A DNA stretch of 39,684 nucleotides, from the IMG/VR virus record IMGVR_UViG_2740892027_000001; one strand, written 5' to 3'. A program made the position numbers and the translations under genes. This document shows, one piece after another, positions 1-39,684 of the stretch. A model generated the notes under the pieces. That model did not search any database and was not told where the DNA came from. It saw nothing but the letters and a program-made list of their open reading frames with translations. How positions within the stretch are numbered: position 1 is the first letter of the stretch; each line of letters begins with the position of its first letter. This stretch comes from a virus (taxonomy: Duplodnaviria; Heunggongvirae; Uroviricota; Caudoviricetes).

Positions 1-17
1 AATCATTCCCACTCAAT
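1..17. repeat. Left attachment-site core (attL); 17-bp direct repeat AATCATTCCCACTCAAT
   Basis: Identical 17-mer at 39668-39684; integrase gene lies next to the right copy; phage genes fill the interval. The repeat may extend beyond the window edge. Confidence 0.75.
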
Positions 18-127
18 TATTTACGGATACCATAACCAATTGAGTGATAACACTTTTCCAAATCTCAATTTTCCTCGTACCGTTTTATATACCGTCACAG
101 GAAATCAGTACCATGAAAAATGCTATG

Positions 128-610
128 CTATCTGGTCAGGGTGTCATACTGTTTTTCGCAGACTCTTCCGGCTGCGGCTGCCCGGTCAGCATACTCTGCC
201 AGTTGTCTGTTTCTCTCGAGAGATTTGCTGAGCACGTCGGCAAGCAAAACTCCGGTGTCTGCGGCTGACGTCCCAGCGCCGACAATGGCGTTATACTGCC
301 TGAGCTGCTCACGGATGGCAAAGAGTTGTTGCTGCAACCTGCCAGCGCGAGCGGCAGCATCAAGAGCATCATTGCGCGCCTGGTCGATCCTCTGCTGAGC
401 TTCACGTTCATTGGTCGCTTTCTCCTGTTCGTAGTGCTGACGAACTCTCTCATCTTCAGCTTTGCGGTCTTCCTTCGCCTGCGCATACCCGGCATCGTAC
501 TGGCGACTGCCGTGTATATTCCAGGCAACCACTCCGACGATGAACAGAGCAGCAAGCATCAACACAATAAGCATCTGTTTCCAATATGCTTTTACGAATG
601 CCCAGATCAT
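128..610 (-). CDS. Rz-like i-spanin (lysis)
   Basis: 160 aa; N-terminal transmembrane segment then charged coiled-coil region; start codon overlaps endolysin stop (ATGA); last gene of lysis cassette. Confidence 0.6.
   Translation of the reverse strand: MIWAFVKAYWKQMLIVLMLAALFIVGVVAWNIHGSRQYDAGYAQAKEDRKAEDERVRQHYEQEKATNEREAQQRIDQARNDALDAAARAGRLQQQLFAIREQLRQYNAIVGAGTSAADTGVLLADVLSKSLERNRQLAEYADRAAAAGRVCEKQYDTLTR
136..411 (-). CDS. Rz1-like o-spanin lipoprotein, embedded in Rz in another frame
   Basis: Signal peptide with lipobox: MNVKLSRGSTRRAMMLLMLPLALAG|C, then Pro/Ser-rich mature part; GGAGA Shine-Dalgarno 9 nt upstream of ATG at 411. Alternative starts at 372 or 369. Confidence 0.5.
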   Translation of the reverse strand: MNVKLSRGSTRRAMMLLMLPLALAGCSNNSLPSVSSSGSITPLSALGRQPQTPEFCLPTCSANLSRETDNWQSMLTGQPQPEESAKNSMTP

Positions 611-1236
611 ATAGCCAGCACCTTACTGGCAGTGACGTACCGCGCGCGCCGGTCGTCGATGCCGTTCCGGCCACCATTGATAATCAGAGTTACACGTGCA
701 ATATCGCCGGTATACTTCATGCATCCTTTGCTGGCAAAGAACCACGCCGCGCTACGAGCCGCGTATTCGTCCTGCGCCAGCAGTTCAGGACTCTCCAGCA
801 GGTCAACCTTAAGACCGTTTCCACAGTCACGATAGTTATTCAAACCGGTAATCTGGATAAGTCCGCGACCACGGTAATTCCAGCCATCACCAGAGGCATT
901 GTTACCCATGCGTTTGCTGTACACCAGATTTGCGATCGCGCGCTGGCGCTCAAGTGGCAATGGTGGCTCACCAGCACGGCGGCCCAGTGCGTTAGCCTGT
1001 CCCTGGGTGAGACGCCCAGCCCGAACGAAGTTAGCCAGTCCGGTGACGCTGTAGTTGAAATTTTCCTGCAACCGGTTGAAGCCACCAGACTCATGCCCGA
1101 CCTGAGCAATAAACATTGCCTGATCTTCGGGTTTGCTGATACCAAACTCTTTCATCGCAGAAGTTATATGCGAGAACCAGCGAGCGGCCAGCGCCTCGCT
1201 AATACCAGCAGCTCGCTGGAATTGTTTAATCTCCAT
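607..1236 (-). CDS. Endolysin, glycoside hydrolase family 19 (chitinase-like lysozyme)
   Basis: Motifs VGHESGGF and YRGRGLIQITGLNNY typical of GH19 phage endolysins; start taken at MEIKQFQ (ATG 1236, GAGG Shine-Dalgarno) rather than the longer track ORF 607..1467. Confidence 0.8.
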   Translation of the reverse strand: MEIKQFQRAAGISEALAARWFSHITSAMKEFGISKPEDQAMFIAQVGHESGGFNRLQENFNYSVTGLANFVRAGRLTQGQANALGRRAGEPPLPLERQRAIANLVYSKRMGNNASGDGWNYRGRGLIQITGLNNYRDCGNGLKVDLLESPELLAQDEYAARSAAWFFASKGCMKYTGDIARVTLIINGGRNGIDDRRARYVTASKVLAI

Positions 1237-1534
1237 GTTTAGACCTCGATATTTTGAAAATATGAACAACGTTACCGCGTGTTTTAATAACCGCGGCAAG
1301 CATGACAGCGTTGATAATGACCTCAGATAAATCCACAGCCATTGGCGTGCGTAACCAGATTGCATAGACGACACGAACAGGAATACTTGCCGCAGCAACA
1401 ATAAGGAAATAAGCAAGCCACCCTCCCCATCTTCGATGTTGAGAGCCGTTACGCCGGAATGTGACAACGCGAATTGCTATGCCAGTACAAATAACTGCAT
1501 TGGTGATAAGCAAAAAAAACTCATGCGTTACCAT
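1226..1534 (-). CDS. Small membrane protein of lysis cassette (holin/antiholin-type candidate)
   Basis: 102 aa with hydrophobic segments; sits between holin-like gene and endolysin and overlaps both. Confidence 0.4.
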   Translation of the reverse strand: MVTHEFFLLITNAVICTGIAIRVVTFRRNGSQHRRWGGWLAYFLIVAAASIPVRVVYAIWLRTPMAVDLSEVIINAVMLAAVIKTRGNVVHIFKISRSKHGD

Positions 1535-1925
1535 CGTCTTTTCTCCCCGGAATTAACTCGCGTGGATTATCGGAACGGTGATAGAGCCAGATGCCAATAC
1601 GCACGGCGACAATTGCTGACACGAATGCGCCTGCAGAAAAAACAATCCCTTTTTCAAAAGAGTCCTGCGTGATGGTAGGGATCAGGCTGGCTATGCCGAT
1701 AAGAATTGATGCTGCTGGTTTGTAAAAGAGAAGGCCGCAAAGAAAGCTGATCATCGACAGGAGCACCCGGCGACGGATGGGGTACTCTACTGCAGAGGTA
1801 ACAAAAATTACCGCCCCAGCCAAAGCCCCTAAAGCAACCTCCGGAGGGACACCTGCAATAACCGCAGCAAGAGAACTAACACTAAGCCACTGATTTGAAG
1901 TTTCATTGGTTAGTTGGAATGACAT
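1521..1925 (-). CDS. Holin-like membrane protein
   Basis: 134 aa, several predicted transmembrane helices, immediately upstream of endolysin in same operon. Confidence 0.45.
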   Translation of the reverse strand: MSFQLTNETSNQWLSVSSLAAVIAGVPPEVALGALAGAVIFVTSAVEYPIRRRVLLSMISFLCGLLFYKPAASILIGIASLIPTITQDSFEKGIVFSAGAFVSAIVAVRIGIWLYHRSDNPRELIPGRKDDGNA

Positions 1926-1997
1926 AACGAAACCCGTTTATTTGCAAACACCCTGCTTCAGGAAAAGTATACCGCGCAACAACACACCATTTACGGT

Positions 1998-4460
1998 TCA
2001 ATTCCCTGTTAATTGCAAAACTTGCTCTTCCAGCTTTTTAACCCTGCGTCTCATCATCGCAGATTCCAGAATCAGAGCCTCTTCATAACGGATACCGTAA
2101 CATTCACCAGCCTCGACGGCTTCGCGTACCAGAACCTTTGTCTGTATAAGTGGGTAAACTCCTGCAGAATGCTCTTCTTCCGTCACATCCCTGTATTCTG
2201 CCGGGGTCTCATTCCACTTGTCATAACAGATAAATGCCAGTCGTGACACATCTATGCCTTCATTCTGAAATACACTGATAACATGCTGCGCAACTGCACC
2301 AAAGTGCCATCTTGCTCCGTCTTTACCTTTCACTTCGATCCTGTCAAGGTACTGGTATGAAACCCATTCCACTCTTTCCCATGCGTCCAGTATTTTCTCA
2401 TCAATAACCTCTGGAGCAGTCTTGAAACGCGCATCGGACAGCACCGTAAACGCTGACTGGGTAAATCCCCCCGACCATGCACGACCAGCCAACCCAAGAG
2501 AATAAGTATTCGTTGTCGATGGTGTCATGGCTGAATCAGAAAACTGTATATATTCTGAATTTCCAGTAGATATTCGAATATTTCCATTTATTAGCGACAT
2601 AGTGCCTTTAGTATTATCACTATTGAATAATTTCAATTGCGAACTTATACCGCCTCCCACAGCCAGAGATACATCGCCTTCAGCAAGCATTCTGAATTTA
2701 TCTGCAGAAACAAGCGTCTGGTTAGCAAGGTTAAAATATTTAACCCACCATTCAAAACGCCCTGACATAGTCCCAACGTACTGACCAAGCGCAGGGACGT
2801 GAACAACATTGCTATTTGTAGTGCCGTCTATACTGGAAATACCAGTCACCGCTGATGCAGAACTCAGAATATTATTTCTGTCACCCGGATGTTTAATTTC
2901 AACAAAGTTCCTGATACACCCTTCCTCGAAGGTAACCACGCCGGAAGAACTATACATGGGGAATATTGACGCATAATTACTGCGTGCAGCATCTAAGAAA
3001 CGAATGGTTGTAGATGTCTGCAGATCTCCTGATTCATTTTTCCCATCACACCCAGTCATTAGAATATTACTGGCAATATTATTATTTCCCTGAACGGTGA
3101 CGCCGTGCGCCTGCTTTGCGTCCGATTCAGAGTAATCAACCAGCACATCCGAAATCAGGTTACCAGTCCCCTTGCCAACAACTACTGCGGCGTATTTTGG
3201 GTTGTTAGCCATTACACTGCTAATGATATTATTCGTTGGGGCAGTTTCCGTCTCAGTTCCATTGTAAACAACGTGCTGACACTCTTCACCAATAACATTG
3301 CTGACAATGTTATATTTTGCTGCTGTTTTAAGTTCCACTGCACCAAACTGAGGATAATTTCTGGCTATCACACCATCAATTAGCGTATTTTGCGATGAAT
3401 CAAAAAGCACACAACCTGCTTTTTTATTATTTGCGAACCCTAAATACTCTCCTCTTATATCTCTAACAATGTAACCTGACGGAATACCATTATTCGGATA
3501 AGCGATCAAGCTAAATCCTGTTCCTCGCGTATTTGTAAATCTGATATTTTTAACCGATACATCATGGCCACCTGAAAATGACACCTGGTGTCCCTGCACA
3601 CTATCATCTGATTTATTTCCCATAATTGTTAGCGTACTAAGCATGCCACCATCGGGCATGTTAAAAACCAGATGATTACCATCTCTGTCATACTGTTTTA
3701 TCGTTCCCCCACCTGTTCCGTACAAGCCACAACGTGAAAGAGAAACTAAAGATGTATTGAATACCCCTTCCGGAACAAAAACACTGCTAAACGAATGTAA
3801 TGATTTTGTAAAAGCATCCTTGTTATCATTTAAGATTCCATTTTGAGCTCCAAAATCCTTAATGCTGACACCATCACGCATCTTATCCTGGAACGTTCTG
3901 TATACCGCTCCAGAACCATACTGAATAAACCAACCAAAACCACCAATAACTCCGGCGATTGCAGCATCGACATAATTACGCATTGAGCGATTATTTACAG
4001 CGTCCTGCTCAAGTGATGGATCGGCAAGGTTAGATATTCTGTTTTGCTTTGCATCGTAATATTTTGCAAGCAAAGATGGTTTCATCAATGCACGTCTGAA
4101 CCACCCAAAACATCGCTGGATCAGCATCGTCAGGTAGTCAAATGCATCCTCATGAACTTCGGGGAAAAATTTTCCCTGATTGCGAAGATCAGTCTCCTGC
4201 ACCACATCAAGCACACGCTCTATCGTGATTCGCCAGCCAGCAGCAAGCGGCGACGGAAGAACCACTGCACCGCCACTATAAGTTCCCGCCCCTGTTACCG
4301 TATAACCAGCATCCAGCACTAGTTTTGTAACGTTACCGTTAAGGTCAGACACCTGAACAACCAGGTCGGATTTTTTGAAAATACGGAAGGTATACGGAAA
4401 TGATGTCGTAACGCCGTTACCTGTGTATTCGTTGTGGTCAACTTCGGTTGAGACCGTCAT
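1998..4460 (-). CDS. Tailspike / tail fiber with beta-helix region and C-terminal intramolecular chaperone (peptidase S74-like) domain
   Basis: 820 aa; central Gly/Asn/Thr-rich repeats typical of right-handed beta-helix depolymerases; C-terminus has the LSDARFK autocleavage-type motif and chaperone-like tail; last structural gene before lysis genes. Confidence 0.8.
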   Translation of the reverse strand: MTVSTEVDHNEYTGNGVTTSFPYTFRIFKKSDLVVQVSDLNGNVTKLVLDAGYTVTGAGTYSGGAVVLPSPLAAGWRITIERVLDVVQETDLRNQGKFFPEVHEDAFDYLTMLIQRCFGWFRRALMKPSLLAKYYDAKQNRISNLADPSLEQDAVNNRSMRNYVDAAIAGVIGGFGWFIQYGSGAVYRTFQDKMRDGVSIKDFGAQNGILNDNKDAFTKSLHSFSSVFVPEGVFNTSLVSLSRCGLYGTGGGTIKQYDRDGNHLVFNMPDGGMLSTLTIMGNKSDDSVQGHQVSFSGGHDVSVKNIRFTNTRGTGFSLIAYPNNGIPSGYIVRDIRGEYLGFANNKKAGCVLFDSSQNTLIDGVIARNYPQFGAVELKTAAKYNIVSNVIGEECQHVVYNGTETETAPTNNIISSVMANNPKYAAVVVGKGTGNLISDVLVDYSESDAKQAHGVTVQGNNNIASNILMTGCDGKNESGDLQTSTTIRFLDAARSNYASIFPMYSSSGVVTFEEGCIRNFVEIKHPGDRNNILSSASAVTGISSIDGTTNSNVVHVPALGQYVGTMSGRFEWWVKYFNLANQTLVSADKFRMLAEGDVSLAVGGGISSQLKLFNSDNTKGTMSLINGNIRISTGNSEYIQFSDSAMTPSTTNTYSLGLAGRAWSGGFTQSAFTVLSDARFKTAPEVIDEKILDAWERVEWVSYQYLDRIEVKGKDGARWHFGAVAQHVISVFQNEGIDVSRLAFICYDKWNETPAEYRDVTEEEHSAGVYPLIQTKVLVREAVEAGECYGIRYEEALILESAMMRRRVKKLEEQVLQLTGN

Positions 4461-4564
4461 GTTAAATCTCCAGATAGTCGCAGCACCCGTTGCGCCGCAT
4501 ATCTGGTTATTCTATTACCCAAAAAACCATATATGGATAGAAAGACTGTGAATATGAATAGATA

Positions 4565-4579
4565 TTACCTTTCAGGTAA
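4565..4579. promoter_or_regulatory. Operator-like palindrome TTACC-tttca-GGTAA (full ATTACC-N5-GGTAAT)
   Basis: Perfect inverted repeat; member of a motif family found at least 14 times in the window, almost always intergenic. Confidence 0.55.
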
Positions 4580-4616
4580 TTTTCAAAACGTGCTGGATAG
4601 CAAACAAATTATTTGC

Positions 4617-4636
4617 TACTGTATAAATATACAGTT
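4617..4636 (+). promoter_or_regulatory. LexA (SOS) box TACTGTATAAATATACAGTT
   Basis: CTGT-N8-ACAG with AT-rich spacer, 15/16 match to CTGTATATATATACAG; ends 6 nt before ATG 4642; an AGCAAA-N7-TTTGCT inverted repeat (4599-4617) abuts it. Confidence 0.65.
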
Positions 4637-4641
4637 ATTGC

Positions 4642-4914
4642 ATGGAGAAGATTAAGATGCAGCAGTATCACTATCCACTGGAAGAGGGATTTACCGAAAG
4701 GATTCACACGCCGGGAGGCGTCAGGTCACTGGTGGAGGGATCGCACTTGATGAAATTACTCCGGGATCTCGATAAGGATGGATTTAATGTCGATGGCCCA
4801 CTTGCCGAACTGACTGCACTGATTAACTACGTCACCAGCTCACAGATGTCTATGCGGGATCTGCAAACACATCTCGACTATTGTGCCGAACAATTACGAA
4901 AACAAACCAGATAA
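4642..4914 (+). CDS. Small antirepressor-like protein (paralog of the C-terminal domain of the Bro-N antirepressor at 5230-5925)
   Basis: 90 aa; LMKLLRDLDKDGFNVDGPLAELTALINYV...LQTHLDYCAEQL aligns with LMNLLNQLQEDGHDVSGAAAELTTMFCYI...IQTHAEYINDK of the downstream antirepressor; LexA box at promoter. Alternative start ATG 4657 with GGAG Shine-Dalgarno. Confidence 0.55.
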   Translation: MEKIKMQQYHYPLEEGFTERIHTPGGVRSLVEGSHLMKLLRDLDKDGFNVDGPLAELTALINYVTSSQMSMRDLQTHLDYCAEQLRKQTR

Positions 4915-4945
4915 GGTTTGTAATTACCAAGTGGAGTGCTTATAT

Positions 4946-4960
4946 TTACCTTTGCGGTAA
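4946..4960. promoter_or_regulatory. Operator-like palindrome TTACC-tttgc-GGTAA (full ATTTACC-N5-GGTAAAT)
   Basis: Perfect inverted repeat between the two antirepressor-type genes. Confidence 0.5.
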
Positions 4961-5051
4961 ATTTACATCGCACTCCTCTTGTGCCATAGTAATCGGGCAC
5001 TGGCAAAATCCAGTGCCGGGATTGGCGTCCCGGATTACTAAAAGGCGCATT

Positions 5052-5071
5052 CACCGCGCAAGCGGTTTTTT
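5052..5071 (+). terminator. Putative intrinsic terminator (ACCGC-gcaa-GCGGT + T7)
   Basis: Short GC stem followed by TTTTTTT; preceded by two further hairpins at 4996-5033. Confidence 0.4.
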
Positions 5072-5229
5072 TATGCGTATAGCACGGCCACATTCGTATT
5101 ATGGTGGGCTGTGTGGGGGCACCGAAAGGTGCGCCGGGTCCTTTTAGCCGGTTACGCCAACCCTGCACAGTTCACCACCAACCGATTGGCGTCGGTAGTG
5201 GTGATTAACCAGACTAAAAGGTAACCACT

Positions 5230-5925
5230 ATGACAGCTACAAAAAGCACGTCCATTTTTTCTTTCGAATCTCAAGCCGATATACGGGTAATCGTCATTAA
5301 TGGTGAGCCATGGTTTATCGCTTCAGATGTTTGTCGGGCTATAGGCATAGCAAACCATCGAGATGCTGTTCGAAAACTTGATGATGATGAGAAGGGCGTC
5401 GCTTCAACCGACACCCCTGGCGGTGAGCAAGAATCGATCATTATCTCCGAGTCAGGCCTCTACACACTGATCCTCCGCTGCCGCGATGCGGTGACACCAG
5501 GCACTATCCCCTACCGCTTTCGCAAATGGGTTACAGGTGAGGTTCTTCCTCAGATCCGCCGCACCGGAAGTTACATTAAAAACTCGCTCCCGCAGGAAGA
5601 ACGCATAAAGATGGTTGCCGACCAGGTAGCCAACGCCACGGCGTCAGCAGTAATGCAGGCGATGAAGATAGAGAACAAAACCTACAGCGCCCCGCTGAAG
5701 CCCGGCTACCGCAGCCTGATTCACTCGCCGTCTGGTGTTCTCGGCCTGACGGAAAACTCACTGCTGATGAATCTGCTGAACCAGTTACAGGAAGACGGGC
5801 ACGACGTATCGGGCGCGGCGGCGGAGCTGACCACCATGTTTTGCTACATCGTTGGTGTGAGCAAGTGCCTGCGTGATATCCAGACGCACGCGGAGTACAT
5901 CAACGACAAGGCTGGGTTCTTCTGA
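5230..5925 (+). CDS. Antirepressor with N-terminal Bro-N domain
   Basis: 231 aa; N-terminus SIFSFESQADIRVIVINGEPWFIASDVCRAIGI matches the Bro-N signature; C-terminal domain shared with ORF 4642-4914. Confidence 0.75.
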   Translation: MTATKSTSIFSFESQADIRVIVINGEPWFIASDVCRAIGIANHRDAVRKLDDDEKGVASTDTPGGEQESIIISESGLYTLILRCRDAVTPGTIPYRFRKWVTGEVLPQIRRTGSYIKNSLPQEERIKMVADQVANATASAVMQAMKIENKTYSAPLKPGYRSLIHSPSGVLGLTENSLLMNLLNQLQEDGHDVSGAAAELTTMFCYIVGVSKCLRDIQTHAEYINDKAGFF

Positions 5926-5991
5926 CGGGCGGCGGCACAGGGACGTGCCTTTAAAATAATCATTGGCGATGTGATGTAGATTCGCGTAATA

Positions 5992-6006
5992 TTACCTTAC
6001 GGGTAA
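5992..6006. promoter_or_regulatory. Operator-like palindrome TTACC-ttacg-GGTAA
   Basis: Perfect inverted repeat 39 bp upstream of ATG 6045; the 17-mer ATTACCTTACGGGTAA also occurs at 33330-33345. Confidence 0.55.
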
Positions 6007-6044
6007 ACCCCGTTTAATGGCGTTTCTATATTATGAGGTGATGT

Positions 6045-6680
6045 ATGCCACAACAACTGCTGAATCCGGCAAAGGTTACTGAAGTTTTCGCTCATCTGAA
6101 CGAAACTCCAGACAACCGCGCCCTGTATTCAGAGTTAGTGAACGGCAACGATGTCACATCTGATGTCAAAGGCGTTTCTCTGGCTCCTGGATACCGCGTT
6201 GTCCGTGTAGACGATCGTAAGAAAGGCGAGATTCCACAGGCGCACTTCGAACTGGCATTGATAAATGACCTCACCGAAGAGGTAGTGTATTACAATCGTG
6301 TCATTATCCAACCTGACAGCTATCTTAACTGCCGACCTGTCACGCAGATATTGGTATGGAGAACCCAGAAGCCTAAGCATCGTGCTGTGCTTCATGATTT
6401 CGCCGGCATCATCTTCATGAACTACCTCTTGGAACGGTACGATATCATCGTGTCAGATCGCAACCAGACTCATGAAGGCATGTCGTTCTGGCAGGCTCGC
6501 ATGTATGACGCACTGGAACTTGGCCTCCACCTCTATGGTTACGACATGATGACATGCGAGCTGATAGAGATGAATAACGAGGAAGAGCTTGAGAAAGGTG
6601 AAACCTGGTTGTGGGGTGATGCGGAAAACTTCCAAAACAGATTGGCCATAATTTCAAAGCATAAGCTGCCAATAAAATAG
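6045..6680 (+). CDS. Hypothetical protein, stand-alone accessory (moron) gene
   Basis: 211 aa, GAGGTG Shine-Dalgarno; own operator-like site upstream and strong terminator downstream; no family recognised by eye. Confidence 0.6.
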   Translation: MPQQLLNPAKVTEVFAHLNETPDNRALYSELVNGNDVTSDVKGVSLAPGYRVVRVDDRKKGEIPQAHFELALINDLTEEVVYYNRVIIQPDSYLNCRPVTQILVWRTQKPKHRAVLHDFAGIIFMNYLLERYDIIVSDRNQTHEGMSFWQARMYDALELGLHLYGYDMMTCELIEMNNEEELEKGETWLWGDAENFQNRLAIISKHKLPIK

Positions 6681-6688
6681 TTCTTTAA

Positions 6689-6709
6689 GCCCGCGGCGCG
6701 GGCTTTTTT
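6689..6709 (+). terminator. Intrinsic terminator (GCCCGCG-g-CGCGGGC + T6)
   Basis: GC-rich hairpin then TTTTTT, 9 nt after the stop of ORF 6045-6680. Confidence 0.7.
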
Positions 6710-6745
6710 GTGTCTGCGGATTCCCGCCCTGGCGGCGGTGGCATT

Positions 6746-6774
6746 CGTTAAAAACAAGGCCGCGAAAGCGGCCT
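6746..6774 (-). terminator. Intrinsic terminator on minus strand (AGGCCGC-tttc-GCGGCCT + TGTTTTTAA)
   Basis: Hairpin directly abuts the GTGACATGTCAC palindrome and follows the stop of ORF 6783-7079. Confidence 0.55.
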
Positions 6775-6786
6775 GTGACATGTCAC
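6775..6786. repeat. 12-bp perfect palindrome GTGACATGTCAC (copy 1 of 3)
   Basis: Identical 12-mer at 24324-24335 and 26589-26600; overlaps the TGA stop of ORF 6783-7079. Confidence 0.7.
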
Positions 6787-7079
6787 GTTCCTTTTCTGAA
6801 TGATAGCCATTCGAAAAATGATGACATTCCACCGCAGACAATAGCAAAGATGATCCCACCAAAGAAGAGAAGGCCAGCCTGCCACCACTCCCACCGCCAT
6901 ACATCCACAGCGCCAACCATACCAACAATCGCTCCAACAAATGGAATATAGCTCACGATGAAAGCAATGGGGGCTGCAATTATCCAGTGCAATCCCCACC
7001 ATGATTCAAGCCCAGCCATAATTGCTGCCAACTGAAAAAGACCAACGACGATATAAACAATGAATCCTATAGCTTGCAT
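6783..7079 (-). CDS. Small integral membrane protein
   Basis: 98 aa, about three hydrophobic helices; between internal virion protein genes and the antirepressor island. Confidence 0.5.
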   Translation of the reverse strand: MQAIGFIVYIVVGLFQLAAIMAGLESWWGLHWIIAAPIAFIVSYIPFVGAIVGMVGAVDVWRWEWWQAGLLFFGGIIFAIVCGGMSSFFEWLSFRKGT

Positions 7080-7274
7080 GTAGTCACCTATTTACCCAGT
7101 AAAAATCAGAGGCCTCCCCTCAATAAGGCTTGCAACAAGAACTACTCCCTGCACAACAAAGATGAACCAGCAAATAGCTTGAGTCTGAGGGTTAAGAAAA
7201 TATTTGTAGCGGTCAATAAATAACAGCCCACCAGAAATTATCACACTCAAAATAATTAAAAACACAACACTTCC

Positions 7275-9749
7275 TTATTGCGGAGTGACATCCTGAGGTC
7301 GCCACCAGTATGTCTGGTTAAACTCTTTCTTCGAACGTTGCTCCATTTTACGCAAATAGCCTGGTGAAAAATACTCCTGCATCTGGTTAAAGATCATGTG
7401 ATCAAGAGCTGCCTTCAAGTACCAGAGATTCGCACCTGGCATCAGCCCTTTCCCAAGTTTCACCAGATCACCACCAGTCTGCTCGTTCTTCCCTTCCACA
7501 GCATTTAATGGTATGCCCTGAGCTATCTTCACTACGTCATCAATCAGGCCAGCTACCGGGCCAAGCATCGACGCCAGCGCGCCGCTTCCGTACCTAGTGT
7601 GATCTGACAATAAAAAGTCACCGTAAAGGCCAAGACCACCACCTTTCAGTAGAGCACCAAGCCAAAATTTAGCAGCATCTTCTCCTGTCATCTCGCGAGG
7701 ATTACGACCAGACGCAAGGTCGTTAAGTTGCTGCGACAAAGCGCCAAGAATGGTCGTACTGGCAATAAACGTCGCAATATATGCCGCACGCCCACCAGCA
7801 GACGGCATACCCATAGCGCGTGACCAGTGACGCATAACCACCGAGATAGGGAACGATTTAAACAGGAAAACACTTCTCGTTAATTCACCTTTCCATGTTC
7901 CACGCTGAATACCAGAACCGGTTATCAGTTGCTCACGTGCTCCCGGTGTAATAACAGCCATATCAACTTCTTCAGTTACGGCACCGAGCAGTTTACGCAT
8001 TGCCTCAAATTTCACGCGTTCAGGCTCACCAAGATGTTTAACTGCTGAATCAGGGATACGCATAATGCTTTCCGGTGTCAGCATCGTATTATTACCGTTC
8101 CCCCAGTCCTCCTGTTGCGCCAGCTTCCATACGCTCCAGTCTGTGTCAGTAATCCCTTTGCTTTTCAGGATACGAAAATCAGAGTCATCGAGGCTACGAA
8201 GGTCTGGTGTCCGTGACACTACTTCTCCCAGGCTTCCCATCATGGTTACGCCATAGGCGCGCTTGTGCGCATCTGACCATGCTGTAAGCCCACTGGCACG
8301 CATTACCGCCGTTGCTGCCCAACGAGACACTGACGGCCCCATATTATCCATCGCCCAGCGGTTAACGCTGCCAAGTAGAGATTCCATTGCCAGACCAGCG
8401 CGGCGCGCCCGCGCAAGTTCTGTACGGTTCGTTGGGTCCATAGCTTCAAGCTGGTTGCGGAATAACTGGTTCATTGGAAGGTTGGTCACCTTCGCAGACA
8501 GATACATGGTTCCAAGATCAGAGAACGATGATAGCAACGCGGATCCGAGTCTGCTGGCAACCAGCCAGTTGCGGATATTGTCAGACCATCGCGCGATGTG
8601 CGGATTCGCTACAGGCTGTGTCTTTCCGGAAATAAAGTTGTACAGATTCTCTGTGTTGTTCGCCAGCCGCTCGACTTTACCGGTTTTACTCGGGTTAGCT
8701 GTTGCCGTTTCTGCCTTAACCTGATCAAGAAGGGAGCGGAAAACATGATCGGGGTTTGGACCATATGTTTCCACCAGAGCAATATCTTTACTGATACCTT
8801 CCAGGTGACCGACCATGATTTCCCATAGAGAGCGATCGCCATAAAGTTGTTGATATTGGAGATAGGAATCAGCATCTTTGAAATGTATCTGTCGTGATGC
8901 ATTACCACGGTTAGCACGTGCGCCGGAAATTCGCATTCCGGTATCAGTAAGCTTATTCAGCCCACCAGTAGCGATCGTGTTATAAGCCTCTCCAAGAAAT
9001 GCAGACAACTCGGCACCGTTCATCAGTTGTCCATCGGCTCGGGTATAATATTTGCGATCCAGCTTACCTATAACATCGTTAACCCACTTATCCTTTGATA
9101 CCGCCCCAACCTTTTCCATAGAATGATGTTGAGGGATCCCCCAGTTTTCGAGATAGCCAATGTCCCCACCAGCATCATTAAACCGGCGGCGCAGCAGCTC
9201 TGTAACTTCTCTCCACGCCTTAGCACCTTTTCTTGCTTTAGCATTGCCAGTATTTTGCCCCCGCATTTCATATACCAGGTCACGTACGCCCGCTTCATCT
9301 TCAAACAGACCAAAAAAGCGAGGATCAACTGCTTCGAATGCCTCCTGCAATTGACTCAATGCATAATCACGGGTGGCTTTTGTTCTGGATTCAACAGAGA
9401 GGAAATTAGATTTACCGTCTGCATTAAAAGCTATAGTACGGTTAAGAGCGCCAAGTTTCCCATCAGCCCCTTGATAGCTATTGATAAATTTATCCAATCT
9501 CTGACGCGCGGCTATAGTGAGAGCCACACGACGTTTCTTTAATGCCGCTTCTCGCTGTAATTCTTCAGATGCCAATTGTGCTGCTCGATATAGCCGCTCT
9601 GATTCGGAAAGTTGTCGCCACGACATCGGGTCATCACGAGCAATGGAGCGCATATTTCGATAAATGCGGTCTTCAATGTTCTGTATTTCTCGCGCCGTTA
9701 ACATGCGCTGCGCCGCCTGCTGAACCGCCTGTATACATTCCTGTCTCAT
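7275..9749 (-). CDS. Internal virion (ejection/core) protein, large
   Basis: 824 aa; position in a T7-like gp14-gp16 block after the tail tube genes; no enzymatic motif confirmed. Confidence 0.55.
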   Translation of the reverse strand: MRQECIQAVQQAAQRMLTAREIQNIEDRIYRNMRSIARDDPMSWRQLSESERLYRAAQLASEELQREAALKKRRVALTIAARQRLDKFINSYQGADGKLGALNRTIAFNADGKSNFLSVESRTKATRDYALSQLQEAFEAVDPRFFGLFEDEAGVRDLVYEMRGQNTGNAKARKGAKAWREVTELLRRRFNDAGGDIGYLENWGIPQHHSMEKVGAVSKDKWVNDVIGKLDRKYYTRADGQLMNGAELSAFLGEAYNTIATGGLNKLTDTGMRISGARANRGNASRQIHFKDADSYLQYQQLYGDRSLWEIMVGHLEGISKDIALVETYGPNPDHVFRSLLDQVKAETATANPSKTGKVERLANNTENLYNFISGKTQPVANPHIARWSDNIRNWLVASRLGSALLSSFSDLGTMYLSAKVTNLPMNQLFRNQLEAMDPTNRTELARARRAGLAMESLLGSVNRWAMDNMGPSVSRWAATAVMRASGLTAWSDAHKRAYGVTMMGSLGEVVSRTPDLRSLDDSDFRILKSKGITDTDWSVWKLAQQEDWGNGNNTMLTPESIMRIPDSAVKHLGEPERVKFEAMRKLLGAVTEEVDMAVITPGAREQLITGSGIQRGTWKGELTRSVFLFKSFPISVVMRHWSRAMGMPSAGGRAAYIATFIASTTILGALSQQLNDLASGRNPREMTGEDAAKFWLGALLKGGGLGLYGDFLLSDHTRYGSGALASMLGPVAGLIDDVVKIAQGIPLNAVEGKNEQTGGDLVKLGKGLMPGANLWYLKAALDHMIFNQMQEYFSPGYLRKMEQRSKKEFNQTYWWRPQDVTPQ

Positions 9750-9754
9750 TTAAT

Positions 9755-11557
9755 TTAACCTCTCAAGAAACACGCCACAGCGACATCAAACAGGCTGGAA
9801 TCCTGTATTGCCTGCTCACTTTCCCTGTTCGCTTCATCCAGTACTTCACGCGCACTGCGCGATTGTGGATTACCATCATCATCCAGCACGGTGATTATCA
9901 TGTCAGGTGATTCAAGCAGCGAGTCTTCAGCTATACGCAGATCAATATCTCCTGCCGGATCTGCCATCATTTTTTGTTCTGTCTGTTGCAATATCTTACC
10001 GGGCTCAAAAGGAGCTACTTCGTCTGGCGTCCTGACCTCTGCTGTTTTATAGAATGAAACAGCCTGAGCATTAAGTTCACTTTCTGCCTGCTGTCGTCGT
10101 GCCAGTTCTGCTCGAGCTTCAAAAAACTGACCGCCAGGCTCATGCGGTGCCAACGCGTTACGGGAAAATTCCAGGCGCTCTTGTGCCTGCCGGATTCGTT
10201 GGTCAATATCGCGAAGTCTGACCTGTTTATCTGATCGAGCACGAGACAAAGCTTTACCGCTACCGGTTGGCTCTTCTGCAAGAATTTGTGCGCGCTGTTC
10301 AGTGAGATTTTCAATAATTCGTTGGCTATTAGCGATTTCAGACTGGTAAACCTGTCTATCGCCACGCGGCAAAAGCTGCGCGGCCTGTTCTTCAAGCAAC
10401 CGATTTTCTATAGCGCGCGCCGTTACTCCATCATCTACAGATGACAGAGCCTCATTAACTGCCTGAGACAGCAGACTCTTGCGCCCAGGAATTTCACTGA
10501 AAGATGCAGACTCAACAATGCTGGCAACGTCTACAGGTCTCCCCTGGCTAACATCAGACATAGCTTTTCGCAGAGCCTGAATGTGAGAATTGCGCGAAAG
10601 CACGTTGATCGGCACGCCGGGCGCAATATCAATTTCAGCATGATGAGCGGCATTCGCCGCCAGTGCAGCATCAACATCAACTGGTGAAAAATTTGGTGCG
10701 CTTGTAGACTCGCCGCGAGAGTTCATAAATCTGCCGACACCACCAAACGCCACCCCAAGAACAGCATCAATAGCAATTGCCTGTCGATCCAACACATCAT
10801 ACTGGTTAGCCATTTCGCTATAGCCACCATCACGAAGCGTTTTTGCAGTAAGCCCACGCTGTGCCATACCGAACGCAATATTTGTACCTGCGGCATAGGC
10901 AATATCTGGCGTTGCACGCACTGCTGTTGCTGCGGCGCGTCGCACTGAACTTTCACCCGTCCGCGCAAGCTGGGCCGCCACACCTTCCGCCAGCGCACCA
11001 CCAGCACGTAACCCGAGGCTCATAGGGATCAGTGTTCCGGCACCAGCAGTAATACCCTGCACTAATCCCGCTTCCTGCGCCGTCCTGAAATCAACACCCT
11101 GTGCTGTCAGCCGTTCAAACTCAGAAAAACCCTGTAGAGAAGTTACCGCCGCAGCACCTCCGACCGGACCACCGAGCGTTGTACCGACAACAGCCTGCCC
11201 TCCCATATCGAACAACCCATAAAGGACCTGCCCGGCGGTTCCGGTTGTCGCGGCATCAGGCGTCAGCCGCTTAACCTGCTGCTCTGCTAGTTTTCTCTGC
11301 TCAGCAATGTATGAAACTGAAGTGTCATTAAGCGAGGTGTTTTCGTTAACAAACTGAGCAATCGGGGATACGATTTTATCCATCCCTGCCCATAGCAACT
11401 GATCTGGCTTTGCCACCAGCCCGGAGTACAAACCAGACAATGCCGCTCCTACAGCATTGTCGAAAAAACCAACATTGCTGTTAAAGCCAGCTGGATTTGA
11501 TGCTGCTTCGTCAAGCTGCTGATTCTGGCTTACTGGATTAAGGCCAAAGTAACTCAT
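9755..11557 (-). CDS. Internal virion (ejection/core) protein
   Basis: 600 aa, Ala/Gly-rich with coiled-coil C-terminus; co-oriented in internal-protein block. Confidence 0.5.
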   Translation of the reverse strand: MSYFGLNPVSQNQQLDEAASNPAGFNSNVGFFDNAVGAALSGLYSGLVAKPDQLLWAGMDKIVSPIAQFVNENTSLNDTSVSYIAEQRKLAEQQVKRLTPDAATTGTAGQVLYGLFDMGGQAVVGTTLGGPVGGAAAVTSLQGFSEFERLTAQGVDFRTAQEAGLVQGITAGAGTLIPMSLGLRAGGALAEGVAAQLARTGESSVRRAAATAVRATPDIAYAAGTNIAFGMAQRGLTAKTLRDGGYSEMANQYDVLDRQAIAIDAVLGVAFGGVGRFMNSRGESTSAPNFSPVDVDAALAANAAHHAEIDIAPGVPINVLSRNSHIQALRKAMSDVSQGRPVDVASIVESASFSEIPGRKSLLSQAVNEALSSVDDGVTARAIENRLLEEQAAQLLPRGDRQVYQSEIANSQRIIENLTEQRAQILAEEPTGSGKALSRARSDKQVRLRDIDQRIRQAQERLEFSRNALAPHEPGGQFFEARAELARRQQAESELNAQAVSFYKTAEVRTPDEVAPFEPGKILQQTEQKMMADPAGDIDLRIAEDSLLESPDMIITVLDDDGNPQSRSAREVLDEANRESEQAIQDSSLFDVAVACFLRG

Positions 11558-14067
11558 TGCGGAATATCTCCGGAGAATCTCTGACGTTTCTGTGTCAGAT
11601 TAAGAACAACGGGAGAACCATCATCTTTCAGCAGATAACCAGTACCAAGTTTCACCAGGTACTGACTATCGCCGTAACTTTGCAAACCATACTGACCAGG
11701 CGGTGTTTTTATCCCGGAGCCGACAACTTGTTCATTCCAAGCCTGATTAACCTGCTTATCGAATTGCTCTGCAGACATTCCCCACGGCAAAAGGACATTC
11801 CCCATTCCGTTATAGTCATGCACGCCACCTGTAGCTACGTTAACAGCCTGTTTCCAGACATCATTGTCAATTTCGCCTGATACCACGCCTTTTTTCGCCA
11901 TCACACCAGCGTAATAGTCCTTTGCGATCTCGTATGCCATTGATGCCCCCTGAGCATCACCAGCAAATGCATCCTTCACCATGTCAGAAAACTCAAGGCG
12001 AAGATCAGCATCTTTAGGCATCGGAATACCTTTCGCATCATCAGTACCTTTACGAGCCGCCGCGCCAGCAAGAATTGTCTGCGCAGCGGTTTCAGGAGAC
12101 ACGGAAACATCCGGATTAAACCAGTTTTTTTCTGCCAAAATACCACCAGGCTTGTCCATCAGTATCCCGGCAACGGCAGCAGATGGAGCGTTGGCACTGA
12201 TCTGCTGTAGTGCTGACATATACACCTGCCCACCACCAGTGCTCTGCCTGATGGTATCGAGATATGCTGCCTGTTGGGAAACTGGAGCATCACGAAAGAA
12301 AACACCGATCTGATTGGCCTCGTCTTTGGAAAAGAACGTCAGTGGAGTGCCATATGACTTAGCAAGGTCACTGACCTGAGCAGCACGCAAGGCAACGCTC
12401 TGTCCAAAGTTATCCTTATTGCTCATGTCGATAGGCTTTGCCTGTCCGGCGGCAAGAGAGAACTGTACAGGATCAGCCTGTCTCTGCTTTATCACCTGAC
12501 TTGCAGCAGACACAACGTTGTCATAAAGAGCGGCTCGTGCCGCATAACCCTCCCCTGTCTCACCAGTATCCGGGCGTAATTGCTCAACATATGCTGTAAT
12601 GCTGCTTGTCGGCATGTTGCGGAAAGAGCCTATATACTGTCCGGCGATTTGCGTATTTCTGAACTCGGTATATCGCAGGTTTCCTTCTCTGACTCCATAA
12701 GCTGCAATAAAATCAGCCTCACCAGGTGGGTTAGGAAATTCAACGCCACGCATATACGCAGCTGTCGCATCGCGAACTTGGCTGTCAATCATCGTTTTAT
12801 ATTCAGCCTGCTGCTGCCGACGCAGTTGATCCGCCTGTCGCATAAAACTTGCCTGCGCCTCAGGAGATGCCGCATCGAATGCTGCATTACCGGTATAGCG
12901 TTTGGTGTTGGTTGGAATTGTTGATAAACCAAGTGCTGCACTGACACCAGCAGTTAACTGCTGATCACTGTATGGCTGGCTACCGTTCTCATGATGGATA
13001 ATGGCTGCACAAAGCGCCTTCAGGGTATCAGGATTAGATGCATCGAGAGGCTCATCAGCAGAAACGCCAAGTTGTTCGCACACTGCTTTGATATACGACA
13101 TAGTGTCATTTTTATCAGTAGGCGGTGCCCAGCGATTAATTATCTCGCTGACGGTATCAATACCCTGTCTCTGATACGACATCAGGTTCCGCCCTAATGC
13201 ACGAATCCCGTGTTCAGGTGTTTCGAATTTAGCAAATCGACCATCATCACCGGTCTGGCCTACCCACGGATTGGTTTTGCTGTATTCGAGATTTCCTGGG
13301 TTATTGTTGCGTATGCCACGGGCACGCTCGGAAGAATCACTATCTGCTACAGCACGGCGAGCTCCAGCAGCAGTATCACTTAACTCGCCATTACTTTGGA
13401 TGAATGCGGTCGCATTGTTTGCCGACCACTGGGACAATGCTGCATCAGCAACCTTCTCTTTAAACTCGATTTTCTTGGCCTGGATTTGCTCGTCGCTCCA
13501 GCCATGCGCAATGCCGTAATCCTCAATTTGCTGGAAAGTTTGCTTATTAGCCAATACGTATGCGGCGTTGTCGCCATACAATGCTGCGGCATTTTTACCA
13601 TTGTTCAGCAGCGTAGCCTGAAACTGGCCTTCTTCGTAGGCATTTATTTGCCCTATCTCGTGCCGCCCGGCCTGCGTAGTGAACTGAATGCGCTGCTGCT
13701 GCGCCTGCTGCATGAAAGCATTACGAGCCTGTTCATCCGGCAGCGACATAGCCAGTTGCTCGACCTTGGCATCAAACTGCTGCGTATACTCCTGACCTTT
13801 TCCAATAGCATTTTTCCCTTTCAGGTTAAGCAAACCTGTTTCAGGGTTATTCAGCAGATCGCTGCTTATCTGGCTTAAGCTAAGAGAAGCATCCTGAGCC
13901 ATAGCAACATTCGCACGCTGTTTTGCCTGCGCAATAATACCTGCATATTGCTCTGCAACATCGCCAAGTACATCACCGACATTTGGTGTCTGAAACGATG
14001 AGAATCCCTGCGTCGAAATCCCTCTGCTCTGAACCTGACGGCCCGATGTTGTTGGTACAACTGGCAT
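11554..14067 (-). CDS. Internal virion (ejection/core) protein with conserved central domain
   Basis: 837 aa; central block RGIRNNNPGNLEYSK...FETPEHGIRALGRNLMSYQ looks like a conserved globular domain; overlaps neighbours by 4 nt. Confidence 0.55.
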   Translation of the reverse strand: MPVVPTTSGRQVQSRGISTQGFSSFQTPNVGDVLGDVAEQYAGIIAQAKQRANVAMAQDASLSLSQISSDLLNNPETGLLNLKGKNAIGKGQEYTQQFDAKVEQLAMSLPDEQARNAFMQQAQQQRIQFTTQAGRHEIGQINAYEEGQFQATLLNNGKNAAALYGDNAAYVLANKQTFQQIEDYGIAHGWSDEQIQAKKIEFKEKVADAALSQWSANNATAFIQSNGELSDTAAGARRAVADSDSSERARGIRNNNPGNLEYSKTNPWVGQTGDDGRFAKFETPEHGIRALGRNLMSYQRQGIDTVSEIINRWAPPTDKNDTMSYIKAVCEQLGVSADEPLDASNPDTLKALCAAIIHHENGSQPYSDQQLTAGVSAALGLSTIPTNTKRYTGNAAFDAASPEAQASFMRQADQLRRQQQAEYKTMIDSQVRDATAAYMRGVEFPNPPGEADFIAAYGVREGNLRYTEFRNTQIAGQYIGSFRNMPTSSITAYVEQLRPDTGETGEGYAARAALYDNVVSAASQVIKQRQADPVQFSLAAGQAKPIDMSNKDNFGQSVALRAAQVSDLAKSYGTPLTFFSKDEANQIGVFFRDAPVSQQAAYLDTIRQSTGGGQVYMSALQQISANAPSAAVAGILMDKPGGILAEKNWFNPDVSVSPETAAQTILAGAAARKGTDDAKGIPMPKDADLRLEFSDMVKDAFAGDAQGASMAYEIAKDYYAGVMAKKGVVSGEIDNDVWKQAVNVATGGVHDYNGMGNVLLPWGMSAEQFDKQVNQAWNEQVVGSGIKTPPGQYGLQSYGDSQYLVKLGTGYLLKDDGSPVVLNLTQKRQRFSGDIPQ

Positions 14068-14079
14068 CTTATTATCCCC

Positions 14080-14619
14080 TTATCGACCGGTTGGAGTGCC
14101 AACAGCAGCAGAAATCGGCGCAGCCTTCTGAGAGAATGGGCTCCACGTTCCTCCGCCCATCTGGTATGCACCGTATGCTTTTAGTGGTGCCGTTAACAAA
14201 GTGCTGGTCATCGATGATTTAGCAGCCGACTGAGCAGCAGCCCCCTGTGCCTGAGCATTCATTCCCTGAACCTGATACCCATATGCCTCACGCTGAGCAT
14301 TATTCACTGTCGTTAACGCATCAAGAGTGCCGAACTGAGCATTATCCGCAAAAACGTCAAGAGCTGTTCCGCTACTTAATTCCGCACCGGTAGCCCCCAT
14401 AGTGGCCGCCGCAGTGCCTGAGCGTTGACGCATTTCACGACGACGCTGATCCGCTTCAATATTCCCACGATTGATTGAATCCTGTGCCTGAGCTTCAGCA
14501 ATTTCAGCATTCCGATCAGCTATGGCTGACTGGTATTTTGCCTGCTTGCTCTGGCTGTACATTGACGCGGCTGTGGATGCCACTGTGACGGCAACCAAAG
14601 CGATGGCTGGGTTACACAT
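14080..14619 (-). CDS. Internal virion protein (gp14-like position), N-terminal hydrophobic segment
   Basis: 179 aa, Ala/Gln-rich, N-terminal hydrophobic helix; position. Confidence 0.45.
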   Translation of the reverse strand: MCNPAIALVAVTVASTAASMYSQSKQAKYQSAIADRNAEIAEAQAQDSINRGNIEADQRRREMRQRSGTAAATMGATGAELSSGTALDVFADNAQFGTLDALTTVNNAQREAYGYQVQGMNAQAQGAAAQSAAKSSMTSTLLTAPLKAYGAYQMGGGTWSPFSQKAAPISAAVGTPTGR

Positions 14620-15083
14620 TATTTTCTCTCCATGTGAAATCTGTGGAAATAAAGACCAAGAGCTCCATAAGGCGCGGCTTCTTCAAGCCTGAATCCAAGC
14701 CAGTGCAGCCATGCTTTGGCAACATGGTTTCGCTCGTCGACGTAGTTTTCCAGGCGCGGATAAACTGCCAGCATCTGCTGCAATACAGGGCGGCAGTGGC
14801 GCAGAAATGTCTTCTGATATTTTTCAATACGGCTGGTTCCTACCAGCCAGGGCGTACCATTGCCACCGATCATTGACGCCGGAGATACACCAAACATGGT
14901 TACCAGTTCTCCGTTCGCGAACCCTGACCAGGCCATAGTCGCAGTGCGAAGACCAACAAGCAGCGCATCTTCGGTAGTCATCAGCGATACCGCATACAGT
15001 TCGTCAATATCAGCCTGACGAACATCCGGCAAAATCATCTGAAGATGCTCTTCGGTGGCGGGAATAATTCGAACATCGATCAT
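14619..15083 (-). CDS. Virion-associated protein (gp13-like position)
   Basis: 154 aa; between tail tube B gene and internal protein genes. Confidence 0.45.
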   Translation of the reverse strand: MIDVRIIPATEEHLQMILPDVRQADIDELYAVSLMTTEDALLVGLRTATMAWSGFANGELVTMFGVSPASMIGGNGTPWLVGTSRIEKYQKTFLRHCRPVLQQMLAVYPRLENYVDERNHVAKAWLHWLGFRLEEAAPYGALGLYFHRFHMERK

Positions 15084-17554
15084 CAGAACCCCCCAACAGT
15101 AAGGCGAGGAATAACGGCAAGAACAGACAGCGGCAACGGGTCAAGCTGACGGATTCTTACACGTCCGTTTTTGCCCCAGTTACTGTCCAGTTTCACTTCT
15201 ACTTTTCCGGTAGCGTCATCAACAGGATCATCGTAGAACTCGAATTCACGCTGTGGATATTCGTACCATTTACCGCCGGGCGTAGTCGCCCAGATGCCGC
15301 GACTGGCATTCACAACCAGAGTAACTGACGGGATCGCCTGTTTTTTGTCCAGCAGCGTTTCCTGTCCGTTAATGTTGATATCCAGTGTTTCGAATTCAGC
15401 AGTTATTGGCAGGCCGATGTGCACAACAGCCCCCGGTGATTCCAGCGTGACGGCACCTCCGGAAACCACTTTTTGTGGTTCCACGTTCGCATCAGAGAGG
15501 ATGTTTACGGTCTGGCCTTCAAGATGAGACAAGCCGCCAAATGTCCGGCGCGCCATCTGCCAGTTCGTGGTGGCCGCATTCCTGAGGGATGGCGGGACGT
15601 TCCTGTTGGCACGAACAACTACAGCGGTATTGCTTGTTACAGAAATAATGTCGCAACGTAATTCTTTTGACACTTCATCGCCAGTACCAGGATCAGTTAC
15701 GGTATAAGGGAACTGTAGTTGCGCACCGACATCACTACTGGTGAAGTACGCACCACCAGAAACACTGATTGTATATTCCGCGCTGTAATCCCATTCACCA
15801 GAACCACCAGTGATGGTCATCGTTCTGTCAGACGTATTTCTTCCATCATAGCTAAGGCCAGAATCAACAAAGAAAGCATCTTCATCGCTGGTAAATAAAC
15901 GGCTGGACAGTCTCTCGATGTATCTCACTGTTTGCCCGTTAACGATTCGGTTAACGACGAAATACACCGCATCTTCATTTCCTTCGCTGATACTGCATGT
16001 GCTTTCATATTTTCCGGTACTGGACTGTGGTGCCCATGCAAAAACCTGTTGATCACGCAAATAGGTCATCACCAGTAATTTACCGTCATCACGAATGCAG
16101 AAGGCGCTGGAGTAAGGGACAATAGAGAAGCACCAGTCAACAATGCTGTGCTTCTGAAAAAGATGATTAGCAAGGATGGTCAGGTCGTTCCCCTGATAGC
16201 CGTCAACATCGAATGAGTAGGCCAGATCACGGACAACGCTGCCTTTCTCCTGGACGAACAGAGCAATATTCGCCACAGCAATTGGTGGGACGTTGCTTGA
16301 GCCATTTGATCCCTGAGAGCTGAATGCAAATGATGATGGGGTTAACACTTTGTTCTGGTCGCCGGTGATGACGTACTCACCTCCGGAAGTCAGTGCCACC
16401 AGCGAACCGACATCAATCAGGTGGCGGATCTCATTAACCTGACGCCCGGCATAGGTGTAGATAATTCTGTCGTCATCCTGCGTAGGATTGCTTTTGCCAA
16501 AATCCTTATAATCCCCGGTACGGCTGGCCCAGATAGTCTGAGGGAACGCAGTCGATGCGGCGAAGTAAAGACGTTGTTGATAATAAACAACAGTGCCAGG
16601 ATAACCATTAACACTGTTCCAGGCATATTTAGCCCATTTATAGCTGGCATTATCCTCGCCAACGACCTGCGAAGGGATATAGGAAATCACCTCGGCAGTT
16701 GCAGTAGTGCCATTTACAGCAGTTATACGGGCAATGCCAAAACCACTGTGCAGATACTCCCACTCAATGCCAGTATCATCATCACCGGAGCCGCCCCAGC
16801 CATCCCATGATGTGCCTTCTGTATGCGAAGGGCGCAAAGTGCCTGTTTTGCCTGCTGTAACGGCGCGATAGTAGTTACTGTCTGCACGGCGAATATCGCC
16901 AATCGACGTACTCTTACTGGTTTCCCATACCGGTACTGAATCCACTGCTGGCTGTTCCAGATAGAACAATTTGCCTACCTGCTCCGCGCCAAAAATAGAG
17001 GCGCTTGCCGTTAACGTAATTGTCCCGGTGCTGGCGCTGGCATAAACCGTCACTGACTCGTCAATATTGATATCTTCAAATGGCCCGTTCTTCGTTACCA
17101 CATCAACCAGTTGCCAGTTGTCATGCGCATAGCGGCGCAACTCTTTCGGCGGGTATGCCGGATGAACCAGCGTAAGCACGTCTGCGCTTTGCGTGAATTT
17201 AATTCTGAACAGATCGGCTTCAGTATATGGCGTGGCAATTTCATAAATAACATTGCTGCTGTTCAGCACCAACGCACCATCTTTGATAACGCGCATGTAC
17301 TGGTGTCCGAACTCCAGAGCATAGGTCTGAACCGTCGAGAACTGGAACGGGATCAGGCGGCATTTCCGATTTGGGTATTTGGCGGCACCAACAAAACGCG
17401 TACCAGGTCGATTCTCAACGCCGCCATACTGCCGCACGATAAAGTTATCGCACTTGCGCAATGCCACCTGGTACTTCGCCATGTCGATACGACCATACAA
17501 CGATGGTCCAATCTCACCACCGGCAAAGCTGGGCTGGATCCAACTGATAGCCAT
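15083..17554 (-). CDS. Tail tubular protein B (T7 gp12-like nozzle)
   Basis: 823 aa; segment YQQRLYFAAS...SRTGDYKDF...QDDDRIIY recalls the T7 gp12 core (FRNRLGF...SRTAKYFNF...SDDDPIDV) from memory; position after gp11-like gene. Confidence 0.6.
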   Translation of the reverse strand: MAISWIQPSFAGGEIGPSLYGRIDMAKYQVALRKCDNFIVRQYGGVENRPGTRFVGAAKYPNRKCRLIPFQFSTVQTYALEFGHQYMRVIKDGALVLNSSNVIYEIATPYTEADLFRIKFTQSADVLTLVHPAYPPKELRRYAHDNWQLVDVVTKNGPFEDINIDESVTVYASASTGTITLTASASIFGAEQVGKLFYLEQPAVDSVPVWETSKSTSIGDIRRADSNYYRAVTAGKTGTLRPSHTEGTSWDGWGGSGDDDTGIEWEYLHSGFGIARITAVNGTTATAEVISYIPSQVVGEDNASYKWAKYAWNSVNGYPGTVVYYQQRLYFAASTAFPQTIWASRTGDYKDFGKSNPTQDDDRIIYTYAGRQVNEIRHLIDVGSLVALTSGGEYVITGDQNKVLTPSSFAFSSQGSNGSSNVPPIAVANIALFVQEKGSVVRDLAYSFDVDGYQGNDLTILANHLFQKHSIVDWCFSIVPYSSAFCIRDDGKLLVMTYLRDQQVFAWAPQSSTGKYESTCSISEGNEDAVYFVVNRIVNGQTVRYIERLSSRLFTSDEDAFFVDSGLSYDGRNTSDRTMTITGGSGEWDYSAEYTISVSGGAYFTSSDVGAQLQFPYTVTDPGTGDEVSKELRCDIISVTSNTAVVVRANRNVPPSLRNAATTNWQMARRTFGGLSHLEGQTVNILSDANVEPQKVVSGGAVTLESPGAVVHIGLPITAEFETLDININGQETLLDKKQAIPSVTLVVNASRGIWATTPGGKWYEYPQREFEFYDDPVDDATGKVEVKLDSNWGKNGRVRIRQLDPLPLSVLAVIPRLTVGGF

Positions 17555-18159
17555 CAGGACAACCTCGCAATGGTAAACTCGTCAACCGGTGGCTGTGGTT
17601 CCTGTGATTCATTCTGGCTATGCGAACCAGCACTAAGAATCACGCGATTGTACATATTGAGAGCAAATGTACCGAGATCCGCATTCCCAGTCAGCGCCAT
17701 GTTAATAGCTGCCGCAAGACGCCAGGCCAACGCCTCCATAAAAATGGCATCAAACATGTTCACATCTGAAACGCGAGAGACATACTTGAGCCATGCCTGA
17801 GGCTGGTCTGTGTAGATCAACTTTCCTGTTCCGTTGGTGTCTGCACCAACTTCGTACTGAACGCGCATTGCTGCTGTTGGATTGCGTACACCAGGAAGCA
17901 TAATTTCACTAATGCGCAGACAATCGGACGGGTACTGATACGCATATTCCCAGTCAGGCGGTGGATTGCTCGTATCTGCAAGCGCCACGCGTTTGGTAGC
18001 AAAGTTCCAGTCAAAATCAGAAAGCACAGCATCACGGCAGGCCTCAAAGTGCAGCGAACATTCCCCCGCTTCCTTGCTGGCTTCCGTCAGGCTGTTAATG
18101 CTGCGGCTATTGCCAATATTGGACAGCGCACGATTGCAGATCTCTACTACAGAGGCCAT
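17554..18159 (-). CDS. Tail tubular protein A (T7 gp11-like adaptor)
   Basis: 201 aa (T7 gp11 is 196 aa); immediately upstream of the gp12-like gene with overlapping stop/start. Confidence 0.5.
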   Translation of the reverse strand: MASVVEICNRALSNIGNSRSINSLTEASKEAGECSLHFEACRDAVLSDFDWNFATKRVALADTSNPPPDWEYAYQYPSDCLRISEIMLPGVRNPTAAMRVQYEVGADTNGTGKLIYTDQPQAWLKYVSRVSDVNMFDAIFMEALAWRLAAAINMALTGNADLGTFALNMYNRVILSAGSHSQNESQEPQPPVDEFTIARLS

Positions 18160-18488
18160 TACTCACCCCCATTGCCGTACAGGGTTTCAGCCGCTGATTT
18201 TTCTACATCCCCGGAAACAGGAGCGATCGCCATATCAGTGATCTGCAGATCGGCGCTGCGATTAACACCATCGTCAGTTTCTCTGGCAGACAGGCCTCGA
18301 ATAACAGCCTTTGCAGTTATCATCACTTCTGTTCCGACGCCCTGAGGTTGCGCCTTCAGCTTATTCAATGTGTCGTTATTAAGAGTGATGCACAGCCCCC
18401 ACGGGTATTCATCGCGAGTTCTGGTTTCTCCGCTCTCATCCTGGTAGCTGTCAGTGCCGGTTTTGAGGTTTACGAGTTCCATATACAC
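18159..18488 (-). CDS. Hypothetical virion/assembly protein
   Basis: 109 aa; in structural operon, overlapping start/stop with the gp11-like gene. Confidence 0.45.
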   Translation of the reverse strand: MYMELVNLKTGTDSYQDESGETRTRDEYPWGLCITLNNDTLNKLKAQPQGVGTEVMITAKAVIRGLSARETDDGVNRSADLQITDMAIAPVSGDVEKSAAETLYGNGGE

Positions 18489-18497
18489 TCCTGCAAT

Positions 18498-18520
18498 AAA
18501 GGGGCCGAAGCCCCTTGTCT
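18498..18520 (-). terminator. Putative partial intrinsic terminator within structural operon
   Basis: Minus-strand hairpin AAGGGGC-ttcg-GCCCCTT followed by TATTG, between ORF 18533-18877 and ORF 18159-18488. Confidence 0.35.
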
Positions 18521-18532
18521 GATCCGCGAGGC

Positions 18533-18877
18533 TTACACGCCCAGTTCTTTACGCTTATCTGCGATCTTCTCGCGGAGCGTTTCGGCTTTGGCGTTATGGT
18601 GTGGCTTCTCGTTAAAGAGCAATTCGTACTCTTCACGGAGCTTATCCAGTTCACCATCATCTGACACATCGTTGATGATTTTGGTGCTGGTTGCTGCCAT
18701 TGACACCTTTCCTGCAACTTTTGCTTTTGCCTGTCTGGCTGCATCGTTCACAGGTTCCAGTGCGCTACCAGGCTCACCTTCGTATTCGATTTCTGCCCCC
18801 TCCGGCCACAGAGTGTTATGGATATGAGAGAGGCGCAGAACGCGGTATCTTGGTTTCTCACCTGACATCGATATCAC
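18533..18877 (-). CDS. Hypothetical structural-module protein
   Basis: 114 aa, charged and helical; in capsid gene block. Confidence 0.45.
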   Translation of the reverse strand: MISMSGEKPRYRVLRLSHIHNTLWPEGAEIEYEGEPGSALEPVNDAARQAKAKVAGKVSMAATSTKIINDVSDDGELDKLREEYELLFNEKPHHNAKAETLREKIADKRKELGV

Positions 18878-18878
18878 C

Positions 18879-19316
18879 TTAACCAGTTACTTTTGAGCGG
18901 ATCGGGTACGGCGTATTGGCATCAACATCCAGACTGATACCCGCAGTGAATTTGCCGGCCGTTAGTGGGCCAGTTGCGACGGAGTAGTTAACACGCAGAT
19001 ATCGCTGAACACCGGCAGGCACCTTTGCAGAAACAACTCGTTTACCTGCTGCCAGGGAGGTCTTTGCCAGTGCGCCACTATCATAAATAGTGGTCCATGA
19101 GCTGTTATTCTCACTCGTCTGCAACTGGATGTTTACAGTTGCCTCACCACTTGCCGTGGCGGCTTCGTTAACCAGCACCCAAAACTCAAGCGGGTAACCC
19201 ACACCGATATCGCGACGGTTTCCATCAATTGGACCGAGATCGATTACGTCAGTAGAAGCCGCGGTATTCGTAACCGCCTGAGCTTCGGAGAACATCAACA
19301 GTTTGTCGGTGATCAT
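18879..19316 (-). CDS. Virion protein (possible capsid decoration/accessory)
   Basis: 145 aa, directly downstream of major capsid gene; beta-rich composition. Confidence 0.4.
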   Translation of the reverse strand: MITDKLLMFSEAQAVTNTAASTDVIDLGPIDGNRRDIGVGYPLEFWVLVNEAATASGEATVNIQLQTSENNSSWTTIYDSGALAKTSLAAGKRVVSAKVPAGVQRYLRVNYSVATGPLTAGKFTAGISLDVDANTPYPIRSKVTG

Positions 19317-19367
19317 CTTCTTTCTCCATTAGTGGGTCTGTTACGACCCACAGGTTAATAACAGGCG

Positions 19368-20360
19368 TTACACCACGCGGGCTTCTGTTTCCAGAAGCGC
19401 ATCAGTTTCACGGATTGGTACACCACGGAATGAAGTCCACCACTCGCCTTCTGTCTCTTTTACGCTGATCGCCAGAGATGTTTTCTCCAGAGATTGCAGA
19501 TCAAGAGCCTGGCCTACAGTGCGGTTCATGTAGAACACCGGGCGACCCATGCCACGATTTGGAATGCGATGCAGTGCTTTAACCATCAACTTCGCAATAT
19601 TTGCGGCAGAGGAAGGTTCTGAAAGATTGCTGACATCGATGTTTGCAATGCGAACAACATAACGCCAGTCACGCAGAGCAAGTCCGTTGTCCCATTTGTA
19701 ATGGGTACGGTAGCCTTCGTACTTGCCGCCATTCGCATCTTCCAGTGTCACCTGGCCTTTATCTTCCATCTGGATGCCAGCCTTCTGCCCTTTCGGGAAG
19801 ATGCCATGCACGGTGTTTTCGCCCCACACCACTAACCAGATTGAGGTGTTATCTGTACCCGTGCCACCAGCATCAATGATGTTCTGAGCATTACCCGCAG
19901 ACAGGCTGGAATAGCGGGAGGACAGTCCCATAAACTGCTGAGGGTTAACGCTGGAATCACCATAAAACAGTGTCTGCGCCATCTGCTGATTCATCGCTTC
20001 AATAAATGCGCGGTCTTCAGACAGGCGGAATTCGGCGGTATTACCGTTCAGATCAGCCAGTGACTTATCGACTTCAGCATAGGTTTCCAGCATGCCAACG
20101 TAATCGGTTACCTGCACTGTGGTTGATTTGCTTGGCTGTACGCCATAGTTCAGCAAACGCCAGGTAGCTGAAGGTAAACCAGAACGAATGGTGGTTCGGT
20201 GTCCGGTAGGAAGGTTCCCTTCGACAAAAGGCATATCCTGAAGGATCGGGTTAGTTTGACCGAGAAGCTCGATAATCTTATCGACTTTCCCGTTTGGATC
20301 GACGCGCTTACCCCAGTCAGCCAGCGTTAGCGCAGTTAAGCCTTTAACAGCCATTGTCAT
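19368..20360 (-). CDS. Major capsid protein
   Basis: 330 aa; between scaffold-like gene and tail tube genes; size typical of T7/epsilon15-type coat proteins. Confidence 0.7.
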   Translation of the reverse strand: MTMAVKGLTALTLADWGKRVDPNGKVDKIIELLGQTNPILQDMPFVEGNLPTGHRTTIRSGLPSATWRLLNYGVQPSKSTTVQVTDYVGMLETYAEVDKSLADLNGNTAEFRLSEDRAFIEAMNQQMAQTLFYGDSSVNPQQFMGLSSRYSSLSAGNAQNIIDAGGTGTDNTSIWLVVWGENTVHGIFPKGQKAGIQMEDKGQVTLEDANGGKYEGYRTHYKWDNGLALRDWRYVVRIANIDVSNLSEPSSAANIAKLMVKALHRIPNRGMGRPVFYMNRTVGQALDLQSLEKTSLAISVKETEGEWWTSFRGVPIRETDALLETEARVV

Positions 20361-20368
20361 TTCCTCTC

Positions 20369-21070
20369 TTATTTGCCATAGAGCACTTCGGCCGCACTAC
20401 GCTGGCCTTCATTACCACCGGTGACCATGCCATCTTCAGACATCGCCTTTCCGATTTTCACGAACGTTTTGACCAGATCAGGGTGATTACCCAGCCCGGT
20501 GGTGTTCAGATATTCTTTGAGTTCAGGTGTCCCGAACTGGTCAAGCGCACGCTGTGCGGCGCTAAGGTTAGAAATCAACTTGTCGCCACCGATTTCTTTG
20601 TCAGCTTTTACATCCGCAGTCCACTGCTCGGTTGTTTTCTGCCAGGCTTCTGCCTGGCGCTGCTGAACACCTGCCAGAATCTTCGGATAAGCATCAACCA
20701 GCTTTTGCGCTTGCTCGTTGGTCAGGTTAAGTTCTCGCGCCACCGGCTCGAATTCCTTCAACGCTTCTGTATCCAGTTCTACGCCTTCGGCAGCCTGAAA
20801 CTCGTACTTCTCAGGCGCACCCTCTGGTTTATCGCCGTCCTTTTTTTCATCCTGCTTATCGTTTTCAGGCTTTTTGTCATCAGCAGGTTTATCGCCATCA
20901 GCAACAGGTTGTGGCTTATCACCTTCCTGTTGTGATGGATCACCAACTGGAGCAGGGTTATCACCTGCAGGCGCTGACGGTTCTGACGCAGCCGGAGCTG
21001 CTCCACCATCGACTGGTTGCTCATTGCAAAGACGGCGATACAGCAAACGCTCAAATAAACTCATGATCAC
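20369..21070 (-). CDS. Scaffolding protein (putative)
   Basis: 233 aa, acidic Pro/Asp/Lys-rich N-region and helical C-region; immediately upstream of capsid gene. Confidence 0.5.
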   Translation of the reverse strand: MIMSLFERLLYRRLCNEQPVDGGAAPAASEPSAPAGDNPAPVGDPSQQEGDKPQPVADGDKPADDKKPENDKQDEKKDGDKPEGAPEKYEFQAAEGVELDTEALKEFEPVARELNLTNEQAQKLVDAYPKILAGVQQRQAEAWQKTTEQWTADVKADKEIGGDKLISNLSAAQRALDQFGTPELKEYLNTTGLGNHPDLVKTFVKIGKAMSEDGMVTGGNEGQRSAAEVLYGK

Positions 21071-21363
21071 TCCTGTTCACTGGCCTCTTTGGCCATCTTC
21101 AAATACTGTTCAGGGCAATGCGCCATAACGCGCTGAAACAGTTCCAGCGCCAGATTGCGTTGCCCCTCATTAAATGCCATTGCCATAGCGTCCATCGGTG
21201 AGATAGCGGAAAACACACGGCCTTTCTCCAGCACCGACCAGACAACGCGACGCCCCTGTTCGCTGCTCATGACAAAGCGAATGTCATCAATTTCACGCTG
21301 CGCCATGTCACGTTGCTTACGGGCGTTTTCTTCTTTCAGTTGATCGTCTTCGTAATCTGTCAT
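21067..21363 (-). CDS. Hypothetical protein between portal and scaffold
   Basis: 98 aa, 4-nt overlaps with both neighbours. Confidence 0.5.
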   Translation of the reverse strand: MTDYEDDQLKEENARKQRDMAQREIDDIRFVMSSEQGRRVVWSVLEKGRVFSAISPMDAMAMAFNEGQRNLALELFQRVMAHCPEQYLKMAKEASEQE

Positions 21364-23039
21364 TGTGATTGCCCACCCTGACCACTAACTGCATTCGCCA
21401 TAGCTGACAAAACACTCGGATCCGAAGTTTTAGCTTCGCTTAGCGTCTTGGCACCCTGTGCCGCCGCCATCCCCATCGCCATCATTTGTTGCTGCTGTTG
21501 CTGCTGTGCCCGTTGCTGGCGAGCATGCTCAACCTGTTCCTGCGGAACAATGACGGTTGGAGACACTCCGGACATATCAGCGAATGCATCGATCGCCTGA
21601 TCAACGTTGAGTTTGTCGAGAGCTTCTGGTTTCGCTTGCGCAAGTTGACCAATGAAGTTAACCGTGGACGCCAGACTGGACAGGCCGATAGACTTCTGCG
21701 CCTGAGCCATGACGGAAATGTATTCGACCTTCAGGGGCATGCCTTCCATCGCGTCAGGCGGTGGCGGCAGCATGTTTTTACGCACCATCATAGAGAAAGC
21801 GCGGTCAATGAGAGGATTAAGACATTCGTCGTTCAGACGCTCCAGAACCGGCCCCAACATCAGAAGTTTTTCTTCTTTCATTTCGATCACCGCTTCAACA
21901 GGCATCGAGCGGGTATTGATGTTCTGCAACATCATGAACAGATCGACAAAGTAGGCGCTGTTAATGATTTGGCGAGTGTCCTGAATGTCTGCCACCAGAT
22001 CTGCTGTACTGGGGTTAACCAGATAAGCAGGCCTGAAACCATCCTGACCAGTAATCTGATCGATATACGTGATGTCGCCAGGAAGAAGGGAGGCGCGCTG
22101 ATTCTTGAGGGAAGTCGGAGCAACCATCGGCGGATTGGTGGCTTTATCAATCAACTGCGACTTGCGCTTCTGGAGAAGCTGCAATGCCTTAACAGGTCCA
22201 AGCGCCAGCATACCCGGGCATGATGATCCATAAACATCTTCGCCGTTAACTTCCCAGCGCGGAGCCATAATTGGAAACTCATCGAATCCGGACTCACGCA
22301 ACAACTTGTCGTTATCGCCGCCAACCTCGTAATAAACCGATTTGAATGGCTTGTTCTTGCTATCCAGCTTCGATGTATCGCGGTCAATGTTCGGGTAAAC
22401 CGAATGCATCACTTCGATCCACTTCTCGTAGGTGCCGCTTTCCCACATGCTTTTTACGGATTCGCTGACGTTATTTAGCCCGAACTCCTGAACAAGCTGA
22501 CGAACAGTCATAGAGAACTTGCGAAAACAGGTGTCAACACTGCCACGAGGTGAGTTAGCCAGGTAGTAACTGCCTATCGGGAATGGCATTGTGCGAATGA
22601 TGTCCTCGTCATCCTCCAGCACTGCCATTGCACCAGTGCTGTATGTGCCGAGGCTTCCGTATAACTGCGGAAGAGACTGGTAGAGATTCGACTTATTGAA
22701 CATATCGTTCATGCGGTTCTGCACCGCCTCAAGCCACAACTTAACAGGGCCATAATCCATCATTTCAGGATCTGGCGTAGCCAGGCGAAACCACGGACGC
22801 GCGGGGCTTGTGATGCCTGACATCATGCCGCTGGCGAGAGTGCGCGCCGCCATAGTCCCGGTCGAATCAATAATGCGTGTATTGCGTCGATCGTTACGGT
22901 TGACCTCTGAAGTCAGAAAGCGGGAACCACGCGGGTTGATGTAATCACTCAACTCGCGCCAGTGCGGCTCGAACGACTGACGCTCGCTTTCAAGTTGTGC
23001 GAACTGTTTGTTCAATCGCTCTTTAGTTGTTTCCGCCAT
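21360..23039 (-). CDS. Portal (head-to-tail connector) protein
   Basis: 559 aa; first large gene after terminase in morphogenesis operon. Confidence 0.7.
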   Translation of the reverse strand: MAETTKERLNKQFAQLESERQSFEPHWRELSDYINPRGSRFLTSEVNRNDRRNTRIIDSTGTMAARTLASGMMSGITSPARPWFRLATPDPEMMDYGPVKLWLEAVQNRMNDMFNKSNLYQSLPQLYGSLGTYSTGAMAVLEDDEDIIRTMPFPIGSYYLANSPRGSVDTCFRKFSMTVRQLVQEFGLNNVSESVKSMWESGTYEKWIEVMHSVYPNIDRDTSKLDSKNKPFKSVYYEVGGDNDKLLRESGFDEFPIMAPRWEVNGEDVYGSSCPGMLALGPVKALQLLQKRKSQLIDKATNPPMVAPTSLKNQRASLLPGDITYIDQITGQDGFRPAYLVNPSTADLVADIQDTRQIINSAYFVDLFMMLQNINTRSMPVEAVIEMKEEKLLMLGPVLERLNDECLNPLIDRAFSMMVRKNMLPPPPDAMEGMPLKVEYISVMAQAQKSIGLSSLASTVNFIGQLAQAKPEALDKLNVDQAIDAFADMSGVSPTVIVPQEQVEHARQQRAQQQQQQQMMAMGMAAAQGAKTLSEAKTSDPSVLSAMANAVSGQGGQSQ

Positions 23040-23053
23040 TTCAATGACTCCGG

Positions 23054-23260
23054 TTACTGACCAAGCAGCGTTTTACCGCTGGTATTAGCGGTTGATGTGT
23101 CGCCCTGAGAACCAGTAAGCAGCGTAGAACTACGACCAGCAGCAGCGCGACGGCGACGTGTTTCTTCGTCGCGGGCATCAACAACGGCGGCATCCTGCTC
23201 CTGTGGTGCTGCCTGAACTTCTGGTGTTGCAGGCACTGATGGTGAGCTACCCATGCACAT
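23054..23260 (-). CDS. Small hypothetical protein upstream of portal
   Basis: 68 aa, GGAG about 10 nt upstream of ATG; a competing overlapping frame (23041-23280) looks less protein-like. Confidence 0.3.
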   Translation of the reverse strand: MCMGSSPSVPATPEVQAAPQEQDAAVVDARDEETRRRRAAAGRSSTLLTGSQGDTSTANTSGKTLLGQ

Positions 23261-23350
23261 ATCAATGACTCCGTACGCAATTAAATTATTACCAATTTAA
23301 CCACATATGATTTATTTATCGTAGGTAGTTGACATTTAACGCACGAATTA

Positions 23351-23365
23351 TTACCTTTAAGGTAA
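23351..23365. promoter_or_regulatory. Operator-like palindrome TTACC-tttaa-GGTAA
   Basis: Perfect inverted repeat in 400-bp non-coding region between portal gene and tRNA; TTGACA at 23330-23335 nearby. Confidence 0.5.
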
Positions 23366-23687
23366 CCAAAGAGCTCATTCCGGTTACTAACCTGACTGGC
23401 TTGTCGTTAAATTGAACAGGTGGAGTGAGCTTTTATTTTGAGCAGTACGGCGTATGGCACATGCGACGATAGCGGTCTGGATACGTTTAAGGGGCACCCT
23501 CCCTTGCTCGGGCAAACGAACCAGGTAGCCGGAATGTGCAAGTCGAGCGGTTTTATTCCGCGCACGGGGATACACCATCCCGGCGATTCGGTGTGACGCC
23601 TCGGAAGAGACGAGGGTACAACGATGAGAGCATTTATGGAGCCGCGACAAAGTGTGGCGCCTTAACAGGCTAAGTGCTCTCAGCGTT

Positions 23688-23764
23688 GTGGCATTAGCTC
23701 AGTCGGACAGAGCAACCGCCTTCTAAGCGGTTGGTCGCAGGTTCGAATCCTGCATGCCACGCCA
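23688..23764 (+). tRNA. tRNA-Arg (anticodon UCU), phage-encoded
   Basis: 77 nt cloverleaf folded by hand: 7-bp acceptor stem GTGGCAT/ATGCCAC, D-arm GCTC/GAGC, anticodon stem ACCGC/GCGGT with loop CUUCUAA, T-arm GCAGG-TTCGAAT-CCTGC, 3' GCCA. Confidence 0.85.
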
Positions 23765-23807
23765 GAATCACGCCTAAGGACCGTGATGCCAGAAGTTCCA
23801 GGTGCTT

Positions 23808-23850
23808 GGCGGTGATGGTTTCCCTTGAAGGACTATCACCGCCCTTTTTA
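23808..23850 (+). terminator. Intrinsic terminator downstream of tRNA
   Basis: GGCGGTGAT...ATCACCGCC stem followed by CTTTTTA. Confidence 0.5.
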
Positions 23851-23927
23851 CAGCAGGACGCCATTGCGATGACTTCATGCTGTAAACCCGTACAGCCACG
23901 GAAGGCATAACTCATTGCTTCCAGTTC

Positions 23928-23951
23928 GCCCGGTTCGCCGGGCATTTTTTT
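23928..23951 (+). terminator. Terminator-like hairpin (GCCCGG-ttcg-CCGGGC + ATTTTTTT) just upstream of ORF 23963
   Basis: Perfect 6-bp GC stem plus T-run; ends 12 nt before ATG and overlaps the AAGGTGAG Shine-Dalgarno. Confidence 0.45.
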
Positions 23952-23962
23952 AAGGTGAGATT

Positions 23963-24319
23963 ATGAACGACCAGCAAATCGAAAAAGAAATCGTTGAGAA
24001 AGGCAAAACCGCTCCGCGAGTTACGCCTCAATATATCGAAAGCATCATTCTTGAAGAGCATTTCTTTACTGCTTATGACGGCATTCGTGCTGCCAATATG
24101 GGCGTTGGCGATTCATGGACAGCGCATAAATCTACAGACCTCCTGACTTTCTGCGTACTGGTGCTGAAGAATGGCTTCACCGTCACCGGAGAAAGCGCCT
24201 GTGCAAGCACGGAAAACTTTGATGCAGAAATTGGTCGGAAGATTGCCCGGCAGAATGCTGTAAACAAAATCTGGATGCTCGAAGGTTACTTGCTGAAGCA
24301 GAAGCTAAGCGAGCAATAA
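23963..24319 (+). CDS. Hypothetical protein (accessory gene in tRNA island)
   Basis: 118 aa, strong Shine-Dalgarno; plus-strand gene inside minus-strand late operon; family not recognised with certainty. Confidence 0.6.
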   Translation: MNDQQIEKEIVEKGKTAPRVTPQYIESIILEEHFFTAYDGIRAANMGVGDSWTAHKSTDLLTFCVLVLKNGFTVTGESACASTENFDAEIGRKIARQNAVNKIWMLEGYLLKQKLSEQ

Positions 24320-24323
24320 CACC

Positions 24324-24335
24324 GTGACATGTCAC
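24324..24335. repeat. 12-bp perfect palindrome GTGACATGTCAC (copy 2 of 3)
   Basis: Five nt after the stop of ORF 23963-24319 and immediately before terminator 24340-24366. Confidence 0.7.
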
Positions 24336-24339
24336 AAAC

Positions 24340-24366
24340 AGCCAGCCTATGAGCTGGCTTTGTTTT
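24340..24366 (+). terminator. Intrinsic terminator (AGCCAGC-ctatga-GCTGGCT + TTGTTTT)
   Basis: Hairpin plus T-run after the accessory ORF. Confidence 0.6.
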
Positions 24367-24409
24367 ATCCTCACCAGAGGATATCAACGACATTATCCCC
24401 ACCAGCGGA

Positions 24410-25885
24410 TTAAGCATAAGGGTCATAATCCGTTATGGCCCTTCCCTGCTGGCTTTGCTGTCCTGGTATATTTATGCGTTTCGAGACCGGGAAAGCAAAC
24501 GTCAGCAATAGCGCATCGCCTTTCCCCGGCGAACGCCCAAGTCGCTCCTTGATATCTTCCTTCGGTTCGATAACGATTTTACCGTCCACGCGAACTTTGT
24601 ACTCTGCCGTCGACAGGTCGTCCGCTGTTTCCTGGTCATCCAGCATGCCGCCGAGCCTCAGCCATGTCTTGCATGAGTTGAACATCTCCCCACGCTTGTT
24701 GAGCATCTGCGGGTCAGTAGACGCGCCACCGAACGGAACAAGTTGCCATGTACGACCCCAGCCGTCACCGATTGACTTCAGACCAGTTCCGTAACCGAAG
24801 TCGATGAACACTGCGTCAGCCTGGTACTGGTCTTCAAAGTCAGCGATACGCTTCGCCATAATCAGATCGTCAGTGGTCTTGTTGCCGGTCCACAGCACCT
24901 TACTATGCAGCCCCTGCCGCAGGTATATCACAGCATCATCAACACCGGAGTATGCCGGGTCAACGCCGATTATCACCGGAGCATGTGCCACCTGCGCAGC
25001 GGTTATCACCCGTTTCATTGCCTCGTCAGTAAGTCCGGTAGGGATAAACTGCAATTCAGATGCATCAGGGAATATGCCGCGCACACGGATTTTAACGAAG
25101 TCACTGTCTTCCCCGTAGTCATCAACCCATTTCTGCAACTGCTGTTTGTTGGTGCCTTCCACCGTCCGGCTGTCAATCTGCGCAGTTTTCCAGCGGTGTT
25201 TATACTTGCGGAAACATTCACGGAATCGCCCGGTATTACGCGTCGGGTTTCCGAACGCCACCCAAATAATCTCAGTGTCTTCGTCCGTAAGCGCACCCTC
25301 GGCAACTTCCCACACCAGATCCGCAATGTTCGACGCTTCATCGAATACCACGATAATGCGTTTGCGCTCGTTGTGTAGTCCTGCGAATGCCTCAGTGTTG
25401 TGCTCAGACCAGGGGATTGCGTCAGCTCGCCACCGCTTGTCGTGTCCAGGATCATTGCTGTACATCGCGGTAGCGGTGCAGGTGAACCAGTCTTTCGTGA
25501 TAGCAAGGTTCGACCACTTGATAATTTCAGGCCAGGTCTTCGTTCGTAGTTGGTTGTCGGTGTTGGCGGTCACCACGACCTTACAATCCTCGCAAGTGGA
25601 CATGCCCCAGTTGATCAGCATTGAGATGAATGCGGATTTACCAATACCGTGACCAGAAGCACGTGCCAGCATAAGCGGCTGATATCGCGTCTCTGGATTC
25701 TGCAGGTGATCACGTATCTCTCGGAACGCATCGGCCTGCCACTGACGTGGACCGGTGGCATGTGCCAGTTCAGTACCCTCTTCCCCCCACGGGAACGCAT
25801 AGAGGGCATAGCCAAGCGGATCGTGAGTGAACCCTGCAATATCCTCGATTAACTGCTCTTCAGGAGATAACGCTGTATCTGTCAC
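24410..25885 (-). CDS. Terminase large subunit
   Basis: 491 aa; P-loop-like SGHGIGKS near the N-terminus, acidic nuclease-domain residues C-terminal; 4-nt overlap with small-subunit gene. Confidence 0.85.
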   Translation of the reverse strand: MTDTALSPEEQLIEDIAGFTHDPLGYALYAFPWGEEGTELAHATGPRQWQADAFREIRDHLQNPETRYQPLMLARASGHGIGKSAFISMLINWGMSTCEDCKVVVTANTDNQLRTKTWPEIIKWSNLAITKDWFTCTATAMYSNDPGHDKRWRADAIPWSEHNTEAFAGLHNERKRIIVVFDEASNIADLVWEVAEGALTDEDTEIIWVAFGNPTRNTGRFRECFRKYKHRWKTAQIDSRTVEGTNKQQLQKWVDDYGEDSDFVKIRVRGIFPDASELQFIPTGLTDEAMKRVITAAQVAHAPVIIGVDPAYSGVDDAVIYLRQGLHSKVLWTGNKTTDDLIMAKRIADFEDQYQADAVFIDFGYGTGLKSIGDGWGRTWQLVPFGGASTDPQMLNKRGEMFNSCKTWLRLGGMLDDQETADDLSTAEYKVRVDGKIVIEPKEDIKERLGRSPGKGDALLLTFAFPVSKRINIPGQQSQQGRAITDYDPYA

Positions 25886-26478
25886 TGATTGCCATCCTGA
25901 CGTTCTTTCAGTCTCTTCCTGGCTGCCGCTATGCGATCAGCAATTGTCACATTCACATTAACATCCAGGCGTTCTTTGAATGCGTTGACGTCGACGTGCT
26001 TACCAATCAGTTCGAGGTTCTTCACCTTGTCAGGCCATTTAATTTTTTTGAGGATTGTCTCTATCGAATCCTCGTTCATGTTCATGATGGTCGATGACAG
26101 ATCAAAGCCGCTAAGCGTAGTGCGCCAGATTTTCGGCCACTCTCGGATTGGCTTAAGGCTCCCATCGTCGTTGAGGATGTCGATCACGTCCATCTGGTCG
26201 ATCTCCACCAGACGCATGAGAACGTAATCAGCACTGACGCGCATTCGTTTGTTGCGCTCCTCCATCAGCTCGGCAATCCGTTTTTGAATGCGTTCATCGC
26301 GCATCATGACACTGGCTTTAACTGCTGCTGTATTTGGGGAGAATCCTGCGTTAATCGCTGCCTGAGTCTGGTTTTCAGGCGTTTTGATGTATGACTGGCA
26401 ATAAGCCTCCTGCATTGCTGTTAGTGGCTTAAATTGCGTTGATTTGCGTTTATAGGTTTTAGGTTCAGCAGGCATCAT
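25882..26478 (-). CDS. Terminase small subunit
   Basis: About 198 aa from ATG 26478 (GGTGG Shine-Dalgarno); the track ORF extends to a TTG at 26556, but that extension contains an intrinsic terminator, so the shorter start is preferred. Confidence 0.65.
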   Translation of the reverse strand: MMPAEPKTYKRKSTQFKPLTAMQEAYCQSYIKTPENQTQAAINAGFSPNTAAVKASVMMRDERIQKRIAELMEERNKRMRVSADYVLMRLVEIDQMDVIDILNDDGSLKPIREWPKIWRTTLSGFDLSSTIMNMNEDSIETILKKIKWPDKVKNLELIGKHVDVNAFKERLDVNVNVTIADRIAAARKRLKERQDGNQ

Positions 26479-26520
26479 AACCACCGTGGTAATAGTTACC
26501 GTTGTGGTAATAGTACCATG

Positions 26521-26547
26521 CAAAATAAAGCCGCCATAGTTGGCGGC
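26521..26547 (-). terminator. Intrinsic terminator upstream of terminase genes (GCCGCCA-acta-TGGCGGC + TTTATTTTG)
   Basis: Strong minus-strand hairpin plus T-run between the early-right genes and terminase small subunit start. Confidence 0.55.
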
Positions 26548-26579
26548 AGTATTCAAAACACATCAAATTCATCATGCAT

Positions 26580-26608
26580 AATCTACTCGTGACATGTCAC
26601 ACTATTAA
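26580..26608 (-). promoter_or_regulatory. Candidate late promoter (TTAATA-N17-TAGATT) with palindrome in spacer
   Basis: Weak sigma70-like hexamers at 17-bp spacing, read on the minus strand; the GTGACATGTCAC palindrome fills the spacer; terminator lies 30-60 nt downstream. Confidence 0.3.
26589..26600. repeat. 12-bp perfect palindrome GTGACATGTCAC (copy 3 of 3)
   Basis: Overlaps the TGA stop of ORF 26597-26938, about 40 nt upstream (minus-strand sense) of terminator 26521-26547. Confidence 0.7.
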
Positions 26609-26938
26609 TTTCGTTTCATGCCAGCCTTTAGTCACCCAGCATTGCGAGTCACCATTACACGGGCATGAATTCACAGGAACTCTCTCGCCGCACTTACCGC
26701 AACGTTTTCTGCTGATCGATTTTATACGCCCGCGCACGCGTGCATCATCCTGGCGGATCAGTAACGCTATATACTCACCAAATTCGTAAGGCGCACGCCC
26801 GGGGCGACGCGTGGCACAGTTACGCTCCAGCATTTCAATTTCCTGAGCATCAAGCACAATCTCCAGCTTACGTACACCGGATTCAGCTTGTCTGGCTCTC
26901 TGAGCGGCTTTGCGCTCTGCTGCTGATTTAGCCATCAA
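26597..26938 (-). CDS. Small basic zinc-finger protein in Q-like position (candidate late-gene regulator)
   Basis: 113 aa; Arg/Lys-rich N-terminus, C-terminal CGKCG...CPC cysteine cluster; last early gene before the late operon. Confidence 0.5.
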   Translation of the reverse strand: MMAKSAAERKAAQRARQAESGVRKLEIVLDAQEIEMLERNCATRRPGRAPYEFGEYIALLIRQDDARVRGRIKSISRKRCGKCGERVPVNSCPCNGDSQCWVTKGWHETKLIV

Positions 26939-26962
26939 TATTCACCTTTATTGCGAACATAC

Positions 26963-27184
26963 TTAGCTGTGTGTTGCCGATGTGCGGAGATTCTCTTCTA
27001 TCAATTCCACGCATTCTGACCGACGAACAAATAATTCGTCTCCGTTATGAATTACGACATAGCCGTAAGCGGTTTTACACATCACATCGAACTCATCCCA
27101 TACGGAAATACCGCACTCTGCTAACGAGCAATCCAAATAATCTTCCGGATGCTTGTCGGTGTTATTAATGATGCGAATCCTCAA
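26963..27184 (-). CDS. Hypothetical protein
   Basis: 73 aa ORF in nin-like region, co-oriented. Confidence 0.4.
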   Translation of the reverse strand: MRIRIINNTDKHPEDYLDCSLAECGISVWDEFDVMCKTAYGYVVIHNGDELFVRRSECVELIEENLRTSATHS

Positions 27185-27214
27185 ATCTTTTCACCTTTAA
27201 GGATAAGTTGCAGG

Positions 27215-28402
27215 TTAGCCACGGTTAACCTCCTTCGGCGGTTCTGGTAGAGGCATCCAGTACAAGGCGTTCCCTAACCACGATAAAGTGCCGTCGCTCA
27301 ACTCCACGTATTCCCCTTGTACCTGTCCTGCCATATACTCGCCGTGCTTTGAATAAATTAAAATCCAATCATCTTGAGCGGGCATTCGCTCACTACAGCT
27401 TATCCAACTATCCGGAGTTACCGGATAGTTGCCAGCCAGTCTACGCAAAACAGCCTTAACAGCCTCAATACGGTCATCATCGCAATTTTCCAGCGTATCT
27501 ATGCGGTCGAGCATGATGATGGCGTTATCAATATCAGGATTGCCAGTCCACTCATTATCGCGATTGGATTCGGCAGCCTGGTTGCCAGATGCTGGCTGAT
27601 TGTCGGCTTGGCTATAGCTAACAGCACGGCAGGCATCCTCTACGCCTTTAACTGCATCTGCACAGTAGTTATAGCGATTGCATTCCACTAACTTCTGCTT
27701 GAGATTTTCAATTGCTTGCGCGACATCAGCCTGTATTTCTGGAACTGGCGGAACGGCTGTCTGCTGCTCTCGAACGTCATTAGGCGCTATAGGTTCTGCT
27801 GCCAACTGACTGGCATATTTGTTAATGGTAACGATAAGCTCTTGCTCAGCCTCATCCAGACAATCACCGATACCTCGCCTGTCACCGTCAAAATCATCGA
27901 AATCGGCACGAATCTTGGCAACCTTCTGGATTGCGGACAACACCTCACTAGGAATTACCGGATAGTTGGTTGACGTTTCCGCGATTTCCCGAAAATTATT
28001 GGTTGACGAATTCTTGTTTTCCCGAAAGTTTCCGGACTGAAGCATGGCGGCGCGGCAGGCGTTCCAGCCATCTGCGTAACAATCTCTGTGTGTCTTGAAA
28101 TATGTCACCGCCCTTGGCACATCGTTTACGTCTATTTCATCCGGCACAACCGGCGCAGGTGAGTCAGCATAAACAGGAATAACGTCCGGTTGCTCTTTAT
28201 TGCTTTCATCCGTTAAAGCCCAGAATAATTTCCCGGCCGGATGTTTGAAAATATAAGCAACTGGTTCTGCTTCCAGTGATGCCAGCGCAATTTTGTATAC
28301 TTCCAGATCCATTTGTGCAGTTACTAAATCAGGATAACGATCCATAACCGTTATATTGCGCTTAATCATCTCTATTAATTGTTCTTTAGTAAAAGTGGTC
28401 AT
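27215..28402 (-). CDS. Hypothetical protein with C-terminal DUF551-like domain
   Basis: 395 aa; C-terminal WISCSERMP...WMPLPEP region resembles the DUF551 domain common in lambdoid nin/ea regions (recalled). Confidence 0.5.
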   Translation of the reverse strand: MTTFTKEQLIEMIKRNITVMDRYPDLVTAQMDLEVYKIALASLEAEPVAYIFKHPAGKLFWALTDESNKEQPDVIPVYADSPAPVVPDEIDVNDVPRAVTYFKTHRDCYADGWNACRAAMLQSGNFRENKNSSTNNFREIAETSTNYPVIPSEVLSAIQKVAKIRADFDDFDGDRRGIGDCLDEAEQELIVTINKYASQLAAEPIAPNDVREQQTAVPPVPEIQADVAQAIENLKQKLVECNRYNYCADAVKGVEDACRAVSYSQADNQPASGNQAAESNRDNEWTGNPDIDNAIIMLDRIDTLENCDDDRIEAVKAVLRRLAGNYPVTPDSWISCSERMPAQDDWILIYSKHGEYMAGQVQGEYVELSDGTLSWLGNALYWMPLPEPPKEVNRG

Positions 28403-28412
28403 TCGTTATGCC

Positions 28413-28610
28413 TCAATACACAAAATCTGTTTTAAATTCATGGTTACATTCTGGACAGCATGTTTCGTAACCTTTTATTTCTTCACATGCCTGTTTTGCT
28501 CCAGAAAATTCCCAGAAATCTGGATCGCAAAGCAGATCGAAATTGTGACCGCATTTTGGGCATTCGGTATCAAGTGACAGATTCCAGTAAGCAGTGGTGT
28601 TTTTATCCAT
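28413..28610 (-). CDS. Small zinc-ribbon protein
   Basis: 65 aa with CPKCGH and CCPECNH motifs. Confidence 0.45.
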   Translation of the reverse strand: MDKNTTAYWNLSLDTECPKCGHNFDLLCDPDFWEFSGAKQACEEIKGYETCCPECNHEFKTDFVY

Positions 28611-28611
28611 A

Positions 28612-29361
28612 TCACTCTCCTTTGATGCGAATGCCAGCGGCGCGGATTGCAGCGATGACTTCAGAAACTTTGTATGCCATTACCGTTTGGTAATCATCGT
28701 GAAAATCTGTTCGATGAAGCATGCTGCTACGTTCCGGGAGCGATATTTCCCGAGCATCCAGTTCCTTAACGCGTTCCTCCAGTTCGTAGACCCTGCATTG
28801 TTCTCTATCATCAATCAGATATAACCCAAGACATTCGCTTTCTACCCAACCGCCAAAATCATGATCGTAACGCTCACATGAAAACTCACCGTCACCGTCC
28901 TTTGTTGGAATGGTGTAACTATCTAATGGGCCACCATATGTCGGCACATTCCCCAATGTTGGATGCTCAATCCACATGAAAAATGCACGTCCGGTTATTG
29001 GGCAAATATCTGGCCGCCATTGGTTACGAACAGCCTTGGTTTCGGATAATTCTTCAGCGTGTTGTTTTACTTCCTCAAGCTCAACTCTCAGCTTCCCAAC
29101 CGTAAGAGCAATATCCTCGTTCTCCTGATCGCGGCGTTTTATGTATTGCTGGTTTCTTTCCCGTTCATCCAGCAGCGCCAGCACGGTTTCTGGTCCGGTC
29201 AGAAATTTGAAGGCGTTGAGCGCATCAATATCCACGCCGTAATCTTTAAGTTCCTGTTCGCTTATCAGATCATCATCAGCTGGCAACATTAACAGGCGTT
29301 CCATTGCCGGAATTGCACGCTCTGCCGCCTCACGCAGTGCCTGATAATCAATCTTGCTCAC
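28612..29361 (-). CDS. Ead/Ea22-like family protein
   Basis: 249 aa; N-terminus MSKIDYQALREAAERA is characteristic of Ea22-like proteins of enterobacterial lambdoid prophages. Confidence 0.6.
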   Translation of the reverse strand: MSKIDYQALREAAERAIPAMERLLMLPADDDLISEQELKDYGVDIDALNAFKFLTGPETVLALLDERERNQQYIKRRDQENEDIALTVGKLRVELEEVKQHAEELSETKAVRNQWRPDICPITGRAFFMWIEHPTLGNVPTYGGPLDSYTIPTKDGDGEFSCERYDHDFGGWVESECLGLYLIDDREQCRVYELEERVKELDAREISLPERSSMLHRTDFHDDYQTVMAYKVSEVIAAIRAAGIRIKGE

Positions 29362-29798
29362 TGGTTGCCTCCTTTGCGAAGCTGTTCAGCAATACTTACG
29401 CATATCTCTGCGCCTCTAATCAGCCCCGGAACGTTCTTGTTTGGCCCAACTTCACCATCGACAAAATCAATCATCGCGTTACGAGCCATATCCACACCCT
29501 GCGCCCGCACTTCAGCAAGGGAGGCGTCGGTGGCTGGGGTTTCTGGCATACAGTCAGCAGCGTCGAAATACTCTTCACTTTTGTCATCCCAAATCCAGCA
29601 ATCATCTTTGATGAACTTGTTCAGCCCCGCATTCTCCGCTGCCAGCGCATTAGCACGCACCAGTTGCACTTCCAGTTGCGTTGCCAAATCGCTGATCAGC
29701 TTTGCCACACTGCGCATATCAACGGCACCACATTCTGCTTTCAGTTCCGAAGCCATCTCATGCCCGGCGGCAACTAACCCTTTGATATTACTTTCCAT
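29358..29798 (-). CDS. Hypothetical protein
   Basis: 146 aa, 4-nt overlap with downstream gene. Confidence 0.5.
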   Translation of the reverse strand: MESNIKGLVAAGHEMASELKAECGAVDMRSVAKLISDLATQLEVQLVRANALAAENAGLNKFIKDDCWIWDDKSEEYFDAADCMPETPATDASLAEVRAQGVDMARNAMIDFVDGEVGPNKNVPGLIRGAEICVSIAEQLRKGGNQ

Positions 29799-29859
29799 CT
29801 TTACCCTCGCTTATCCACATAACTTATTGATTACACTGATAACTAAAAAGATCGTCGAT

Positions 29860-30204
29860 TCAGAACTCTTCGATGTTCCAGCCACCACCTGCTTTCTTTG
29901 GTTTAACCGTTACCCCGATGATTCGGAACGGATACTGATCTGCGGCGACTTTGGTTTTCACCCTGGCGTCGTCGGTCCAGAAACCTTTCACTTCGTGCAG
30001 TTCCATCTCGCCGGTGGCGAGCATCACAGCAAAATCGGGCGTATAGAACGTGTTGTCAGCTAACCGTAGCTTGATACCCTCGAATCGATACCAGGCGATT
30101 TCCCCTGCACGTTTACGAAGCTCAAGGTGCTGGCAATACGCAGATTCTGTTTTGTTCATCTGGCCTGTTTTGAGTCGACCAAGAGCCTGTATCTGTTTTC
30201 TCAT
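29860..30204 (-). CDS. Small PD-(D/E)XK-type protein (DUF1064-like putative nuclease)
   Basis: 114 aa; TPDFAV...EMELHEVKG fits the D...E-x-K restriction-endonuclease-fold motif. Confidence 0.5.
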   Translation of the reverse strand: MRKQIQALGRLKTGQMNKTESAYCQHLELRKRAGEIAWYRFEGIKLRLADNTFYTPDFAVMLATGEMELHEVKGFWTDDARVKTKVAADQYPFRIIGVTVKPKKAGGGWNIEEF

Positions 30205-30207
30205 GAT

Positions 30208-30222
30208 TTACCCCTGAGGTAA
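30208..30222. promoter_or_regulatory. Operator-like palindrome TTACC-cctga-GGTAA
   Basis: Perfect inverted repeat 4 nt upstream of the start codon of ORF 29860-30204. Confidence 0.5.
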
Positions 30223-30269
30223 TTAAAAACCACATAAGACACGAAATCAATAGATCTTAGAACATTTTA

Positions 30270-30284
30270 TTACCTAGCAGGTAA
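30270..30284. promoter_or_regulatory. Operator-like palindrome TTACC-tagca-GGTAA (full ATTACC-N5-GGTAAT)
   Basis: Perfect 6-bp arms; in the intergenic region downstream of the P-like gene. Confidence 0.5.
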
Positions 30285-30321
30285 TTATCAAGACGTAAAA
30301 AAATGCGCTATCGCGCTGGTA

Positions 30322-31122
30322 TTACTTGATAAATCCTGCCGCCTTTCCCCGCCTGTATTCCTCCATCAGCCACTGCGCCGGTGTTATTCCCCCCAGGGTA
30401 GCGGCGTTAGGCATACACCCGAAACTTCGCCCTGGTGGATGGTAAACGTCTCTCCCTGTGTCCGGAGGCGTACTCATGGGTTCTGGCTTTGCCTGTATGC
30501 TGATCACCGGATCGGGTATCTGCTGTCCGGAAGCCACCTTTTTCGCCCAATCATCGAGCAGCCTGCGCGCGTGTTTCTCAACCTCAATCTCGCTAAGCTG
30601 GCGCTGATACATTGCACGGCGGGTATCACATACGACCCAGTACATAACCGGATGTCGCCACGGGAATCTTTCGGGACCACCAGGATATAAACTTTTTTCC
30701 TTGCTGTACCGGTGAAACTCCGCCATCACATCGTCAATGGTGACGCCAAGAACCATCTTGCTGTCTTTACACCACTTGATGAATTGCCCTGGCGACGGCC
30801 AGAACGGAGACTCACTGGCGCGGGCGTGGCGCATACCAGCAGAAACCTGTTCACGGGTTCGGATCCCCCCTTCGGCAAACGCAGCAATCCACTGCTGTTT
30901 TGCAGCGACTTCCTGCTCTGGCGTCTTCAGGTTGGTTACCACTGCCGCCGGAAACAGTTGTTTCAGCTGTTTGAAAAGGGCATCAACAAGCCTCTCTGCT
31001 GACATGTTCACCACATTGTCATTGTTGACGTACTGATGCTCATAACCTGACATGCGAGAAAGGGCTTCTCCGTCACGGTTTTGTATCGCGGTAAAAACGT
31101 TGTTCACAAGAAATCCTCCCAT
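30322..31122 (-). CDS. Replication protein P-like (DnaB helicase loader)
   Basis: 266 aa; GMRHARASESPFWPSPGQFIKWC and SLYPGGPERFPWRHPVMYWVV match lambda P motifs GMRVARRQNRPFLPSPGQFVAWC and GLYPDAESYPWKSNAHYWLV (recalled). Start codon uncertain because of 19-nt overlap with the O-like gene. Confidence 0.75.
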   Translation of the reverse strand: MGGFLVNNVFTAIQNRDGEALSRMSGYEHQYVNNDNVVNMSAERLVDALFKQLKQLFPAAVVTNLKTPEQEVAAKQQWIAAFAEGGIRTREQVSAGMRHARASESPFWPSPGQFIKWCKDSKMVLGVTIDDVMAEFHRYSKEKSLYPGGPERFPWRHPVMYWVVCDTRRAMYQRQLSEIEVEKHARRLLDDWAKKVASGQQIPDPVISIQAKPEPMSTPPDTGRDVYHPPGRSFGCMPNAATLGGITPAQWLMEEYRRGKAAGFIK

Positions 31123-31937
31123 GCTTCAGGGCTGTTCCAGTGCGGAACGTTGTTATCAGGTAATGTTGATTGCTTCTGTCTGCTAATCTGCAGCCGCCTT
31201 GCCAGCTTCTGCTCCCACTGTGCCTGATGGTATGCCTTACCCTCAGCCATCCAGTAAATTCTGAACTCTGCAAGTTCCTGTGCCGTTGGCAGACTGTCCA
31301 GGTAGATCCCCTGCAATGAGCTTTTCCGAAGAAAGTCATCTGATGGCTGCCATTGTTCATGCATGACAAATTTGCCTAATTGCCCTGGCCCACCAGGAGG
31401 AACAAAGTTATTCATCACGGCGTTGTTTGCGTCGGGGTCATGAGGCACAGAATCCCCGTTTTTTGTCCTGCTCTCCCTCTCTTGGTTAAATGACTGGTTA
31501 TATGACTGGTTCTGGATCCCGTTTTTGGGATCATTCAACATCCCGTTTTTGGGATCATTCAACATCCCGTTTTTGGGTATATTCCCGTTTTCGGTAACAT
31601 TACCGTTTTCGGTAACATTACCGTTTTCGGGTTCATTGCCCCCCTCCCGGTTGCCTTTAATGTTCCCGTTTTTGGTTATATTAAGAGAGAAAACCCGCAC
31701 TCTTTTTGTCGCTCCCTTTCTCTCTCCGGTATCTGAAATAAGCCCCATTTTCATGAGCGATATAAGCCCGGCCTGCACGGTTTTTTTATTCAGACAAGTG
31801 TCTTTAACGAGGCGTTCTATGCTGGGGTAGCAGAGGTTATATTCATCGGCTCTGTCAGCCATCGAGAGCAGTATGAGCTTTAATGACGAGCTACCTGGAT
31901 CTGTCTCCCAGGCCCAATCTGTTGCATGTCTGCTCAT
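31104..31937 (-). CDS. Replication initiator, lambda O-like, with origin iterons inside the gene
   Basis: 277 aa; N-terminal winged-helix-like region; central repetitive peptide NGNVTENGNVTENG...PKNGMLNDPKNGMLNDPKNG encoded by DNA iterons; immediately upstream of the P-like gene. Confidence 0.65.
   Translation of the reverse strand: MSRHATDWAWETDPGSSSLKLILLSMADRADEYNLCYPSIERLVKDTCLNKKTVQAGLISLMKMGLISDTGERKGATKRVRVFSLNITKNGNIKGNREGGNEPENGNVTENGNVTENGNIPKNGMLNDPKNGMLNDPKNGIQNQSYNQSFNQERESRTKNGDSVPHDPDANNAVMNNFVPPGGPGQLGKFVMHEQWQPSDDFLRKSSLQGIYLDSLPTAQELAEFRIYWMAEGKAYHQAQWEQKLARRLQISRQKQSTLPDNNVPHWNSPEAWEDFL
31515..31638. repeat. Replication-origin iterons (six tandem repeats with core CCGTTTT(T/C)GG)
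   Basis: Three copies of a 24-bp unit CATCCCGTTTTTGGGATCATTCAA then three of an 18-bp unit CCGTTTTCGGTAACATTA; a second short repeat ATGACTGGTT x2 at 31481-31510. Confidence 0.65.
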
Positions 31938-31952
31938 GATTAATCTCCGCTA

Positions 31953-32216
31953 TCAGCTTGAATGTTGTGGGGAGGAATTAATCATGATCTGCTTAATCTC
32001 TGCCCTGATACGACGGTTTGATTCCATGGTGCACTCAACACAGTGTCCGTTGTAAACCCAGCGTTCACTGTCATGTCCGTGCTTACATGTTTTTCCGGTG
32101 TAGTAGCGTTTAAGTCCGCGCTTTGCGGCATCAATACGTGTAATGATTTCCATGGTAAGCCCTGTTATTAGTATTGGGATTACGGTCATTTTGTGCTGAC
32201 ACAAAAAAAAGATCAA
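31953..32216 (-). CDS. Small zinc-finger protein (cII-like position)
   Basis: Up to 87 aa (true start probably internal); CKHGH...CVEC motif; between Cro-like and O-like genes. Confidence 0.4.
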   Translation of the reverse strand: MIFFLCQHKMTVIPILITGLTMEIITRIDAAKRGLKRYYTGKTCKHGHDSERWVYNGHCVECTMESNRRIRAEIKQIMINSSPQHSS

Positions 32217-32233
32217 CCAGATTTGGTTTTTTA

Positions 32234-32276
32234 TTACCTTTGAGGTGCGAATAGATATGAAAAGACCGCCGGGTGG
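32234..32276 (-). promoter_or_regulatory. Terminator-like hairpin after cro-like gene plus degenerate operator-like site
   Basis: Minus-strand hairpin GACCGCC-acc-CGGCGGTC + TTTTC at 32259-32276; imperfect TTACC-tttga-GGTGC at 32234-32248. Confidence 0.35.
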
Positions 32277-32303
32277 CGGTCTACAGAGGGTTGTGGCTGG
32301 ATA

Positions 32304-32534
32304 TCATGAGTAGAAGAAGTATGCCAGTTCTGCTTTTGAGCGCAGCCATTGTCTTGTTTTACAGGCTTTAAAAAGCCCATTCATCAATACTTTACCTGGC
32401 ATTTTGCGCTTACCTGTTAAGTGAGTCTGGATATAGTGACTCGTCGTTCCGGCTTCCTGTGCGAAGGCTTCACGCTCATCCGGAGTAAGTGCAAGCCAGT
32501 GCTTTTTGAAATCGAAATGTCCGTTATCGCTCAT
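32304..32534 (-). CDS. Cro-like HTH regulator
   Basis: 76 aa; helix-turn-helix-like EAFAQEAGTTSHYIQTHLTGKRK; first gene of the rightward early operon, divergent from the repressor gene across the operator cluster. Confidence 0.55.
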   Translation of the reverse strand: MSDNGHFDFKKHWLALTPDEREAFAQEAGTTSHYIQTHLTGKRKMPGKVLMNGLFKACKTRQWLRSKAELAYFFYS

Positions 32535-32570
32535 AGCTATTGCCTGATATTTATTTCAGATAATAAATAT

Positions 32571-32633
32571 TCACCCATAAGGTAACAAAAATCAAGGATA
32601 GTTACCTATGGGGTGCATTTACCTGTTGGGTAA
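32571..32633. promoter_or_regulatory. Immunity-region operator cluster: three sites between divergent cro-like and repressor genes
   Basis: TCACC-cataa-GGTAA (32571-85), TTACC-tatgg-GGTGC (32602-16) and perfect TTACC-tgttg-GGTAA (32619-33); a -35/-10-like TTGATT-N17-GAATAT for the cro-like gene overlaps the first site. Confidence 0.6.
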
Positions 32634-32688
32634 TATTGCTTTAAATTGAATCATCTACTGATTCATATACGAGGCGATTTTCCAGAAA

Positions 32689-33273
32689 ATGAAAAGTATC
32701 CAGGACGTCCGCAGGCAAAATCTCAACGACTTGATCGACCGTGAATTCAATGGTGTTCAGACGCGGATGGCAGAAAAACTTGGAACTCAGGCAAATCTGG
32801 TAAACCGCTGGGCTCTTGGTAAGAAGGTTATCGGCGATCAGGTTGCGCGAAAAATTGAAGCTGCCGCCAATAAACCCCGTAACTGGCTTGATATCGATCG
32901 CTCGCTTTCTCAGGAAGGTTTTCAGCCTGTCGGCCCAAGCGACATTGGCCAGCTGGCGGCTCACAACCTGGAACGCTGGATGAGCGAAAGCCGCGACCTT
33001 TCAACACAGGGAAAACTTCACCGCGCATCCGGCGTAGCCCAGGTGACAATCAGCCGCCTGTTAAACAATGAGGTCAGCGTTTCCATTTCCACCCTGGAGA
33101 ATGTTGCATCTGCATTCGGGCGTCACGGATATGAACTACTGATTCACCCGCACGACCCTGCAACTATCAACTATGACCGCTCGCGCTACGCATTGTTACC
33201 TGAAACAGAGAAAGCAAAGATCGAAAGTTACATTGAATTTGTCATCAACCAGAACGAAAAAAGCAAACAATAA
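32689..33273 (+). CDS. Prophage repressor candidate (two HTH domains, no S24 peptidase domain)
   Basis: 194 aa; HTH at QTRMAEKLGTQANLVNRWALGKK and a second at KLHRASGVAQVTISRLLNNEV; divergent from the cro-like gene; followed by a strong terminator. Confidence 0.6.
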   Translation: MKSIQDVRRQNLNDLIDREFNGVQTRMAEKLGTQANLVNRWALGKKVIGDQVARKIEAAANKPRNWLDIDRSLSQEGFQPVGPSDIGQLAAHNLERWMSESRDLSTQGKLHRASGVAQVTISRLLNNEVSVSISTLENVASAFGRHGYELLIHPHDPATINYDRSRYALLPETEKAKIESYIEFVINQNEKSKQ

Positions 33274-33294
33274 AACTATAGTTTTCAGCAAGTA

Positions 33295-33317
33295 AGCCGC
33301 CTCATGGCGGCTTTTTT
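33295..33317 (+). terminator. Intrinsic terminator (AGCCGCC-tcat-GGCGGCT + T6)
   Basis: Strong hairpin plus TTTTTT 22 nt after the repressor stop codon. Confidence 0.7.
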
Positions 33318-33330
33318 ATTGCCAGATAGA

Positions 33331-33345
33331 TTACCTTACGGGTAA
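33331..33345. promoter_or_regulatory. Operator-like palindrome TTACC-ttacg-GGTAA
   Basis: Perfect site immediately after the repressor terminator; same 17-mer as at 5991-6006. Confidence 0.55.
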
Positions 33346-33364
33346 TTTTTTTAACTCATATCTA

Positions 33365-33407
33365 TTGACACCAAACCAAATAAGCATAATTATTACCTCA
33401 ACGGTAA
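33365..33407 (+). promoter_or_regulatory. Candidate early-left promoter (consensus -35 TTGACA at 33365-33370) overlapped by operator TTACC-tcaac-GGTAA (33393-33407)
   Basis: Perfect TTGACA; AT-rich CATAATTATT in the -10 region with ambiguous spacing; operator overlaps the -10/+1 region; plus-strand operon starts downstream. Confidence 0.4.
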
Positions 33408-33426
33408 CAGACCGAGGTAACAAGTT

Positions 33427-33576
33427 ATGCAGTGGAAAATCATCAACGGTTGGTACTGCGTTACTGCATGCGGATTCATGAGCTGGAAGTTCCGCACCTT
33501 ACAGGAAGGCATCAAGTGGGCTTTCATCAGCAAAGAAGCTCGCGATGTGGCAAACGATAACGAGATATGGGAGTAG
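33427..33576 (+). CDS. Small hypothetical protein (first ORF of early-left operon)
   Basis: 49 aa (below the track's 60-aa cutoff); GAGG 8 nt upstream of ATG; co-oriented with the downstream operon. Confidence 0.3.
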   Translation: MQWKIINGWYCVTACGFMSWKFRTLQEGIKWAFISKEARDVANDNEIWE

Positions 33577-33584
33577 GTTAGCAA

Positions 33585-34619
33585 ATGAGTGAATTATCAA
33601 TCATCGAAATCACACCAGACATGGCACCAAGAATTTACGTTGAAAAAGGGCTGGAAAAGTTTCTCGAGCAGATCCGTGAAGGTGTTAATGAAGTGCCTGA
33701 CATTAGCACAGACAAAGGCAGAAAGCGCATTGCATCTCTGGCTGCGAAGGTTTCAAGAAGTAAAACAGCGGTAGAAAAACCAGGACGTGATTATCTGAAA
33801 CGCCTGAAAGAACAGCCGAAAGTAGTTGAAGCAGAGTTACGACGCTTCGTAACCGAATGCGATCGGCTTCGTGATGAAGTACGCCGCCCACTCACCGAGT
33901 GGGAAAATGCTGAGAAATTACGCACTGAAGCACTGCAACAACGCCTGACAAATTTGCGAGCACTAGCTGACGTGATCGATCTCTCCGGAAACTACTTGCC
34001 ATCATCTGATATTCAGGAACGAATTCAAGAGGCTAAATCAGTAGCACTTGATGAAAGTTGGCAGGAGTACGCAGCAGAAGCTGGAGTAGCCAAGGATTCA
34101 ACCATCCAGAAACTGGAAGAATCACTCGCAGTAGCTCAAAAACGCGAGCATGAAGCCGCTGAGCTGGAGCGACTTCGCAAAGAAGCGGAGGAAAAAGCGC
34201 GCATTGAGCGAGAAGAGAATATGCGACGGGAAGCTGCTGAACAGGCCAGGCTCGAAGCTGAACAAAAAGCGAAAGCTGAAATTGAGGCTGCGGCACGCCT
34301 GGCGGCGGAAGAAAAAGCACGTGCTGAAGTAGCAGAACGTCAGCGAATTGAAGCAGAGCAGCGTGCACGACGCGAAAAAGAAGAAGCCGTTGCCGAGGAA
34401 CGCCGACGCCAAGAGGCGGCAGAAAAAGCCCGCCTTGACGAACAGAAGCGTATCGCCGACGAAGAAGCGCGCCGAGCTGCAGATAAAGAGCATCGCCGTA
34501 CCGTTAACCGCAGAGTAATCGCAGATCTGATAGCCCAAGGCATTCACGAAGAATTCGCGCAGAAAGCAATGTTGGCTATCGCTGGCGGCAAAGTGCAGGA
34601 CGCGTATATCAAATATTGA
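33585..34619 (+). CDS. Coiled-coil protein with Glu/Ala/Lys/Arg-rich repeat region
   Basis: 344 aa; globular N-terminal about 160 aa then long AEEKARxEAEQ-type helical repeats; upstream of recombination genes. Confidence 0.55.
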   Translation: MSELSIIEITPDMAPRIYVEKGLEKFLEQIREGVNEVPDISTDKGRKRIASLAAKVSRSKTAVEKPGRDYLKRLKEQPKVVEAELRRFVTECDRLRDEVRRPLTEWENAEKLRTEALQQRLTNLRALADVIDLSGNYLPSSDIQERIQEAKSVALDESWQEYAAEAGVAKDSTIQKLEESLAVAQKREHEAAELERLRKEAEEKARIEREENMRREAAEQARLEAEQKAKAEIEAAARLAAEEKARAEVAERQRIEAEQRARREKEEAVAEERRRQEAAEKARLDEQKRIADEEARRAADKEHRRTVNRRVIADLIAQGIHEEFAQKAMLAIAGGKVQDAYIKY

Positions 34620-34626
34620 GGTGGGT

Positions 34627-34926
34627 ATGAACGTTAATCAGCAGAAAAATCTTCAAAAAATCATGCTGGCATTCGACAAGGACTACCGCCTGTCAGAACA
34701 GCTATATGACCGACAAGTTGAACTGATCGATAGCATCCGGCTTCATCAACTGGCCTCAACTTTTGACGCTGTAACAGGCAAAGGAGTTCGCCAGGAAGTA
34801 CTGGAGGCTGCTAAAGACAGCCCTGAGTTCGAAGAACTGATGGATGCCTACCGGCGAGAGGCAATGGCAATTATCGCCCGCTGGGATCTGGCGGATCGGA
34901 TTGATGGGCAGAGGGAAGCGGCATGA
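34627..34926 (+). CDS. Hypothetical protein
   Basis: About 99 aa from ATG 34627 (GAGGTG Shine-Dalgarno); 4-nt overlap with the exonuclease gene. Confidence 0.5.
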   Translation: MNVNQQKNLQKIMLAFDKDYRLSEQLYDRQVELIDSIRLHQLASTFDAVTGKGVRQEVLEAAKDSPEFEELMDAYRREAMAIIARWDLADRIDGQREAA

Positions 34927-35744
34927 AACCGGGAATTTATTTCGACATCAGCAATGAGGACTACCACGCCGGTGACGGCGTGAGTAAGTCGCAACTGGAC
35001 ATGGTTGCCAAGAATCCGGCGCTTCTTAAATGGGTTCAGGCAGCACCAGAAGACGAAGAGAAAAAGTCTGCACTGGATATGGGAACCGCATTGCACTGTC
35101 TGCTTCTGGAGCCTGGAGAGTTCGACAAACGCTTCATTGTTTCACCGAAATTCGATCGTCGGACGAAACAAGGTAAAGCTGACGAAGAGGCATTTCTTCG
35201 TGATGTGGCGGATATGGGGATTACGGTACTTGATGCCGAGCAGTGGCGGAAACTGGAGCTGATGCGTGATAGCGCAATGGCTCACCCGGCGGCACGCTGG
35301 ATGCTGGAAGCCCCTGGTTACTGCGAAGCATCAATGTACTGGAACGATGAAGAGACGGGGGAGTTGTGCCGAATTCGTCCAGACAAATGGCTGAACGAGC
35401 ACAACGTGATCGTCGACGTGAAAAAGGTTGCAGATATGGACCGTTTTGCACGCCACATCGAGGAATTCCGCTACCACGTGCAGGACGCAATGTACCGCGA
35501 AGGCGCAATGAGGGTTACTGGTCAGCCGCATGGTTTTTTCTTTCTTGCCGTGAGCGAAAGCATTGATTGTGGTCGGTATCCGGTACGCGTGTTCGAGCTG
35601 GATGCGCAGGATGTCGATGCCGGGCACGCTCTGTTCCGCCGGGATCTGAATACCTATCACGAATGCCGCATCAATGATGAATGGGGCGGTGTGGAAATCA
35701 TTAAACGCCCTGAGTGGGCACGCAAACAGGATATGTACATATGA
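34923..35744 (+). CDS. RecE-like exodeoxyribonuclease VIII family protein (PD-(D/E)XK exonuclease)
   Basis: 273 aa; IRPDKW...IVDVKKV resembles the D...D/E-x-K nuclease motif; stop overlaps the recT start (ATGA). Confidence 0.6.
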   Translation: MKPGIYFDISNEDYHAGDGVSKSQLDMVAKNPALLKWVQAAPEDEEKKSALDMGTALHCLLLEPGEFDKRFIVSPKFDRRTKQGKADEEAFLRDVADMGITVLDAEQWRKLELMRDSAMAHPAARWMLEAPGYCEASMYWNDEETGELCRIRPDKWLNEHNVIVDVKKVADMDRFARHIEEFRYHVQDAMYREGAMRVTGQPHGFFFLAVSESIDCGRYPVRVFELDAQDVDAGHALFRRDLNTYHECRINDEWGGVEIIKRPEWARKQDMYI

Positions 35745-36682
35745 GCAACGACATCGCAAACATCAACGCACCAGTAGACACAGCAATCGCTGGAACTGCT
35801 GCAACTATTTTCAGCCCAGACGGCTTGAACCAACTGATGAAATTCGCCGAGGTAATGGCGCAAAGCCGCGTAACGGTACCGGCGCACCTCGCCGGGAAAC
35901 CAGCTGATTGCATGGCCGTGGCAATGCAGGCTGCGCAGTGGGGAATGAACCCGTTTGCCGTGGCTCAGAAAACCCATGTTGTGAACGGCACGCTAGGTTA
36001 TGAAGCCCAATTAGTAAACGCAGTTATCTCAACGATGTCGCCAACAAAAGATCGCATCAACTACGAGTGGTTCGGGCCGTGGGAACGCGTGATCGGTAAG
36101 TTTGTTGAGAAAACATCCAAAAACGGCAATCCATATATCGCACCAGGCTGGACTCTAAAAGACGAAGAAGGCTGCGGTGTTCGCGTATGGGCAACCATGA
36201 AGGGCGAGGATCAACCTCGAGTGCTTGAGTTAATGCTGTCTCAAGCACAGGTAAGAAACTCCACACTTTGGGCCAGTGATCCGAAACAACAACTCGCATA
36301 CCTTGCGACAAAACGCTGGTCTCGCCTGCACTGTCCTGACGTAATCATGGGCGTCTACACCCCAGACGAATTACAGGAAACGGCACCGCGCGTTGAGCGA
36401 GACATTACTCCGCAAACGACCACTGCTGCGGGAATGAACAGTCTGATCAACGCTAAACCAGCGAAAAAGCCTGATGAGCAAACGCGTAAAGCGGATAGCC
36501 GTGATCCAGAAGAAATGCTGATGGCCTTTACCAGCGCAGCGATGAATTACAGCACTGTCTCCGAACTGGATAAGGCTTACAAATACATTGCACAAAAACT
36601 TTCAGATGATGACGAACTGCTGGCAAAAGCCACCGACGTTTACAGCGTTCGTCGGGAAGAATTAAACGAAACATCTATGTAA
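35741..36682 (+). CDS. recT: RecT-like single-strand annealing recombinase
   Basis: About 313 aa from ATG 35741, translationally coupled to the exonuclease gene; size and context fit RecT. Not motif-verified. Confidence 0.6.
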   Translation: MSNDIANINAPVDTAIAGTAATIFSPDGLNQLMKFAEVMAQSRVTVPAHLAGKPADCMAVAMQAAQWGMNPFAVAQKTHVVNGTLGYEAQLVNAVISTMSPTKDRINYEWFGPWERVIGKFVEKTSKNGNPYIAPGWTLKDEEGCGVRVWATMKGEDQPRVLELMLSQAQVRNSTLWASDPKQQLAYLATKRWSRLHCPDVIMGVYTPDELQETAPRVERDITPQTTTAAGMNSLINAKPAKKPDEQTRKADSRDPEEMLMAFTSAAMNYSTVSELDKAYKYIAQKLSDDDELLAKATDVYSVRREELNETSM

Positions 36683-36731
36683 CCACCACCGCGGCGCCAC
36701 GCGCGCCGCACTGCAACCAAGAGAGGTATTT

Positions 36732-36980
36732 ATGAAAGGTGCATTAGGTAAGAAGGAACTCCTGGCGGTGGTGCCACTGTCATGGAGCACTATCGACCGT
36801 ATGGAGCGCGCAGGGGAATTTCCTAAACGCTGGTATATCACCGATAAACGCTGCGCATGGAACCGTGATGAAGTTGAGCGTTGGCTTGATGAACGTCAGG
36901 CAGCAAGCCCGGCAGAGTTCCAGGGTAAAAAACCTCCTGTTCAGCAACGTGTATATCGTCCCGTGAGCAACGCGGCATGA
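36732..36980 (+). CDS. AlpA-family HTH protein (excisionase / regulator candidate)
   Basis: 82 aa; LSWSTIDRMERAGEFPKRWYI...WNRDEVERWL matches the AlpA-type pattern S-T-I-Y-R-L-x-x-G-x-F-P ... W-x-x-x-E-V-x-x-W. Confidence 0.6.
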   Translation: MKGALGKKELLAVVPLSWSTIDRMERAGEFPKRWYITDKRCAWNRDEVERWLDERQAASPAEFQGKKPPVQQRVYRPVSNAA

Positions 36981-37089
36981 GTGTGCTGCTAAGGCACTGG
37001 ATCAAATGGTCAGGATGGTACTTATTCCTGGCCTCTGTTTCAGCATGGCTTTATCTGCTGGCATTAATTTTCAGAGAGGGTTGGATTAA

Positions 37090-37389
37090 GTGAGAAAGTT
37101 AAGCCGACTTGAAAAATATCACATGAATAAGGTTTCAATGCGCAGTCCGTCAAAGATTGTCGCCGTTACTCCTGCGGCGATAGAGATCGAAAAACGCGCG
37201 ATTGAAAGAGAGAAAAAAGGGCAGTTCCGCATTGCCGCTCACCTTTGGCTTCAGTGTATGGATGTTGCTTCTGGTGATGTTGAGCGTGCAAGGATCGCGG
37301 TTCGCAGGGACCAATGTATCACAAAAGGTAACGGCCTTCGCCGTGGAGACTATAGCGGTATAGGATGTTGCGGGGTGGTTTGTGACTAA
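37090..37389 (+). CDS. Small regulator-like protein (PerC/ANR-like?)
   Basis: 99 aa; EREKKGQFRIAAHLWLQCMDVA resembles the helical core of small PerC/ANR-type regulators (weak, from memory). Confidence 0.3.
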   Translation: MRKLSRLEKYHMNKVSMRSPSKIVAVTPAAIEIEKRAIEREKKGQFRIAAHLWLQCMDVASGDVERARIAVRRDQCITKGNGLRRGDYSGIGCCGVVCD

Positions 37390-38032
37390 GAAATACACAC
37401 TAATCTATGCAGATCCACCCTGGGTATACCGGGACAAAGCCGCAGATGGTAATCGCGGTGCCAGTTTTAAATATCCGGTTATGAGTGTGATGGATATCTG
37501 CCGCCTTCCTGTGTGGGATTTGGCCGATGAAAACTGTCTGTTGGCCATGTGGTGGGTGCCAACACAACCACTCGAAGCGCTAAAAGTTGTTGAAGCCTGG
37601 GGATTCCGTCTGATGACCATGAAGGGCTTCACGTGGATAAAATGTGGTAGTCGACAACCAGATAAACTGGTTATGGGTATGGGGCACATGACTCGCGCCA
37701 ATAGTGAAGATTGCCTGTTTGCGGTAAAGGGAAAACTACCTACGCGCATTAATGCAGGGATCGTTCAGTCATTTACCGCACCGCGGCTTGAGCATTCAAG
37801 AAAACCAGATATCGTTCGTGAAAAACTTGTGCAATTGTTAGGCGATGTTTCTCGCATTGAACTGTTCGCCAGACAGACGTCTCATGGCTTCGATGTTTGG
37901 GGTAATCAGTGCGAAGACCCGGCAGTGCAACTACACCCTGGATACGCGTTGGATATTGCCGGATTAACAAATGCATTCAGCAATGCTCCGCTGTCACCAA
38001 CAGACAACCAGGGGCGGGAGCGTGCAGCATGA
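37382..38032 (+). CDS. MT-A70 family DNA N6-adenine methyltransferase
   Basis: 216 aa; catalytic DPPW motif (LIYADPPWVY) near the N-terminus; GTG start overlapping the upstream gene. Confidence 0.8.
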   Translation: MTKKYTLIYADPPWVYRDKAADGNRGASFKYPVMSVMDICRLPVWDLADENCLLAMWWVPTQPLEALKVVEAWGFRLMTMKGFTWIKCGSRQPDKLVMGMGHMTRANSEDCLFAVKGKLPTRINAGIVQSFTAPRLEHSRKPDIVREKLVQLLGDVSRIELFARQTSHGFDVWGNQCEDPAVQLHPGYALDIAGLTNAFSNAPLSPTDNQGRERAA

Positions 38033-38223
38033 ACAGGGCATCACCAGCAGATTTAAGGAAATGCCTTGAAACTGCAAACATGCTTGCACACAGCGGGATC
38101 AGGTTTGTTCCAATTCCCGCTGTCACTGATGCTGAATTTGCAACGCTGTCAGCAATATTCGCAGACAAAATTGAATCACTGGCAGCAGAAGCCGAGATGG
38201 AAGAAAATCAGCAGAACTATTAA
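38029..38223 (+). CDS. Small hypothetical protein
   Basis: 64 aa from ATG 38029, which overlaps the methyltransferase stop (ATGA); last gene of the plus-strand operon. Confidence 0.45.
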   Translation: MNRASPADLRKCLETANMLAHSGIRFVPIPAVTDAEFATLSAIFADKIESLAAEAEMEENQQNY

Positions 38224-38226
38224 ACG

Positions 38227-39477
38227 TTATTCTCCCGCCATCCACTTCTCAAACTTCGACGGGGAGAACGGAATCAGATCCGTATGCTCCCCGTCAATCC
38301 AGGAATCAATCATATCTGCCCACTGCTGCAACATGTAGGCGCGCTGTCTGGCGTATTCCGCTTTGTTATATACGGCGCGCACACCTTTCTGCTCATGTGC
38401 CAGAGCCTTTTCAATCCAGTCTGAAGGATAACCAGCCTCATGCAACAACGTACTGGCTGTACGGCGCATATCGTGTACGGTGAAGTCCTGAATATGCTCA
38501 CCATCTTCATTTATTATTTTCACCGTTCTGTCGATCAGTGAGTTCAACGCGGCATTAGATAATGGCTTCCGGAAATTGTAACGACCAGGAACCAGGTATT
38601 CACTTCCACCAGCGCACATCTGCAACCCAACCAATATATCCTGTGCTTGTTTAGGCAGGTAAATAACGTGCGCCCGGCTTCCCTTCATGCGGTCTGAAGG
38701 AATTGTCCATGTCCATTTTTTAAAATCTATTTCATCCCACGTTGCATTGGTGAATTCGCCTTTACGAACCATAGTGATAAGCACCAGCTTTAAAGCCATT
38801 TTCATAGTGCCCATAGCACCAATGGCATCCAGCGTGCGGAAGAACAGACCAATTTCTTCTGGTGTCAGTGTTCGCTCTCGTGGTTTAAATATGGCGATAG
38901 ACGAAGGTTTAATGTCAGCCGCAGGATTAAACAAACCATGACCACGGTCATTGGCATGACGGTATACGCTGCTGATGATCTCCCTGGCCTGCACTGCTGT
39001 TGCCAGGCCGCCGCGTTCGACAATCCGGTCACACAAATCACGAACCATCGATGTGGTAATTTCAGTCATCATTTTGTTGCCAAGAACCGGAAGTATGTCA
39101 CGGTCGATCACCGCCTGCTTCATTGCGCGGGTACTGTCAGCCAGGATGACATGTTTCATATAACTGTCGGTATGTACCGCAAACGTCTCGGCACCACGAA
39201 TCTTTTTGATACCGTCACGTTTAGCCGCAGCCGGTGACTGGCCTGCTTTAAGCAGCTTCTTTGCAGCAATCAGTTCTTCTCGCGCTTCTGCCAGGCTGAT
39301 ACCGTCACGCCCATACTGCCCGATTACCAGTGTTTCGCGGCGACCGTTGATACGGTAGTCATAGCGAAACGAGACCGTGCCTGACGTAAGCACAGCTACA
39401 TACAGCCCGTCACGATCGGAGACCTTGTACAGTTTGTCCTGCGGCTTGAGGTTTTTTAATTTTGTATCGGTAAGCAC
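38227..39477 (-). CDS. int: Tyrosine integrase, P4-type (N-terminal arm-binding domain)
   Basis: 416 aa; N-terminal LTDTKLKNLKPQDKLYKVSDRDGLYVAV...FRYDYRINGRR arm-binding domain; C-terminal catalytic region with HDMRRT and terminal Tyr; next to the right att repeat. Confidence 0.9.
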   Translation of the reverse strand: MLTDTKLKNLKPQDKLYKVSDRDGLYVAVLTSGTVSFRYDYRINGRRETLVIGQYGRDGISLAEAREELIAAKKLLKAGQSPAAAKRDGIKKIRGAETFAVHTDSYMKHVILADSTRAMKQAVIDRDILPVLGNKMMTEITTSMVRDLCDRIVERGGLATAVQAREIISSVYRHANDRGHGLFNPAADIKPSSIAIFKPRERTLTPEEIGLFFRTLDAIGAMGTMKMALKLVLITMVRKGEFTNATWDEIDFKKWTWTIPSDRMKGSRAHVIYLPKQAQDILVGLQMCAGGSEYLVPGRYNFRKPLSNAALNSLIDRTVKIINEDGEHIQDFTVHDMRRTASTLLHEAGYPSDWIEKALAHEQKGVRAVYNKAEYARQRAYMLQQWADMIDSWIDGEHTDLIPFSPSKFEKWMAGE

Positions 39478-39519
39478 AATTCACCCGTATAGAAACCATT
39501 TTCATGACGGTATGAGAGT

Positions 39520-39534
39520 ATACCTTTAAGGTAA
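39520..39534. promoter_or_regulatory. Operator-like site ATACC-tttaa-GGTAA upstream of int
   Basis: One mismatch to the TTACC-N5-GGTAA consensus; 43 bp upstream of the integrase start codon. Confidence 0.45.
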
Positions 39535-39588
39535 TACCGTCACCTGTACCGCCGAAAAATATGGTGTAGAGTGAATAGAAATGAATAC

Positions 39589-39622
39589 ATAAAAACAAAA
39601 ACCCTCTGTAAAAACAGAGGGT
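39589..39622 (-). terminator. Strong intrinsic terminator on minus strand next to the right att repeat
   Basis: ACCCTCTG-tttta-CAGAGGGT hairpin followed by TTTTTGTTTTT on the minus strand. Confidence 0.6.
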
Positions 39623-39667
39623 TGAGTTAGTATCTGAATAGGAATGACTTGCTATGAGTTAGCTGTT

Positions 39668-39684
39668 AATCATTCCCACTCAAT
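39668..39684. repeat. Right attachment-site core (attR); 17-bp direct repeat AATCATTCCCACTCAAT
   Basis: Identical to 1-17. Confidence 0.75.

Follow-up and report, generated by a model that had tools for sequence, protein, structure and literature searches.

General features and relatives

The window analysed here (the whole 39,684-nucleotide stretch of DNA) very probably represents an intact temperate podophage in its integrated state, belonging to the genus Uetakevirus (epsilon15/phiV10 group) and ending exactly at both attachment (att) cores; the probable substrate of its tail enzyme is the K5 (heparosan) capsule and not O-antigen. Its closest relatives in whole-genome comparison (megablast), phiv142-3 (MN187550) and phiV10 (NC_007804), show ~96-97% nucleotide identity across ~80-83% of the window, and O157 typing phages 9 and 10 likewise show ~96-97% identity across 80-83%; this is the lineage named in the first-pass annotation. 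Identity multiplied by covered fraction is ~80% for phiv142-3 and phiV10, under the 95% species line. Both phages share with the window the gene order, the att core, the guaA integration site, the LexA box, the isrK/C4 module, and the tRNA-Arg; their repressor is 99.5% identical, and their structural, lysis, replication, and recombination genes show 94-100% amino acid identity. The differences lie in the receptor-binding part of the tailspike and in accessory blocks at 5937-7271 and 26989-29620. The Salmonella phages SPC32H and epsilon15 belong to the same genus and have the same layout and att core, with ~76-80% nucleotide identity to the window; the isrK/C4 RNA, the second (Bro-N) antirepressor, and the tRNA were not found in the SPC32H/epsilon15 sequence examined.

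The minus strand, from 26556 down to 128, encodes the small and large terminase subunits, the portal, a 233-aa protein at the scaffold position, the capsid protein, the adaptor, the nozzle, and the internal virion proteins, followed by the tailspike, two holin-family proteins, the endolysin, and Rz with an embedded Rz1. The cro-like, initiator, and P genes are also on the minus strand, as is int, which adjoins attR, whereas the repressor, RecE-like, RecT, AlpA/Xis, PerC, and methylase genes are on the plus strand. This order, backed by Pfam, PHROGs, and PDB matches, is that of epsilon15 and phiV10 and neither that of lambda nor that of P22, as had been proposed. The accompanying description of the phage as a mosaic does not hold in the sense of a new hybrid, since the architecture is already standard in Uetakevirus. 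A hybrid lineage outside the described genera, formed by recent fusion of lambdoid early and T7-like late regions, might be suggested by the P, Ead/Ea22, DUF551, and RecT genes, which are common to lambdoid and P1-like phages. However, the entire architecture, down to the early genes, is shared with epsilon15, phiV10, and SPC32H, the E. coli members are ~97% identical at the nucleotide level, and the repressor, Ant, and initiator are of the types of the genus itself, not lambda's; the genome comparisons thus rule this origin out, leaving it a negligible probability.

The first-pass view of a complete phage running from attL to attR agrees with the full gene set, the full-length core genes, and the presence of both att cores. 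All of the ~40 genes common to the window and plaque-forming phiV10 are full length, mostly with 94-100% amino acid identity; a gp14-like 179-aa protein (64%) and Rz (90%) fall below this range. A cryptic remnant that is complete in looks only and has lost inducibility is unlikely: relatives do decay (the integrase gene of phiv142-3 is split), and the element occurs in lineages whose capsule has since changed, but the full-length genes shared with phiV10 include int, xis, and the terminase, portal, and lysis genes, and both att cores are intact.

Attachment sites and integrase

The 17-bp sequence AATCATTCCCACTCAAT is present at 1-17 (attL) and, as an exact direct repeat, at 39668-39684 (attR), with no further copy on either strand of the window. 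The reverse complement of the attR core consists of the final four guaA codons (IEWE) and the stop codon. Lysogens with nearly identical ends have the left copy next to yfgI and the right copy as the guaA 3' end, whereas the empty yfgI-guaA site of K-12 contains one copy, as does the phiV10 virion genome, between Rz and int. Identity between attP and attB ends exactly at the 17 bp. These observations bear out the earlier reading of the repeats as recombination junctions, and also its remark that the core is not a tRNA 3' end: it is the guaA 3' end, the already published att site of the genus, and the same 17-mer is the published attP/attB of phiV10, epsilon15, and ZX5 (PMC9782041). In the Escherichia phage vB_EcoP_ZX5, also a Uetakevirus, attP/attB at guaA has been proven experimentally.

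The intact 416-aa tyrosine integrase (38227-39477, minus strand) is of the P4 type, as annotated at first pass (Pfam Arm-DNA-bind_3, Phage_int_M, and Phage_integrase), and is 98.3% identical to phiV10 Int. An AlpA-family protein (36732-36980, plus strand; PF05930) is a probable excisionase, its epsilon15 homologue being annotated as such. A terminator scan found a hairpin at 39598-39624 (minus strand) that matches the K-12 hairpin of the host yfgI-guaA intergenic terminator at 25 of 27 positions. Sequence comparison shows that recombination by the integrase took place between the 17-bp attP core and the guaA 3' end of identical sequence, that the guaA reading frame was restored at attR, and that the look-alike terminator 3' of guaA comes from the phage arm.

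Head, tail, and lysis genes

Unless stated otherwise, the genes in this section are on the minus strand. The large (24410-25885) and small (25882-26556) terminase subunits (phrog_2; Pfam Terminase_2) are 99% identical to those of phiV10, and just 5' of the late genes lies a putative transcription regulator (26597-26938; phrog_536), an epsilon15 gp49 homologue 97% identical to phiV10 p55. The portal (21360-23039) belongs to the T7 gp8 family (PF12236, E=1.6e-187), and the major capsid protein (19368-20360) matches epsilon15 GP7 (PF20911, E=5.5e-149). The 233-aa protein at the scaffold position (20369-21070; phrog_458), annotated as 'protease' in RefSeq and PHROGs, has an acidic, proline-rich N-terminus and a helical C-terminus; Pfam and PDB searches with it gave no match. 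Three small head-associated proteins of 109, 114, and 145 aa (18159-19316) are homologues of epsilon15 gp10, gp9, and gp8 and are 97-99% identical to phiV10 p13, p12, and p11; in the epsilon15 RefSeq notes, gp10 is called a capsid protein and gp8 a Bbp16-like cement.

The 201-aa tail adaptor (17554-18159) has a predicted T7 gp11 fold (AF2 model pLDDT 85.8), with Foldseek matches to 8ck1_E (4.9e-17) and T7 gp11 (7box_N, 1.2e-6, TM 0.58). At the T7 gp12 position is the 823-aa tail nozzle (15083-17554; PDB 8ck1_A 'Tail Nozzle', E=1.5e-217; phrog_376 tail protein). Internal virion/ejection proteins of 824, 600, 837, 179, and 154 aa (7275-15083; PDB matches 9vvp_L, E=3.8e-38, and 7q47 endolysin) are 95-99% identical to phiV10 p16 and p18-p20, except for the 179-aa T7_gp14-family protein; the 837-aa protein contains a lysozyme-like domain at residues 249-398. 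Because the 179-aa protein is only 64% identical to its counterpart, phiV10 p17, its compatibility is an assumption. The portal, the gp14-family protein, the predicted gp11 fold, and the nozzle match together uphold the proposed T7 link of the morphogenesis block.

Lysis genes end the late block, as first annotated. Two holin-family membrane proteins with hydrophobic segments (1226-1534, PF05449; 1521-1925, PF16931) are followed by a glycoside hydrolase family 19 endolysin (607-1236; PF00182), 97% identical to that of phiV10, and a 160-aa Rz-type i-spanin (128-610; DUF2514, E=4e-45), in which the Rz1 lipoprotein o-spanin is embedded (136-372, +1 frame; lipobox LALAGC). By analogy with close homologues, lysis would proceed via the holins, the endolysin, and the nested spanins.

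Replication, recombination, and accessory genes

A helicase loader (30322-31107, minus strand; PF06992, E=1.5e-56) belongs to the lambda P family, and in this respect the earlier description of lambda-type O and P genes stands; the supposed O, however, is an initiator with HTH_36 and DnaT domains by Pfam (31104-31937, minus strand) and not a member of the lambda O family. The initiator gene contains a repeat array of ~8 iterons with the core CCCGTTTTTGG at 31455-31686, where the origin of replication is probably located. As in close homologues, the initiator, with iterons in its own gene, and the loader would together drive replication. A RecE-like PD-(D/E)XK exonuclease (34923-35744; DUF3799) and RecT (to 36682) are encoded on the plus strand.

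A variable block at 26963-29798 (minus strand) encodes proteins of 73 aa, 395 aa (DUF551), 65 aa, 249 aa (Ead/Ea22), and 146 aa (domains by Pfam); it is a composite of segments that match parts of P7, RCS47, Stx phages, and Ss-VASD at 94-98% identity and is mostly missing from phiV10 and phiv142-3. The plus-strand orf211 (6045-6680; phrog_1349, function unknown) gave no match in Pfam, NCBIfam, or PADLOC; its AF2 model (pLDDT 84.6) has a weak GNAT-like predicted fold (Foldseek against acetyltransferases, E ~1e-4, TM 0.34-0.47). Two small membrane proteins, judged by hydrophobic profile (98 aa, 6783-7079; 57 aa, 7092-7265; minus strand), both occur in phiv142-3, and the plus-strand orf344 (33585-34619; phrog_1376, function unknown), a charged coiled-coil protein without a match in Pfam or PADLOC, occurs in phiv142-3 but not in phiV10. 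Also on the plus strand are a tRNA-Arg(UCU) (23688-23764; ARAGORN; Rfam tRNA, 73.3 bits) and genes for a PerC-family activator, an MT-A70 adenine methyltransferase, and a DUF1382 protein (37090-38223; Pfam).

Control of lysogeny

The 194-aa repressor Rep (32689-33273, plus strand) matches the SPC32H repressor over its full length (PDB 5d50_A, E=3.5e-42) and contains HTH_3 as its only Pfam domain; an S24 peptidase (autocleavage) domain was not found by Pfam. A 76-aa Cro-like early regulator (32304-32534, minus strand; phrog_35) is 100% identical to phiV10 p41. The palindrome TTACC-N5-GGTAA occurs 14 times in the window against 0.52 expected (at 4333, 4565, 4946, 5992, 23351, 26478, 26496, 30208, 30270, 32571, 32619, 33331, 33393, and 39520), one operator-like copy (4565-4579) lying 5' of ant, and the epsilon15 RefSeq record carries annotated repressor sites at corresponding places. 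Also 5' of ant is a LexA (SOS) box, TACTGTATAAATATACAGTT (4617-4636, plus strand), with two mismatches to the consensus; it is the sole match in the window (0 expected) and is kept in phiV10, phiv142-3, the ECSC054 prophage, and SPC32H. The small antirepressor Ant (85 aa, 4657-4914, plus strand) shares 88% identity with Ant of SPC32H, which has been characterised.

Downstream on the plus strand are an isrK-like RNA element (4997-5072; RF01394, 77.9 bits, gathering score 50), a C4-type antisense RNA of the P1/P7 immI type (5097-5182; RF01695, 77.7 bits, gathering score 45), and a second antirepressor of 231 aa (5230-5925) with a Pfam Bro-N domain and an Ant-like C-terminal domain (residues 149-223, 40% identical to SPC32H Ant; PDB 5d50_E, E=1e-13). 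Unpaired CCUUUUAG and ACGCCAA of the C4 RNA are complementary to 5214-5221, the Shine-Dalgarno of the second antirepressor gene, and to 5186-5192, and the isrK-like RNA holds copies of both target boxes (5022-5028 and 5038-5045). As in P1/P7 immI (c4-icd-ant), a C4-family RNA thus precedes an antirepressor gene, with two short boxes that complement the target (one box spanning the ribosome site) and target-box copies upstream. Unlike immI, the module lacks the space for an icd reading frame, its operon begins with the LexA-controlled small ant, and the antirepressor is a Bro-N fusion.

The first-pass label of lambda-type control is therefore not sustained: the repressor lacks an S24 domain, matches SPC32H Rep, and is accompanied by an Ant whose gene has a LexA box and by a C4 antisense RNA module. 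Lambda-style induction by RecA-stimulated self-cleavage of the repressor, with the LexA box and Ant only accessory, would fit that label, and P22 without ant stays SOS-inducible (PMC7380047); it is nevertheless very improbable, given the absence of Peptidase_S24, a full-length homologue (SPC32H Rep) whose structure was solved as a complex with Ant, and the conservation of the SOS box 5' of ant in relatives. The same review reports that, in Salmonella prophages of this kind, the repressor is inactivated by an Ant under LexA control, and cites Kim and Ryu 2013 on SPC32H for this. According to the ZX5 paper, ZX5, phiV10, and phiv142-3 have identical repressors, overexpression of the ZX5 antirepressor, the function of which is proven, shifts the balance towards lysis, and the prophage is inducible with mitomycin C; this antirepressor shares only ~39% identity with its phiV10 and phiv142-3 counterparts.

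By homology, then, lysogeny would be held by an SPC32H-type repressor unable to cleave itself, which would bind TTACC-N5-GGTAA at ~13 promoter-proximal places across the genome. Upon DNA damage, LexA would leave its box, and Ant, once made, would disable the repressor, while the P1-type C4 RNA, from the same transcript, may mask the ribosome site of the Bro-N antirepressor gene.

Tailspike

The 820-aa tailspike (1998-4460, minus strand; Pfam Peptidase_S74 and Beta_helix) comprises an epsilon15-type particle anchor (residues 1-~180), a K5 (heparosan) lyase beta-helix (~199-675), and an S74 intramolecular chaperone (675-814), with PDB matches to 2x3h K5 lyase (E=1e-185), 9vvr (E=2e-226), and the Dpo31 N-terminus (8ck1, E=6e-30). 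The full-length catalytic beta-helix and the S74 chaperone are shared with KflA of coliphage K5A (PDB 2x3h) and with the chromosomal ElmA of E. coli K5, identity having been computed for KflA (57% at the amino acid level in the lyase domain). KflA is found on virulent phages of the SP6-like or T7-like type, where the N-terminal anchors differ. ElmA, a protein of 820 aa, is listed as prophage-derived. The spike was present in 68 of 5,426 complete E. coli genomes and was not found among deposited phages; the ST1193 genomes MCJCHV-1 and 09-02E carry it. The ST1193 lineage is ancestrally K5 (PMC11488385); some present-day lysogens are K1, so the spike does not fit the current capsule in every host.

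Recognition of O-antigen, as by the phiV10 and epsilon15 spikes, or of some other glycan, with the K5 lyase likeness reflecting a shared fold only, is a small but appreciable possibility, given that few changes can shift tailspike specificity, that KflA identity is no higher than 57%, and that several lysogens are K1 today. Against it, the tailspike aligns with the KflA crystal construct without gaps over the whole catalytic beta-helix, the other strong matches are all K5-lyase spikes of K5-infecting phages, no serotype-conversion (O-antigen-modifying) gene was found after the tailspike, and the ST1193 lineage was once K5. The T7-type virion would therefore, by its K5 lyase catalytic part, most likely use the K5 capsule and not O-antigen as receptor. 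Among relatives, the ZX5 spike is likewise capsule-directed, although its domain is K1 endosialidase-like; phiV10 infects O157, and it and phiv142-3 have an O-acetyltransferase gene that the window lacks, while the spikes of SPC32H and epsilon15 are specific for O-antigen and accompanied by conversion genes (oac, gtr, or epsilon15 polymerase genes). A K5-capsule receptor fits the absence of the O-antigen-modifying genes that phiV10, epsilon15, and SPC32H have beside the spike. The element has the normal architecture of an existing genus and is ordinary apart from this tail enzyme.

Genome comparison and genus assignment

Alignments to phiv142-3 and phiV10 cover approximately 84% and 83% of the window, respectively, both at ~96–97% identity, which gives a similarity of ~80%. 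By the criterion for the genus Uetakevirus, a group of temperate podophages of the epsilon15/phiV10 kind, i.e. at least 70% nucleotide similarity across the genome length to a member, the prophage belongs to the genus, while its similarity falls short of the species line. In a megablast search of 50,697 phage records, 83% of positions 1–25000 was covered by phiv142-3 (97.1% identity) and 82% by phiV10 (96.7% identity); the O157 typing phages 9 and 10 also matched, and identity to epsilon15 and SPN1S was 76–79%. The rest of the window past 25000 gave the same pattern. The gene order is collinear with that of Uetakevirus, gene by gene, and the capsid is of the epsilon15 gp7 type. The epsilon15/phiV10-style organization proposed in the first-pass annotation was therefore right, since whole-genome comparison with phiV10, phiv142-3, and epsilon15 leads to Uetakevirus. 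The element that it described as a mosaic is not an unusual combination, being a standard phiV10-type prophage and ordinary for the genus.

A local blastn map identified three segments shared with neither phiV10 nor phiv142-3: ~1914–4040 (the receptor-binding part of the tailspike), 5937–7271, and 26989–29620 (the accessory block). Positions 33574–34626 are unshared with phiV10 only, and smaller gaps relative to phiv142-3 are located at 5206–5652, 23968–24322, and 36025–36256. The structural, lysis, replication, recombination, and integration genes are all full length, with 94–100% amino acid identity; lower values were obtained only for one of the holins (80%) and for the gp14-like gene (64%). 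Three transcription blocks were deduced from six-frame ORFs, composition, and the single tRNA: a long block on the minus strand running from 26.5 kb down to 0.1 kb, an early minus-strand block from 32.5 to 26.6 kb, and, on the plus strand, a block spanning 32.7–38.2 kb, after which comes the integrase gene on the minus strand. The tRNA-Arg(UCU) gene (23688–23764) is on the plus strand, opposite the late genes, and overlaps a minus-strand ORF (23694–23945) homologous to phiV10p04, which is for this reason probably not a gene. In the phiv142-3 record the tRNA is annotated on the other strand, in disagreement with Rfam, by which it is assigned to the plus strand.

Integration at the 3' end of guaA

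The 17-mer AATCATTCCCACTCAAT is present at 1–17 and 39668–39684, with no further copy on either strand of the window. An attP core of ATTGAGTGGGAATGATT with integration at the 3' end of guaA is a feature of Uetakevirus, and it is present here. The right end of the element continues into guaA in the lysogen E. coli XH992, and the core, taken as its reverse complement, is ATT GAG TGG GAA TGA, i.e. IEWE followed by a stop codon; in a second lysogen, ECSC054, the left end adjoins yfgI. The yfgI–guaA site of K-12 is unbroken and contains a single core, and phiV10 likewise has a single core, between Rz and int. The same 17-mer has been given as the proven attP of phiV10 and epsilon15, and in ZX5 it has been experimentally shown to be the attP/attB at the guaA 3' end (PMC9782041). 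The search for the core in an uninfected host, which the earlier annotation had proposed, thus yields the one K-12 copy as attB, and its remark that the core is not an obvious tRNA 3' end is explained by the published guaA site. The integrase is indeed of the P4 type, with Arm-DNA-bind_3 and tyrosine recombinase catalytic domains. P4-type integrases usually, although not obligatorily, target tRNA 3' ends, in contrast to the guaA 3' end used here; the gene is intact in the window but split in phiv142-3. The int–guaA junction was found in 557 of the 5,426 complete E. coli genomes.

A 27-nt hairpin in the phage arm near attR (39598–39624) is identical at 25 of 27 positions to the host yfgI–guaA terminator (positions 4905–4931 of comparison locus L005), and the sequence between the hairpin and the 17-bp core is unrelated. 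Because the phage arm carries this terminator-like hairpin, guaA retains a terminator in the lysogen; the phage thus brings a replacement.

Virion and lysis genes

The virion genes include those for TerS (PF03592), TerL (phrog_2), a portal of the T7 gp8 family (PF12236, E=1.6e-187), a capsid protein of the epsilon15 gp7 family (PF20911, E=5.5e-149), and one internal protein of the T7_gp14 family (PF24072, E=8e-8). An 823-aa protein matches the solved 'Tail Nozzle' of phage Carin-1 (8ck1_A, E=1.5e-217) and is a candidate for the gp12 nozzle fold, and a 201-aa protein matches the Carin-1 'Connector'. The AlphaFold model of the latter (pLDDT 85.8) was matched by Foldseek to T7 gp11 (7box_N; E=1.2e-6, probability 1.00, TM 0.58), and the protein is thus predicted to have the gp11 adaptor fold. 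A lysozyme-like domain is present in an 837-aa protein, as in T7-type ejection proteins. The portal, 233-aa protein, capsid, adaptor, nozzle, core proteins, and spike come in an order collinear with genes 8 to 17 of T7. The T7-like morphogenesis block of the first-pass annotation is accordingly borne out by the gp8-family portal, the gp14-family protein, and the gp11 fold. The 233-aa protein would be a scaffold from its position and composition but is labelled a protease in RefSeq and PHROG; neither Pfam nor PDB searches gave a match. The late block ends with the lysis genes, namely those for holins of two families, for a GH19 endolysin, and for Rz, inside which the Rz1 lipoprotein is encoded.

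Tailspike and the K5 capsule

The tailspike gene (1998–4460, minus strand) encodes 820 aa. Residues 1–~180 match the anchor at the N-terminus of Dpo31, the spike of Carin-1, residues 199–675 align without gaps to residues 66–542 of 2x3h, i.e. the whole crystal construct of the K5A lyase KflA (E=1e-185), and residues 675–814 form an S74 intramolecular chaperone. The homology extends over the whole catalytic beta-helix, and the spike is probably a K5 (heparosan) lyase. The best phage records, namely the K5A K5 lyase and the spikes of Kagunavirus, Vectrevirus, and Kayfunavirus, are only 55–57% identical to the protein, and the spike was not found in any deposited phage. A search of 5.8 billion clustered proteins gave no more than two clusters with ≥89% identity; these proteins, too, have 820 aa, and their source organism, where named, is E. 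coli. At the DNA level, the spike is present at ≥99% identity in 68 complete E. coli genomes (~1.3% of 5,426). The spike is presumably ElmA or a near copy of it; the label 'ElmA' was sought in the exact-sequence cluster and the homologues of the spike and was absent there. ElmA-type heparosan lyase is used in heparin biomanufacturing. The chromosomal K5 lyase ElmA is listed as prophage-derived in a review. The 'eliminase' of EC.W1-9, which was considered as a K5 lyase, was rejected, as the annotated protein is a phiv142-3-type spike.

The gap between the spike gene and the holin genes is just 72 bp, so that the window lacks the O-acetyltransferase gene carried by phiV10 and the conversion genes carried by epsilon15 and SPC32H.

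The spike-positive strains MCJCHV-1 and 09-02E are K1 strains of ST1193, the capsule types of which were taken from publications. The present capsule of the host therefore need not match the spike, as these K1 lysogens show. The ST1193 lineage has switched its capsule from an ancestral K5 (PMC11488385); the spike may therefore preserve the capsule type of the time of lysogenization, and the ancestral K5 provides circumstantial support for entry via K5. In the K1 ST1193 records NZ_CP030111.1 and NZ_AP022650.1, the prophage with the K5-lyase spike is located at guaA.

Repressor, antirepressor, and LexA box

The repressor (Rep; 194 aa, 32689–33273, plus strand) contains HTH domains only; along its entire length it is matched by the repressor of SPC32H (5d50_A, E=3.5e-42). 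It had been annotated as lambda-type; this was not upheld, since it has no S24 (LexA-like) autocleavage domain and the full-length match is to SPC32H Rep. The 85-aa ORF beside the spike gene (4657–4914, plus strand) is 88% identical to SPC32H Ant and is preceded by a LexA box (4617–4636) that has two mismatches to the consensus, occurs nowhere else in the window, and is kept in phiV10, phiv142-3, another lysogen, and SPC32H. According to a review (PMC7380047, citing Kim and Ryu 2013), LexA cleavage permits the production of Ant, which inactivates the repressor, and experiments on ZX5 agree with this mechanism. With the Rep and Ant homologues and the LexA box all present, SPC32H-type antirepression is likely to operate in the window.

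The palindrome TTACC-N5-GGTAA occurs at 14 sites, compared with 0.5 expected. These include 4565, 4946, 5992, 23351, 26496, 30208, 30270, 32619, 33331, 33393, and 39520, and they lie in the ant, early-left, early-right, late, and int regions as well as within the replication region, mirroring the annotated repressor sites of epsilon15. Such a genome-wide spread suggests that Rep directly controls many promoters, unlike the lambda repressor with its two operators.

A C4 antisense RNA and a predicted second antirepressor

Downstream of ant (4997–5925), Rfam identified an isrK-like element together with a P1-type C4 antisense RNA (RF01695; 77.7 bits against a gathering threshold of 45), which are followed by the Bro-N gene (5230–5925, plus strand). 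The unpaired C4 segments CCUUUUAG and ACGCCAA are complementary to the Shine-Dalgarno sequence and leader of the Bro-N gene, with 8-nt and 7-nt matches at 5214–5221 and 5186–5192, and both target boxes are repeated in the isrK element. In P1/P7, an icd frame lies between c4 and ant, whereas here it is absent because the C4 end (5182) is followed by the ATG (5230) after only 47 nt. The Bro-N protein has an Ant-like C-terminus and is thus a Bro-N::Ant-C fusion. This module is common to the window, phiV10, and phiv142-3, in the latter two of which it is not annotated as RNA, but it is missing from epsilon15 and, in the sequence examined, from SPC32H.

The last gene of the operon, for which LexA and C4 control is predicted, is orf211 (6045–6680, plus strand). 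Its product has ≥90% identity between copies from E. coli, Salmonella, Klebsiella, and Enterobacter; no family annotation was found for it, and the predicted fold shows a weak resemblance to GNAT acetyltransferases (E ~1e-4, TM 0.34–0.47). A Pseudomonas homologue adjoins an OLD-family nuclease in the accessory locus of a P2-like prophage (comparison locus L009), and the Photorhabdus copies are solitary (L012–L014).

Replication, recombination, and accessory genes

The initiator gene (31104–31937, minus strand) encodes HTH_36 and DnaT domains and contains approximately eight iterons. The assignment of this protein to lambda O failed, as Pfam gave these two domains and no O-family match; the companion assignment to lambda P was confirmed by a match to the P-family helicase loader (PF06992, E=1.5e-56). 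The arrangement is nevertheless O-like because the iterons lie inside the gene. The array (31455–31686) has 24-nt and 18-nt periods with the core CCCGTTTTTGG and is probably the origin, placed as in lambda O despite the different protein family. Next come the genes for RecT, a PD-(D/E)XK exonuclease, a candidate AlpA-type excisionase, a PerC-family protein, and an MT-A70 methylase. The PerC-family activator gene (37090–37389) forms part of the early-left operon. In EPEC and EHEC, proteins of the PerC/Pch type act as regulators of virulence loci, and this gene could therefore have a lysogenic-conversion function.

The accessory block (26940–29860; 26.9–29.9 kb) is a patchwork with 94–98% nucleotide identity to P7, RCS47, Stx phages, and Ss-VASD, of which no single record covers >42%. 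Its partners are the P1-like plasmid prophages P7 and RCS47 and Stx/Shigella lambdoid phages. A PADLOC search of all accessory ORFs for defence systems gave no match. Inserted after the early-left promoter and ahead of the recombination genes, orf344 (33585–34619, plus strand) encodes a highly charged, Glu/Arg/Ala-rich coiled coil with no Pfam or PADLOC match giving a function; it is present in phiv142-3 but not in phiV10, and in SPN1S and SPC32H this early-left block holds a gene of the DGQHR/DndB-like kind.

Implications

For the prophage itself, the comparison has a tidying value, in that a seemingly odd mosaic and att site become a standard phiV10-type prophage at the published guaA site. 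The att site and the antirepression switch have already been published for relatives, and what merits follow-up is limited to the K5-lyase spike, the lack of conversion genes, and the second antirepressor under its proposed C4 control. The joint reading, in which an ElmA-type lyase is the working tailspike of an intact, SOS-inducible, K5-specific Uetakevirus, the ST1193 spike is a capsule record, and a two-tier antirepressor switch operates, has in our estimation an even chance of being correct. If it is, this is a temperate, capsule-directed, K5-specific podophage of which no isolate has been deposited; the spike in K1 ST1193 is a molecular record of the former K5 capsule of the lineage; and the E. 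coli branch of the genus runs a two-tier switch, not known to have been described for these phages, in which LexA gates Ant and the C4 RNA then gates the Bro-N Ant. The spike gives the prophage-type K5 lyase a home and points to an inducible source of a K5-specific temperate phage for typing or capsule studies. The layout of LexA box, Ant, C4 RNA, and second Ant offers a concrete, testable model of induction for the E. coli members of the genus, and the mismatch between spike and capsule in ST1193 suggests a use of prophage spikes for dating capsule switches.

Follow-up and report, generated by a model that had tools for sequence, protein, structure and literature searches.

The question raised by this locus is which kind of tailspike it encodes, and which hosts such a spike would open to the phage that carries it. 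We estimate, with a probability of about 0.88, that the gene product is the tailspike of an E. coli prophage of the phiV10/epsilon15-like (Uetakevirus) group, and that it is made of three modules: an anchor, a K5 lyase and a self-cleaving chaperone, both the cleavage and the lyase activity being predicted. The window, i.e. the whole stretch of 39,684 nucleotides analysed here, encodes the protein as a single ATG open reading frame with zero internal stops. The features used below are the following.

1998..4460, minus strand: tailspike coding sequence, 820 aa and stop, complete, identical to RefSeq WP_016245481.1
4468..4471, minus strand: putative ribosome-binding site GGAG, 8-11 nt 5' of the tailspike ATG, read from the sequence
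3951..4460, minus strand: virion-anchor domain, aa 1-170, from PDB, fold and PHROG matches and from identity to proteins with unrelated C-termini
3867..3950, minus strand: linker and recombination junction, aa 171-198, ending at the conserved V-x-DFGA where the beta-helix starts
2886..3866, minus strand: catalytic right-handed parallel beta-helix of a K5 (heparosan) lyase, aa 199-525, from 2x3h, 9vvr, the AF2 model and identity to KflA
3264..3335, minus strand: predicted catalytic stretch with E376 (3333-3335), K378 (3327-3329) and Y399 (3264-3266), aligned with KflA E206, K208 and Y229
2436..2885, minus strand: C-terminal trimerisation stalk, aa 526-675, aligned to the end of the 2x3h chain and ending at the predicted cleavage-site Ser675
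2421..2441, minus strand: LSDARFK motif, aa 674-680, with the predicted scissile bond Ser675/Asp676 and Lys680 as putative general base
2001..2435, minus strand: Peptidase_S74 intramolecular chaperone domain, aa 676-820, of 16.9 kDa, predicted to be cut off once folding is complete
1927..3846, no strand assigned: exchanged cassette (spacer, chaperone domain, stalk and lyase domain), without DNA homology to otherwise 90-97% identical phiV10-like phages
128..1925, minus strand: lysis cassette (two holins, a GH19 endolysin and a DUF2514 spanin-like protein), downstream of the tailspike, context only

The tailspike gene is in the usual Uetakevirus position, with the lysis cassette downstream. The window is complete in its structural, lysis and integrase genes, with the integrase at its end, and the prophage adjoins yfgI in E. 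coli. Its backbone shares 97.5% identity with phiV10, with the O157 typing phages 9 and 10 and with phiv142-3. A scan for promoters and terminators returned counts not above those of shuffled sequence, and nothing usable upstream of the tailspike gene. The protein matches no NCBIfam model and belongs to a cluster of 384 members; its RefSeq record is annotated as 'tail fiber domain-containing protein'.

We first consider the N-terminus, which ties the protein to its lineage. Sequence search of the PDB matched aa 1-179 to 28lx/8ck1 (E=6e-30), the fold matched 8ck1_B (45% identity, TM 0.60), and many PHROG tail families matched aa 1-166. Over the first ~180-205 aa the gene has 92-96% DNA identity to phiV10-like phages, e.g. 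phiv142-3, ZX5 and HEMP4, and this homology stops at query nt 1849-1928, which corresponds to aa ~178-205. The lineage anchor, the gene position and flanks 90-97.5% identical to those of phiV10-like phages place the protein among Uetakevirus tailspikes. The anchor is 96% identical among proteins whose central domains share just 16-20% identity. These patterns bear out the earlier suggestion that the receptor-binding part is exchanged independently of the conserved N-terminal anchor. The GC content of the exchanged cassette is 0.38-0.47, versus ~0.50 for the backbone; the C-terminal ~620-640 aa are, as judged from sequence comparison, a swapped, AT-richer cassette. The chaperone domain moves along with the catalytic module in a single cassette. 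The entire C-terminal cassette, enzyme and own chaperone together, would have been gained by recombination at the junction between anchor and beta-helix. The combination of this anchor with a K5 lyase was found in 0 of 50,697 phage records.

The central part of the cassette matches K5 lyases. The best match in the PDB sequence search was the tail spike 9vvr (E=2e-226, aa 192-814), and KflA (2x3h) matched with E=1e-185 over aa 199-675. Identity to KflA (UniProt O09496, 'Depolymerase, capsule K5-specific') is 57% over aa 201-817, and the catalytic domain is 56-62% identical to characterised KflA-type lyases. The AF2 model shows the rungs of a single-stranded right-handed parallel beta-helix with pLDDT of 80-97 at aa 200-510, and its best Foldseek match is the K5A lyase 2x3h (E=1.6e-40, TM 0.73, 60% identity). 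Positions 206, 208 and 229 of O09496 are E, K and Y; Glu206, Lys208 and Tyr229 of KflA were reportedly identified as catalytic by Thompson et al. in 2010. When K5-lyase-type sequences are aligned, the equivalent E376 and K378 are invariant, Y399 is kept in 13 of 14, and 113 of 477 positions do not vary within the family. Because of the 57% identity to KflA and the conservation of KflA E206, K208 and Y229, we read the enzyme as a lyase and not as a hydrolytic glycanase: we place it, as a polysaccharide lyase (beta-eliminase), in the KflA/ElmA family of K5 lyases, with an activity predicted from sequence. The earlier note had proposed a beta-helix glycanase; the beta-helix depolymerase stands, the hydrolytic glycanase does not.

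The same note had based the beta-helix on central repeats rich in Gly, Asn and Thr. The composition of aa 199-525 (G 11%, N 9.2%, S 9.8%, T 6.7%) is indeed moderately rich in Gly, Asn and Ser. Tandem Repeats Finder returned only a trivial 20-nt match and no true sequence repeats, so we do not keep the word 'repeats'. The Pfam Beta_helix model also remained under its cut-off (19.3 versus 25.9 bits). The predicted beta-helix rests on homology and modelled structure, not on repeats. The stalk that follows is intertwined in KflA, and the AF2 monomer has pLDDT <50 over aa 563-677, as expected of a chain that is intertwined in the trimer; the model is unreliable there, and partly so for the chaperone domain. 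It is uninformative for the linker region, aa 85-195.

The C-terminal domain was recognised by profile, sequence and fold. Pfam PF13884 (Peptidase_S74, 'Chaperone of endosialidase') scored 51.3 bits on aa 675-735 (cut-off 22; E=1.4e-13). In the PDB sequence search, the region of ~aa 630-814 matched endoNF (3gw6, E=8e-21) and GA-1 gp12 (3gud, E=2.4e-20), and the chaperone region also matched the chaperone-bearing chains of the phage tailspike 6eu4 and the T5 LTF. At the level of fold, Foldseek retrieved 3gud_B (TM 0.72, 36% identity) and, with probability 1.00, 3gw6 and 4uw8 from an AF2 monomer of moderate pLDDT, which also places a C-terminal helix at 792-819. The beta-helix and the chaperone fold that the earlier note had proposed to look for with AlphaFold are thus both predicted. 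The autocleavage-type motif that it had pointed out, LSDARFK, is present at aa 674-680, and a translation of the 39.7-kb window in all six frames contains no second S-D-x-R-x-K. An alignment of 27 tailspikes shows no substitution at Ser675 or Lys680, and the two residues fall on the dyad of 3gw6, which is an S911A mutant, and on that of 3gud. EndoNF cannot be cleaved without its S911/K916 dyad, and the same source counts 'K5 lyases (e.g., ElmA)' as one of the chaperone-bearing families (PMC8326128). The deposited mature KflA chain (2x3h) stops exactly at the Ser aligned to S675, and the K5 lyase of K1-5, of 67 kDa, has a mature form of 52 kDa (PMC5380687). The agreement of Pfam, PDB-sequence and fold matches, with an invariant Ser675/Lys680 pair, argues for a chaperone domain of the self-cleaving type, as had been claimed. 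Its predicted length after Ser675 is 145 aa, so the earlier 'about 150 aa' was right. The label endosialidase-type holds for this domain and fails for the catalytic part, which is of K5-lyase type by its PDB matches. We also considered an endosialidase (GH58) catalytic function and rejected it, since only aa 616-814 match endoNF.

These elements suggest how the spike may be built and used. The lineage-conserved anchor (aa 1-~198) would fix it to the tail, and the enzyme (aa 199-675) would consist of the beta-helix with its predicted catalytic E376, K378 and Y399, followed by a trimeric stalk. The Peptidase_S74 chaperone (aa 676-820) would nucleate trimerisation of the stalk and would then be removed by Ser675/Lys680-dependent autoproteolysis between Ser675 and Asp676. 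The predicted 89.7-kDa precursor would thereby yield a 72.9-kDa mature subunit and a 16.9-kDa fragment. With this enzyme the virion would bore its way through the K5 capsule, and we therefore propose that the spike limits the host range of the phage to K5 strains. The reading frame, the homologies of its domains, the conserved residues, the borders of the mosaic and the link to K5 genomes are observed; that this allele trimerises, is cleaved, acts as a lyase and is specific for K5 is what we infer.

The distribution of the lyase module was compared with that of the K5 capsule gene kfiC. Of 5426 complete E. coli genomes, 68 contain the lyase module and 269 contain kfiC, with a union of 301; the overlap was obtained from this exact union in a concatenated-query search. 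K5 capsule genomes, as marked by kfiC, make up 36 of the 68 lysogens, versus 233 of the 5358 other genomes (4.3%). This corresponds to an odds ratio of 24.7 (Fisher p=7e-30), a value uncorrected for phylogeny in a set where ST131 and ST1193 clones dominate. The association is consistent with the role in host range put forward in the earlier note. A K5 lyase gene can enter K5 genomes by phage integration (PMC5412866).

The remaining lysogens, 32 of 68, lack kfiC, and capsules were compared with the literature for the ST1193 lysogens only. One kfiC-negative lysogen that we examined carries a K1 (neu) locus. ST1193 strains with a K1 capsule descend from a K5 ancestor by documented recombination at the capsule locus, with their prophages conserved (PMC11488385), and the K1-capsule lysogens of ST1193 agree strain by strain with the published table of K5-to-K1 switches. 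The spike could be a relic in a defective prophage, or be kept for a function in the lysogen, and not serve as a working virion tailspike. In K1-capsulated ST1193 it would indeed mismatch the host capsule, and strain E5, a 100% match that has kfiA-D, carries a kfiB annotated as frameshifted. Against this, the reading frame is intact and 99.8-100% conserved in the 68 genomes, and it lies in the full structural, lysis and integrase gene set described above, 97.5% identical to viable phages. We consider a relic unlikely.

The protein might also be a depolymerase that kept the fold of K5 lyases while its specificity moved from heparosan to another acidic polysaccharide, in which case it would not determine a K5 host range. 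Relative to the characterised KflA, 43% of the positions in the catalytic domain have changed, and its specificity could therefore have drifted; in addition, no isolated phage in the collection searched carries the allele. The lysogens without kfiC, including the one with a K1 locus, point in the same direction. However, the predicted catalytic triad and the 113 invariant positions are retained, the module is enriched 25-fold in kfiC-positive genomes (again uncorrected for phylogeny), and the K1 lysogens of ST1193 trace back to a K5 ancestor. Furthermore, the enzyme of the prophage of E. coli K5, ElmA, is listed as a K5 lyase in the literature (PMC3594737). A drifted specificity seems to us quite improbable. 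A glycoside hydrolase on a beta-helix is a very remote prospect: the fold matches do include the hydrolytic tailspikes of HK620, Sf6 and CBA120 as well as polygalacturonases, and there is the weak Pfam Beta_helix match, but these folds share 11-14% identity with E of ~1e-5 to 1e-6, versus 60% and 1.6e-40 for the K5 lyase, and the E-x-K and Tyr residues of the lyase site are conserved.

None of this biology is new: K5-lyase tailspikes, self-cleaving chaperones and module swapping are already known and are textbook cases. With its conserved anchor, a K5 lyase of the KflA/ElmA kind and a self-cleaving domain, the protein is of a known type that annotation labels generically. The consequence is mainly one of naming, as hundreds of entries called 'tail fiber domain-containing protein' or 'phage tail protein' become readable as ElmA-type heparosan lyases. 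Such relabelling covers the 384-member cluster and the 68 complete genomes, including the ST131 and ST1193 clinical clones. It concerns strains used for the production of heparosan and heparin, where a resident lyase shortens the product, and it bears on therapies in which phages or enzymes attack the capsule of K5 ExPEC. In ST1193, where capsules have switched, the prophage can be read as a fossil that marks present-day K1 strains as descendants of K5 ones.

One can speculate on a role of the spike beyond infection, which we regard as doubtful: it might serve as a weapon against K5 competitors, or trim capsule or heparan sulfate. In the former case, ExPEC lineages that retained the prophage through a capsule switch, namely K1 ST1193, would hold a K5-specific phage or enzyme that hits K5-capsulated competitors, e.g. 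ancestral ST1193, K5 ST131 or Nissle-like strains. In the latter, lyase released by spontaneous induction would trim the heparosan capsule of the lysogen, or unsulfated domains of host heparan sulfate, and thereby contribute to colonisation or virulence. Streptococcal prophage hyaluronidases are thought to work comparably.

Among known systems, the closest is ElmA, reportedly described by Legoux et al. in 1996 as the chromosomal (prophage) N-acetyl-heparosan lyase of E. coli K5. Like the tailspike, it is a K5-lyase homologue on an E. coli prophage with a C-terminal chaperone domain, and most probably our protein is either ElmA or one of its alleles. The agreement is in prophage origin and in length, which for ElmA we take to be 820 aa, equal to that of the tailspike ORF; a variant 89% identical to the tailspike (P0002) also has 820 aa. 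They differ in that the database label of the tailspike is just the generic one, and look-ups of the protein clusters found no entry named ElmA.

KflA of coliphage K5A / K1-5 (O09496; 2x3h) has the same layout of beta-helix, stalk and chaperone, and shares the E-x-K and Tyr site as well as the Ser-Asp-Ala-Arg-x-Lys cleavage motif. It differs by a short N-terminal adaptor-binding peptide of ~30 aa, fit for an SP6/K1-5-type virion, where the tailspike has a Uetakevirus anchor of ~198 aa; the alignment also shows a 17-residue insertion inside the chaperone domain at ~aa 750-775. KflA is carried by a lytic phage, the tailspike by a temperate one. The 843-aa tail spike 9vvr, a K5 lyase of the T7-like Kayfunavirus type, shares the lyase and the chaperone domain, but starts with an N-terminal domain of T7 gp17 type (PF03906) in place of the Uetakevirus anchor. 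EndoNF (3gw6) and GA-1 gp12 (3gud) have the chaperone fold and the Ser/Lys autocleavage dyad in common with the tailspike; the catalytic domain of endosialidases is a sialidase beta-propeller, and the tailspike has no such domain. Conversely, the tailspikes of phiV10, phiv142-3, vB_EcoP_ZX5 and HEMP4 have the same gene position, the same flanking genes and an N-terminus of 92-96% DNA identity, whereas their receptor-binding and enzymatic parts are unrelated (16-20% identity).

The tailspike gene is an intact reading frame with the LSDARFK motif towards its C-terminus, as the earlier note had proposed. It lies in the following setting:

1998-4460, minus strand: tailspike ORF, 820 codons, ATG start, uninterrupted
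2421-2441, minus strand: LSDARFK motif (residues 674-680)
4642-4914, plus strand: 90-aa ORF just upstream of the tailspike
5230-5925, plus strand: Bro-N/Ant antirepressor-like protein
6783-7079, minus strand: 98-aa ORF that looks hydrophobic

A GGAG stands 8-11 nt 5' of the tailspike ATG, and S-D-x-R-x-K occurs only once in the six-frame translation of the whole 39.7-kb window. RefSeq lists an identical protein, WP_016245481.1, under the name 'tail fiber domain-containing protein', and every named member of its 90% cluster (384 members) bears this name or 'phage tail protein'. NCBIfam models searched with the tailspike protein (window 2001-4460, minus strand) gave no match. This is an annotation gap: a recognisable K5 lyase has no NCBIfam model and goes by generic names in hundreds of entries.

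Sequence and structural model together support the prediction of a heparosan lyase of the ElmA/KflA type rather than a glycanase. Residues 199-675 match KflA, the K5 lyase of coliphage K5A (PDB 2x3h, E=1e-185), and residues 201-817 are 57% identical to the full-length protein (UniProt O09496, 'Depolymerase, capsule K5-specific'). Thompson et al. are said to have assigned, in 2010, the KflA active site to Glu206, Lys208 and Tyr229. O09496 indeed has E, K and Y at these positions, and their counterparts here are E376, K378 and Y399; among K5-lyase-type sequences the first two are invariant and the third is found in 13 of 14. The AlphaFold2 monomer places successive beta-helix rungs at residues 200-510 (pLDDT 80-97). 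In a fold search of the PDB the model matches 2x3h best (E=1.6e-40, TM 0.73, 60% identity), with hydrolytic tailspikes far lower (11-14% identity), and the search also returns the chaperone structures 3gw6, 3gud and 4uw8. The linker and stalk are poorly modelled, which is no surprise for parts existing only as an intertwined trimer. Structure prediction, which had been suggested as a check, thus recovers both the beta-helix and the chaperone fold. Of the beta-helix glycanase proposed from the sequence, the beta-helix stands but the glycanase gives way to a lyase. The Gly/Asn/Thr-rich repeats amount to composition: Gly, Asn and Ser are moderately abundant in the central part, and a search for true repeats in the tailspike DNA found none. 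The Pfam Beta_helix match to the tailspike was below threshold.

The C-terminal chaperone domain is borne out. Residues 675-735 score 51.3 bits with Pfam Peptidase_S74 ('Chaperone of endosialidase'), whose cut-off is 22, and the region from ~616-675 to ~814 matches four chaperone domains of solved structure: those of the endosialidase endoNF (3gw6), Bacillus phage GA-1 gp12 (3gud), a tailspike (6eu4) and the L-shaped fibre of T5 (4uw8). The Ser911 and Lys916 of endoNF, a Ser-Lys dyad indispensable for autocleavage (PMC8326128), align with Ser675 and Lys680, which are invariant, together with Arg717 and His719, in an alignment of 27 tailspikes. The deposited mature KflA chain (2x3h) ends at the Ser aligned to Ser675. 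Compared with KflA-type lyases, the domain carries an insertion of 17 residues (aa ~750-775, window ~2135-2210, minus strand, ETPAEYRDVTEEEHSAGVYPLIQTKVLV region), which coincides with the position of the long beta-hairpin 'tentacle' of endoNF.

By homology at every step, we infer that the C-terminal chaperone domains would set three 89.7-kDa chains in register, after which the stalk would fold. Lys680 would then activate Ser675 for attack on the Ser675-Asp676 bond; Arg660, one position off in the alignment, may correspond to endoNF Arg897. Release of a 16.9-kDa fragment would leave a stable trimer of 72.9-kDa subunits (all three masses are computed), which would dock to the tail through its N-terminal domains. 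Heparosan would be bound in the beta-helix groove and cut by beta-elimination, which would give the podovirus access to the outer membrane. The K5 lyase of K1-5 is reported at 67 kDa, with a mature form of 52 kDa (PMC5380687).

The window corresponds to a prophage of the phiV10/epsilon15-like (Uetakevirus) type. Positions 4461-29000 are covered to 81-83%, at 97.5% identity, by phiV10, O157 typing phages 9 and 10 and phiv142-3. Downstream of the tailspike gene lie two holins, a GH19 endolysin and a DUF2514 protein; the integrase lies at the opposite end, and yfgI adjoins the element in complete genomes. The stretch that separates the tailspike from the large structural genes (4461-7274) is variable among related phages. 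Besides the 98-aa minus-strand ORF it contains three accessory ORFs on the plus strand, namely the 90-aa ORF, the one for the Bro-N protein and one for a 211-aa protein with no Pfam match. Over the C-terminal 80 residues of the adjacent Bro-N/Ant-like protein, the 90-aa ORF shows 44% identity (E=1e-17), and it has the look of a free-standing copy of that domain. A tRNA-Arg gene (anticodon TCT; 23688-23764, plus strand) lies within the prophage, likewise in O157 typing phages 9 and 10.

Related phages share DNA homology across the lysis cassette up to 1913-1949, and then again only from ~3846-3925 (aa ~178-205), inside the tailspike gene. The non-homologous cassette runs from a 72-nt spacer through the chaperone domain and the stalk to the lyase domain, at a GC content of 0.38-0.47 against ~0.50 in the backbone. 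The N-terminal anchor matches many PHROG tail families. Its identity is 96% in E. coli proteins that share only 16-20% with this one in the central domain and carry other Pfam domains there (pectate-lyase-3, peptidase G2, End_N_terminal, GDSL), while the catalytic domain is 56-62% identical in K5 lyases of Kagunavirus, Vectrevirus, Kayfunavirus and Schitoviridae-type phages, whose N-termini are unrelated. Of 5426 complete E. coli genomes, 493 contain the N-terminal module and only 68 the lyase module. The two parts are found separately, and their combination in none of 50,697 phage records; the idea that the receptor-binding part is exchanged independently of the anchor is therefore correct. 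To this it should be added that the chaperone domain moves along with the enzyme.

Strain E5, whose tailspike gene matches at 100%, has the genes for K5 heparosan synthesis, kfiA, kfiB, kfiC and kfiD, in its capsule locus. Its kfiB is annotated as frameshifted, with a degenerate transposase between kfiC and kfiB (NZ_CM172488.1; locus L003, 11529-14347); the capsule may be inactive, or the frameshift may be an assembly error. Among the 5426 genomes, 269 have kfiC and 301 have kfiC or the lyase module (concatenated query), leaving 36 with both by subtraction. Therefore 53% of lysogens (36/68) have kfiC, against 4.3% of other genomes (233/5358; odds ratio 24.7, Fisher p=7e-30, uncorrected for clonality). 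In the kfiC-negative lysogen MCJCHV-1, region 2 of the capsule locus is of the K1 (neu) type. This strain belongs to ST1193, which went from K5 to K1 by recombination with its prophages conserved; MS10711 is K5, and MS10858, MS8320, MS8324, MCJCHV-1 and 09-02E are K1 (PMC11488385). Our kfiC calls agree with that report in 6/6 strains, all of which have the lyase gene. K1 ST1193 genomes carry the K5-lyase-type tailspike prophage at 99.8% identity (NZ_CP030111.1 785001-830000, locus L004; MS10858, MS8320, MS8324, 09-02E). Thus, the prophage is best read as gained by K5 ancestors and, in K1 ST1193, as a leftover and marker of that ancestry. A spike that no longer fits the host capsule is consistent with the published switch, and this mismatch of K5-type spike and K1 capsule is a by-product of our analysis.

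The tailspike belongs to the already known family of K5-lyase tailspikes. ElmA, a prophage-encoded member, was reportedly described in 1996 and is presumably 820 aa long, the same length as our ORF; an 89%-identical variant, likewise of 820 aa, is found in another genome at the same chromosomal position. A phage can integrate a K5 lyase gene into K5 genomes (PMC5412866), ElmA is entered as 'ElmA - prophage - E. coli K5' (PMC3594737), and it is a cited example of K5 lyases bearing a chaperone domain (PMC8326128). By its length and prophage origin, the tailspike is very probably (roughly 85%) ElmA or an allele of it.

Follow-up and report, generated by a model that had tools for sequence, protein, structure and literature searches.

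How does a prophage leave lysogeny when its repressor carries no recognisable self-cleavage domain, and what part do two neighbouring antirepressor genes with a shared domain take in that decision? These questions are raised by the window, a 39,684-nucleotide stretch of viral DNA that derives from an epsilon15/phiV10-like temperate podophage (Uetakevirus) of the type found as a prophage in E. coli. The initial annotation had placed the locus in a podophage and at the position of P22 immI; the podophage background holds, and the comparison with P22 is one of position only, a P22-like background being rejected in favour of an epsilon15/phiV10-like Uetakevirus backbone. Of 5426 complete E. coli genomes, 238 (~4%) have the whole module. 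In the reading that we consider quite probable, lysogeny is maintained by the repressor Rep, and induction would follow either of two routes, one through the SOS response and a small LexA-controlled antirepressor, Ant, and another gated by RNA and acting through a second antirepressor, which joins a Bro-N domain to an Ant-like one (Table 1).

Table 1. Features of the antirepressor module and of the rep region (window coordinates)
Feature	Position	Strand	Basis or setting
Rep-operator-like palindrome TTACCTTTCAGGTAA	4565-4579	.	Upstream of the ant promoter region
LexA (SOS) box TACTGTATAAATATACAGTT	4617-4636	.	Consensus match, conserved at the ant promoter of SPC32H
ant, small antirepressor, 85 aa	4657-4914	+	PDB 5D50_E, phrog_450, start shared with relatives
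Rep-operator-like palindrome TTACCTTTGCGGTAA	4946-4960	.	Abuts the isrK promoter -35
Candidate promoter, RNA/Bro-N operon	4962-4990	+	TTTACA, 17 nt, (TG)CATAGT; promoter scan
isrK-like sRNA, equivalent of the a1/b1 target element	4997-5072	+	Rfam RF01394
isrK a1, TTGGCGT	5022-5028		
isrK b1, CTAAAAGG	5038-5045		
isrK intrinsic terminator	5053-5072		
C4-type antisense RNA	5097-5182	+	Rfam RF01695, fold, complementary words
C4 b2, CCUUUUAG	5140-5147		
C4 a2, ACGCCAA	5154-5160		
C4 leader targets a' and b'	5186-5221	+	a' TTGGCGT 5186-5192; b' CTAAAAGG 5214-5221
Second antirepressor, 231 aa, Bro-N and Ant-like C-terminal domain	5230-5925	+	Pfam, 5D50_E, ZX5 ORF4
Third Rep-operator-like palindrome TTACCTTACGGGTAA	5992-6006	.	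Upstream of the 211-aa gene
Cargo gene, 211 aa	6045-6680		Downstream of palindrome 5992-6006
Divergent regulator gene, 76 aa	32304-32534		Across the operator pair from rep
Operator pair 32571-32585 (one mismatch) and 32619-32633	32571-32633	.	Between rep and the divergent regulator gene
rep, prophage repressor of SPC32H Rep type, 194 aa, no S24 domain	32689-33273	+	5D50_A, Pfam HTH only
Operator pair 33331-33345 and 33393-33407	33331-33407	.	62 bp apart, after the rep terminator

The small antirepressor and the repressor

The small gene at the LexA-box promoter had been described as encoding 90 aa from ATG 4642. The ORF 4642-4914 is real, and its start probably lies at the in-frame ATG 4657, which shortens the product to 85 aa. 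The downstream start is favoured because GGAG at 4644-4647 then acts as the Shine-Dalgarno sequence, and because the annotations of phiV10, ZX5 and SPC32H as well as the PDB chain begin there. The protein matches PDB 5D50_E, 'Anti-repressor protein', over residues 2-84 (E 6e-47), belongs to the phrog_450 family, and is 88% identical to the Ant of SPC32H by tblastn (86% by protein alignment). Every lineage compared keeps the ant ORF together with its Shine-Dalgarno sequence, LexA box and operator.

The LexA box carries 18 of the 20 bases of the E. coli consensus (two mismatches over 20 nt) with a perfect CTGT-N8-ACAG core, and it is the sole match in the window at <=3 mismatches, where 0.00 were expected. 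The box is kept ahead of the ant orthologs of phiV10, ZX5, SPC32H and Tyrion and, in a weaker form with ATGT as left half, of a Klebsiella phage; its spacer differs between these five phages, and together with the upstream operator it aligns base by base with the ant promoter region of SPC32H. The near-consensus box reported ahead of the small gene is thus well founded, and LexA would be expected to bind at 4617-4636 and repress ant. Exact CTGT-N8-ACAG sites also occur at 19338 and 23880, and were rejected as LexA boxes on account of their GC-rich spacers. A consensus promoter scan found no sigma-70 promoter over the box at threshold, so that an exact overlap of box and promoter is putative. 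Two hand-picked ant promoter candidates, TGGATA-17-TACTGT and TTGCTA-17-TATTGC, are both weak and neither was chosen.

Rep matches PDB 5D50_A, 'Repressor', over its full length (residues 1-190, E 3.5e-42), its C-terminal half matches the Rep tetramerisation domain of 5D4Z, and it is 43% identical to the Rep of SPC32H. The initial annotation had seen two HTH domains and no S24 peptidase domain, and the profile search agrees: Pfam finds HTH_3 at 106-147 and a weak HTH-like match at 21-61, with no match to Peptidase_S24 at E<=0.1. We propose that Rep is a two-domain repressor of the SPC32H type, which maintains lysogeny and would be unable to cleave itself. The protein is 99.5% identical to the repressor of ZX5, whose over-expression blocked lytic growth (PMC9782041). 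Classical induction through RecA-stimulated self-cleavage of Rep, which would make the LexA box incidental, has in its favour the general prevalence of that mechanism and nothing else. Set against the missing S24 domain, the different fold and architecture solved for a full-length homolog, and a LexA box that is unique in the window and conserved, it seems to us hardly credible.

The phage records with an Ant homolog and those with a Rep homolog are practically one set (35-36), and the co-occurrence of the two proteins is strict, also in phages that carry no Bro-N copy. With Ant resembling 5D50_E, Rep resembling 5D50_A, and a LexA box and operator that align with those of SPC32H, the earlier suggestion of SOS induction by antirepression is upheld. 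In this first route, LexA on its box would silence ant; DNA damage would remove LexA and allow the 85-aa Ant to be produced; and Ant would then, going by the Rep-Ant complex solved for SPC32H, bind Rep and dismantle its DNA-bound tetramer. That this Ant binds this Rep is an extrapolation, since Rep is only 43% identical to its SPC32H counterpart against 86-88% for Ant. For Ant, the Bro-N protein and the 211-aa protein, NCBIfam and PADLOC gave no informative result.

Palindromes resembling Rep operators

The palindrome TTACC-N5-GGTAA occurs 14 times in the window at <=1 mismatch (0.52 expected) and 18 times in SPC32H (0.67 expected), and in both it flanks rep and lies upstream of ant. The idea that the repressor feeds back on the ant and Bro-N genes is supported in sequence, as the palindrome seen at 4565 and 4946 is also the one that flanks rep (32571, 32619, 33331 and 33393), like in SPC32H. 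Rep probably binds TTACC-N5-GGTAA at early promoters: the 33331/33393 pair brackets a TTGACA promoter for the rightward early genes, and pairs with the same 62-bp spacing are also present at 30208/30270 and in SPC32H. The palindrome at 5992-6006, absent from the list of the initial annotation, equals the 33331 site in all 15 bases.

We infer Rep binding at the individual sites, two of which are placed differently with respect to their promoters. In the 4565 operator, the half-sites are kept in ZX5, SPC32H, Tyrion and the Klebsiella phage and, apart from a single change, in phiV10, around a variable centre of 5 nt; the operator lies roughly 40-55 bp upstream of the LexA box, and may fail to occlude the ant promoter. 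At 4946, an alignment of phiV10, Tyrion and the Klebsiella phage shows invariant half-sites and a free spacer, and the site is missing in the Stx phage, whose repressor differs. With its centre near -44 relative to the 5' end of isrK, the site could serve activation or repression alike.

The Bro-N gene and its RNA leader

The neighbouring 231-aa protein had been taken for a Bro-N antirepressor, and Pfam indeed finds Bro-N (PF02498) at residues 17-107 (E 2.3e-21, 76.7 bits against a cutoff of 25.6); it also matches phrog_130, 'anti-repressor Ant' (E 4e-63). The proposed paralogy of the small protein with its C-terminal domain is confirmed by BLASTP, with 32 of 74 residues identical (43%, E 2e-16) over residues 150-223. 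This Ant-like domain (residues ~150-226) matches 5D50_E in its own right (E 1e-13), 20 positions are invariant across the small Ants and the Bro-N C-terminal domains, and the Ant-like form of the Bro-N protein occurs only in phages with this Rep family. The domain most likely docks on the same Rep as Ant. The Stx-phage antirepressor downstream of isrK-C4, considered as a further relative, is unrelated to the Bro-N protein on comparison.

The Bro-N protein is 100% identical to ORF4 of vB_EcoP_ZX5, whose over-expression brought lysogens down from 1e9 to 1e6 and cut rep mRNA by 75% (PMC9782041). That this sole experiment in the E. coli lineage used the Bro-N protein would also suit an alternative in which the cognate inducer of Rep is the Bro-N::Ant-like protein, and the small Ant is an antirepressor of broad or cross-immunity action or acts poorly on the diverged Rep, so that SOS induction via Ant would be indirect or nil. 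From E. coli to Salmonella phages, Ant indeed keeps 86-88% identity whereas Rep keeps just 43%, and the divergence of the Bro-N C-terminal domain tracks that of Rep more closely (domain 77% and Rep 78% between the window and Tyrion, domain 52% and Rep 45% between the window and the Klebsiella phage). We nevertheless hold this alternative to be unlikely, because the ant ORF, its Shine-Dalgarno sequence, LexA box and operator are conserved in all lineages, because Ant and Rep co-occur strictly even without a Bro-N copy, and because the Bro-N gene, for which the consensus scan of the window gave no LexA box, would have no SOS input alone. We retain the reading in which both antirepressors would act on this Rep.

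Overlooked by the initial annotation, a separate promoter and a gate of isrK/C4 antisense RNA appear to govern the Bro-N gene: the 315 bp between ant and the Bro-N gene contain two RNAs that score in Rfam. Transcription from the candidate promoter is predicted to start at ~4997, where the Rfam match to isrK begins, and the promoter position is kept in relatives. The isrK match reaches 77.9 bits with RF01394 (gathering score 50) and the C4 match, which is full-length, 77.7 bits with RF01695 (gathering score 45). Both RNAs are also above the Rfam gathering thresholds in phiV10, TL-2011b, Tyrion, the Klebsiella phage and a Stx2a phage, and the Stx phage has an RF03163 (c4-a1b1) match over its isrK homolog.

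Each of the C4 words, CCUUUUAG and ACGCCAA, finds its complement twice, in isrK (at 5038 and 5022, respectively) and in the leader (at 5214 and 5186), where b' includes the Shine-Dalgarno sequence of the Bro-N gene. Pairing of C4 with isrK and with the leader is supported by three-way compensatory changes at the pairing partners in Tyrion, the Klebsiella phage and the Stx2a phage; the words of Tyrion, for instance, are TTGGTCT/AGACCAA on one side, and CTACAGAGG and CTACAAAGG against CCTTTGTAG on the other. The duplex energy was matched or beaten by mononucleotide shuffles in 9 of 500 cases for C4-leader and 7 of 500 for C4-isrK, and that of isrK-leader was not significant (181 of 500). As these whole-RNA energies are only moderately better than those of shuffles, the RNA argument rests on the exact complementary words and on covariation. 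Two small ORFs lie over C4, one from ATG 5101 (35 aa) and one from GTG 5111 (37 aa), the latter ending 5 nt before the Bro-N ATG and being labelled 'ash family protein' in ZX5; they could be analogs of orf45 and icd, and we make no claim that they are translated.

The second route would thus start at the 4962-4990 promoter, abutted by the 4946-4960 operator, from which isrK, C4 and the Bro-N::Ant-like gene would be transcribed in this order. The unpaired segments of C4 would bind a'/b' in the leader and block translation of the second antirepressor, since b' covers its Shine-Dalgarno sequence. Terminated isrK can compete for C4 because it carries the same two target sequences (a1/b1), and either by such competition or by remodelling the leader it would release translation, in the manner of the P1 immI and Gifsy-1 isrK-anrP systems. 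We infer the direction of both effects, and the division of labour between isrK and C4 is uncertain, given that the IsrK effect in Gifsy-1 was published as direct activation of the upstream orf45 and not as titration of the C4-like RNA (PMC4825925).

The isrK/C4/Bro-N module is accessory, being missing from SPC32H, epsilon15, PAS61 and BUCT554, and in Stx phages the isrK-C4 cassette stands ahead of unrelated antirepressor genes, which amounts to modular reuse. Together with the view that Bro-N domains bind DNA (PMC7313666; PMC9782041), this would fit a Bro-N protein that does not act on the resident Rep at all, and that is either an anti-immunity or trans factor against other prophages or a DNA-binding regulator whose Ant-like domain serves only for oligomerisation. 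But the 20 invariant positions shared with the small Ants, the confinement of the Ant-like form to phages with this Rep family, the Rep-operator-like site on the promoter of the Bro-N operon, and the fact that over-expressed ZX5 ORF4 cut the lysogeny of ZX5 itself (PMC9782041) make this very improbable in our view.

Known systems and the proposed switch

The SPC32H antirepression switch was reportedly described by Kim & Ryu 2013 (J Virol) and Kim et al. 2016 (PNAS), with the structures PDB 5D50 and 5D4Z. SPC32H belongs to the same genus, Uetakevirus, has an orthologous Ant and a full-length Rep homolog with alignable LexA box and operator, and carries ant and rep, so named in GenBank, at the same positions, ant lying between the tailspike gene and virion/membrane genes; TTACC-N5-GGTAA also surrounds its rep, in pairs 62 bp apart. 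The mechanism of SPC32H Ant-Rep, in which a LexA-controlled antirepressor forms a complex with Rep, has been outlined in later work (PMC9638917; 2025 bioRxiv preprint). The core switch is therefore largely known, being the already published SPC32H system, to which no new principle is added. SPC32H differs in being a Salmonella phage, whereas the host here is E. coli, in its strongly diverged Rep, and in having the small ant only, without isrK, C4, the Bro-N::Ant-like gene or the 211-aa cargo gene.

For the RNA gate, the reference is the P1/P7 immI operon with c4 antisense RNA, icd and ant, reportedly described by Citron & Schuster 1990. Both loci have a C4-family RNA (RF01695) with two unpaired segments, upstream a1/b1 and downstream a'/b' copies, of which a'/b' covers a ribosome-binding site ahead of the antirepressor gene, and an operator for the primary repressor at the operon promoter. 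However, P1 Ant is unrelated to the antirepressor of the window, which has no icd homolog; b' lies over the antirepressor's own Shine-Dalgarno sequence in the window and over that of icd in P1; and the primary repressor is an SPC32H-type Rep here and C1 in P1.

SPC32H-type Ants form a structurally distinct family from the antirepressors of Gifsy phages and Fels-2 and from 186 Tum. Gifsy-1, Gifsy-3, Fels-2 and 186 share with the window an uncleavable repressor and a LexA-repressed antirepressor gene (Lemire et al. 2011, PMC3121763), and differ in their siphophage and myophage backgrounds, the window being from a podophage. The isrK-orf45-anrP-isrJ locus of Gifsy-1 (Hershko-Shalev et al. 2016, PMC4825925) is similar in having isrK with its own promoter and terminator, a C4-type RNA region and an antirepressor gene, and an AUG 107 nt from the isrK start, against ~105 nt in the window (ATG 5101). 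There, the isrK terminator is leaky, the C4-like STnc1160 is processed, and antirepressor translation is RNA-dependent (PMC4825925). Unlike that of Gifsy-1, the module of the window adjoins a LexA-controlled antirepressor, and isrJ was not found among the window Rfam matches. The isrK-C4-Bro-N arrangement has already been noted by comparative genomics in the APSE phages of Hamiltonella, which have the same gene order and C4 complementarity upstream of the Bro-N gene, with no adjoining LexA-controlled Ant reported (PMC7313666). P22 immI (mnt, arc, ant, sar RNA) is likewise a podophage secondary immunity region by the tailspike gene, in which an antisense RNA limits the antirepressor; Arc/Mnt had no Pfam match in the four ORFs scanned (ant, the Bro-N gene, the 211-aa gene and Rep), and no P22-type sar RNA is among the window Rfam matches.

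Returning to the two routes onto one Rep, we suggest tentatively, as a possibility on the doubtful side, that the two antirepressors form a two-stage latch on this repressor. DNA damage would lift LexA, the small Ant would remove Rep, and the operator-bearing isrK promoter would become derepressed; read-through from ant, possible since no terminator lies between the end of ant (4914) and the start of isrK (4997), may add to isrK/Bro-N transcription. Surplus isrK (a1/b1) would then outcompete C4, the Bro-N::Ant-like protein would be translated, and the switch would be self-sustaining once LexA returns. Since Ant is a tetramer, mixed oligomers of Ant and Bro-N-Ant are conceivable. If the latch is true, the RNA gate would also be an SOS-independent induction route, like the one described for IsrK of Gifsy-1.

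The small antirepressor is annotated as 'hypothetical protein' in E. coli genomes and its family as 'unknown function' in PHROGs, and the isrK/C4 RNAs in these genomes are unannotated or mis-called as an 'ash family protein' CDS; transfer of the SPC32H annotation would correct the ant and RNA labels. The ZX5 study, the one experimental account of this E. coli lineage, dealt with the Bro-N protein and mentions neither the LexA-controlled Ant nor the shared Ant-like domain nor the C4 gate, all of which alter how its results read. One repressor that faces an SOS-controlled and an RNA-controlled antirepressor with the same binding domain would make a compact natural system for signal integration by a prophage.

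Ant, Rep and the LexA box

The repressor Rep aligns over its full length with the 'Repressor' chain of PDB 5D50 (5D50_A; E 3.5e-42, 43% identity) and the small antirepressor Ant matches the 'Anti-repressor protein' chain (5D50_E; E 6e-47), this entry being the Rep-Ant complex of Salmonella phage SPC32H. Divergence from SPC32H is greater in Rep than in Ant, which shares 88% (tblastn) or 86% (alignment) identity with its counterpart. The SPC32H annotation places ant and rep at positions equivalent to those in the window, and the regions upstream of ant can be aligned, operator and LexA box included. Homologs of Ant and Rep were found in 35 and 36 phage records, respectively, essentially one set with a near-identical host breakdown, which supports a functional pair. 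As initially annotated, Rep lacks an S24 peptidase domain: the Pfam scan gave HTH matches only.

SPC32H Rep is reportedly inactivated by Ant, not cleaved, during the SOS response; LexA is said to repress the ant promoter, and a point mutation in its box reportedly yielded the constitutively lytic variant SPC32N. Kim et al. 2016, as relayed in PMC9638917 and a 2025 preprint, found that the Rep tetramer binds DNA and that tetrameric Ant splits Rep into dimers. Thus, orthology of both proteins and the alignable promoter regions indicate that the initial proposal of SOS induction by antirepression was correct, the mechanism being published for the orthologs, and by analogy the core of the window's Ant-Rep switch is already known from SPC32H.

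The LexA box noted initially (TACTGTATAAATATACAGTT) shows two mismatches to the 20-nt consensus and is the sole match in the window at up to three mismatches, with 0.00 expected from shuffles. Three exact CTGT-N8-ACAG sites occur in the window, and only this one has an AT-rich spacer. The consensus scan gave no good sigma-70 match over the box, and its overlap with the ant promoter is putative. The small open reading frame exists, but probably not with the 90 aa from 4642 first assigned: a start at ATG 4657 and a product of 85 aa are indicated by a GGAG at 4644-4647, by the annotations of phiV10, ZX5 and SPC32H, and by the PDB chain.

No Pfam or NCBIfam model covers the small Ant, its database relatives are mostly named 'hypothetical protein', and phrog_450, the family that includes the experimentally characterised SPC32H Ant, is listed as 'unknown function' in PHROGs v4. 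In Klebsiella phage ST11-OXA245phi3.2 (record L005, 1851-2111 vs 2864-3115), the small Ant carries the segment DGHDVSGAAAE, otherwise typical of Bro-N-linked domains, the E. coli and Salmonella small Ants having DGFNVDGPLAE; this suggests an ancestral state or exchange between paralogs. TL-2011b carries an insert of ~0.9 kb between ant and isrK (record L003, 3780-4868), whose only annotation, on the opposite strand, is 'similar to hypothetical protein'. TL-2011b and HEMP4 each have a third Ant-like match at another place in their genomes.

Features of the switch and its surroundings (window coordinates)
Feature	Coordinates	Strand	Remarks
Tailspike/tail-fiber gene	1998-4460	-	Peptidase_S74 and beta-helix domains
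Ant-region palindromes	4565, 4946, 5992		
LexA box	4617-4636		
ant	4657-4914		
Promoter-like site	4962-4990		TTTACA, 17 nt, TG-CATAGT; predicted start at first base of isrK
isrK RNA	4997-5072		Rfam 77.9 bits vs gathering score 50
isrK intrinsic terminator	5053-5072		
C4 antisense RNA	5097-5182		Rfam 77.7 bits vs gathering score 45
Bro-N gene	5230-5925		231 aa
211-aa gene	6045-6680	+	
824-aa virion protein gene	7275-9749		past the membrane genes
tRNA-Arg gene	23688-23764	+	anticodon TCT
rep-flanking palindromes	32571, 32619		toward divergent 76-aa regulator gene
rep	32689-33273		
rep-flanking palindromes	33331, 33393		around TTGACA promoter after rep terminator

Putative Rep operators and genomic setting

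The operator-like sites initially reported at 4565 and 4946 are real members of a repeated motif, TTACC-N5-GGTAA, present 14 times in the window at up to one mismatch (0.52 expected), also at further intergenic sites. SPC32H has 18 copies (0.67 expected) with the same arrangement around rep and upstream of ant. Among relatives, the half-sites of the 4946 palindrome are invariant and its central 5 nt vary freely. An Stx phage with the downstream RNAs but a different repressor lacks the site. Position, enrichment and conservation lead us to infer that these palindromes are putative Rep operators. Some form pairs whose start positions are exactly 62 bp apart (30208/30270 and 33331/33393 in the window; 33604/33666 and 35972/36034 in SPC32H); this spacing of about six helical turns would fit a single Rep tetramer that bridges two palindromes on the same face of the DNA.

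Directly downstream of the Bro-N gene, behind the operator-like site at 5992-6006, lies a 211-aa gene that may be a Rep-controlled cargo gene; its product gave no Pfam, NCBIfam or PADLOC match and belongs only to phrog_1349 (unknown function). The content of this slot differs between phages: a YafO-family toxin gene with other small genes in TL-2011b, two hypothetical genes in ZX5, and nothing in SPC32H. Another operator-like site, at 23351, lies ~340 bp upstream of the tRNA-Arg gene, a gene that SPC32H also has.

Positions 4460-6050 share 95-98% identity with Escherichia phages phiV10, TL-2011b and vB_EcoP_ZX5 and 78% with Enterobacter phage Tyrion, all epsilon15-like temperate podophages of the genus Uetakevirus. 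Since the locus sits in such a phage, between the tailspike gene and small membrane genes, the likeness to P22 immI drawn initially holds for position only. In the tailspike, the Peptidase_S74 intramolecular chaperone domain occupies residues 675-735 at the C-terminal end, after the beta-helix region, and the receptor-binding part is unlike those of phiV10 and SPC32H.

A second antirepressor gene behind isrK and C4

The initial annotation had correctly recognised the 231-aa protein as a Bro-N antirepressor paralogous to Ant at its C-terminus: the Bro-N domain is found at the N-terminus (Pfam E 2e-21), and residues 150-223 share 43% identity with the small Ant (E 2e-16); the C-terminal domain also matches 5D50_E (E 1e-13). 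Twenty positions are invariant across this domain, its Tyrion and Klebsiella phage counterparts and the small Ants. Identity of the window's domain is 77% with the Tyrion domain, 52% with the Klebsiella one and 37-39% with any small Ant. The Bro-N-linked domains thus group apart from the small Ants, and on these sequences the duplication is old. ZX5 ORF4 has the same sequence (100% identity); when over-expressed, it lowered lysogens ~1000-fold and cut rep mRNA by 75%, and over-expressing the ZX5 repressor, near-identical to Rep, abolished free phage (PMC9782041). That paper mentions neither a small Ant, LexA, SPC32H nor the RNAs.

Between ant and the Bro-N gene lie two RNAs absent from the initial account, isrK and C4. 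The 4946 palindrome adjoins the -35 hexamer of the isrK promoter-like site; with its centre near -44, it would be compatible with either activation or repression. C4 exposes two unpaired words, CCUUUUAG (5140) and ACGCCAA (5154). The former is exactly complementary to words in isrK (5038) and in the Bro-N leader (5214), the latter to words at 5022 and 5186, respectively. The leader word at 5214, CTAAAAGG, includes the Shine-Dalgarno sequence, which precedes ATG 5230 by 8 nt. Across lineages, all three partners co-vary.

Co-varying words in relatives
Phage (pair)	isrK	C4	Leader
Tyrion (a)	TTGGTCT	AGACCAA	TTGGTCT
Tyrion (b)	CTACAGAGG	CCTTTGTAG	CTACAAAGG
Klebsiella phage (b)	CTAAACGG	CCGTTTAG	CTAAGCGG
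Stx2a phage (b)	GAAAAAGG	CCTTTTTC	GAAAAAGG

Rfam detected both RNAs in phiV10, TL-2011b, Tyrion, the Klebsiella phage and the Stx2a phage, where the family 'a1, b1 targets of C4' overlies the isrK homolog, and none in the SPC32H locus. In the Stx phage, isrK-C4 precedes an antirepressor gene whose product is not related in sequence to the Bro-N protein, indicating that the RNA cassette can move from one antirepressor gene to another. A C4 with targets in isrK (a1/b1) and in the leader (a'/b') is the design of P1/P7 immI and also that of Gifsy-1 isrK-orf45-anrP. In Gifsy-1, an antirepressor mRNA that is translationally silent is made from the isrK promoter, and a processed RNA from downstream of isrK has complementarity to it (PMC4825925). 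The order isrK-C4-Bro-N has likewise been noted in APSE phages (PMC7313666).

In ZX5, a 37-aa 'ash family protein' CDS (record L008, 2151-2264; window 5111-5224) lies wholly over C4 and the leader and probably reflects an RNA gene called as a protein by mistake. Its end lies 5 nt ahead of the Bro-N start, and a role as an orf45/icd-like coupling ORF is conceivable in principle.

Proposed circuit and distribution

From the homologies, motifs and RNA complementarity observed, we infer protein-DNA contacts, protein-protein contacts and a sign for each RNA effect that would most likely give two routes. In the first, LexA would repress ant until DNA damage releases it, and the Ant then made would disassemble the Rep tetramer. 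In the second, the isrK promoter would be under Rep and yield isrK, with read-through giving C4 and the Bro-N mRNA; C4 would mask the Shine-Dalgarno sequence of the Bro-N gene, isrK, having the same targets, would counteract C4 or remodel the leader, and the Bro-N::Ant-like protein would then attack Rep too. Loss of Rep and/or read-through from ant may turn on this second antirepressor, as a two-stage latch.

The module occurs in 238 of 5426 complete E. coli genomes, annotated there just as 'hypothetical protein' and 'BRO-N domain-containing protein'. The window adds an E. coli member to the known SPC32H-type switch, together with a combination so far undescribed: a LexA-controlled Ant paired with a second copy of its domain, fused to Bro-N and gated by C4.

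Follow-up and report, generated by a model that had tools for sequence, protein, structure and literature searches.

Dispersed 17-bp palindromes as probable operators of an SPC32H/epsilon15-type repressor in a Uetakevirus genome

The window, that is the whole stretch of viral DNA analysed here (39,684 nucleotides), carries 15 copies of the palindrome ATTACC-N5-GGTAAT (12 strong sites and 3 weak conserved ones) in 10 regions, every one of them intergenic. By sequence comparison the palindromes are very probably the operators of the prophage's own SPC32H/epsilon15-type repressor Rep (32689–33273). The feature is not new, as the record of phage epsilon15 already marks these sites as repressor-binding; the additions made here are modest and comprise operator pairs with 62-bp spacing, operator constancy down to 41% Rep identity, and operators at a Bro-N::Ant fusion gene and a cargo gene. 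We infer Rep as the binder, the arrangement as looping tetramers, the direct regulation of late operons and the positive feedback.

Results

Motif scan and controls

Ten perfect TTACC-N5-GGTAA sites were counted in the 39.7 kb window (4565, 4946, 5992, 23351, 26496, 30208, 30270, 32619, 33331 and 33393) and none in 100 dinucleotide-preserving shuffles; the chance expectation of 0.04 sites given in the preliminary description agrees with 39684/4^10. When every 5-mer inverted repeat of the window was tallied without preselection, TTACC-N5 came first. The site spans 17 bp and consists of the half-sites ATTACC and GGTAAT, whose centres are separated by 11 bp; the dyad position is an A/T base. For scoring, a weight matrix was trained on seven other genomes with the window left out. 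Ten window sites scored at least 20 bits and were set cleanly apart, followed by 39520 (17.5 bits) and 32571 (15.8 bits) and by a weak tail at 32234 (12.0), 26478 (11.0), 4333 (10.9) and 32602 (9.8 bits). At 16 bits or more, 11 sites were found in the window versus 1 in 150 kb of E. coli K-12 (2.77 versus 0.067 per 10 kb, about 41-fold). For scores of 10 to 16 bits the window was not enriched over the host (window 4, 150 kb of E. coli K-12 13), and weak sites were therefore accepted only with positional conservation; 32602, 32234 and 26478 kept their position in 8/8 genomes. Two candidates were set aside as chance matches: 4333, which lies within the tailspike gene where the motif is not conserved, and 27191, with three mismatches, a score under 8.3 bits and no motif at its phiV10 counterpart. 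The near-twin phiv142-3 is annotated, and there the 10 perfect sites all fall in intergenic DNA, which makes up 10.3% of the genome (P ~1e-10).

The preliminary description had proposed a genome-wide network of at least 14 copies, nearly all intergenic, and the shuffles and host comparison bear out such a network, with 15 copies after correction. Its nine perfect sites are all present, but its list was incomplete: a tenth, 26496, had been overlooked and 26478 was absent, and both were added. Among its one-mismatch variants, 32234 and 32602 in fact have two mismatches and 27191, with three, was dropped. The weight-matrix scan that it had suggested for the window and its relatives recovered the motif in synteny in eight genomes, and the equal density in the host chromosome that it had named as the sign of a host factor was not seen in the 150 kb of E. 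coli K-12 scanned.

Conservation

The window belongs to Uetakevirus and is ~96% identical to phiV10/phiv142-3. In eight Uetakevirus genomes, sites of at least 14 bits occupied 11 syntenic intergenic regions, with two sites as exceptions, and phylogenetic footprints showed conserved half-sites within diverged flanks. The motif occurred together with Rep and cro-like homologues in 12/12 independent lineages examined, and motif plus Rep were found in phages of Escherichia, Salmonella, Enterobacter, Raoultella, Serratia (two species) and Cronobacter. Across these six host genera the operator sequence stayed the same with Rep homologues as low as 41% identity. Among the Rep homologues examined none had a different operator, so that protein-DNA covariation does not discriminate between Rep and the cro-like protein as partner of the motif. 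Of 5,426 complete E. coli genomes, 540 carried the immunity region with an identity of at least 95%, and relatives occur also in Salmonella, Enterobacter, Citrobacter, Raoultella, Serratia and Cronobacter.

Immunity region

Rep consists of an N-terminal DNA-binding domain and a C-terminal HTH_3-like and tetramerisation/Ant-binding part; a search against Pfam returned HTH families only and no S24 peptidase (autocleavage) domain. The N-terminal domain is the most conserved part (28/70 residues invariant versus 22/124 elsewhere), which fits the invariant operator. The cro-like proteins of the E. coli and Salmonella lineages are 76% identical. Between these divergent genes the three sites of the preliminary description were seen as a tripartite cluster (Table 1). 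O_R2 and O_R3 abut, with a centre-to-centre distance of 17 bp, and the Salmonella counterpart of O_R2 is perfect at the same alignment position. Site strength is skewed to the rep side and not over the cro promoter. The two sites noted earlier at the early-left promoter are likewise present and flank its core. Site 32234 lies ahead of the gp40-like/replication genes; an AACCA-N4-TGGTT element adjoins it.

Table 1. Coordinates of genes, operators and related sites in the window
Feature	Position	Strand	Remarks
Tailspike-lysis/ant operator, site 4565	4564..4580	.	Highest score, 26.2 bits; between divergent tailspike-lysis unit and ant
Putative LexA box TACTGTATAAATATACAGTT at ant promoter	4617..4636	+	Only match in window; kept in 8 genomes
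ant, SPC32H-type small antirepressor	4642..4914	+	PDB 5D50_E match, E 6e-47
Bro-N::Ant operator, site 4946	4945..4961	.	Ahead of Bro-N::Ant gene
Bro-N protein, C-terminal Ant-like domain	5230..5925	+	44% identity to Ant over 78 aa
Cargo operator, site 5992	5991..6007	.	Ahead of variable cargo gene 6045-6680; also mosaic junction
Portal half-site	23288..23304	.	Conserved ATTACC, + strand; implied centre exactly 62 bp from portal operator
Portal operator, site 23351	23350..23366	.	Ahead of gp3/portal/structural operon
terS operator 2, site 26478	26477..26493	.	Weak, 11.0 bits; abuts probable terS start codon
terS operator 1, site 26496	26495..26511	.	20.5 bits; ~20 bp past a terminator
nin-region proximal operator, site 30208	30207..30223	.	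Overlaps -10 end, +1 and DUF1064-gene ribosome-binding site
nin-region distal operator, site 30270	30269..30285	.	Follows replication-gene terminator
Weak conserved site 32234	32233..32249	.	12.0 bits, left half xxACC; directly past cro terminator
cro-like gene, 76 aa, divergent from rep	32304..32534	-	phrog_35 'transcriptional repressor', E 5.6e-13
O_R1, site 32571	32570..32586	.	15.8 bits; within spacer/-10 of predicted cro promoter
O_R2, site 32602	32601..32617	.	Weak, 9.8 bits; right half GGTGC
O_R3, site 32619	32618..32634	.	22.4 bits; overlaps conserved TAATAT adjoining rep
rep, 194-aa SPC32H-type repressor	32689..33273	+	PDB 5D50_A match, E 3.5e-42, residues 1-190
O_L distal, site 33331	33330..33346	.	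18 bp past rep terminator, upstream of -35
O_L proximal, site 33393	33392..33408	.	Overlaps -10 end (TTGACA-17-AATTAT) and +1
int operator (probable), site 39520	39519..39535	.	17.5 bits; 43 bp upstream of int start

Operators outside the immunity region

Predicted sigma-70 promoters are overlapped by sites at the early-left, nin-like and cro positions, and around the sites at terS, portal and int the sequence showed no sigma-70-like promoter. The earlier proposal that one regulator would control essentially every promoter is backed by promoter overlap at the former three, while we infer control at the latter three. A terminator is followed by an operator in six or seven regions, and the two terS operators have centres 18 bp apart. 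Site 23351 had been assigned to the tRNA island; it serves the portal/structural operon and is present in epsilon15, whose record has no annotated tRNA gene. The int site is embedded in a 9-bp inverted repeat within a fully conserved region, and at this spot the epsilon15 record gives RNase III and integrase sites and no repressor site. Homology with phage HEMP4 stops exactly at operator 5992, and in three genomes the same operator is followed by unrelated cargo.

At the early-left and nin-like promoters the operators form pairs with centres 62 bp apart, flanking the core promoter, and the portal operator and half-site repeat this spacing. The spacing is kept free of indels despite diverged sequence between the sites, and the 62-bp pair is present in at least 120 IMG/VR stretches.

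Antirepressor genes

The likely true start of ant is the ATG at 4657, and the putative LexA box at its promoter has one mismatch to the consensus. An operator had been proposed in front of both antirepressor genes. This holds for the Bro-N::Ant fusion, a candidate second, operator-preceded antirepressor; at the small ant gene the site lies near -60, and its probable target is the divergent tailspike-lysis unit. That accessory genes stand under operators also held, with sites preceding the Bro-N::Ant gene and the cargo gene.

Discussion

Proposed mechanism

The regulator had been described as a dimeric helix-turn-helix protein of the phage, most likely the 194-aa repressor. The attribution to the phage's own repressor is consistent with everything found; as to its form, the helix-turn-helix assignment stands and the dimer probably does not, as two secondary sources report the homologous SPC32H Rep as a tetramer on palindromic sites (PMC9638917), with a tetramerisation domain of a fold associated with DNA looping (PMC9986798). 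Each 17-bp site would be read by a pair of Rep N-terminal helix-turn-helix domains and, since Rep is tetrameric in SPC32H, one molecule would offer two such pairs. A tetramer could occupy two abutting sites 17–18 bp apart (O_R2/O_R3; terS), and could also occupy the two sites on either side of the early-left or nin-like core promoter, 62 bp or some six helical turns from each other. Rep would be bound in a lysogen at the start of nearly every transcription unit, in many cases directly past the terminator of the preceding one, and would hold the cro-replication, early-left recombination/xis/methylase, nin-like, terminase, portal-structural and tailspike-lysis units as well as int, the Bro-N::Ant antirepressor and the cargo gene. 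Induction by DNA damage would free the ant promoter box of LexA, and the Ant then produced would strip Rep from the DNA; all units would then open together, and the Rep-controlled second antirepressor would provide positive feedback. In phage ZX5, transcript levels of holin and endolysin fell by over 99.9% when an identical repressor was overexpressed (PMC9782041).

Four extensions of this model are offered jointly as a speculative and rather doubtful set. One tetrameric, non-cleavable repressor may directly clamp every unit in Uetakevirus as a single tier, int and the late operons (packaging, structural, lysis) among them. The fixed same-face operator pairs at 62 bp around a core promoter may effect small-loop repression. 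Operator and DNA-binding domain may be held constant over at least six host genera with the Ant-binding half of Rep diversifying, and immunity specificity, if it lies anywhere, would lie in the Rep–antirepressor interface and not in operator recognition. Operators would also double as junctions that accept new cargo and place it under Rep control from the outset.

Alternative readings

The 76-aa cro-like protein (32304–32534) could be the main reader of the motif or share it with Rep, acting in lytic growth by shutting off rep at O_R2/O_R3 or by turning down early units; this is possible, though the lesser prospect. Lambda Cro shares the operators of CI, and the cro-like gene lies divergent from rep across the three O_R sites, matches a PHROG transcriptional-repressor family, is better conserved than Rep (76% between lineages) and co-occurs with the motif at every locus examined; the strongest O_R sites are rep-proximal, where Cro action is expected. 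However, the epsilon15 curator credits the sites to the repressor, Cro at dispersed late-operon sites is without known precedent, and the lysis genes of ZX5 were silenced by overexpression of the repressor alone (PMC9782041). Reading by the cro-like protein is compatible with Rep binding, and the cro-like protein as sole binder is unlikely.

Rep as the reader has also to be weighed against a recruited host transcription factor or nucleoid protein, which could explain an identical motif in phages of six enterobacterial genera. This is highly improbable and largely refuted by the density comparison (one perfect site in 150 kb of E. coli K-12 versus 10 in 39.7 kb of phage); moreover, the motif always accompanies the Rep and cro-like genes, and a three-site cluster flanked by divergent immunity genes is the hallmark of a switch that the phage itself encodes. 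It is also improbable, to a lesser degree, that the sites are primarily recombination or mosaic boundaries, or stoperator-like roadblocks past terminators, and not promoter-occluding operators. The end of HEMP4 homology at 5992 and the unrelated cargo behind this operator in three genomes would suit boundaries, and the terminator-operator order and the terS, portal and int sites lacking a detected sigma-70 promoter would suit roadblocks, but the palindromes carry no orientation and overlap -35, -10 or +1 at the early-left, nin-like and cro promoters. Any such boundary or roadblock effects would follow from Rep binding and would not compete with it as explanations.

Implications

This is a solid, ordinary feature that does not open a new kind of biology. 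As the immunity region is widespread in E. coli and has relatives in further genera, the full operator set is useful for annotating a very common prophage type. Operator-preceded prophage genes are predicted to be silent in lysogens, and genes that have no operator are possibly expressed (the 118-aa gene at 23963–24319, the tRNA and rep itself). Broad cross-immunity is predicted within the genus, and the compact promoter-operator cassettes suit looping tests of a structurally characterised tetrameric repressor.

Comparison with known systems

The closest annotated system is epsilon15 (repressor gp38) of the same genus, whose palindrome ATTACC-N5-GGTAAT is identical to that of the window. In its author-curated record (NC_004775.2) 7 of the palindromes appear as protein_bind features labelled 'repressor', features that may be predictions, and these 7 are syntenic with the window at terS, gp3/portal, gp19(ant)/tail fibre and the early-left and nin-like promoters; epsilon15's own O_R, lysis-cassette, proximal nin and int sites are left out. 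Unlike epsilon15, the window has sites before the Bro-N::Ant and cargo genes, both of which epsilon15 lacks, whereas a lysis/oac site is found in epsilon15 and not in the window, and the two repressors are only 42% identical overall.

The SPC32H Rep–Ant antirepression system was reportedly described by Kim and Ryu in 2013 and Kim et al. in 2016. The window Rep is a full-length homologue of its repressor (PDB 5D50, 5D4Z) and Ant is closely similar (residues 7–89, E 6e-47); the same motif is found in the same places, and the window shares the LexA box at ant and a Rep without autocleavage domain. In contrast, the C-terminal Ant-binding part of Rep is only 38% identical, the Bro-N::Ant fusion is extra, and tetramer formation, operator binding and release by Ant, reported for SPC32H, are predicted for the window Rep.

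With lambda CI/Cro the window has in common 17-bp pseudo-palindromic operators, three of them separating the divergent repressor and cro genes, more than one site at the early-left promoter and, as a prediction for the window, cooperative binding or looping by repressor oligomers. Unlike CI, Rep has no peptidase domain and would not be RecA-cleavable, with induction by the antirepressor route; the half-site sequence differs, and operators stand also at terminase, structural, tailspike-lysis, int and accessory units in place of a Q/N cascade. In mycobacteriophage L5 (gp71 stoperators) and phiC31 (conserved inverted repeats) one repressor acts at many dispersed intergenic sites and silences the whole prophage, the L5 stoperators being asymmetric 13-mers with an orientation-dependent effect on elongation. 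As in these phages, the window sites are dispersed beyond the immunity region in short intergenic gaps; unlike those of L5, they are symmetric with an A/T dyad base, fewer (~15), and placed at unit heads, where they often overlap promoters.

Operator sites and weight-matrix scan

The palindrome ATTACC-N5-GGTAAT (core TTACC-N5-GGTAA) was searched for in the window, where ten perfect cores were found against none in 100 dinucleotide-preserving shuffles. With up to one mismatch allowed, 14 matches were found and 0.52 expected, and with up to three mismatches about 140 are expected by chance; in an unbiased count TTACC-N5 ranked first among all 5-mer inverted repeats. The genome-wide network of palindromes proposed in the preliminary description was confirmed with small corrections: nine of its perfect sites stood and a tenth, 26496, had been overlooked. 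Sites were scored with a 19-bp weight matrix built from seven related genomes, the window excluded. Scores were bimodal, with ten sites at 20 bits or more, two intermediate values and a low tail (see table). The extended consensus was (A/T)ATTACC-t-t-W-a-a-GGTAAT(A/T), with A or T at the dyad base in 97% of sites. No long direct repeats connecting the operator sites were found.

For the host comparison that had been named as a possible refutation, 150 kb of E. coli K-12 were scanned with the same matrix. At 16 bits or more, 11 sites were found in the window and one in the host sequence, an approximately 41-fold difference in density, on which a host factor as the reader of the motif was rejected. 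Between 10 and 16 bits the window was not enriched over E. coli K-12, and weak sites therefore needed independent support. Positional conservation rescued three of them: 32602 (a perfect site in the same alignment column in the Salmonella lineage), 32234 (xxACC-N5-GGTAAT kept in all genomes) and 26478 (conserved at a distance of 18 bp from 26496). This brings the window to 12 strong and three weak conserved sites in ten regions, every one intergenic (nearly all had been described as such); in the annotated twin phiv142-3, 10/10 perfect sites are intergenic, with an intergenic share of the genome of 10.3% (P ~1e-10). Two candidates were discarded as chance matches: 4333, which lies within the tailspike gene and whose left half differs between genomes, and 27191, previously listed as a one-mismatch variant, which has three mismatches, scores below 8.3 bits and is not a motif in phiV10.

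Operator sites and neighbouring features of the window, with match quality or weight-matrix score
Feature	Position (strand)	Match or score	Remark
Tailspike/ant	4565	perfect	syntenic region
5' of Bro-N gene	4946	perfect	syntenic region
5' of cargo gene	5992	perfect	syntenic region
Portal operon	23351	perfect	syntenic region
terS	26496	perfect	syntenic region
terS	26478	11.0 bits (low tail)	same region
nin-like promoter	30208, 30270	perfect	syntenic region; pair
5' of gp40-like gene	32234	12.0 bits (low tail)	syntenic region
O_R	32571	15.8 bits (intermediate)	syntenic region
O_R	32602	9.8 bits (low tail)	same region
O_R	32619	perfect	same region
Early-left promoter	33331, 33393	perfect	syntenic region; two or three sites
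int	39520	17.5 bits (intermediate)	syntenic region
Lysis/oac			syntenic region; absent from window
Discarded match	4333	10.9 bits (low tail)	
AAAAACCATATATGG element	4514-4545		tailspike/ant gap
LexA box	4617-4636		just upstream of ant
ant	4642-4914 (+)		small antirepressor
Bro-N::Ant	5230-5925 (+)		231 aa
Cargo gene	6045-6680		211 aa
Palindrome GTGACATGTCAC	6775-6786, 24324-24335, 26589-26600	perfect, 12 bp	3 found, 0.11 expected
tRNA-Arg(TCT)	23688-23764		
118-aa gene	23963-24319		opposite strand; similar to Sf6 gene 66
Palindrome in AAAAAACCAAATCTGGTTGATC	32200-32233		AACCA-N4-TGGTT
cro-like gene	32304-32534 (-)		76 aa
rep	32689-33273 (+)		194 aa
Inverted repeat TGACGGTAT...ATACCGTCA	39500-39545	9 bp	just upstream of int start

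Synteny and conservation

The window belongs to Uetakevirus and is an epsilon15/phiV10-like temperate podovirus, with about 96% identity to phiv142-3 and about 97% to phiV10 over the immunity and early region. Perfect sites number 8-11 per genome in all seven related genomes (phiV10, phiv142-3, epsilon15, Tyrion, SPC32H, ZX5 and PAT1). Every site of at least 14 bits from eight genomes was projected onto the window, and 11 syntenic regions took all but two of these sites; the lysis/oac site is missing here because the tailspike gene runs directly into the lysis cassette. In footprint alignments the half-sites were kept while the flanks diverged. Of 5,426 complete E. coli genomes, 540 carry the immunity region (32300-33420, comprising the cro-like gene, O_R, rep and the early-left promoter) with at least 95% identity, mostly as a single chromosomal copy.

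Promoter architecture

The three copies described earlier between the divergent cro-like and repressor genes are positionally conserved (O_R), and their centres are separated by 31 and 17 bp; the predicted cro promoter has O_R1 in its spacer/-10, and O_R3 overlaps a conserved TAATAT adjoining rep. A common design is seen at the early-left and nin-like promoters: first a terminator, then a distal operator followed by an A/T tract, CTATTGA (-35), 17 bp and a -10 whose end is overlapped by the proximal operator. At both, exactly 62 bp separate the operator centres, without indels despite diverged intervening sequence, and at the portal operon the distal operator is accompanied by a conserved half-site, also 62 bp away. 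With the cro promoter included, operators overlap three promoters. Searching IMG/VR for site pairs at this spacing gave at least 120 stretches, the majority on ~40-kb contigs with two such pairs ~3 kb apart; in Serratia phages the spacings differ (18 and 74-75 bp).

The two terS sites lie behind a terminator and adjoin the start codon. In a sigma-70 scan the terS, portal and int sites gave no promoter, and we infer direct promoter control there. The int site lies inside a larger inverted repeat, the DNA around it is conserved throughout, and the corresponding position in the epsilon15 record is annotated with RNase III and integrase sites; the repeat may act at the RNA level in addition to, or in place of, an operator role. 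Site 23351, formerly assigned to the tRNA island, lies ahead of gp3/portal and also occurs in epsilon15, where the record shows no tRNA gene; the tRNA link was dropped. The tRNA-Arg(TCT) and the 118-aa gene, located between the terminase and portal operons, have no operator of their own and may be expressed in the lysogen.

Assignment of the binding protein

The sites almost certainly serve the phage immunity system as protein operators. The 194-aa repressor (Rep) is homologous over its full length to SPC32H Rep (5D50_A, E 3.5e-42), with 54% identity in the N-terminal domain and 38% in the C-terminal part; no peptidase domain was found in it. Within Rep, conservation is highest in the N-terminal domain (28/70 invariant residues vs 22/124 in the remainder), which fits the unchanged operator. 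Covariation between protein and DNA was sought as a tie between Rep and the motif and was not obtained: protein-database searches and gene context yielded no Rep homologue with an altered operator, homologues with 41-54% identity (Raoultella, two Serratia species, Cronobacter) have the same palindrome in the same places, and a locus search with the Rep alignment recovered only loci 99-100% identical. Rep, the cro-like gene and the motif are always found together, which is co-occurrence and not covariation. Rep is therefore assigned on the classical arrangement of genes and operators, the curated epsilon15 record and the homology to SPC32H.

From these, Rep is very probably the principal binder, in agreement with the earlier proposal that the phage's own regulator reads the operators. 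The cro-like protein, 76% conserved across lineages, has a match in a PHROG family of repressors and is a possible co-reader. The regulator had been taken to be dimeric; the homologous SPC32H Rep is reported to be a tetramer on palindromic DNA that is disassembled by tetrameric Ant (PMC9638917, secondary source), with a tetramerisation domain whose fold is one connected with DNA looping (PMC9986798, secondary source). In ZX5, overexpression of the identical repressor lowers holin and endolysin transcripts by >99.9%; no operators were defined in that paper (PMC9782041).

Ant, a possible second antirepressor and a proposed circuit

The ORF at 4642-4914 is ant, whose product matches the small antirepressor of SPC32H (5D50_E, E 6e-47, residues 7-89). 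Ant is closely similar to its SPC32H counterpart while the Ant-binding half of Rep drops to 38% identity, which implies a mismatch in rates of change between Ant and the C-terminal part of Rep. The LexA box is the only one in the window and is conserved in 8/8 genomes. Both antirepressor genes had been placed behind operators. This held for the Bro-N protein, whose C-terminal domain is 44% identical to Ant (same PHROG family); at the ant promoter the LexA box is proximal and the Rep site lies at about -60, where it probably controls the divergent tailspike-lysis unit and not ant. The fusion behind operator 4946 suggests a second antirepressor, under Rep and not LexA, in a positive-feedback loop.

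In the circuit proposed, tetrameric Rep on single, abutting or 62-bp-paired operators heading each unit would keep the prophage silent. LexA cleavage would allow Ant to be made, removing Rep everywhere simultaneously, and Bro-N::Ant would reinforce the switch. The scheme builds on the conserved sites, the promoter overlaps, the LexA box and the homologies of Rep and Ant, all shown here.

Cargo junction and neighbouring elements

Over window positions 5930-6110, DNA homology to HEMP4 ends exactly where the operator (5992-6006) ends, and the window, phiv142-3 and ZX5 share this operator followed by unrelated genes; the operator therefore marks a mosaic junction. The claim of an accessory gene behind an operator was borne out here (its product belongs to a PHROG of unknown function), and cargo appears to arrive already behind a Rep site.

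The second palindrome, GTGACATGTCAC, occurs in 2-3 copies in 7/7 related Uetakevirus genomes, at matching positions in the aligned ones, and at many IMG/VR loci; read in the sense of transcription, each copy comes shortly before a rho-independent terminator closing a transcription unit. The AACCA-N4-TGGTT palindrome after weak operator 32234 is conserved. The similar element in the tailspike/ant gap adjoins an ATTACC half-site, and the epsilon15 record has an IHF site at this spot.

Comparison with known systems

No instance of the motif string was found in open-access full text. The epsilon15 RefSeq record (NC_004775.2) carries seven protein_bind features marked 'repressor / lysogeny' with the same palindrome (e.g. 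ATTACCATTTTGGTAAT). Three of them mark the early-left promoter; the others lie 5' of terS, 5' of gp3, in the gp19/tail fibre gap and at the nin-like promoter. The network is therefore a known feature of the genus, with annotation already in place in epsilon15. Six further sites of ~18-24 bits are omitted from that record (24704, 26882, 33341, 33358, 33388 and 35969 in epsilon15 coordinates), namely the three O_R, lysis-cassette, proximal nin and int sites. The operator and the Rep N-terminal domain are unchanged in phages of Escherichia, Salmonella, Enterobacter, Raoultella, Serratia and Cronobacter, which implies broad cross-immunity. The new points are modest: the fixed 62-bp pair design, the operators preceding a candidate second antirepressor and exchangeable cargo, how widespread the immunity region is among complete E. 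coli genomes, and an operator invariant over six host genera while the Ant-binding half of Rep diverges.

Follow-up and report, generated by a model that had tools for sequence, protein, structure and literature searches.

The window, by which we mean the whole 39.7-kb stretch of DNA analysed here, is an essentially complete temperate podophage of E. coli that belongs to Uetakevirus (epsilon15/phiV10/SPC32H-like). Phage phiv142-3 matches its right half at 97% identity across 84% of length, with gene order in agreement. The minus strand carries the lysis genes, the tailspike (1998–4460), virion and ejection proteins, head genes and terminase, while a plus-strand island (4642–6680) splits this series between the 824-aa virion protein and the tailspike. 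The island proceeds from a LexA-controlled small antirepressor (Ant) through a C4-RNA-controlled BRO-N antirepressor to the gene under study, which encodes a 211-aa protein. The opposite-strand placement described in the initial annotation is borne out by this arrangement, in which the island interrupts virion, tailspike and lysis genes. The features of the locus and its context are as follows:

4565–4579, no strand assigned: context, a further operator of the set, lying between the start of the tailspike gene and the gene for the small antirepressor (motif scan; the epsilon15 equivalent is annotated at 19895–19911)
4946–4960, no strand assigned: context, another sister operator, which overlaps TTGTAA-17-TATATT, the promoter of the C4-RNA/BRO-N antirepressor unit (motif and promoter scan)
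5963–5992, plus strand: predicted sigma-70 promoter, with -35 TTGGCG (5963–5968), an 18-nt spacer and -10 TAATAT (5987–5992) (read from the sequence)
5991–6007, no strand assigned: predicted 17-bp repressor (Rep/CI-type) operator ATTACCTTACGGGTAAA, with the core palindrome 5992–6006 being TTACCTTACGGGTAA (motif scan)
6035–6040, plus strand: Shine-Dalgarno sequence GAGGTG, 4 nt ahead of the ATG (sequence; conserved in SCU-125 and IAI39)
6045–6680, plus strand: coding sequence of 211 aa, ATG start, TAG stop (open reading frame and homologue alignment)
6687–6711, plus strand: intrinsic terminator, AAGCCCGC-GGC-GCGGGCTT followed by TTTTTGTG (terminator scan and folding)
6757–6774, minus strand: context, terminator of the convergent membrane-protein gene (6783–7079, phrog_3075) (terminator scan and PHROGs)
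32689–33273, plus strand: context, Rep, presumed to be the repressor that binds the operators; it has two HTH domains and lacks an S24 peptidase domain

The ATG of the 6045–6680 reading frame is taken as the right start because the N-terminus is conserved in homologues, with MPxxL (MPQQL in this protein) kept in 30 of 30 aligned sequences, and because a Shine-Dalgarno sequence precedes it at 6035–6040. Downstream, the terminator is built from an 8-bp stem (6 GC) at 6687–6705 and a following TTTTTTGTG, with a folding energy of -13.4 kcal/mol, and is the strongest terminator-like site between 4400 and 7400, where 10 such sites are found against 2.7 expected. An Rfam scan of 5900–6750 returns no RNA element, save a sub-threshold Trp_leader match on the terminator, and the cassette shows no compositional anomaly, its GC of about 0.48 being that of the remaining phage. 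The initial annotation had portrayed a self-contained cassette with an operator-like site at 5992, a good Shine-Dalgarno sequence and a strong terminator, and each of these elements is recovered, with the promoter and operator as predicted features. LexA control of the gene is rejected, as there is no LexA box near 5992 and the only perfect box of the island lies at 4619.

Analysis of the operator places it within a set that extends over the whole phage. The pattern TTACC-N5-GGTAA, allowing at most one mismatch, is found at 14 sites in the window where 0.52 would be expected, a count that none of 100 shuffles attained. The genus-typical 17-bp operator consensus, ATTACC-N5-GGTAAT, is matched by the site at 5991–6007, whose 15-bp core at 5992–6006 recurs without change at 33331, shortly past the repressor gene. 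The interval from cro (start 32534, minus strand) to Rep (32689, plus strand) contains three copies, two more follow directly after Rep, ahead of the early-left operon, and further copies precede the small terminase gene, a replication-region gene and int; the operators at 4565, 4946 and 5992 precede the three plus-strand genes of the island, respectively. The GenBank record of epsilon15 (AY150271.2) labels ATTACC-N5-GGTAAT "protein_bind: repressor, lysogeny" at equivalent places, and phiv142-3, which is without the 211-aa gene, carries 10 exact operator copies at the same backbone positions. Rep is a homologue of the structurally solved SPC32H Rep (PDB 5d50_A, E 3.5e-42), and the 90-aa reading frame at 4642–4914 corresponds by homology to Ant, the SPC32H antirepressor (5d50_E, E 6e-47), with a perfect LexA box ahead of it at 4619–4634. 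The mechanism of the SPC32H Rep tetramer and Ant is summarised in PMC9638917, and induction of the present phage would likewise run from LexA through Ant to Rep. Because copies stand at Rep/cro and at the early-left operon, because the epsilon15 record annotates them as repressor sites and because Rep and Ant are homologous to those of SPC32H, the site at 5992 is a predicted Rep operator and a member of the phage-wide repressor-site set. The earlier proposal that the phage regulator controls the gene is supported by this assignment, the operator being of the type bound by the phage repressor.

Exact copies of the palindrome also stand ahead of homologues in phage LLS, in a Yersinia myovirus prophage and in Dickeya, and from these copies came the idea that the palindrome is intrinsic to the gene family, acting in autoregulation or through a host factor. 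The idea is rejected on three grounds: upstream of 34 other homologues there is 1 one-mismatch site only, phiv142-3 retains all its sites without the gene, and the LLS cassette is the second allele of the Uetakevirus slot, which moved together with its promoter-operator.

Inspection of the sequence places the operator directly on the promoter, the last T of the -10 element TAATAT being the first operator base at 5992. The same geometry recurs at the antirepressor promoter Pant of the window (TTGTAA-17-TATATT/TACC, the slash marking the end of the -10; called by the promoter scan) and at the early-left promoter PL (TTGACA-17-AATTAT/TACC). It is retained, too, in cassettes whose surrounding sequence has diverged, namely those of phage LLS (TTGGCT-17-TACTAT/TACC), of a Dickeya prophage (TTGCAT-17-TAGGAT/TACC) and of IAI39 and Phi05_2388B (TTGCAG-17-TACTAT/TACC). 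The predicted cassette promoter itself scores 8/12, which lies below the scan threshold, and is left uncalled by the promoter scan. Rep bound at 5992 would be predicted to occlude the -10/+1 region. Since the operator abuts the -10 element as it does at the early-left and antirepressor promoters, the 211-aa gene is predicted to be shut off in lysogenic cells and to come on alongside the early genes.

The position after the antirepressor genes is demonstrably a variable cargo space. Its flanks are present in 443 of 5,426 complete E. coli genomes, 13 of which carry the 211-aa gene, and in 8 E. coli genomes (including IHE3034 and APEC O18) the same slot is occupied by a second allele whose protein is about 30% identical; a location in a cargo slot beside the antirepressor genes, as first described, is in keeping with these counts. 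The second allele also fills the slot of the Uetakevirus Phi05_2388B and, there as in the 8 E. coli genomes, stands behind the same promoter-operator, while the slot of phiv142-3 holds three tiny unrelated reading frames, again with an operator ahead. The 211-aa gene is absent from epsilon15 as well as from phiv142-3, and no record of the phage collection contains it at the DNA level. Prophages of the IAI39 type, whose antirepressor is a different one, become homologous to the window exactly at the 5992 operator, which forms the left homology breakpoint of the cassette; the right boundary falls at about 6712–6760. The gene lies immediately 3' of the small Ant in epsilon15-like prophages of Dickeya and Klebsiella. 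The lambdoid phage LLS carries, after Rz, the second allele and its promoter together with an operator that is now an orphan, and has neither a related repressor nor any other exact operator site. Diverged alleles that alternate in one slot behind one promoter-operator form a pattern typical of conflict genes, and the 211-aa gene may reasonably be regarded, short of proof, as a candidate for an enzyme of phage-host conflict.

The gene had been called an orphan, a description that does not hold, as its homologues form 937 clusters at 50% identity (E <= 1e-3) and, across Enterobacterales and Pseudomonas, 99 clusters at 90% identity. The identical protein is found on 51 contigs, and several hundred others encode close variants. 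PHROGs assigns the protein to phrog_1349, function unknown; all sources annotate family members as hypothetical, and a literature search found no paper that characterises the family. The gene is always single and partnerless, neither the window nor about 10 other inspected contexts showing an antitoxin or partner gene, and the longer family members show no convincing fusion partners. Members occur on 41 plasmids, whose neighbourhoods are uninformative. A Pseudomonas homologue lies at the edge of a P2-like prophage, beside the portal gene; a Yersinia homologue lies in the tail-gene region of an E217-like prophage; a Serratia homologue adjoins int in a 186-like prophage; and a Plesiomonas homologue sits in an island beside a type I restriction-modification system. 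Lone chromosomal homologues without the operator are present in Photorhabdus, Xenorhabdus, Enterobacter and Pseudomonas. These operator-free copies, together with the homologues at cargo positions, look like host-beneficial moron cargo.

This distribution bears on the main rival explanation, in which the cassette is a moron that benefits the lysogen through anti-phage defence, superinfection exclusion or lysogenic conversion, either by useful prophage expression despite the operator or by derepression when the antirepressor of an incoming phage titrates Rep. Presence/absence polymorphism in a cargo slot, homologues at classic cargo or defence positions (Pseudomonas P2-like, Serratia 186-like, Plesiomonas restriction-modification) and lone chromosomal copies in many species all argue for it, as does the moron architecture, an own terminator being the classic mark of morons expressed in the lysogen and a point against early expression. 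Genes for superinfection exclusion, defence and lysogenic conversion as a rule have to be expressed in the lysogen. These classes, which the initial annotation had suggested, are in conflict with the locus because the promoter, its -10 abutted by the operator as at lytic promoters, is predicted to be blocked by the repressor of lysogeny. The protein, moreover, is soluble and acidic (pI 5.3, GRAVY -0.39), with a maximum 19-residue Kyte-Doolittle mean of 1.07 and hence no membrane segment, unlike exclusion proteins of the Sie or Imm type; PADLOC-DB v2 defence models give no match at E <= 1; and structural relatives occur in other phages. The lysogen-benefit explanation is a serious but somewhat unlikely one, and the cargo classes first put forward are left unsupported.

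At the level of sequence, the initial statement that the protein has no recognisable motif stands: the 211-aa protein has no match in Pfam, NCBIfam, PADLOC or the PDB (phmmer/hmmsearch), 124 diverse family members have no Pfam, NCBIfam or PDB-profile match, and no match to an ordinary structural or housekeeping phage protein appears. At the level of structure the statement fails, since the model (pLDDT 85.9, pTM 0.81) adopts a mixed alpha/beta, GNAT (acyl-CoA N-acyltransferase)-like fold. Foldseek searches against the PDB and BFVD retrieve GNAT/NAT_SF proteins plus uncharacterised phage proteins, including one of Agrobacterium phage Atu_ph07, with modest TM-scores of 0.3–0.43. Structurally, the model is distinguished by two extra N-terminal helices and by an extra strand-helix at 173–190 before the last strand. 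The best-conserved segment, S-D-x-x-Q-T-x-x-G-x-(S)-F-W at 137–149 (including D138, Q141, T142 and G145), forms a strand-loop-helix; G145 and W149 are more than 90% conserved among the 124 diverse members, and several aromatic and His/Asp/Arg residues are also strongly conserved in the family. The exact GNAT motif A loop, Q/R-x-x-G-x-G/A after beta4, is not evident in the 211-aa protein. An hhalign comparison with E. coli RimI (approximate query sequence) sets G145 on the last Gly of the motif, a non-significant alignment at a probability of 0.07%, and a profile-to-sequence hhalign comparison with the phage's own gp13-position protein is likewise not significant. From the model, the protein is predicted to have a divergent GNAT-like fold in which the 137–149 strand-loop-helix may be the equivalent of the acetyl-CoA loop.

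Three further explanations turn on this fold. A non-catalytic GNAT-fold protein, serving as a binder, regulator or small-molecule sponge that possibly modulates the Rep/Ant switch or sequesters a host factor, would fit the lack of a clear acetyl-CoA P-loop motif and of a profile link to GNAT families, and the stable position of the gene, immediately behind the small Ant in prophages of E. coli, Dickeya and Klebsiella, points the same way. The conserved 137–149 segment and the aromatic, His, Asp and Arg residues nevertheless look like an active or cofactor site, and the family occurs far from any Rep/Ant system; the explanation is improbable. A second possibility is a Mom-like GNAT enzyme that would modify nucleic acid with acyl-CoA or aminoacyl-tRNA and so evade restriction by marking the DNA of the phage or the RNA of the host. 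Mu Mom, a phage accessory enzyme with the GNAT fold, is of comparable size, has a beta6-beta7 insertion and does not use acetyl-CoA (PMC13219725), and the model at hand, also encoded by a single-gene cassette on a phage, has its own insertion at 173–190. The absence of any sequence relation to Mom, the acidity of the protein, which is unfavourable for nucleic-acid binding, and a predicted expression that is early rather than late make such a modifier very unlikely. The third, a GNAT-type translation toxin (a TacT/AtaT-like tRNA acetyltransferase) of an addiction or abortive-infection module, has to contend with the missing antitoxin gene in the contexts inspected, with lone chromosomal copies that are tolerated, with the lack of sequence similarity to GNAT toxins and with a switching-on at induction that would harm the phage's own growth, and is extremely unlikely.

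Collectively, the evidence firmly supports an autonomous, horizontally exchanged single-gene cassette, predicted to be Rep-operated, that encodes a divergent GNAT-like protein of a large uncharacterised family borne by mobile genetic elements (MGEs). Cassette anatomy, regulation class and fold are jointly held with high confidence, while the functional class of the protein is put forward tentatively and is doubtful. In the favoured account, Rep would occlude the cassette promoter in the lysogen; upon removal of Rep by Ant after SOS, or at infection, when Rep is absent, the gene would fire together with the early genes. The soluble product would then transfer an acyl group, with acyl-CoA or possibly aminoacyl-tRNA as donor, onto a target in the host or in a rival element, a modification that would serve the phage as lytic growth begins, be it in counter-defence or in host takeover (cf. 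AcrVA5). Several of the observations above weigh against an early acyltransferase, namely the promoter score of 8/12, the lack of a clear GNAT loop motif, the modest TM-scores, and homologues that stand at prophage cargo positions (the P2-type portal gene, int) or alone and operator-free in chromosomes. Taken as a whole, the account of a Rep-operated cassette with an early acyltransferase for the phage's benefit is plausible and falls somewhat short of probable.

A broader reading would make PHROG 1349 and its roughly 900 related clusters an unrecognised class of MGE-borne acyltransferase effectors whose targets for chemical modification would be nucleic acid, tRNA or a component of host immunity, with the Uetakevirus member being an immediate-early counter-defence gene of the Rep regulon and the two alleles reflecting arms-race diversification. 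This reading is speculative and rather unlikely. The carriers concerned would comprise temperate and possibly virulent phages, plasmids and islands.

If the favoured account is true, a large unannotated family joins the short list of enzyme-type phage accessory effectors, and a regulatory handle is gained in the form of one operator that ties the gene to the Rep-Ant lysis-lysogeny switch. A "hypothetical protein" on well over a thousand enterobacterial contigs is turned into a testable GNAT-fold candidate, and the natural allelic series of this one slot, which comprises two diverged alleles besides several unrelated cargos, eases genetic tests. In addition, the Rep operators of a phiV10-like phage are mapped in full.

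Among known systems, the closest structural reference is the GNAT superfamily (NatD/Naa40, HAT1, the C-terminal domain of ICL2/Rv1916), to which the 211-aa protein has a sequence identity of only 3–15%; it differs in having neither a curated sequence-model match nor an evident Q/R-x-x-G-x-G/A, and in its additional N-terminal helices and 173–190 insertion. AcrVA5, reportedly a GNAT anti-CRISPR protein of about 90 aa that acetylates Cas12a, offers a functional analogy for the favoured account as a single MGE-borne GNAT-fold gene directed against host immunity, but it is much smaller than the 211-aa protein, and no sequence or specific structural match to it emerged. GNAT-RHH type II toxin-antitoxin systems (TacT/AtaT/KacT) differ by their adjacent small antitoxin gene, and exclusion proteins of the SieA/SieB/Imm kind by their membrane-spanning segment.

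Morons in the sense of Hendrix and Juhala are autonomous promoter-gene-terminator insertions that are classically expressed from the prophage. The cassette resembles them in its own promoter and terminator, its seat between backbone genes and its presence/absence and allelic polymorphism, and departs from them in that its promoter carries the operator predicted for the lysogenic repressor. Mu Mom, a GNAT-fold DNA adenine modifier that uses Gly-tRNA (PMC13219725, PMC7261163), is comparable as a phage accessory single-gene GNAT-fold enzyme of about 210–230 aa with an insertion in its C-terminal half and a dedicated regulation. Mom, however, is late and Com-regulated, whereas the 211-aa gene is predicted to be Rep-operated and early and its product is acidic; homology between the two is rejected (hhalign probability 0.2%; BLASTP E 0.04 over 21 residues). 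The SPC32H/epsilon15 Rep-Ant module is represented in the window by its Rep and Ant homologues, with the 5992 site as a perfect copy of the consensus ATTACC-N5-GGTAA(T), and the 211-aa gene is an add-on to this regulon rather than a described component of it. The moron type of cassette, the epsilon15/SPC32H operator regulon and the GNAT fold are thus kinds already known; new are the linking of an unannotated family to a GNAT-like fold and to the Rep regulon, both as predicted here, and the two deeply diverged alleles that alternate in one slot.

Operators of the Rep type, the presumed targets of the repressor Rep (32689-33273, + strand, a homologue of SPC32H Rep), are distributed across the window. 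The full set follows TTACC-N5-GGTAA with at most one mismatch, except the site at 32602, which carries two:

4333, 4565, 4946, 5992, 23351, 26478, 26496, 30208, 30270, 32571, 32602, 32619, 33331, 33393 and 39520, Rep-type operators

Besides the immunity region, these sites lie 5' of the small terminase gene, the DUF1064 gene, int and the tailspike gene, a spread which suggests that many promoters would be silenced directly by Rep, beyond PL and PR only. In the prophage of E. coli IAI39 (5826-6056 of that locus), a 10-codon mini-ORF (MRKFDEYEGV) sits between two operator copies 5' of the cassette, and homology to the window cassette begins precisely at the operator, so that the operators suggest themselves as putative recombination joints between modules. 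Upstream of other family members the palindromes differ: the Yersinia prophage homologue is preceded, in the region 6929-6990 of that locus, by the perfect palindrome TGTATTGTACAATACA besides a Rep-type site, and the Photorhabdus and Serratia homologues are preceded by other perfect palindromes, GTTATCAATTTGATAAC and ATAATCAAAAATTGATTAT, respectively. Because of these differences, there is a hint that each family cassette may be tied to its local regulator.

The cassette slot can instead hold a second allele of the gene family, about 30% identical and preceded by the same promoter-operator. Its carriers are:

3001-3632, Uetakevirus Phi05_2388B
42000-42800, lambdoid phage LLS
E. coli IHE3034, APEC O18 and GPEC128-620

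In LLS, the second-allele cassette is placed after Rz with an orphan operator, while in Phi05_2388B, an unverified record, the ORF is broken into two, reflecting either a frameshift or a sequencing error.

The tailspike differs among otherwise near-identical prophages (window 1998-4460 versus 921-4399 in E. coli SCU-125 and IAI39), being in the window an 820-aa β-helix protein that carries a Peptidase_S74 chaperone domain, and in SCU-125 and IAI39 a 1,039-aa endosialidase-type spike. This swap indicates a likely exchange of a host-range module adjoining the cargo slot.

Further - strand genes are:

6783-7079 (-), small hydrophobic protein of 98 aa, phrog_3075, with a weak holin-like Pfam match
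7092-7265 (-), second small hydrophobic protein, 57 aa
14619-15083 (-), 154-aa ORF at the position of epsilon15 gp13

The two hydrophobic genes close the ejection-protein operon and have a terminator of their own (6774-6757); their location is reminiscent of the P22 sieA/hkc region. The epsilon15 record labels gp13, inside the virion/ejection module, a GNAT-family acetyltransferase; the 154-aa ORF may be a second, unrelated GNAT-like protein of the phage, and it gives no significant hhalign match to the 211-aa family.

Upstream of the cassette, the island contains the following elements:

4619-4634, perfect LexA box CTGTATAAATATACAG, directly 5' of the small ORF 4642-4914
4918-4946, Rep-operated promoter of the c4-ant module, with operator 4946-4960
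4984-5182, Rfam matches to isrK and C4 antisense RNA, 5' of the BRO-N antirepressor 5230-5925

The small ORF is homologous to Ant, the antirepressor of SPC32H (PDB 5d50_E, E 6e-47); ATG 4657, with GGAGAAG ahead of it, is probably a better start than 4642. Combined with a Rep without an autocleavage domain, the LexA box and small Ant are the predicted SOS input of the phage. Within 4984-5182, isrK (77.9 bits) and C4 antisense RNA (77.7 bits) exceed their thresholds, and the a1/b1 target element falls slightly below its gathering score (45.1 versus 46.7 bits). With the c4-ant module behind a Rep-operated promoter and small Ant preceded by a LexA box, the island would therefore hold two antirepressors under different control. 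Together, the RNA matches and the BRO-N antirepressor resemble immI of P1/P7, forming an immI-like c4-ant module downstream of a predicted Rep-operated promoter.

Follow-up and report, generated by a model that had tools for sequence, protein, structure and literature searches.

A close described counterpart of the sites reported here is matS of E. coli (GTGACRNYGTCAC), whose 5-bp arms (GTGAC...GTCAC) are identical to those of the phage motif; it is the site of MatP, which organises the Ter macrodomain of the chromosome in E. coli and related bacteria. The spacer between the arms is 3 bp in matS and 2 bp in the phage motif, with 1 bp in one lineage. Both systems place several dispersed sites on a replicon, both proteins have a ribbon-helix-helix (RHH) core after a basic helix (as modelled on the phage side), and the hosts of the phage family and of MatP/matS belong largely to the same orders. 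In contrast to MatP, the phage protein lacks the four-helix bundle and coiled-coil tail and carries a Cys4 zinc knuckle and a short helix instead; unlike MatP/matS, the system is phage-borne and its site is fused to the stop codon of the gene. True matS is absent from 500 enterobacterial prophages (PMC3603311), and prophages avoid the host 13-bp sites.

The classical RHH repressors (P22 Arc and Mnt, CopG, MetJ, the TacA and ParD antitoxins, and ParG/omega) share the beta-alpha-alpha fold that is predicted for the phage protein, and the phage motif resembles their operators in being a short palindrome sized for one or two dimers, with paired sites 23–33 bp apart in some lineages. Unlike the sites of these repressors, those of the phage lie at or after the stop codon of the regulator and at other operon ends rather than at its own promoter, and the protein has an extra zinc domain and matches no Pfam RHH model at threshold. 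For LacI, autoregulation by a 3′ roadblock has reportedly been described by Abo et al. (2000), with the protein bound to the O3 operator where lacI ends. The likeness lies in an operator that extends over the 3′ end of the gene for its regulator, so feedback within the operon would be possible with the promoter untouched; the protein family is different and the comparison is purely an analogy. The lambdoid Q/QBE–tR′ system is similar in that the gene lies just upstream of the late and packaging genes and the DNA site is followed by a terminator, but the phage protein has no Q-family similarity, no conserved promoter surrounds the site, and the family coexists with gp40 in N15 and with a probable Ogr-like regulator in a P2-like carrier. 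N15 also carries the SopB centromeres IR1–4, dispersed palindromes in the same genome region as the motif sites; their sequence is GTGCGACCnnGGTCGCAC (PMC7205306), different from the three N15 GTGACTGGTCAC sites, and identity with them was rejected. Partition centromeres of the ParB–parS or ParG type are accompanied by an adjacent ParA ATPase, and no ParA was seen in the window (ORF list; phiV10 and epsilon15 annotation). In some other carriers a small ParA is encoded away from the putative site-binding gene and next to a partner gene of its own.

Results

The DNA analysed here, referred to as the window, is a 39,684-nt stretch from an epsilon15/phiV10-like podophage (Uetakevirus). It contains exactly three copies of the palindrome GTGACATGTCAC, at positions 26589–26600 (copy A), 24324–24335 (copy B) and 6775–6786 (copy C). 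None of 100 dinucleotide-preserving shuffles contained a copy, and the chance expectation is about 0.002 copies for the palindromic 12-mer and about 0.04 for GTGACNNGTCAC. An earlier note on this DNA had regarded the threefold repetition as non-random, which these values confirm, and a palindrome of the protein-binding type is supported over chance. As RNA, the 12-mer forms a hairpin of −1.2 kcal/mol (z −0.03), no better than shuffles, which speaks against an RNA-level element and favours a double-stranded DNA site. In the literature searched, neither the 12-mer nor its N15 and Vibrio variants had a match in a relevant context.

Copy A overlaps the TGA stop of a minus-strand gene for a 112-aa protein (26597–26935) of the epsilon15 gp49/phiV10 p55/N15 gp46 family (PHROG 536), which we propose as the palindrome binder. 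A terminator (26530–26547, minus strand; 7-bp stem with six GC pairs, T-run) lies 41–42 nt downstream in the late direction, between this gene and terS, and is kept in epsilon15, SPN1S and Tyrion; copy A also precedes repressor-type operators and terS. Copy B is found 4 nt past the stop of a plus-strand accessory gene of the N4 gp49/Sf6 gp66 family (23963–24319; PF13876, E 5.8e-34) and 4 nt from a bidirectional terminator hairpin (24340–24359, listed on the plus strand) with T-runs on both strands, which separates terL (minus strand) from the gp66-like gene and closes the terS–terL operon. The stem of this hairpin differs in sequence between E. coli and Salmonella phages, with pairing retained. 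The structural operon ends with a gene (6783–7079, minus strand; PHROG 3075, E 1.6e-54) whose TGA stop falls inside copy C; this copy directly abuts the intrinsic terminator 3′ of it that ends this late operon (6757–6774, minus strand), and faces a plus-strand Bro-N/Ant accessory island. The TGA at motif positions 2–4 on the minus strand is the stop of ORFs 26597–26938 and 6783–7079, in agreement with the earlier note, which had assigned both stops to the TGA inside the palindrome; ORF 6783–7079 is a real gene. Each copy was located 0–4 nt from a stop codon and 0–42 nt from an intrinsic terminator, so the claimed position at gene 3′ ends beside terminators is correct for the window, and at all window sites the motif lies outside the terminator stems. 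Copies B and C lie at the edges of accessory islands, as had been described. The 5′ ends of the units are marked by a separate family of repressor-type operators, TTACC-N5-GGTAA (window; epsilon15 annotation).

The same note had placed copy A in the spacer of a candidate late promoter, a claim with weak support. The match, GTGACA-18-CATGAT, fits at 9/12 positions, promoter-like sequences in the copy A region numbered 5 versus 3.6 expected in shuffles, which is chance level, and neither the spacer nor the −10 element is conserved in epsilon15, SPN1S, Tyrion or Kp4865-1. Sigma-70 promoter matches at the sites were at chance level, and this reading was set aside.

Five other Uetakeviruses carry the palindrome at the same three positions, as invariant islands between diverged flanks. 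Presence at equivalent positions in related phages was the test that the earlier note had set for itself, and this is where the 12-mer was found. The invariant sites were named for phiV10, epsilon15, SPN1S and Tyrion; the copy A position is also held in Kp4865-1, and phiV10 copy A has one mismatch, across the record junction. At copy C the palindrome and the hairpin are conserved while the upstream flanks are unalignable, and in Tyrion copy B travels with the gp66-like gene, not with terL. The site was present at the stop of the gp49-family gene in 79 of 80 phiV10-like IMG/VR loci. No 13-bp matS occurs in the window or in the five other Uetakevirus genomes, where every site has a 2-bp centre.

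Beyond Uetakevirus, the generalised motif is GTGAC-N2-GTCAC, with fixed arms and a centre that varies among unrelated lineages. Since searches with the family alignment yielded near-identical relatives only, each lineage was queried separately. The motif was present in 13 of the 14 phage or phage-plasmid lineages with a homologue, down to 27–36% protein identity, often overlapping the TGA stop of the homologue in the same register. N15-like elements had it in 49/49 loci (same-register stop overlap in 46) and P2-like phages in 50/55 loci; it was also found in Vibrio siphophage K303 and its relatives, and, with homologues at 27–36% identity, in Serratia, Salmonella, Pseudomonas, Pseudoalteromonas-like and Salinivibrio elements and three metagenomic lineages. 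In Aeromonas phage 85AhydR10PP, the homologue is accompanied by no more than a degenerate site. When presence and absence were compared in 80 P2-like loci, the motif was found in all 28 with the gene and in none of the 52 without it, the latter containing no site in 905 kb. The co-occurrence in 13 of 14 lineages and the perfect presence/absence pattern make the 112-aa protein the best candidate by far for the partner of the motif, which supports the earlier proposal of this protein, there counted as a 113-aa zinc-finger protein. The three 12-mers are very probably docking sites of the small DNA-binding protein encoded beside copy A.

Carrier genomes have two to four dispersed sites, with pairs 23–33 bp apart in some lineages. 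By hand count from gene tables, about 27 of 35 sites are intergenic in genomes that are about 90% coding; sites inside genes were found in N15 repA, a structural gene of Kp4865-1 and a parA-like gene of Salinivibrio, and some sites lie directly upstream of a ribosome-binding site or of terS. For N15, the record annotates nothing at any of the three GTGACTGGTCAC sites. P2-like phages have a cargo slot of variable length (0.5–4.6 kb), which includes a PHP-ATPase gene and is flanked by the gp49-family gene and the pair of sites. Outside Uetakevirus, terminators were found near 14 of 35 sites versus 24% of random positions, several of the 14 being the palindrome itself scored as a hairpin. Terminator adjacency is therefore specific to Uetakevirus, and the suggested terminator-associated element fails as a general property. 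The arms are unchanged even at 27% protein identity, with no covariation between protein and site, so that, judged by sequence alone, a shared host factor reading the GTGAC arms is possible.

The high-confidence AlphaFold model of the 112-aa protein (monomer; pLDDT 91) shows an RHH core and a Cys4 zinc knuckle. The predicted beta-strand, helix, helix fold spans about 45 residues and follows a basic N-terminal helix; the C-terminal knuckle is formed by C79, C82, C91/93 and C99, followed by a 9-residue helix. As modelled, the protein is folded like a DNA-binding regulator rather than an enzyme, and a palindrome with a free 2-bp centre would be compatible with an RHH dimer in the major groove of an inverted repeat. 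No Pfam model matched the family. Among the 57 members scanned, curated RHH models gave sub-threshold matches only (RHH_5 in two, RHH_1 in one, RepB-RCR_reg in two), as did the YbfE-like NF008671 (E 0.07); no Q-family match was obtained in Pfam (57 members) or NCBIfam, and a PDB sequence search with the family profile returned chance matches only. True MatP proteins carry both PF06303 (N-terminal) and PF17414 (C-terminal), and neither was present in any of the 57 members. The MatP homologues recovered were 97–100% identical, except one at 69%, and this near-identity gave no useful MatP profile; hhalign against E. coli MatP returned a probability of 0.6%. Sequence homology to MatP was thus rejected on both hhalign and the per-member Pfam scans.

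Discussion

The reading that we favour, with somewhat less than even confidence, is that the sites are cognate to the 112-aa RHH and zinc-knuckle protein, in an old gene–site module, and act as a transcription boundary. The protein would most likely bind GTGAC-N2-GTCAC as a dimer that reads the arms and leaves the two central bases free. Gene and site would long have been inherited together as a module, with one site within or directly behind the stop codon of the gene in many lineages and one to three more elsewhere in the genome. Each site in the window would stand at the 3′ end of a different transcription unit, copy A at the end of the early-right operon, copy B where the terminase operon meets the gp66-like accessory gene, and copy C where the structural operon meets the accessory island. 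Bound dimers could then serve as roadblocks, reinforcing the terminators beside them and insulating units that converge; at copy A, a dimer might exert operon-internal negative feedback on its own gene, by analogy with LacI at O3, and reduce early read-through into terS. The adjacency to stop codons and terminators in the window, the presence of another operator family at unit starts and the intergenic position of most sites are consistent with such a boundary. Against it, sites outside Uetakevirus are not reliably beside terminators, some lie inside genes (N15 repA, the Kp4865-1 structural gene, the Salinivibrio parA-like gene) or just before a ribosome-binding site or terS, the arms are those of the host site matS and do not covary with the protein, and the homologue of phage 85AhydR10PP has just a degenerate site. 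Given this heterogeneity of site context, a general DNA-organising role fits as well as a roadblock.

Such a role, resembling that of MatP/matS, would have the protein bridge dispersed sites through its zinc knuckle or C-terminal helix, looping or condensing phage or prophage DNA or disturbing host systems that read matS-like DNA (MatP, MukBEF), with no transcription control. It would account for arms identical to those of matS and for the dispersal of two to four sites over each genome, among them intragenic sites and pairs 23–33 bp apart, and most hosts belong to orders that carry MatP. We nevertheless consider it unlikely, since hhalign and the Pfam scans of 57 members were negative, the spacer is 2 bp rather than 3, a coiled-coil tail is missing, one lineage comes from the Pseudomonas fluorescens group, which is not known to have MatP, and the strong preference for intergenic positions and the link to stop codons look regulatory. 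In its favour, 'gp46', a putative family member, is among just nine phage proteins detected in N15-like lysogens (PMC12042878). A wider and rather doubtful version is that temperate gamma-proteobacterial phages and phage-plasmids carry a portable 'mini-MatP/matS', comprising a minimal RHH protein, which may have a common origin with the core of MatP that reads DNA, and 12-bp sites equal to matS minus one base pair. This would fold or insulate their own DNA, or evade or exploit the host Ter machinery (MatP, MukBEF, divisome anchoring), orthogonally to the host 13-bp sites.

We regard as improbable a late-gene switch, in which a Q-like antiterminator or late activator would load at copy A, where the early operon gives way to terS, with the modified polymerase being handled at copies B and C. 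The gene does occupy the 'Q slot' in Uetakevirus, K303/Salinivibrio and the Pseudomonas, Serratia and Salmonella elements, where it closes the early genes ahead of terS or the lysis genes. Copy A is followed by a terminator, and GTGACA matches the −35 hexamer at 5/6 positions. However, the promoter match is at chance level with an unconserved spacer and −10, no Q-family Pfam match was found, and copies B and C do not lie ahead of late genes. At 19–23 nt from the terS start codon in K303 and Salinivibrio, the site leaves no room for a promoter. Moreover, N15 already has gp40, annotated 'late transcription activator', and P2-like vB_YenM_42.18 has a separate small 'transcriptional regulator' at 35653–35868, presumed Ogr-like by position.

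That a host protein, MatP or another reader of GTGAC arms, binds the sites while the phage gene just travels along is very improbable. Arms that are invariant across very divergent homologues and identical to those of matS would agree with it, and one 13-bp copy in K303 fits matS exactly, but it leaves the perfect gene–motif presence/absence and the stop-codon linkage unexplained. True matS read by host MatP was rejected, and is kept as a low-probability rival, because the sites are 12 bp rather than 13 and so differ in spacing, the 13-mer is absent from the window (as from the 500 prophages; PMC3603311), the motif tracks the phage gene, and a Pseudomonas-group element has it. A recombination or module-boundary sequence for swapping accessory genes (morons, defence cargo) is hardly credible: copies B and C at island edges (circumstantial evidence), the cargo slot flanked in P2-like phages and the movement of copy B with the gp66-like gene point that way, but the motif has no associated recombinase, a 12-bp stretch is too short for homologous exchange, many sites lie away from cargo edges (N15 repA, upstream of terS) and the predicted fold is a regulator's.

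Our results provide a named, testable DNA partner for a Pfam-less, uncharacterised protein family that is currently annotated just as 'hypothetical' or 'transcriptional regulator'. The family spans podo-, sipho- and myovirus-type temperate phages and N15-like phage-plasmids of Escherichia, Salmonella, Klebsiella, Yersinia, Serratia, Vibrio, Pseudomonas and marine bacteria, and the gene and site recur as a pair in many temperate phages that are unrelated to one another. Among RHH proteins it is unusual for a site to be fused to the regulator's own stop codon and for the arm specificity to stay constant down to 27% identity. In practical terms, the motif sharply marks the boundaries of operons and cargo in carrier phages, and in the model phage N15 it points to three sites not annotated before, one of them within repA. 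Its near-identity to matS poses the question of whether phages copy, avoid or interfere with the organisation of the host chromosome.

The palindrome marks three unit ends in a Uetakevirus genome

The window is a complete temperate podophage of the epsilon15/phiV10 type (genus Uetakevirus) in reverse orientation, with its late genes on the minus strand. Three exact copies of the palindrome GTGACATGTCAC, and no more, were present, at 26589–26600 (copy A), 24324–24335 (copy B) and 6775–6786 (copy C). No copy was found in any shuffle of the window sequence, and allowing up to two mismatches added a single match in the window, at chance level. Two minus-strand ORFs, 26597–26938 and 6783–7079, use the TGA at motif positions 2–4 as their stop codon, the latter being a real gene (PHROG 3075), and the plus-strand ORF 23963–24319 (PF13876) stops 4 nt before copy B. 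Each copy has a terminator-like hairpin with a T-run nearby, at 0 nt from copy C (6757–6774, minus strand), 4 nt from copy B (24340–24359, plus strand) and 41–42 nt from copy A (26530–26547, minus strand). The earlier note's description of a repeated 12-mer that overlaps or adjoins stop codons close to terminators was therefore accurate. In the orientation of the phage, copy A closes the early-right operon: it overlaps the stop codon of the operon's final gene (phiV10 p55/epsilon15 gp49, encoding a 112-aa protein) and is followed by a terminator, repressor-type operators and terS. Copy B lies between the terL terminator and a converging gp66-like accessory gene, and copy C ends the structural operon of ~17 kb, directly next to the operon's terminator and with the Bro-N/Ant island converging on it.

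A second palindrome family, TTACC-N5-GGTAA, had 14 matches in the window with at most one mismatch, against 0.5 expected, with sites at 4565, 4946, 5992, 23351, 26478/26496, 30208/30270, 32571/32619, 33331/33393 and 39520. These are located in the immunity region and upstream of terS, the structural operon and accessory-island genes, and the corresponding sites in the epsilon15 record are annotated 'repressor; lysogeny'. Unit starts in the window are marked by this family and three unit ends by GTGACATGTCAC. Because the operators lie upstream of the late and accessory units, those units seem to be under direct repressor control.

Conservation among related phages

Related phages, which the earlier note had proposed searching, kept the palindrome at equivalent positions: phiV10, epsilon15, SPN1S and Tyrion carry the identical sequence in the same three places, except that copy A of phiV10 has one mismatch and runs across the record junction. 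Kp4865-1 retains A and B, had no copy at the expected position C and carries two further ones, an exact palindrome and a GTGACCCGTCAC copy (24674 and 36317), within apparent structural coding regions. In alignments of all three site regions the 12-mer was an invariant island: the genes upstream of copy C could not be aligned, the terminator stem at copy B differed between E. coli and Salmonella phages with pairing kept, and the spacer from copy A to its terminator varied in length and sequence. Among phiV10-like IMG/VR loci the stop of the gene carried the site with 0–1 mismatches in 79 of 80, and site B followed 2.2–2.5 kb downstream in about 58 of the 80. Tyrion has another accessory gene between terL and site B, and the site there follows the gp66-like gene at a distance of 4 nt; since it stays with the gp66-like gene, it belongs to the end of the accessory gene, not to terL.

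A degenerate copy, GCGCCATGTCAC, was found at 21300–21311 within the small gene after the portal gene, with a phiV10 counterpart at 5306–5317 (GTGACATGGCAC) and a one-mismatch form in 40 of 80 phiV10-like loci. It is the same variant as the partner of the exact site in P2-like phages. Some Klebsiella-type relatives (Kp4865-1, 12697–12790, and loci L180 and L182) have a TTGACT −35 element within 5 bp after copy A, then a LexA box (TACTGT-N8-ACAGTA) and a umuD'-like gene starting MGFPSPAADY, an insertion that separates the gp49-family gene from terS.

The motif accompanies the gene of the 112-aa protein

A tblastn search with the 112-aa protein as query identified homologues across 146 phage records, in phages as different as N15, phiKO2, P2-like Yersinia phages, Vibrio siphophages and Aeromonas phages. 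N15 has three copies of the form cGTGAC(TG/CA)GTCACg, at 28550, 33237 and 39269, none annotated as a feature in its record. Among them are a copy on the TGA stop of the homologue gp46, whose register matches that of the window, another that lies ~620 nt into repA and a third downstream of gene 33. They are distinct from the SopB centromeres IR1–4, which are GTGCGACCnnGGTCGCAC (PMC7205306). In N15-like IMG/VR loci a site was found at the stop or 21 nt past it in 49 of 49, most having a second and third copy 4–10 kb upstream, and the centre varied (TG, GG, CC, CA) with the arms constant. Vibrio phage K303 carries three 12-bp copies and one of 13 bp, and its relatives two to three copies.

The P2-like loci had the exact site 0.5–4.6 kb downstream of the homologue in 50 of 55, in most cases accompanied at 33 bp by a one-mismatch partner, and more distant homologues from this search had an exact palindrome 0–15 nt past the stop. 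Distant representatives of the family (27–36 % identity), from Serratia and Salmonella phage-plasmids, a Pseudomonas fluorescens-group element, a Pseudoalteromonas-like element, Salinivibrio and three metagenomic contigs, all had GTGAC-N2-GTCAC. One lineage (L283) instead has a pair of sites with a 1-bp centre, TGTGACAGTCACA at 9090 and TGTGACTGTCACA at 9121, 31 bp apart. Overlap of the site with the TGA stop recurred in the Pseudomonas and the Pseudoalteromonas-like element. The only carrier without an exact site was Aeromonas phage 85AhydR10PP, whose stop is covered by aTGACATGgCAC.

Many carriers (L276, L278, L281, L284, L285 and K303) are phage-plasmid-like contigs of 43–49 kb with a small CbiA/MipZ-type ParA (a small ParA-like gene in K303), and in several of them a small ORF downstream of ParA resembles ParA's own partner. 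The gp49-family gene was never next to ParA in these carriers.

A rival to binding by the 112-aa protein is that a host protein binds the sites. By chance, GTGAC-N2-GTCAC is expected at ~1 site per megabase. In a presence/absence control of 80 P2-like loci retrieved by their portal protein, which are phylogenetically related and so do not represent 80 independent trials, the motif was found in 28 of 28 loci with the homologue (30 sites in 553 kb) and in none of the 52 without it (0 sites in 905 kb). The control spans at least three sublineages differing in centre and distance.

A putative ribbon-helix-helix protein as the probable motif binder

The family is small, with 150 clusters (50 % identity, E≤1e-3) among 1.84 billion representatives, and Pfam holds no model for it. 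Its alignment showed a conserved basic N-terminal helix (R-K-x-x-Q-R-x-R, R8 invariant), then a hydrophobic strand and two helices carrying the conserved signature P-Y...E-Y...L-I, and finally a C-terminal Cys-x-x-Cys...Cys...Cys knuckle. A structure model from a diverse alignment (A3) reached a pLDDT of 91.4, and sub-threshold matches to RHH_5, RHH_1 and CopG-like YbfE agreed with it. Because ribbon-helix-helix (RHH) dimers are classic readers of short palindromes, the 112-aa gene product is the obvious candidate binder of the motif, and we consider it likely that it binds GTGAC-N2-GTCAC. In P0291, the L283 member, whose sites have the 1-bp centre, one residue is deleted between the basic helix and the β-strand, a segment otherwise constant at 30 residues in 49 of 57 sequences; in a member with 7 inserted residues the sites keep their 2-bp centres. 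Covariation of linker and spacer is thus possible, from the single case of P0291 (n=1).

Function of the sites

Contexts varied by lineage. Sites lie at converging junctions beside terminators (Uetakevirus B and C and a Serratia pair), within an operon and immediately before an RBS (N15, the Pseudoalteromonas-like element and K303), 19–23 nt in front of terS (K303 and Salinivibrio), shortly before the LexA-box promoter of the inserted umuD'-like gene (Kp4865-1-type phages) or within genes (N15 repA and others). Terminator adjacency is therefore a trait of Uetakevirus, not of the motif, and the idea of a terminator-associated element did not hold as a general property. About three-quarters of the sites are intergenic (hand count from gene tables) in genomes that are ~90 % coding, and this bias suggests that the sites regulate transcription or at least are compatible with it. 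As RNA, the motif folds too weakly to be of importance. The most conserved positional trait is a site in, or within ~15 nt of, the stop codon of the family's gene. In the explanation that we favour, by analogy with LacI at O3, the sites may be boundary or roadblock elements, and a site at the end of the gene of the 112-aa protein would provide built-in feedback on that gene; we regard this function as tentative, somewhat less likely than not.

The strongest rival is bridging of sites in the manner of MatP, which is an RHH protein. Its site in E. coli, matS, bound by MatP as organiser of the Ter macrodomain, is GTGACRNYGTCAC (PMC6907758, Table 2; PMC3603311), with the same arms as the phage motif but one more central base. 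The host has 23 matS sites. The 13-bp K303 copy (19491–19503, GTGACACCGTCAC), within which the upstream gene ends with its TGA, is an exact fit to the matS consensus. Assignment to the MatP/matS system itself was rejected: no sequence similarity of the family to MatP was found, MatP's helical bundle and coiled coil are missing from it, the phage motif also occurs in the Pseudomonas-group element, and a true matS is absent from the window, as is any matS from 500 enterobacterial prophages (Bobay et al., PMC3603311). Of the readings that remain, organisation of DNA in the manner of MatP, or interference with the host's own system, may be the most interesting.

The sites might also be a recombination boundary. 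P2-like phages (L139–L179) have a cargo slot between gene A and the portal gene, flanked by the homologue on one side and the site pair on the other; the slot ranges from 0.5 to 4.6 kb and its cargo is variable. In vB_YenM_42.18 (region 8028–11720) the slot holds an 872-aa protein with PHP and AAA/SMC-like ATPase parts, which looks like defence cargo. As for a Q-like late switch, the late promoter proposed at copy A turned out to be a weak element (GTGACA-18-CATGAT, 9/12 match) in a region with as many promoter-like sequences as its shuffles.

The combination of a palindromic site and an RHH protein is already known. What is new here is the zinc-knuckle fusion, the site fused to a stop codon, the arm specificity constant across many phage types and the resemblance to matS; neither the motif nor its variants were found in a relevant context in the literature searched, and the family has generic names only. 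In lysogens of an N15-like Klebsiella telomere phage, proteomics detected only nine phage proteins, one of them annotated 'gp46' (PMC12042878). If this is the homologue of N15 gp46, prophages do express the family.
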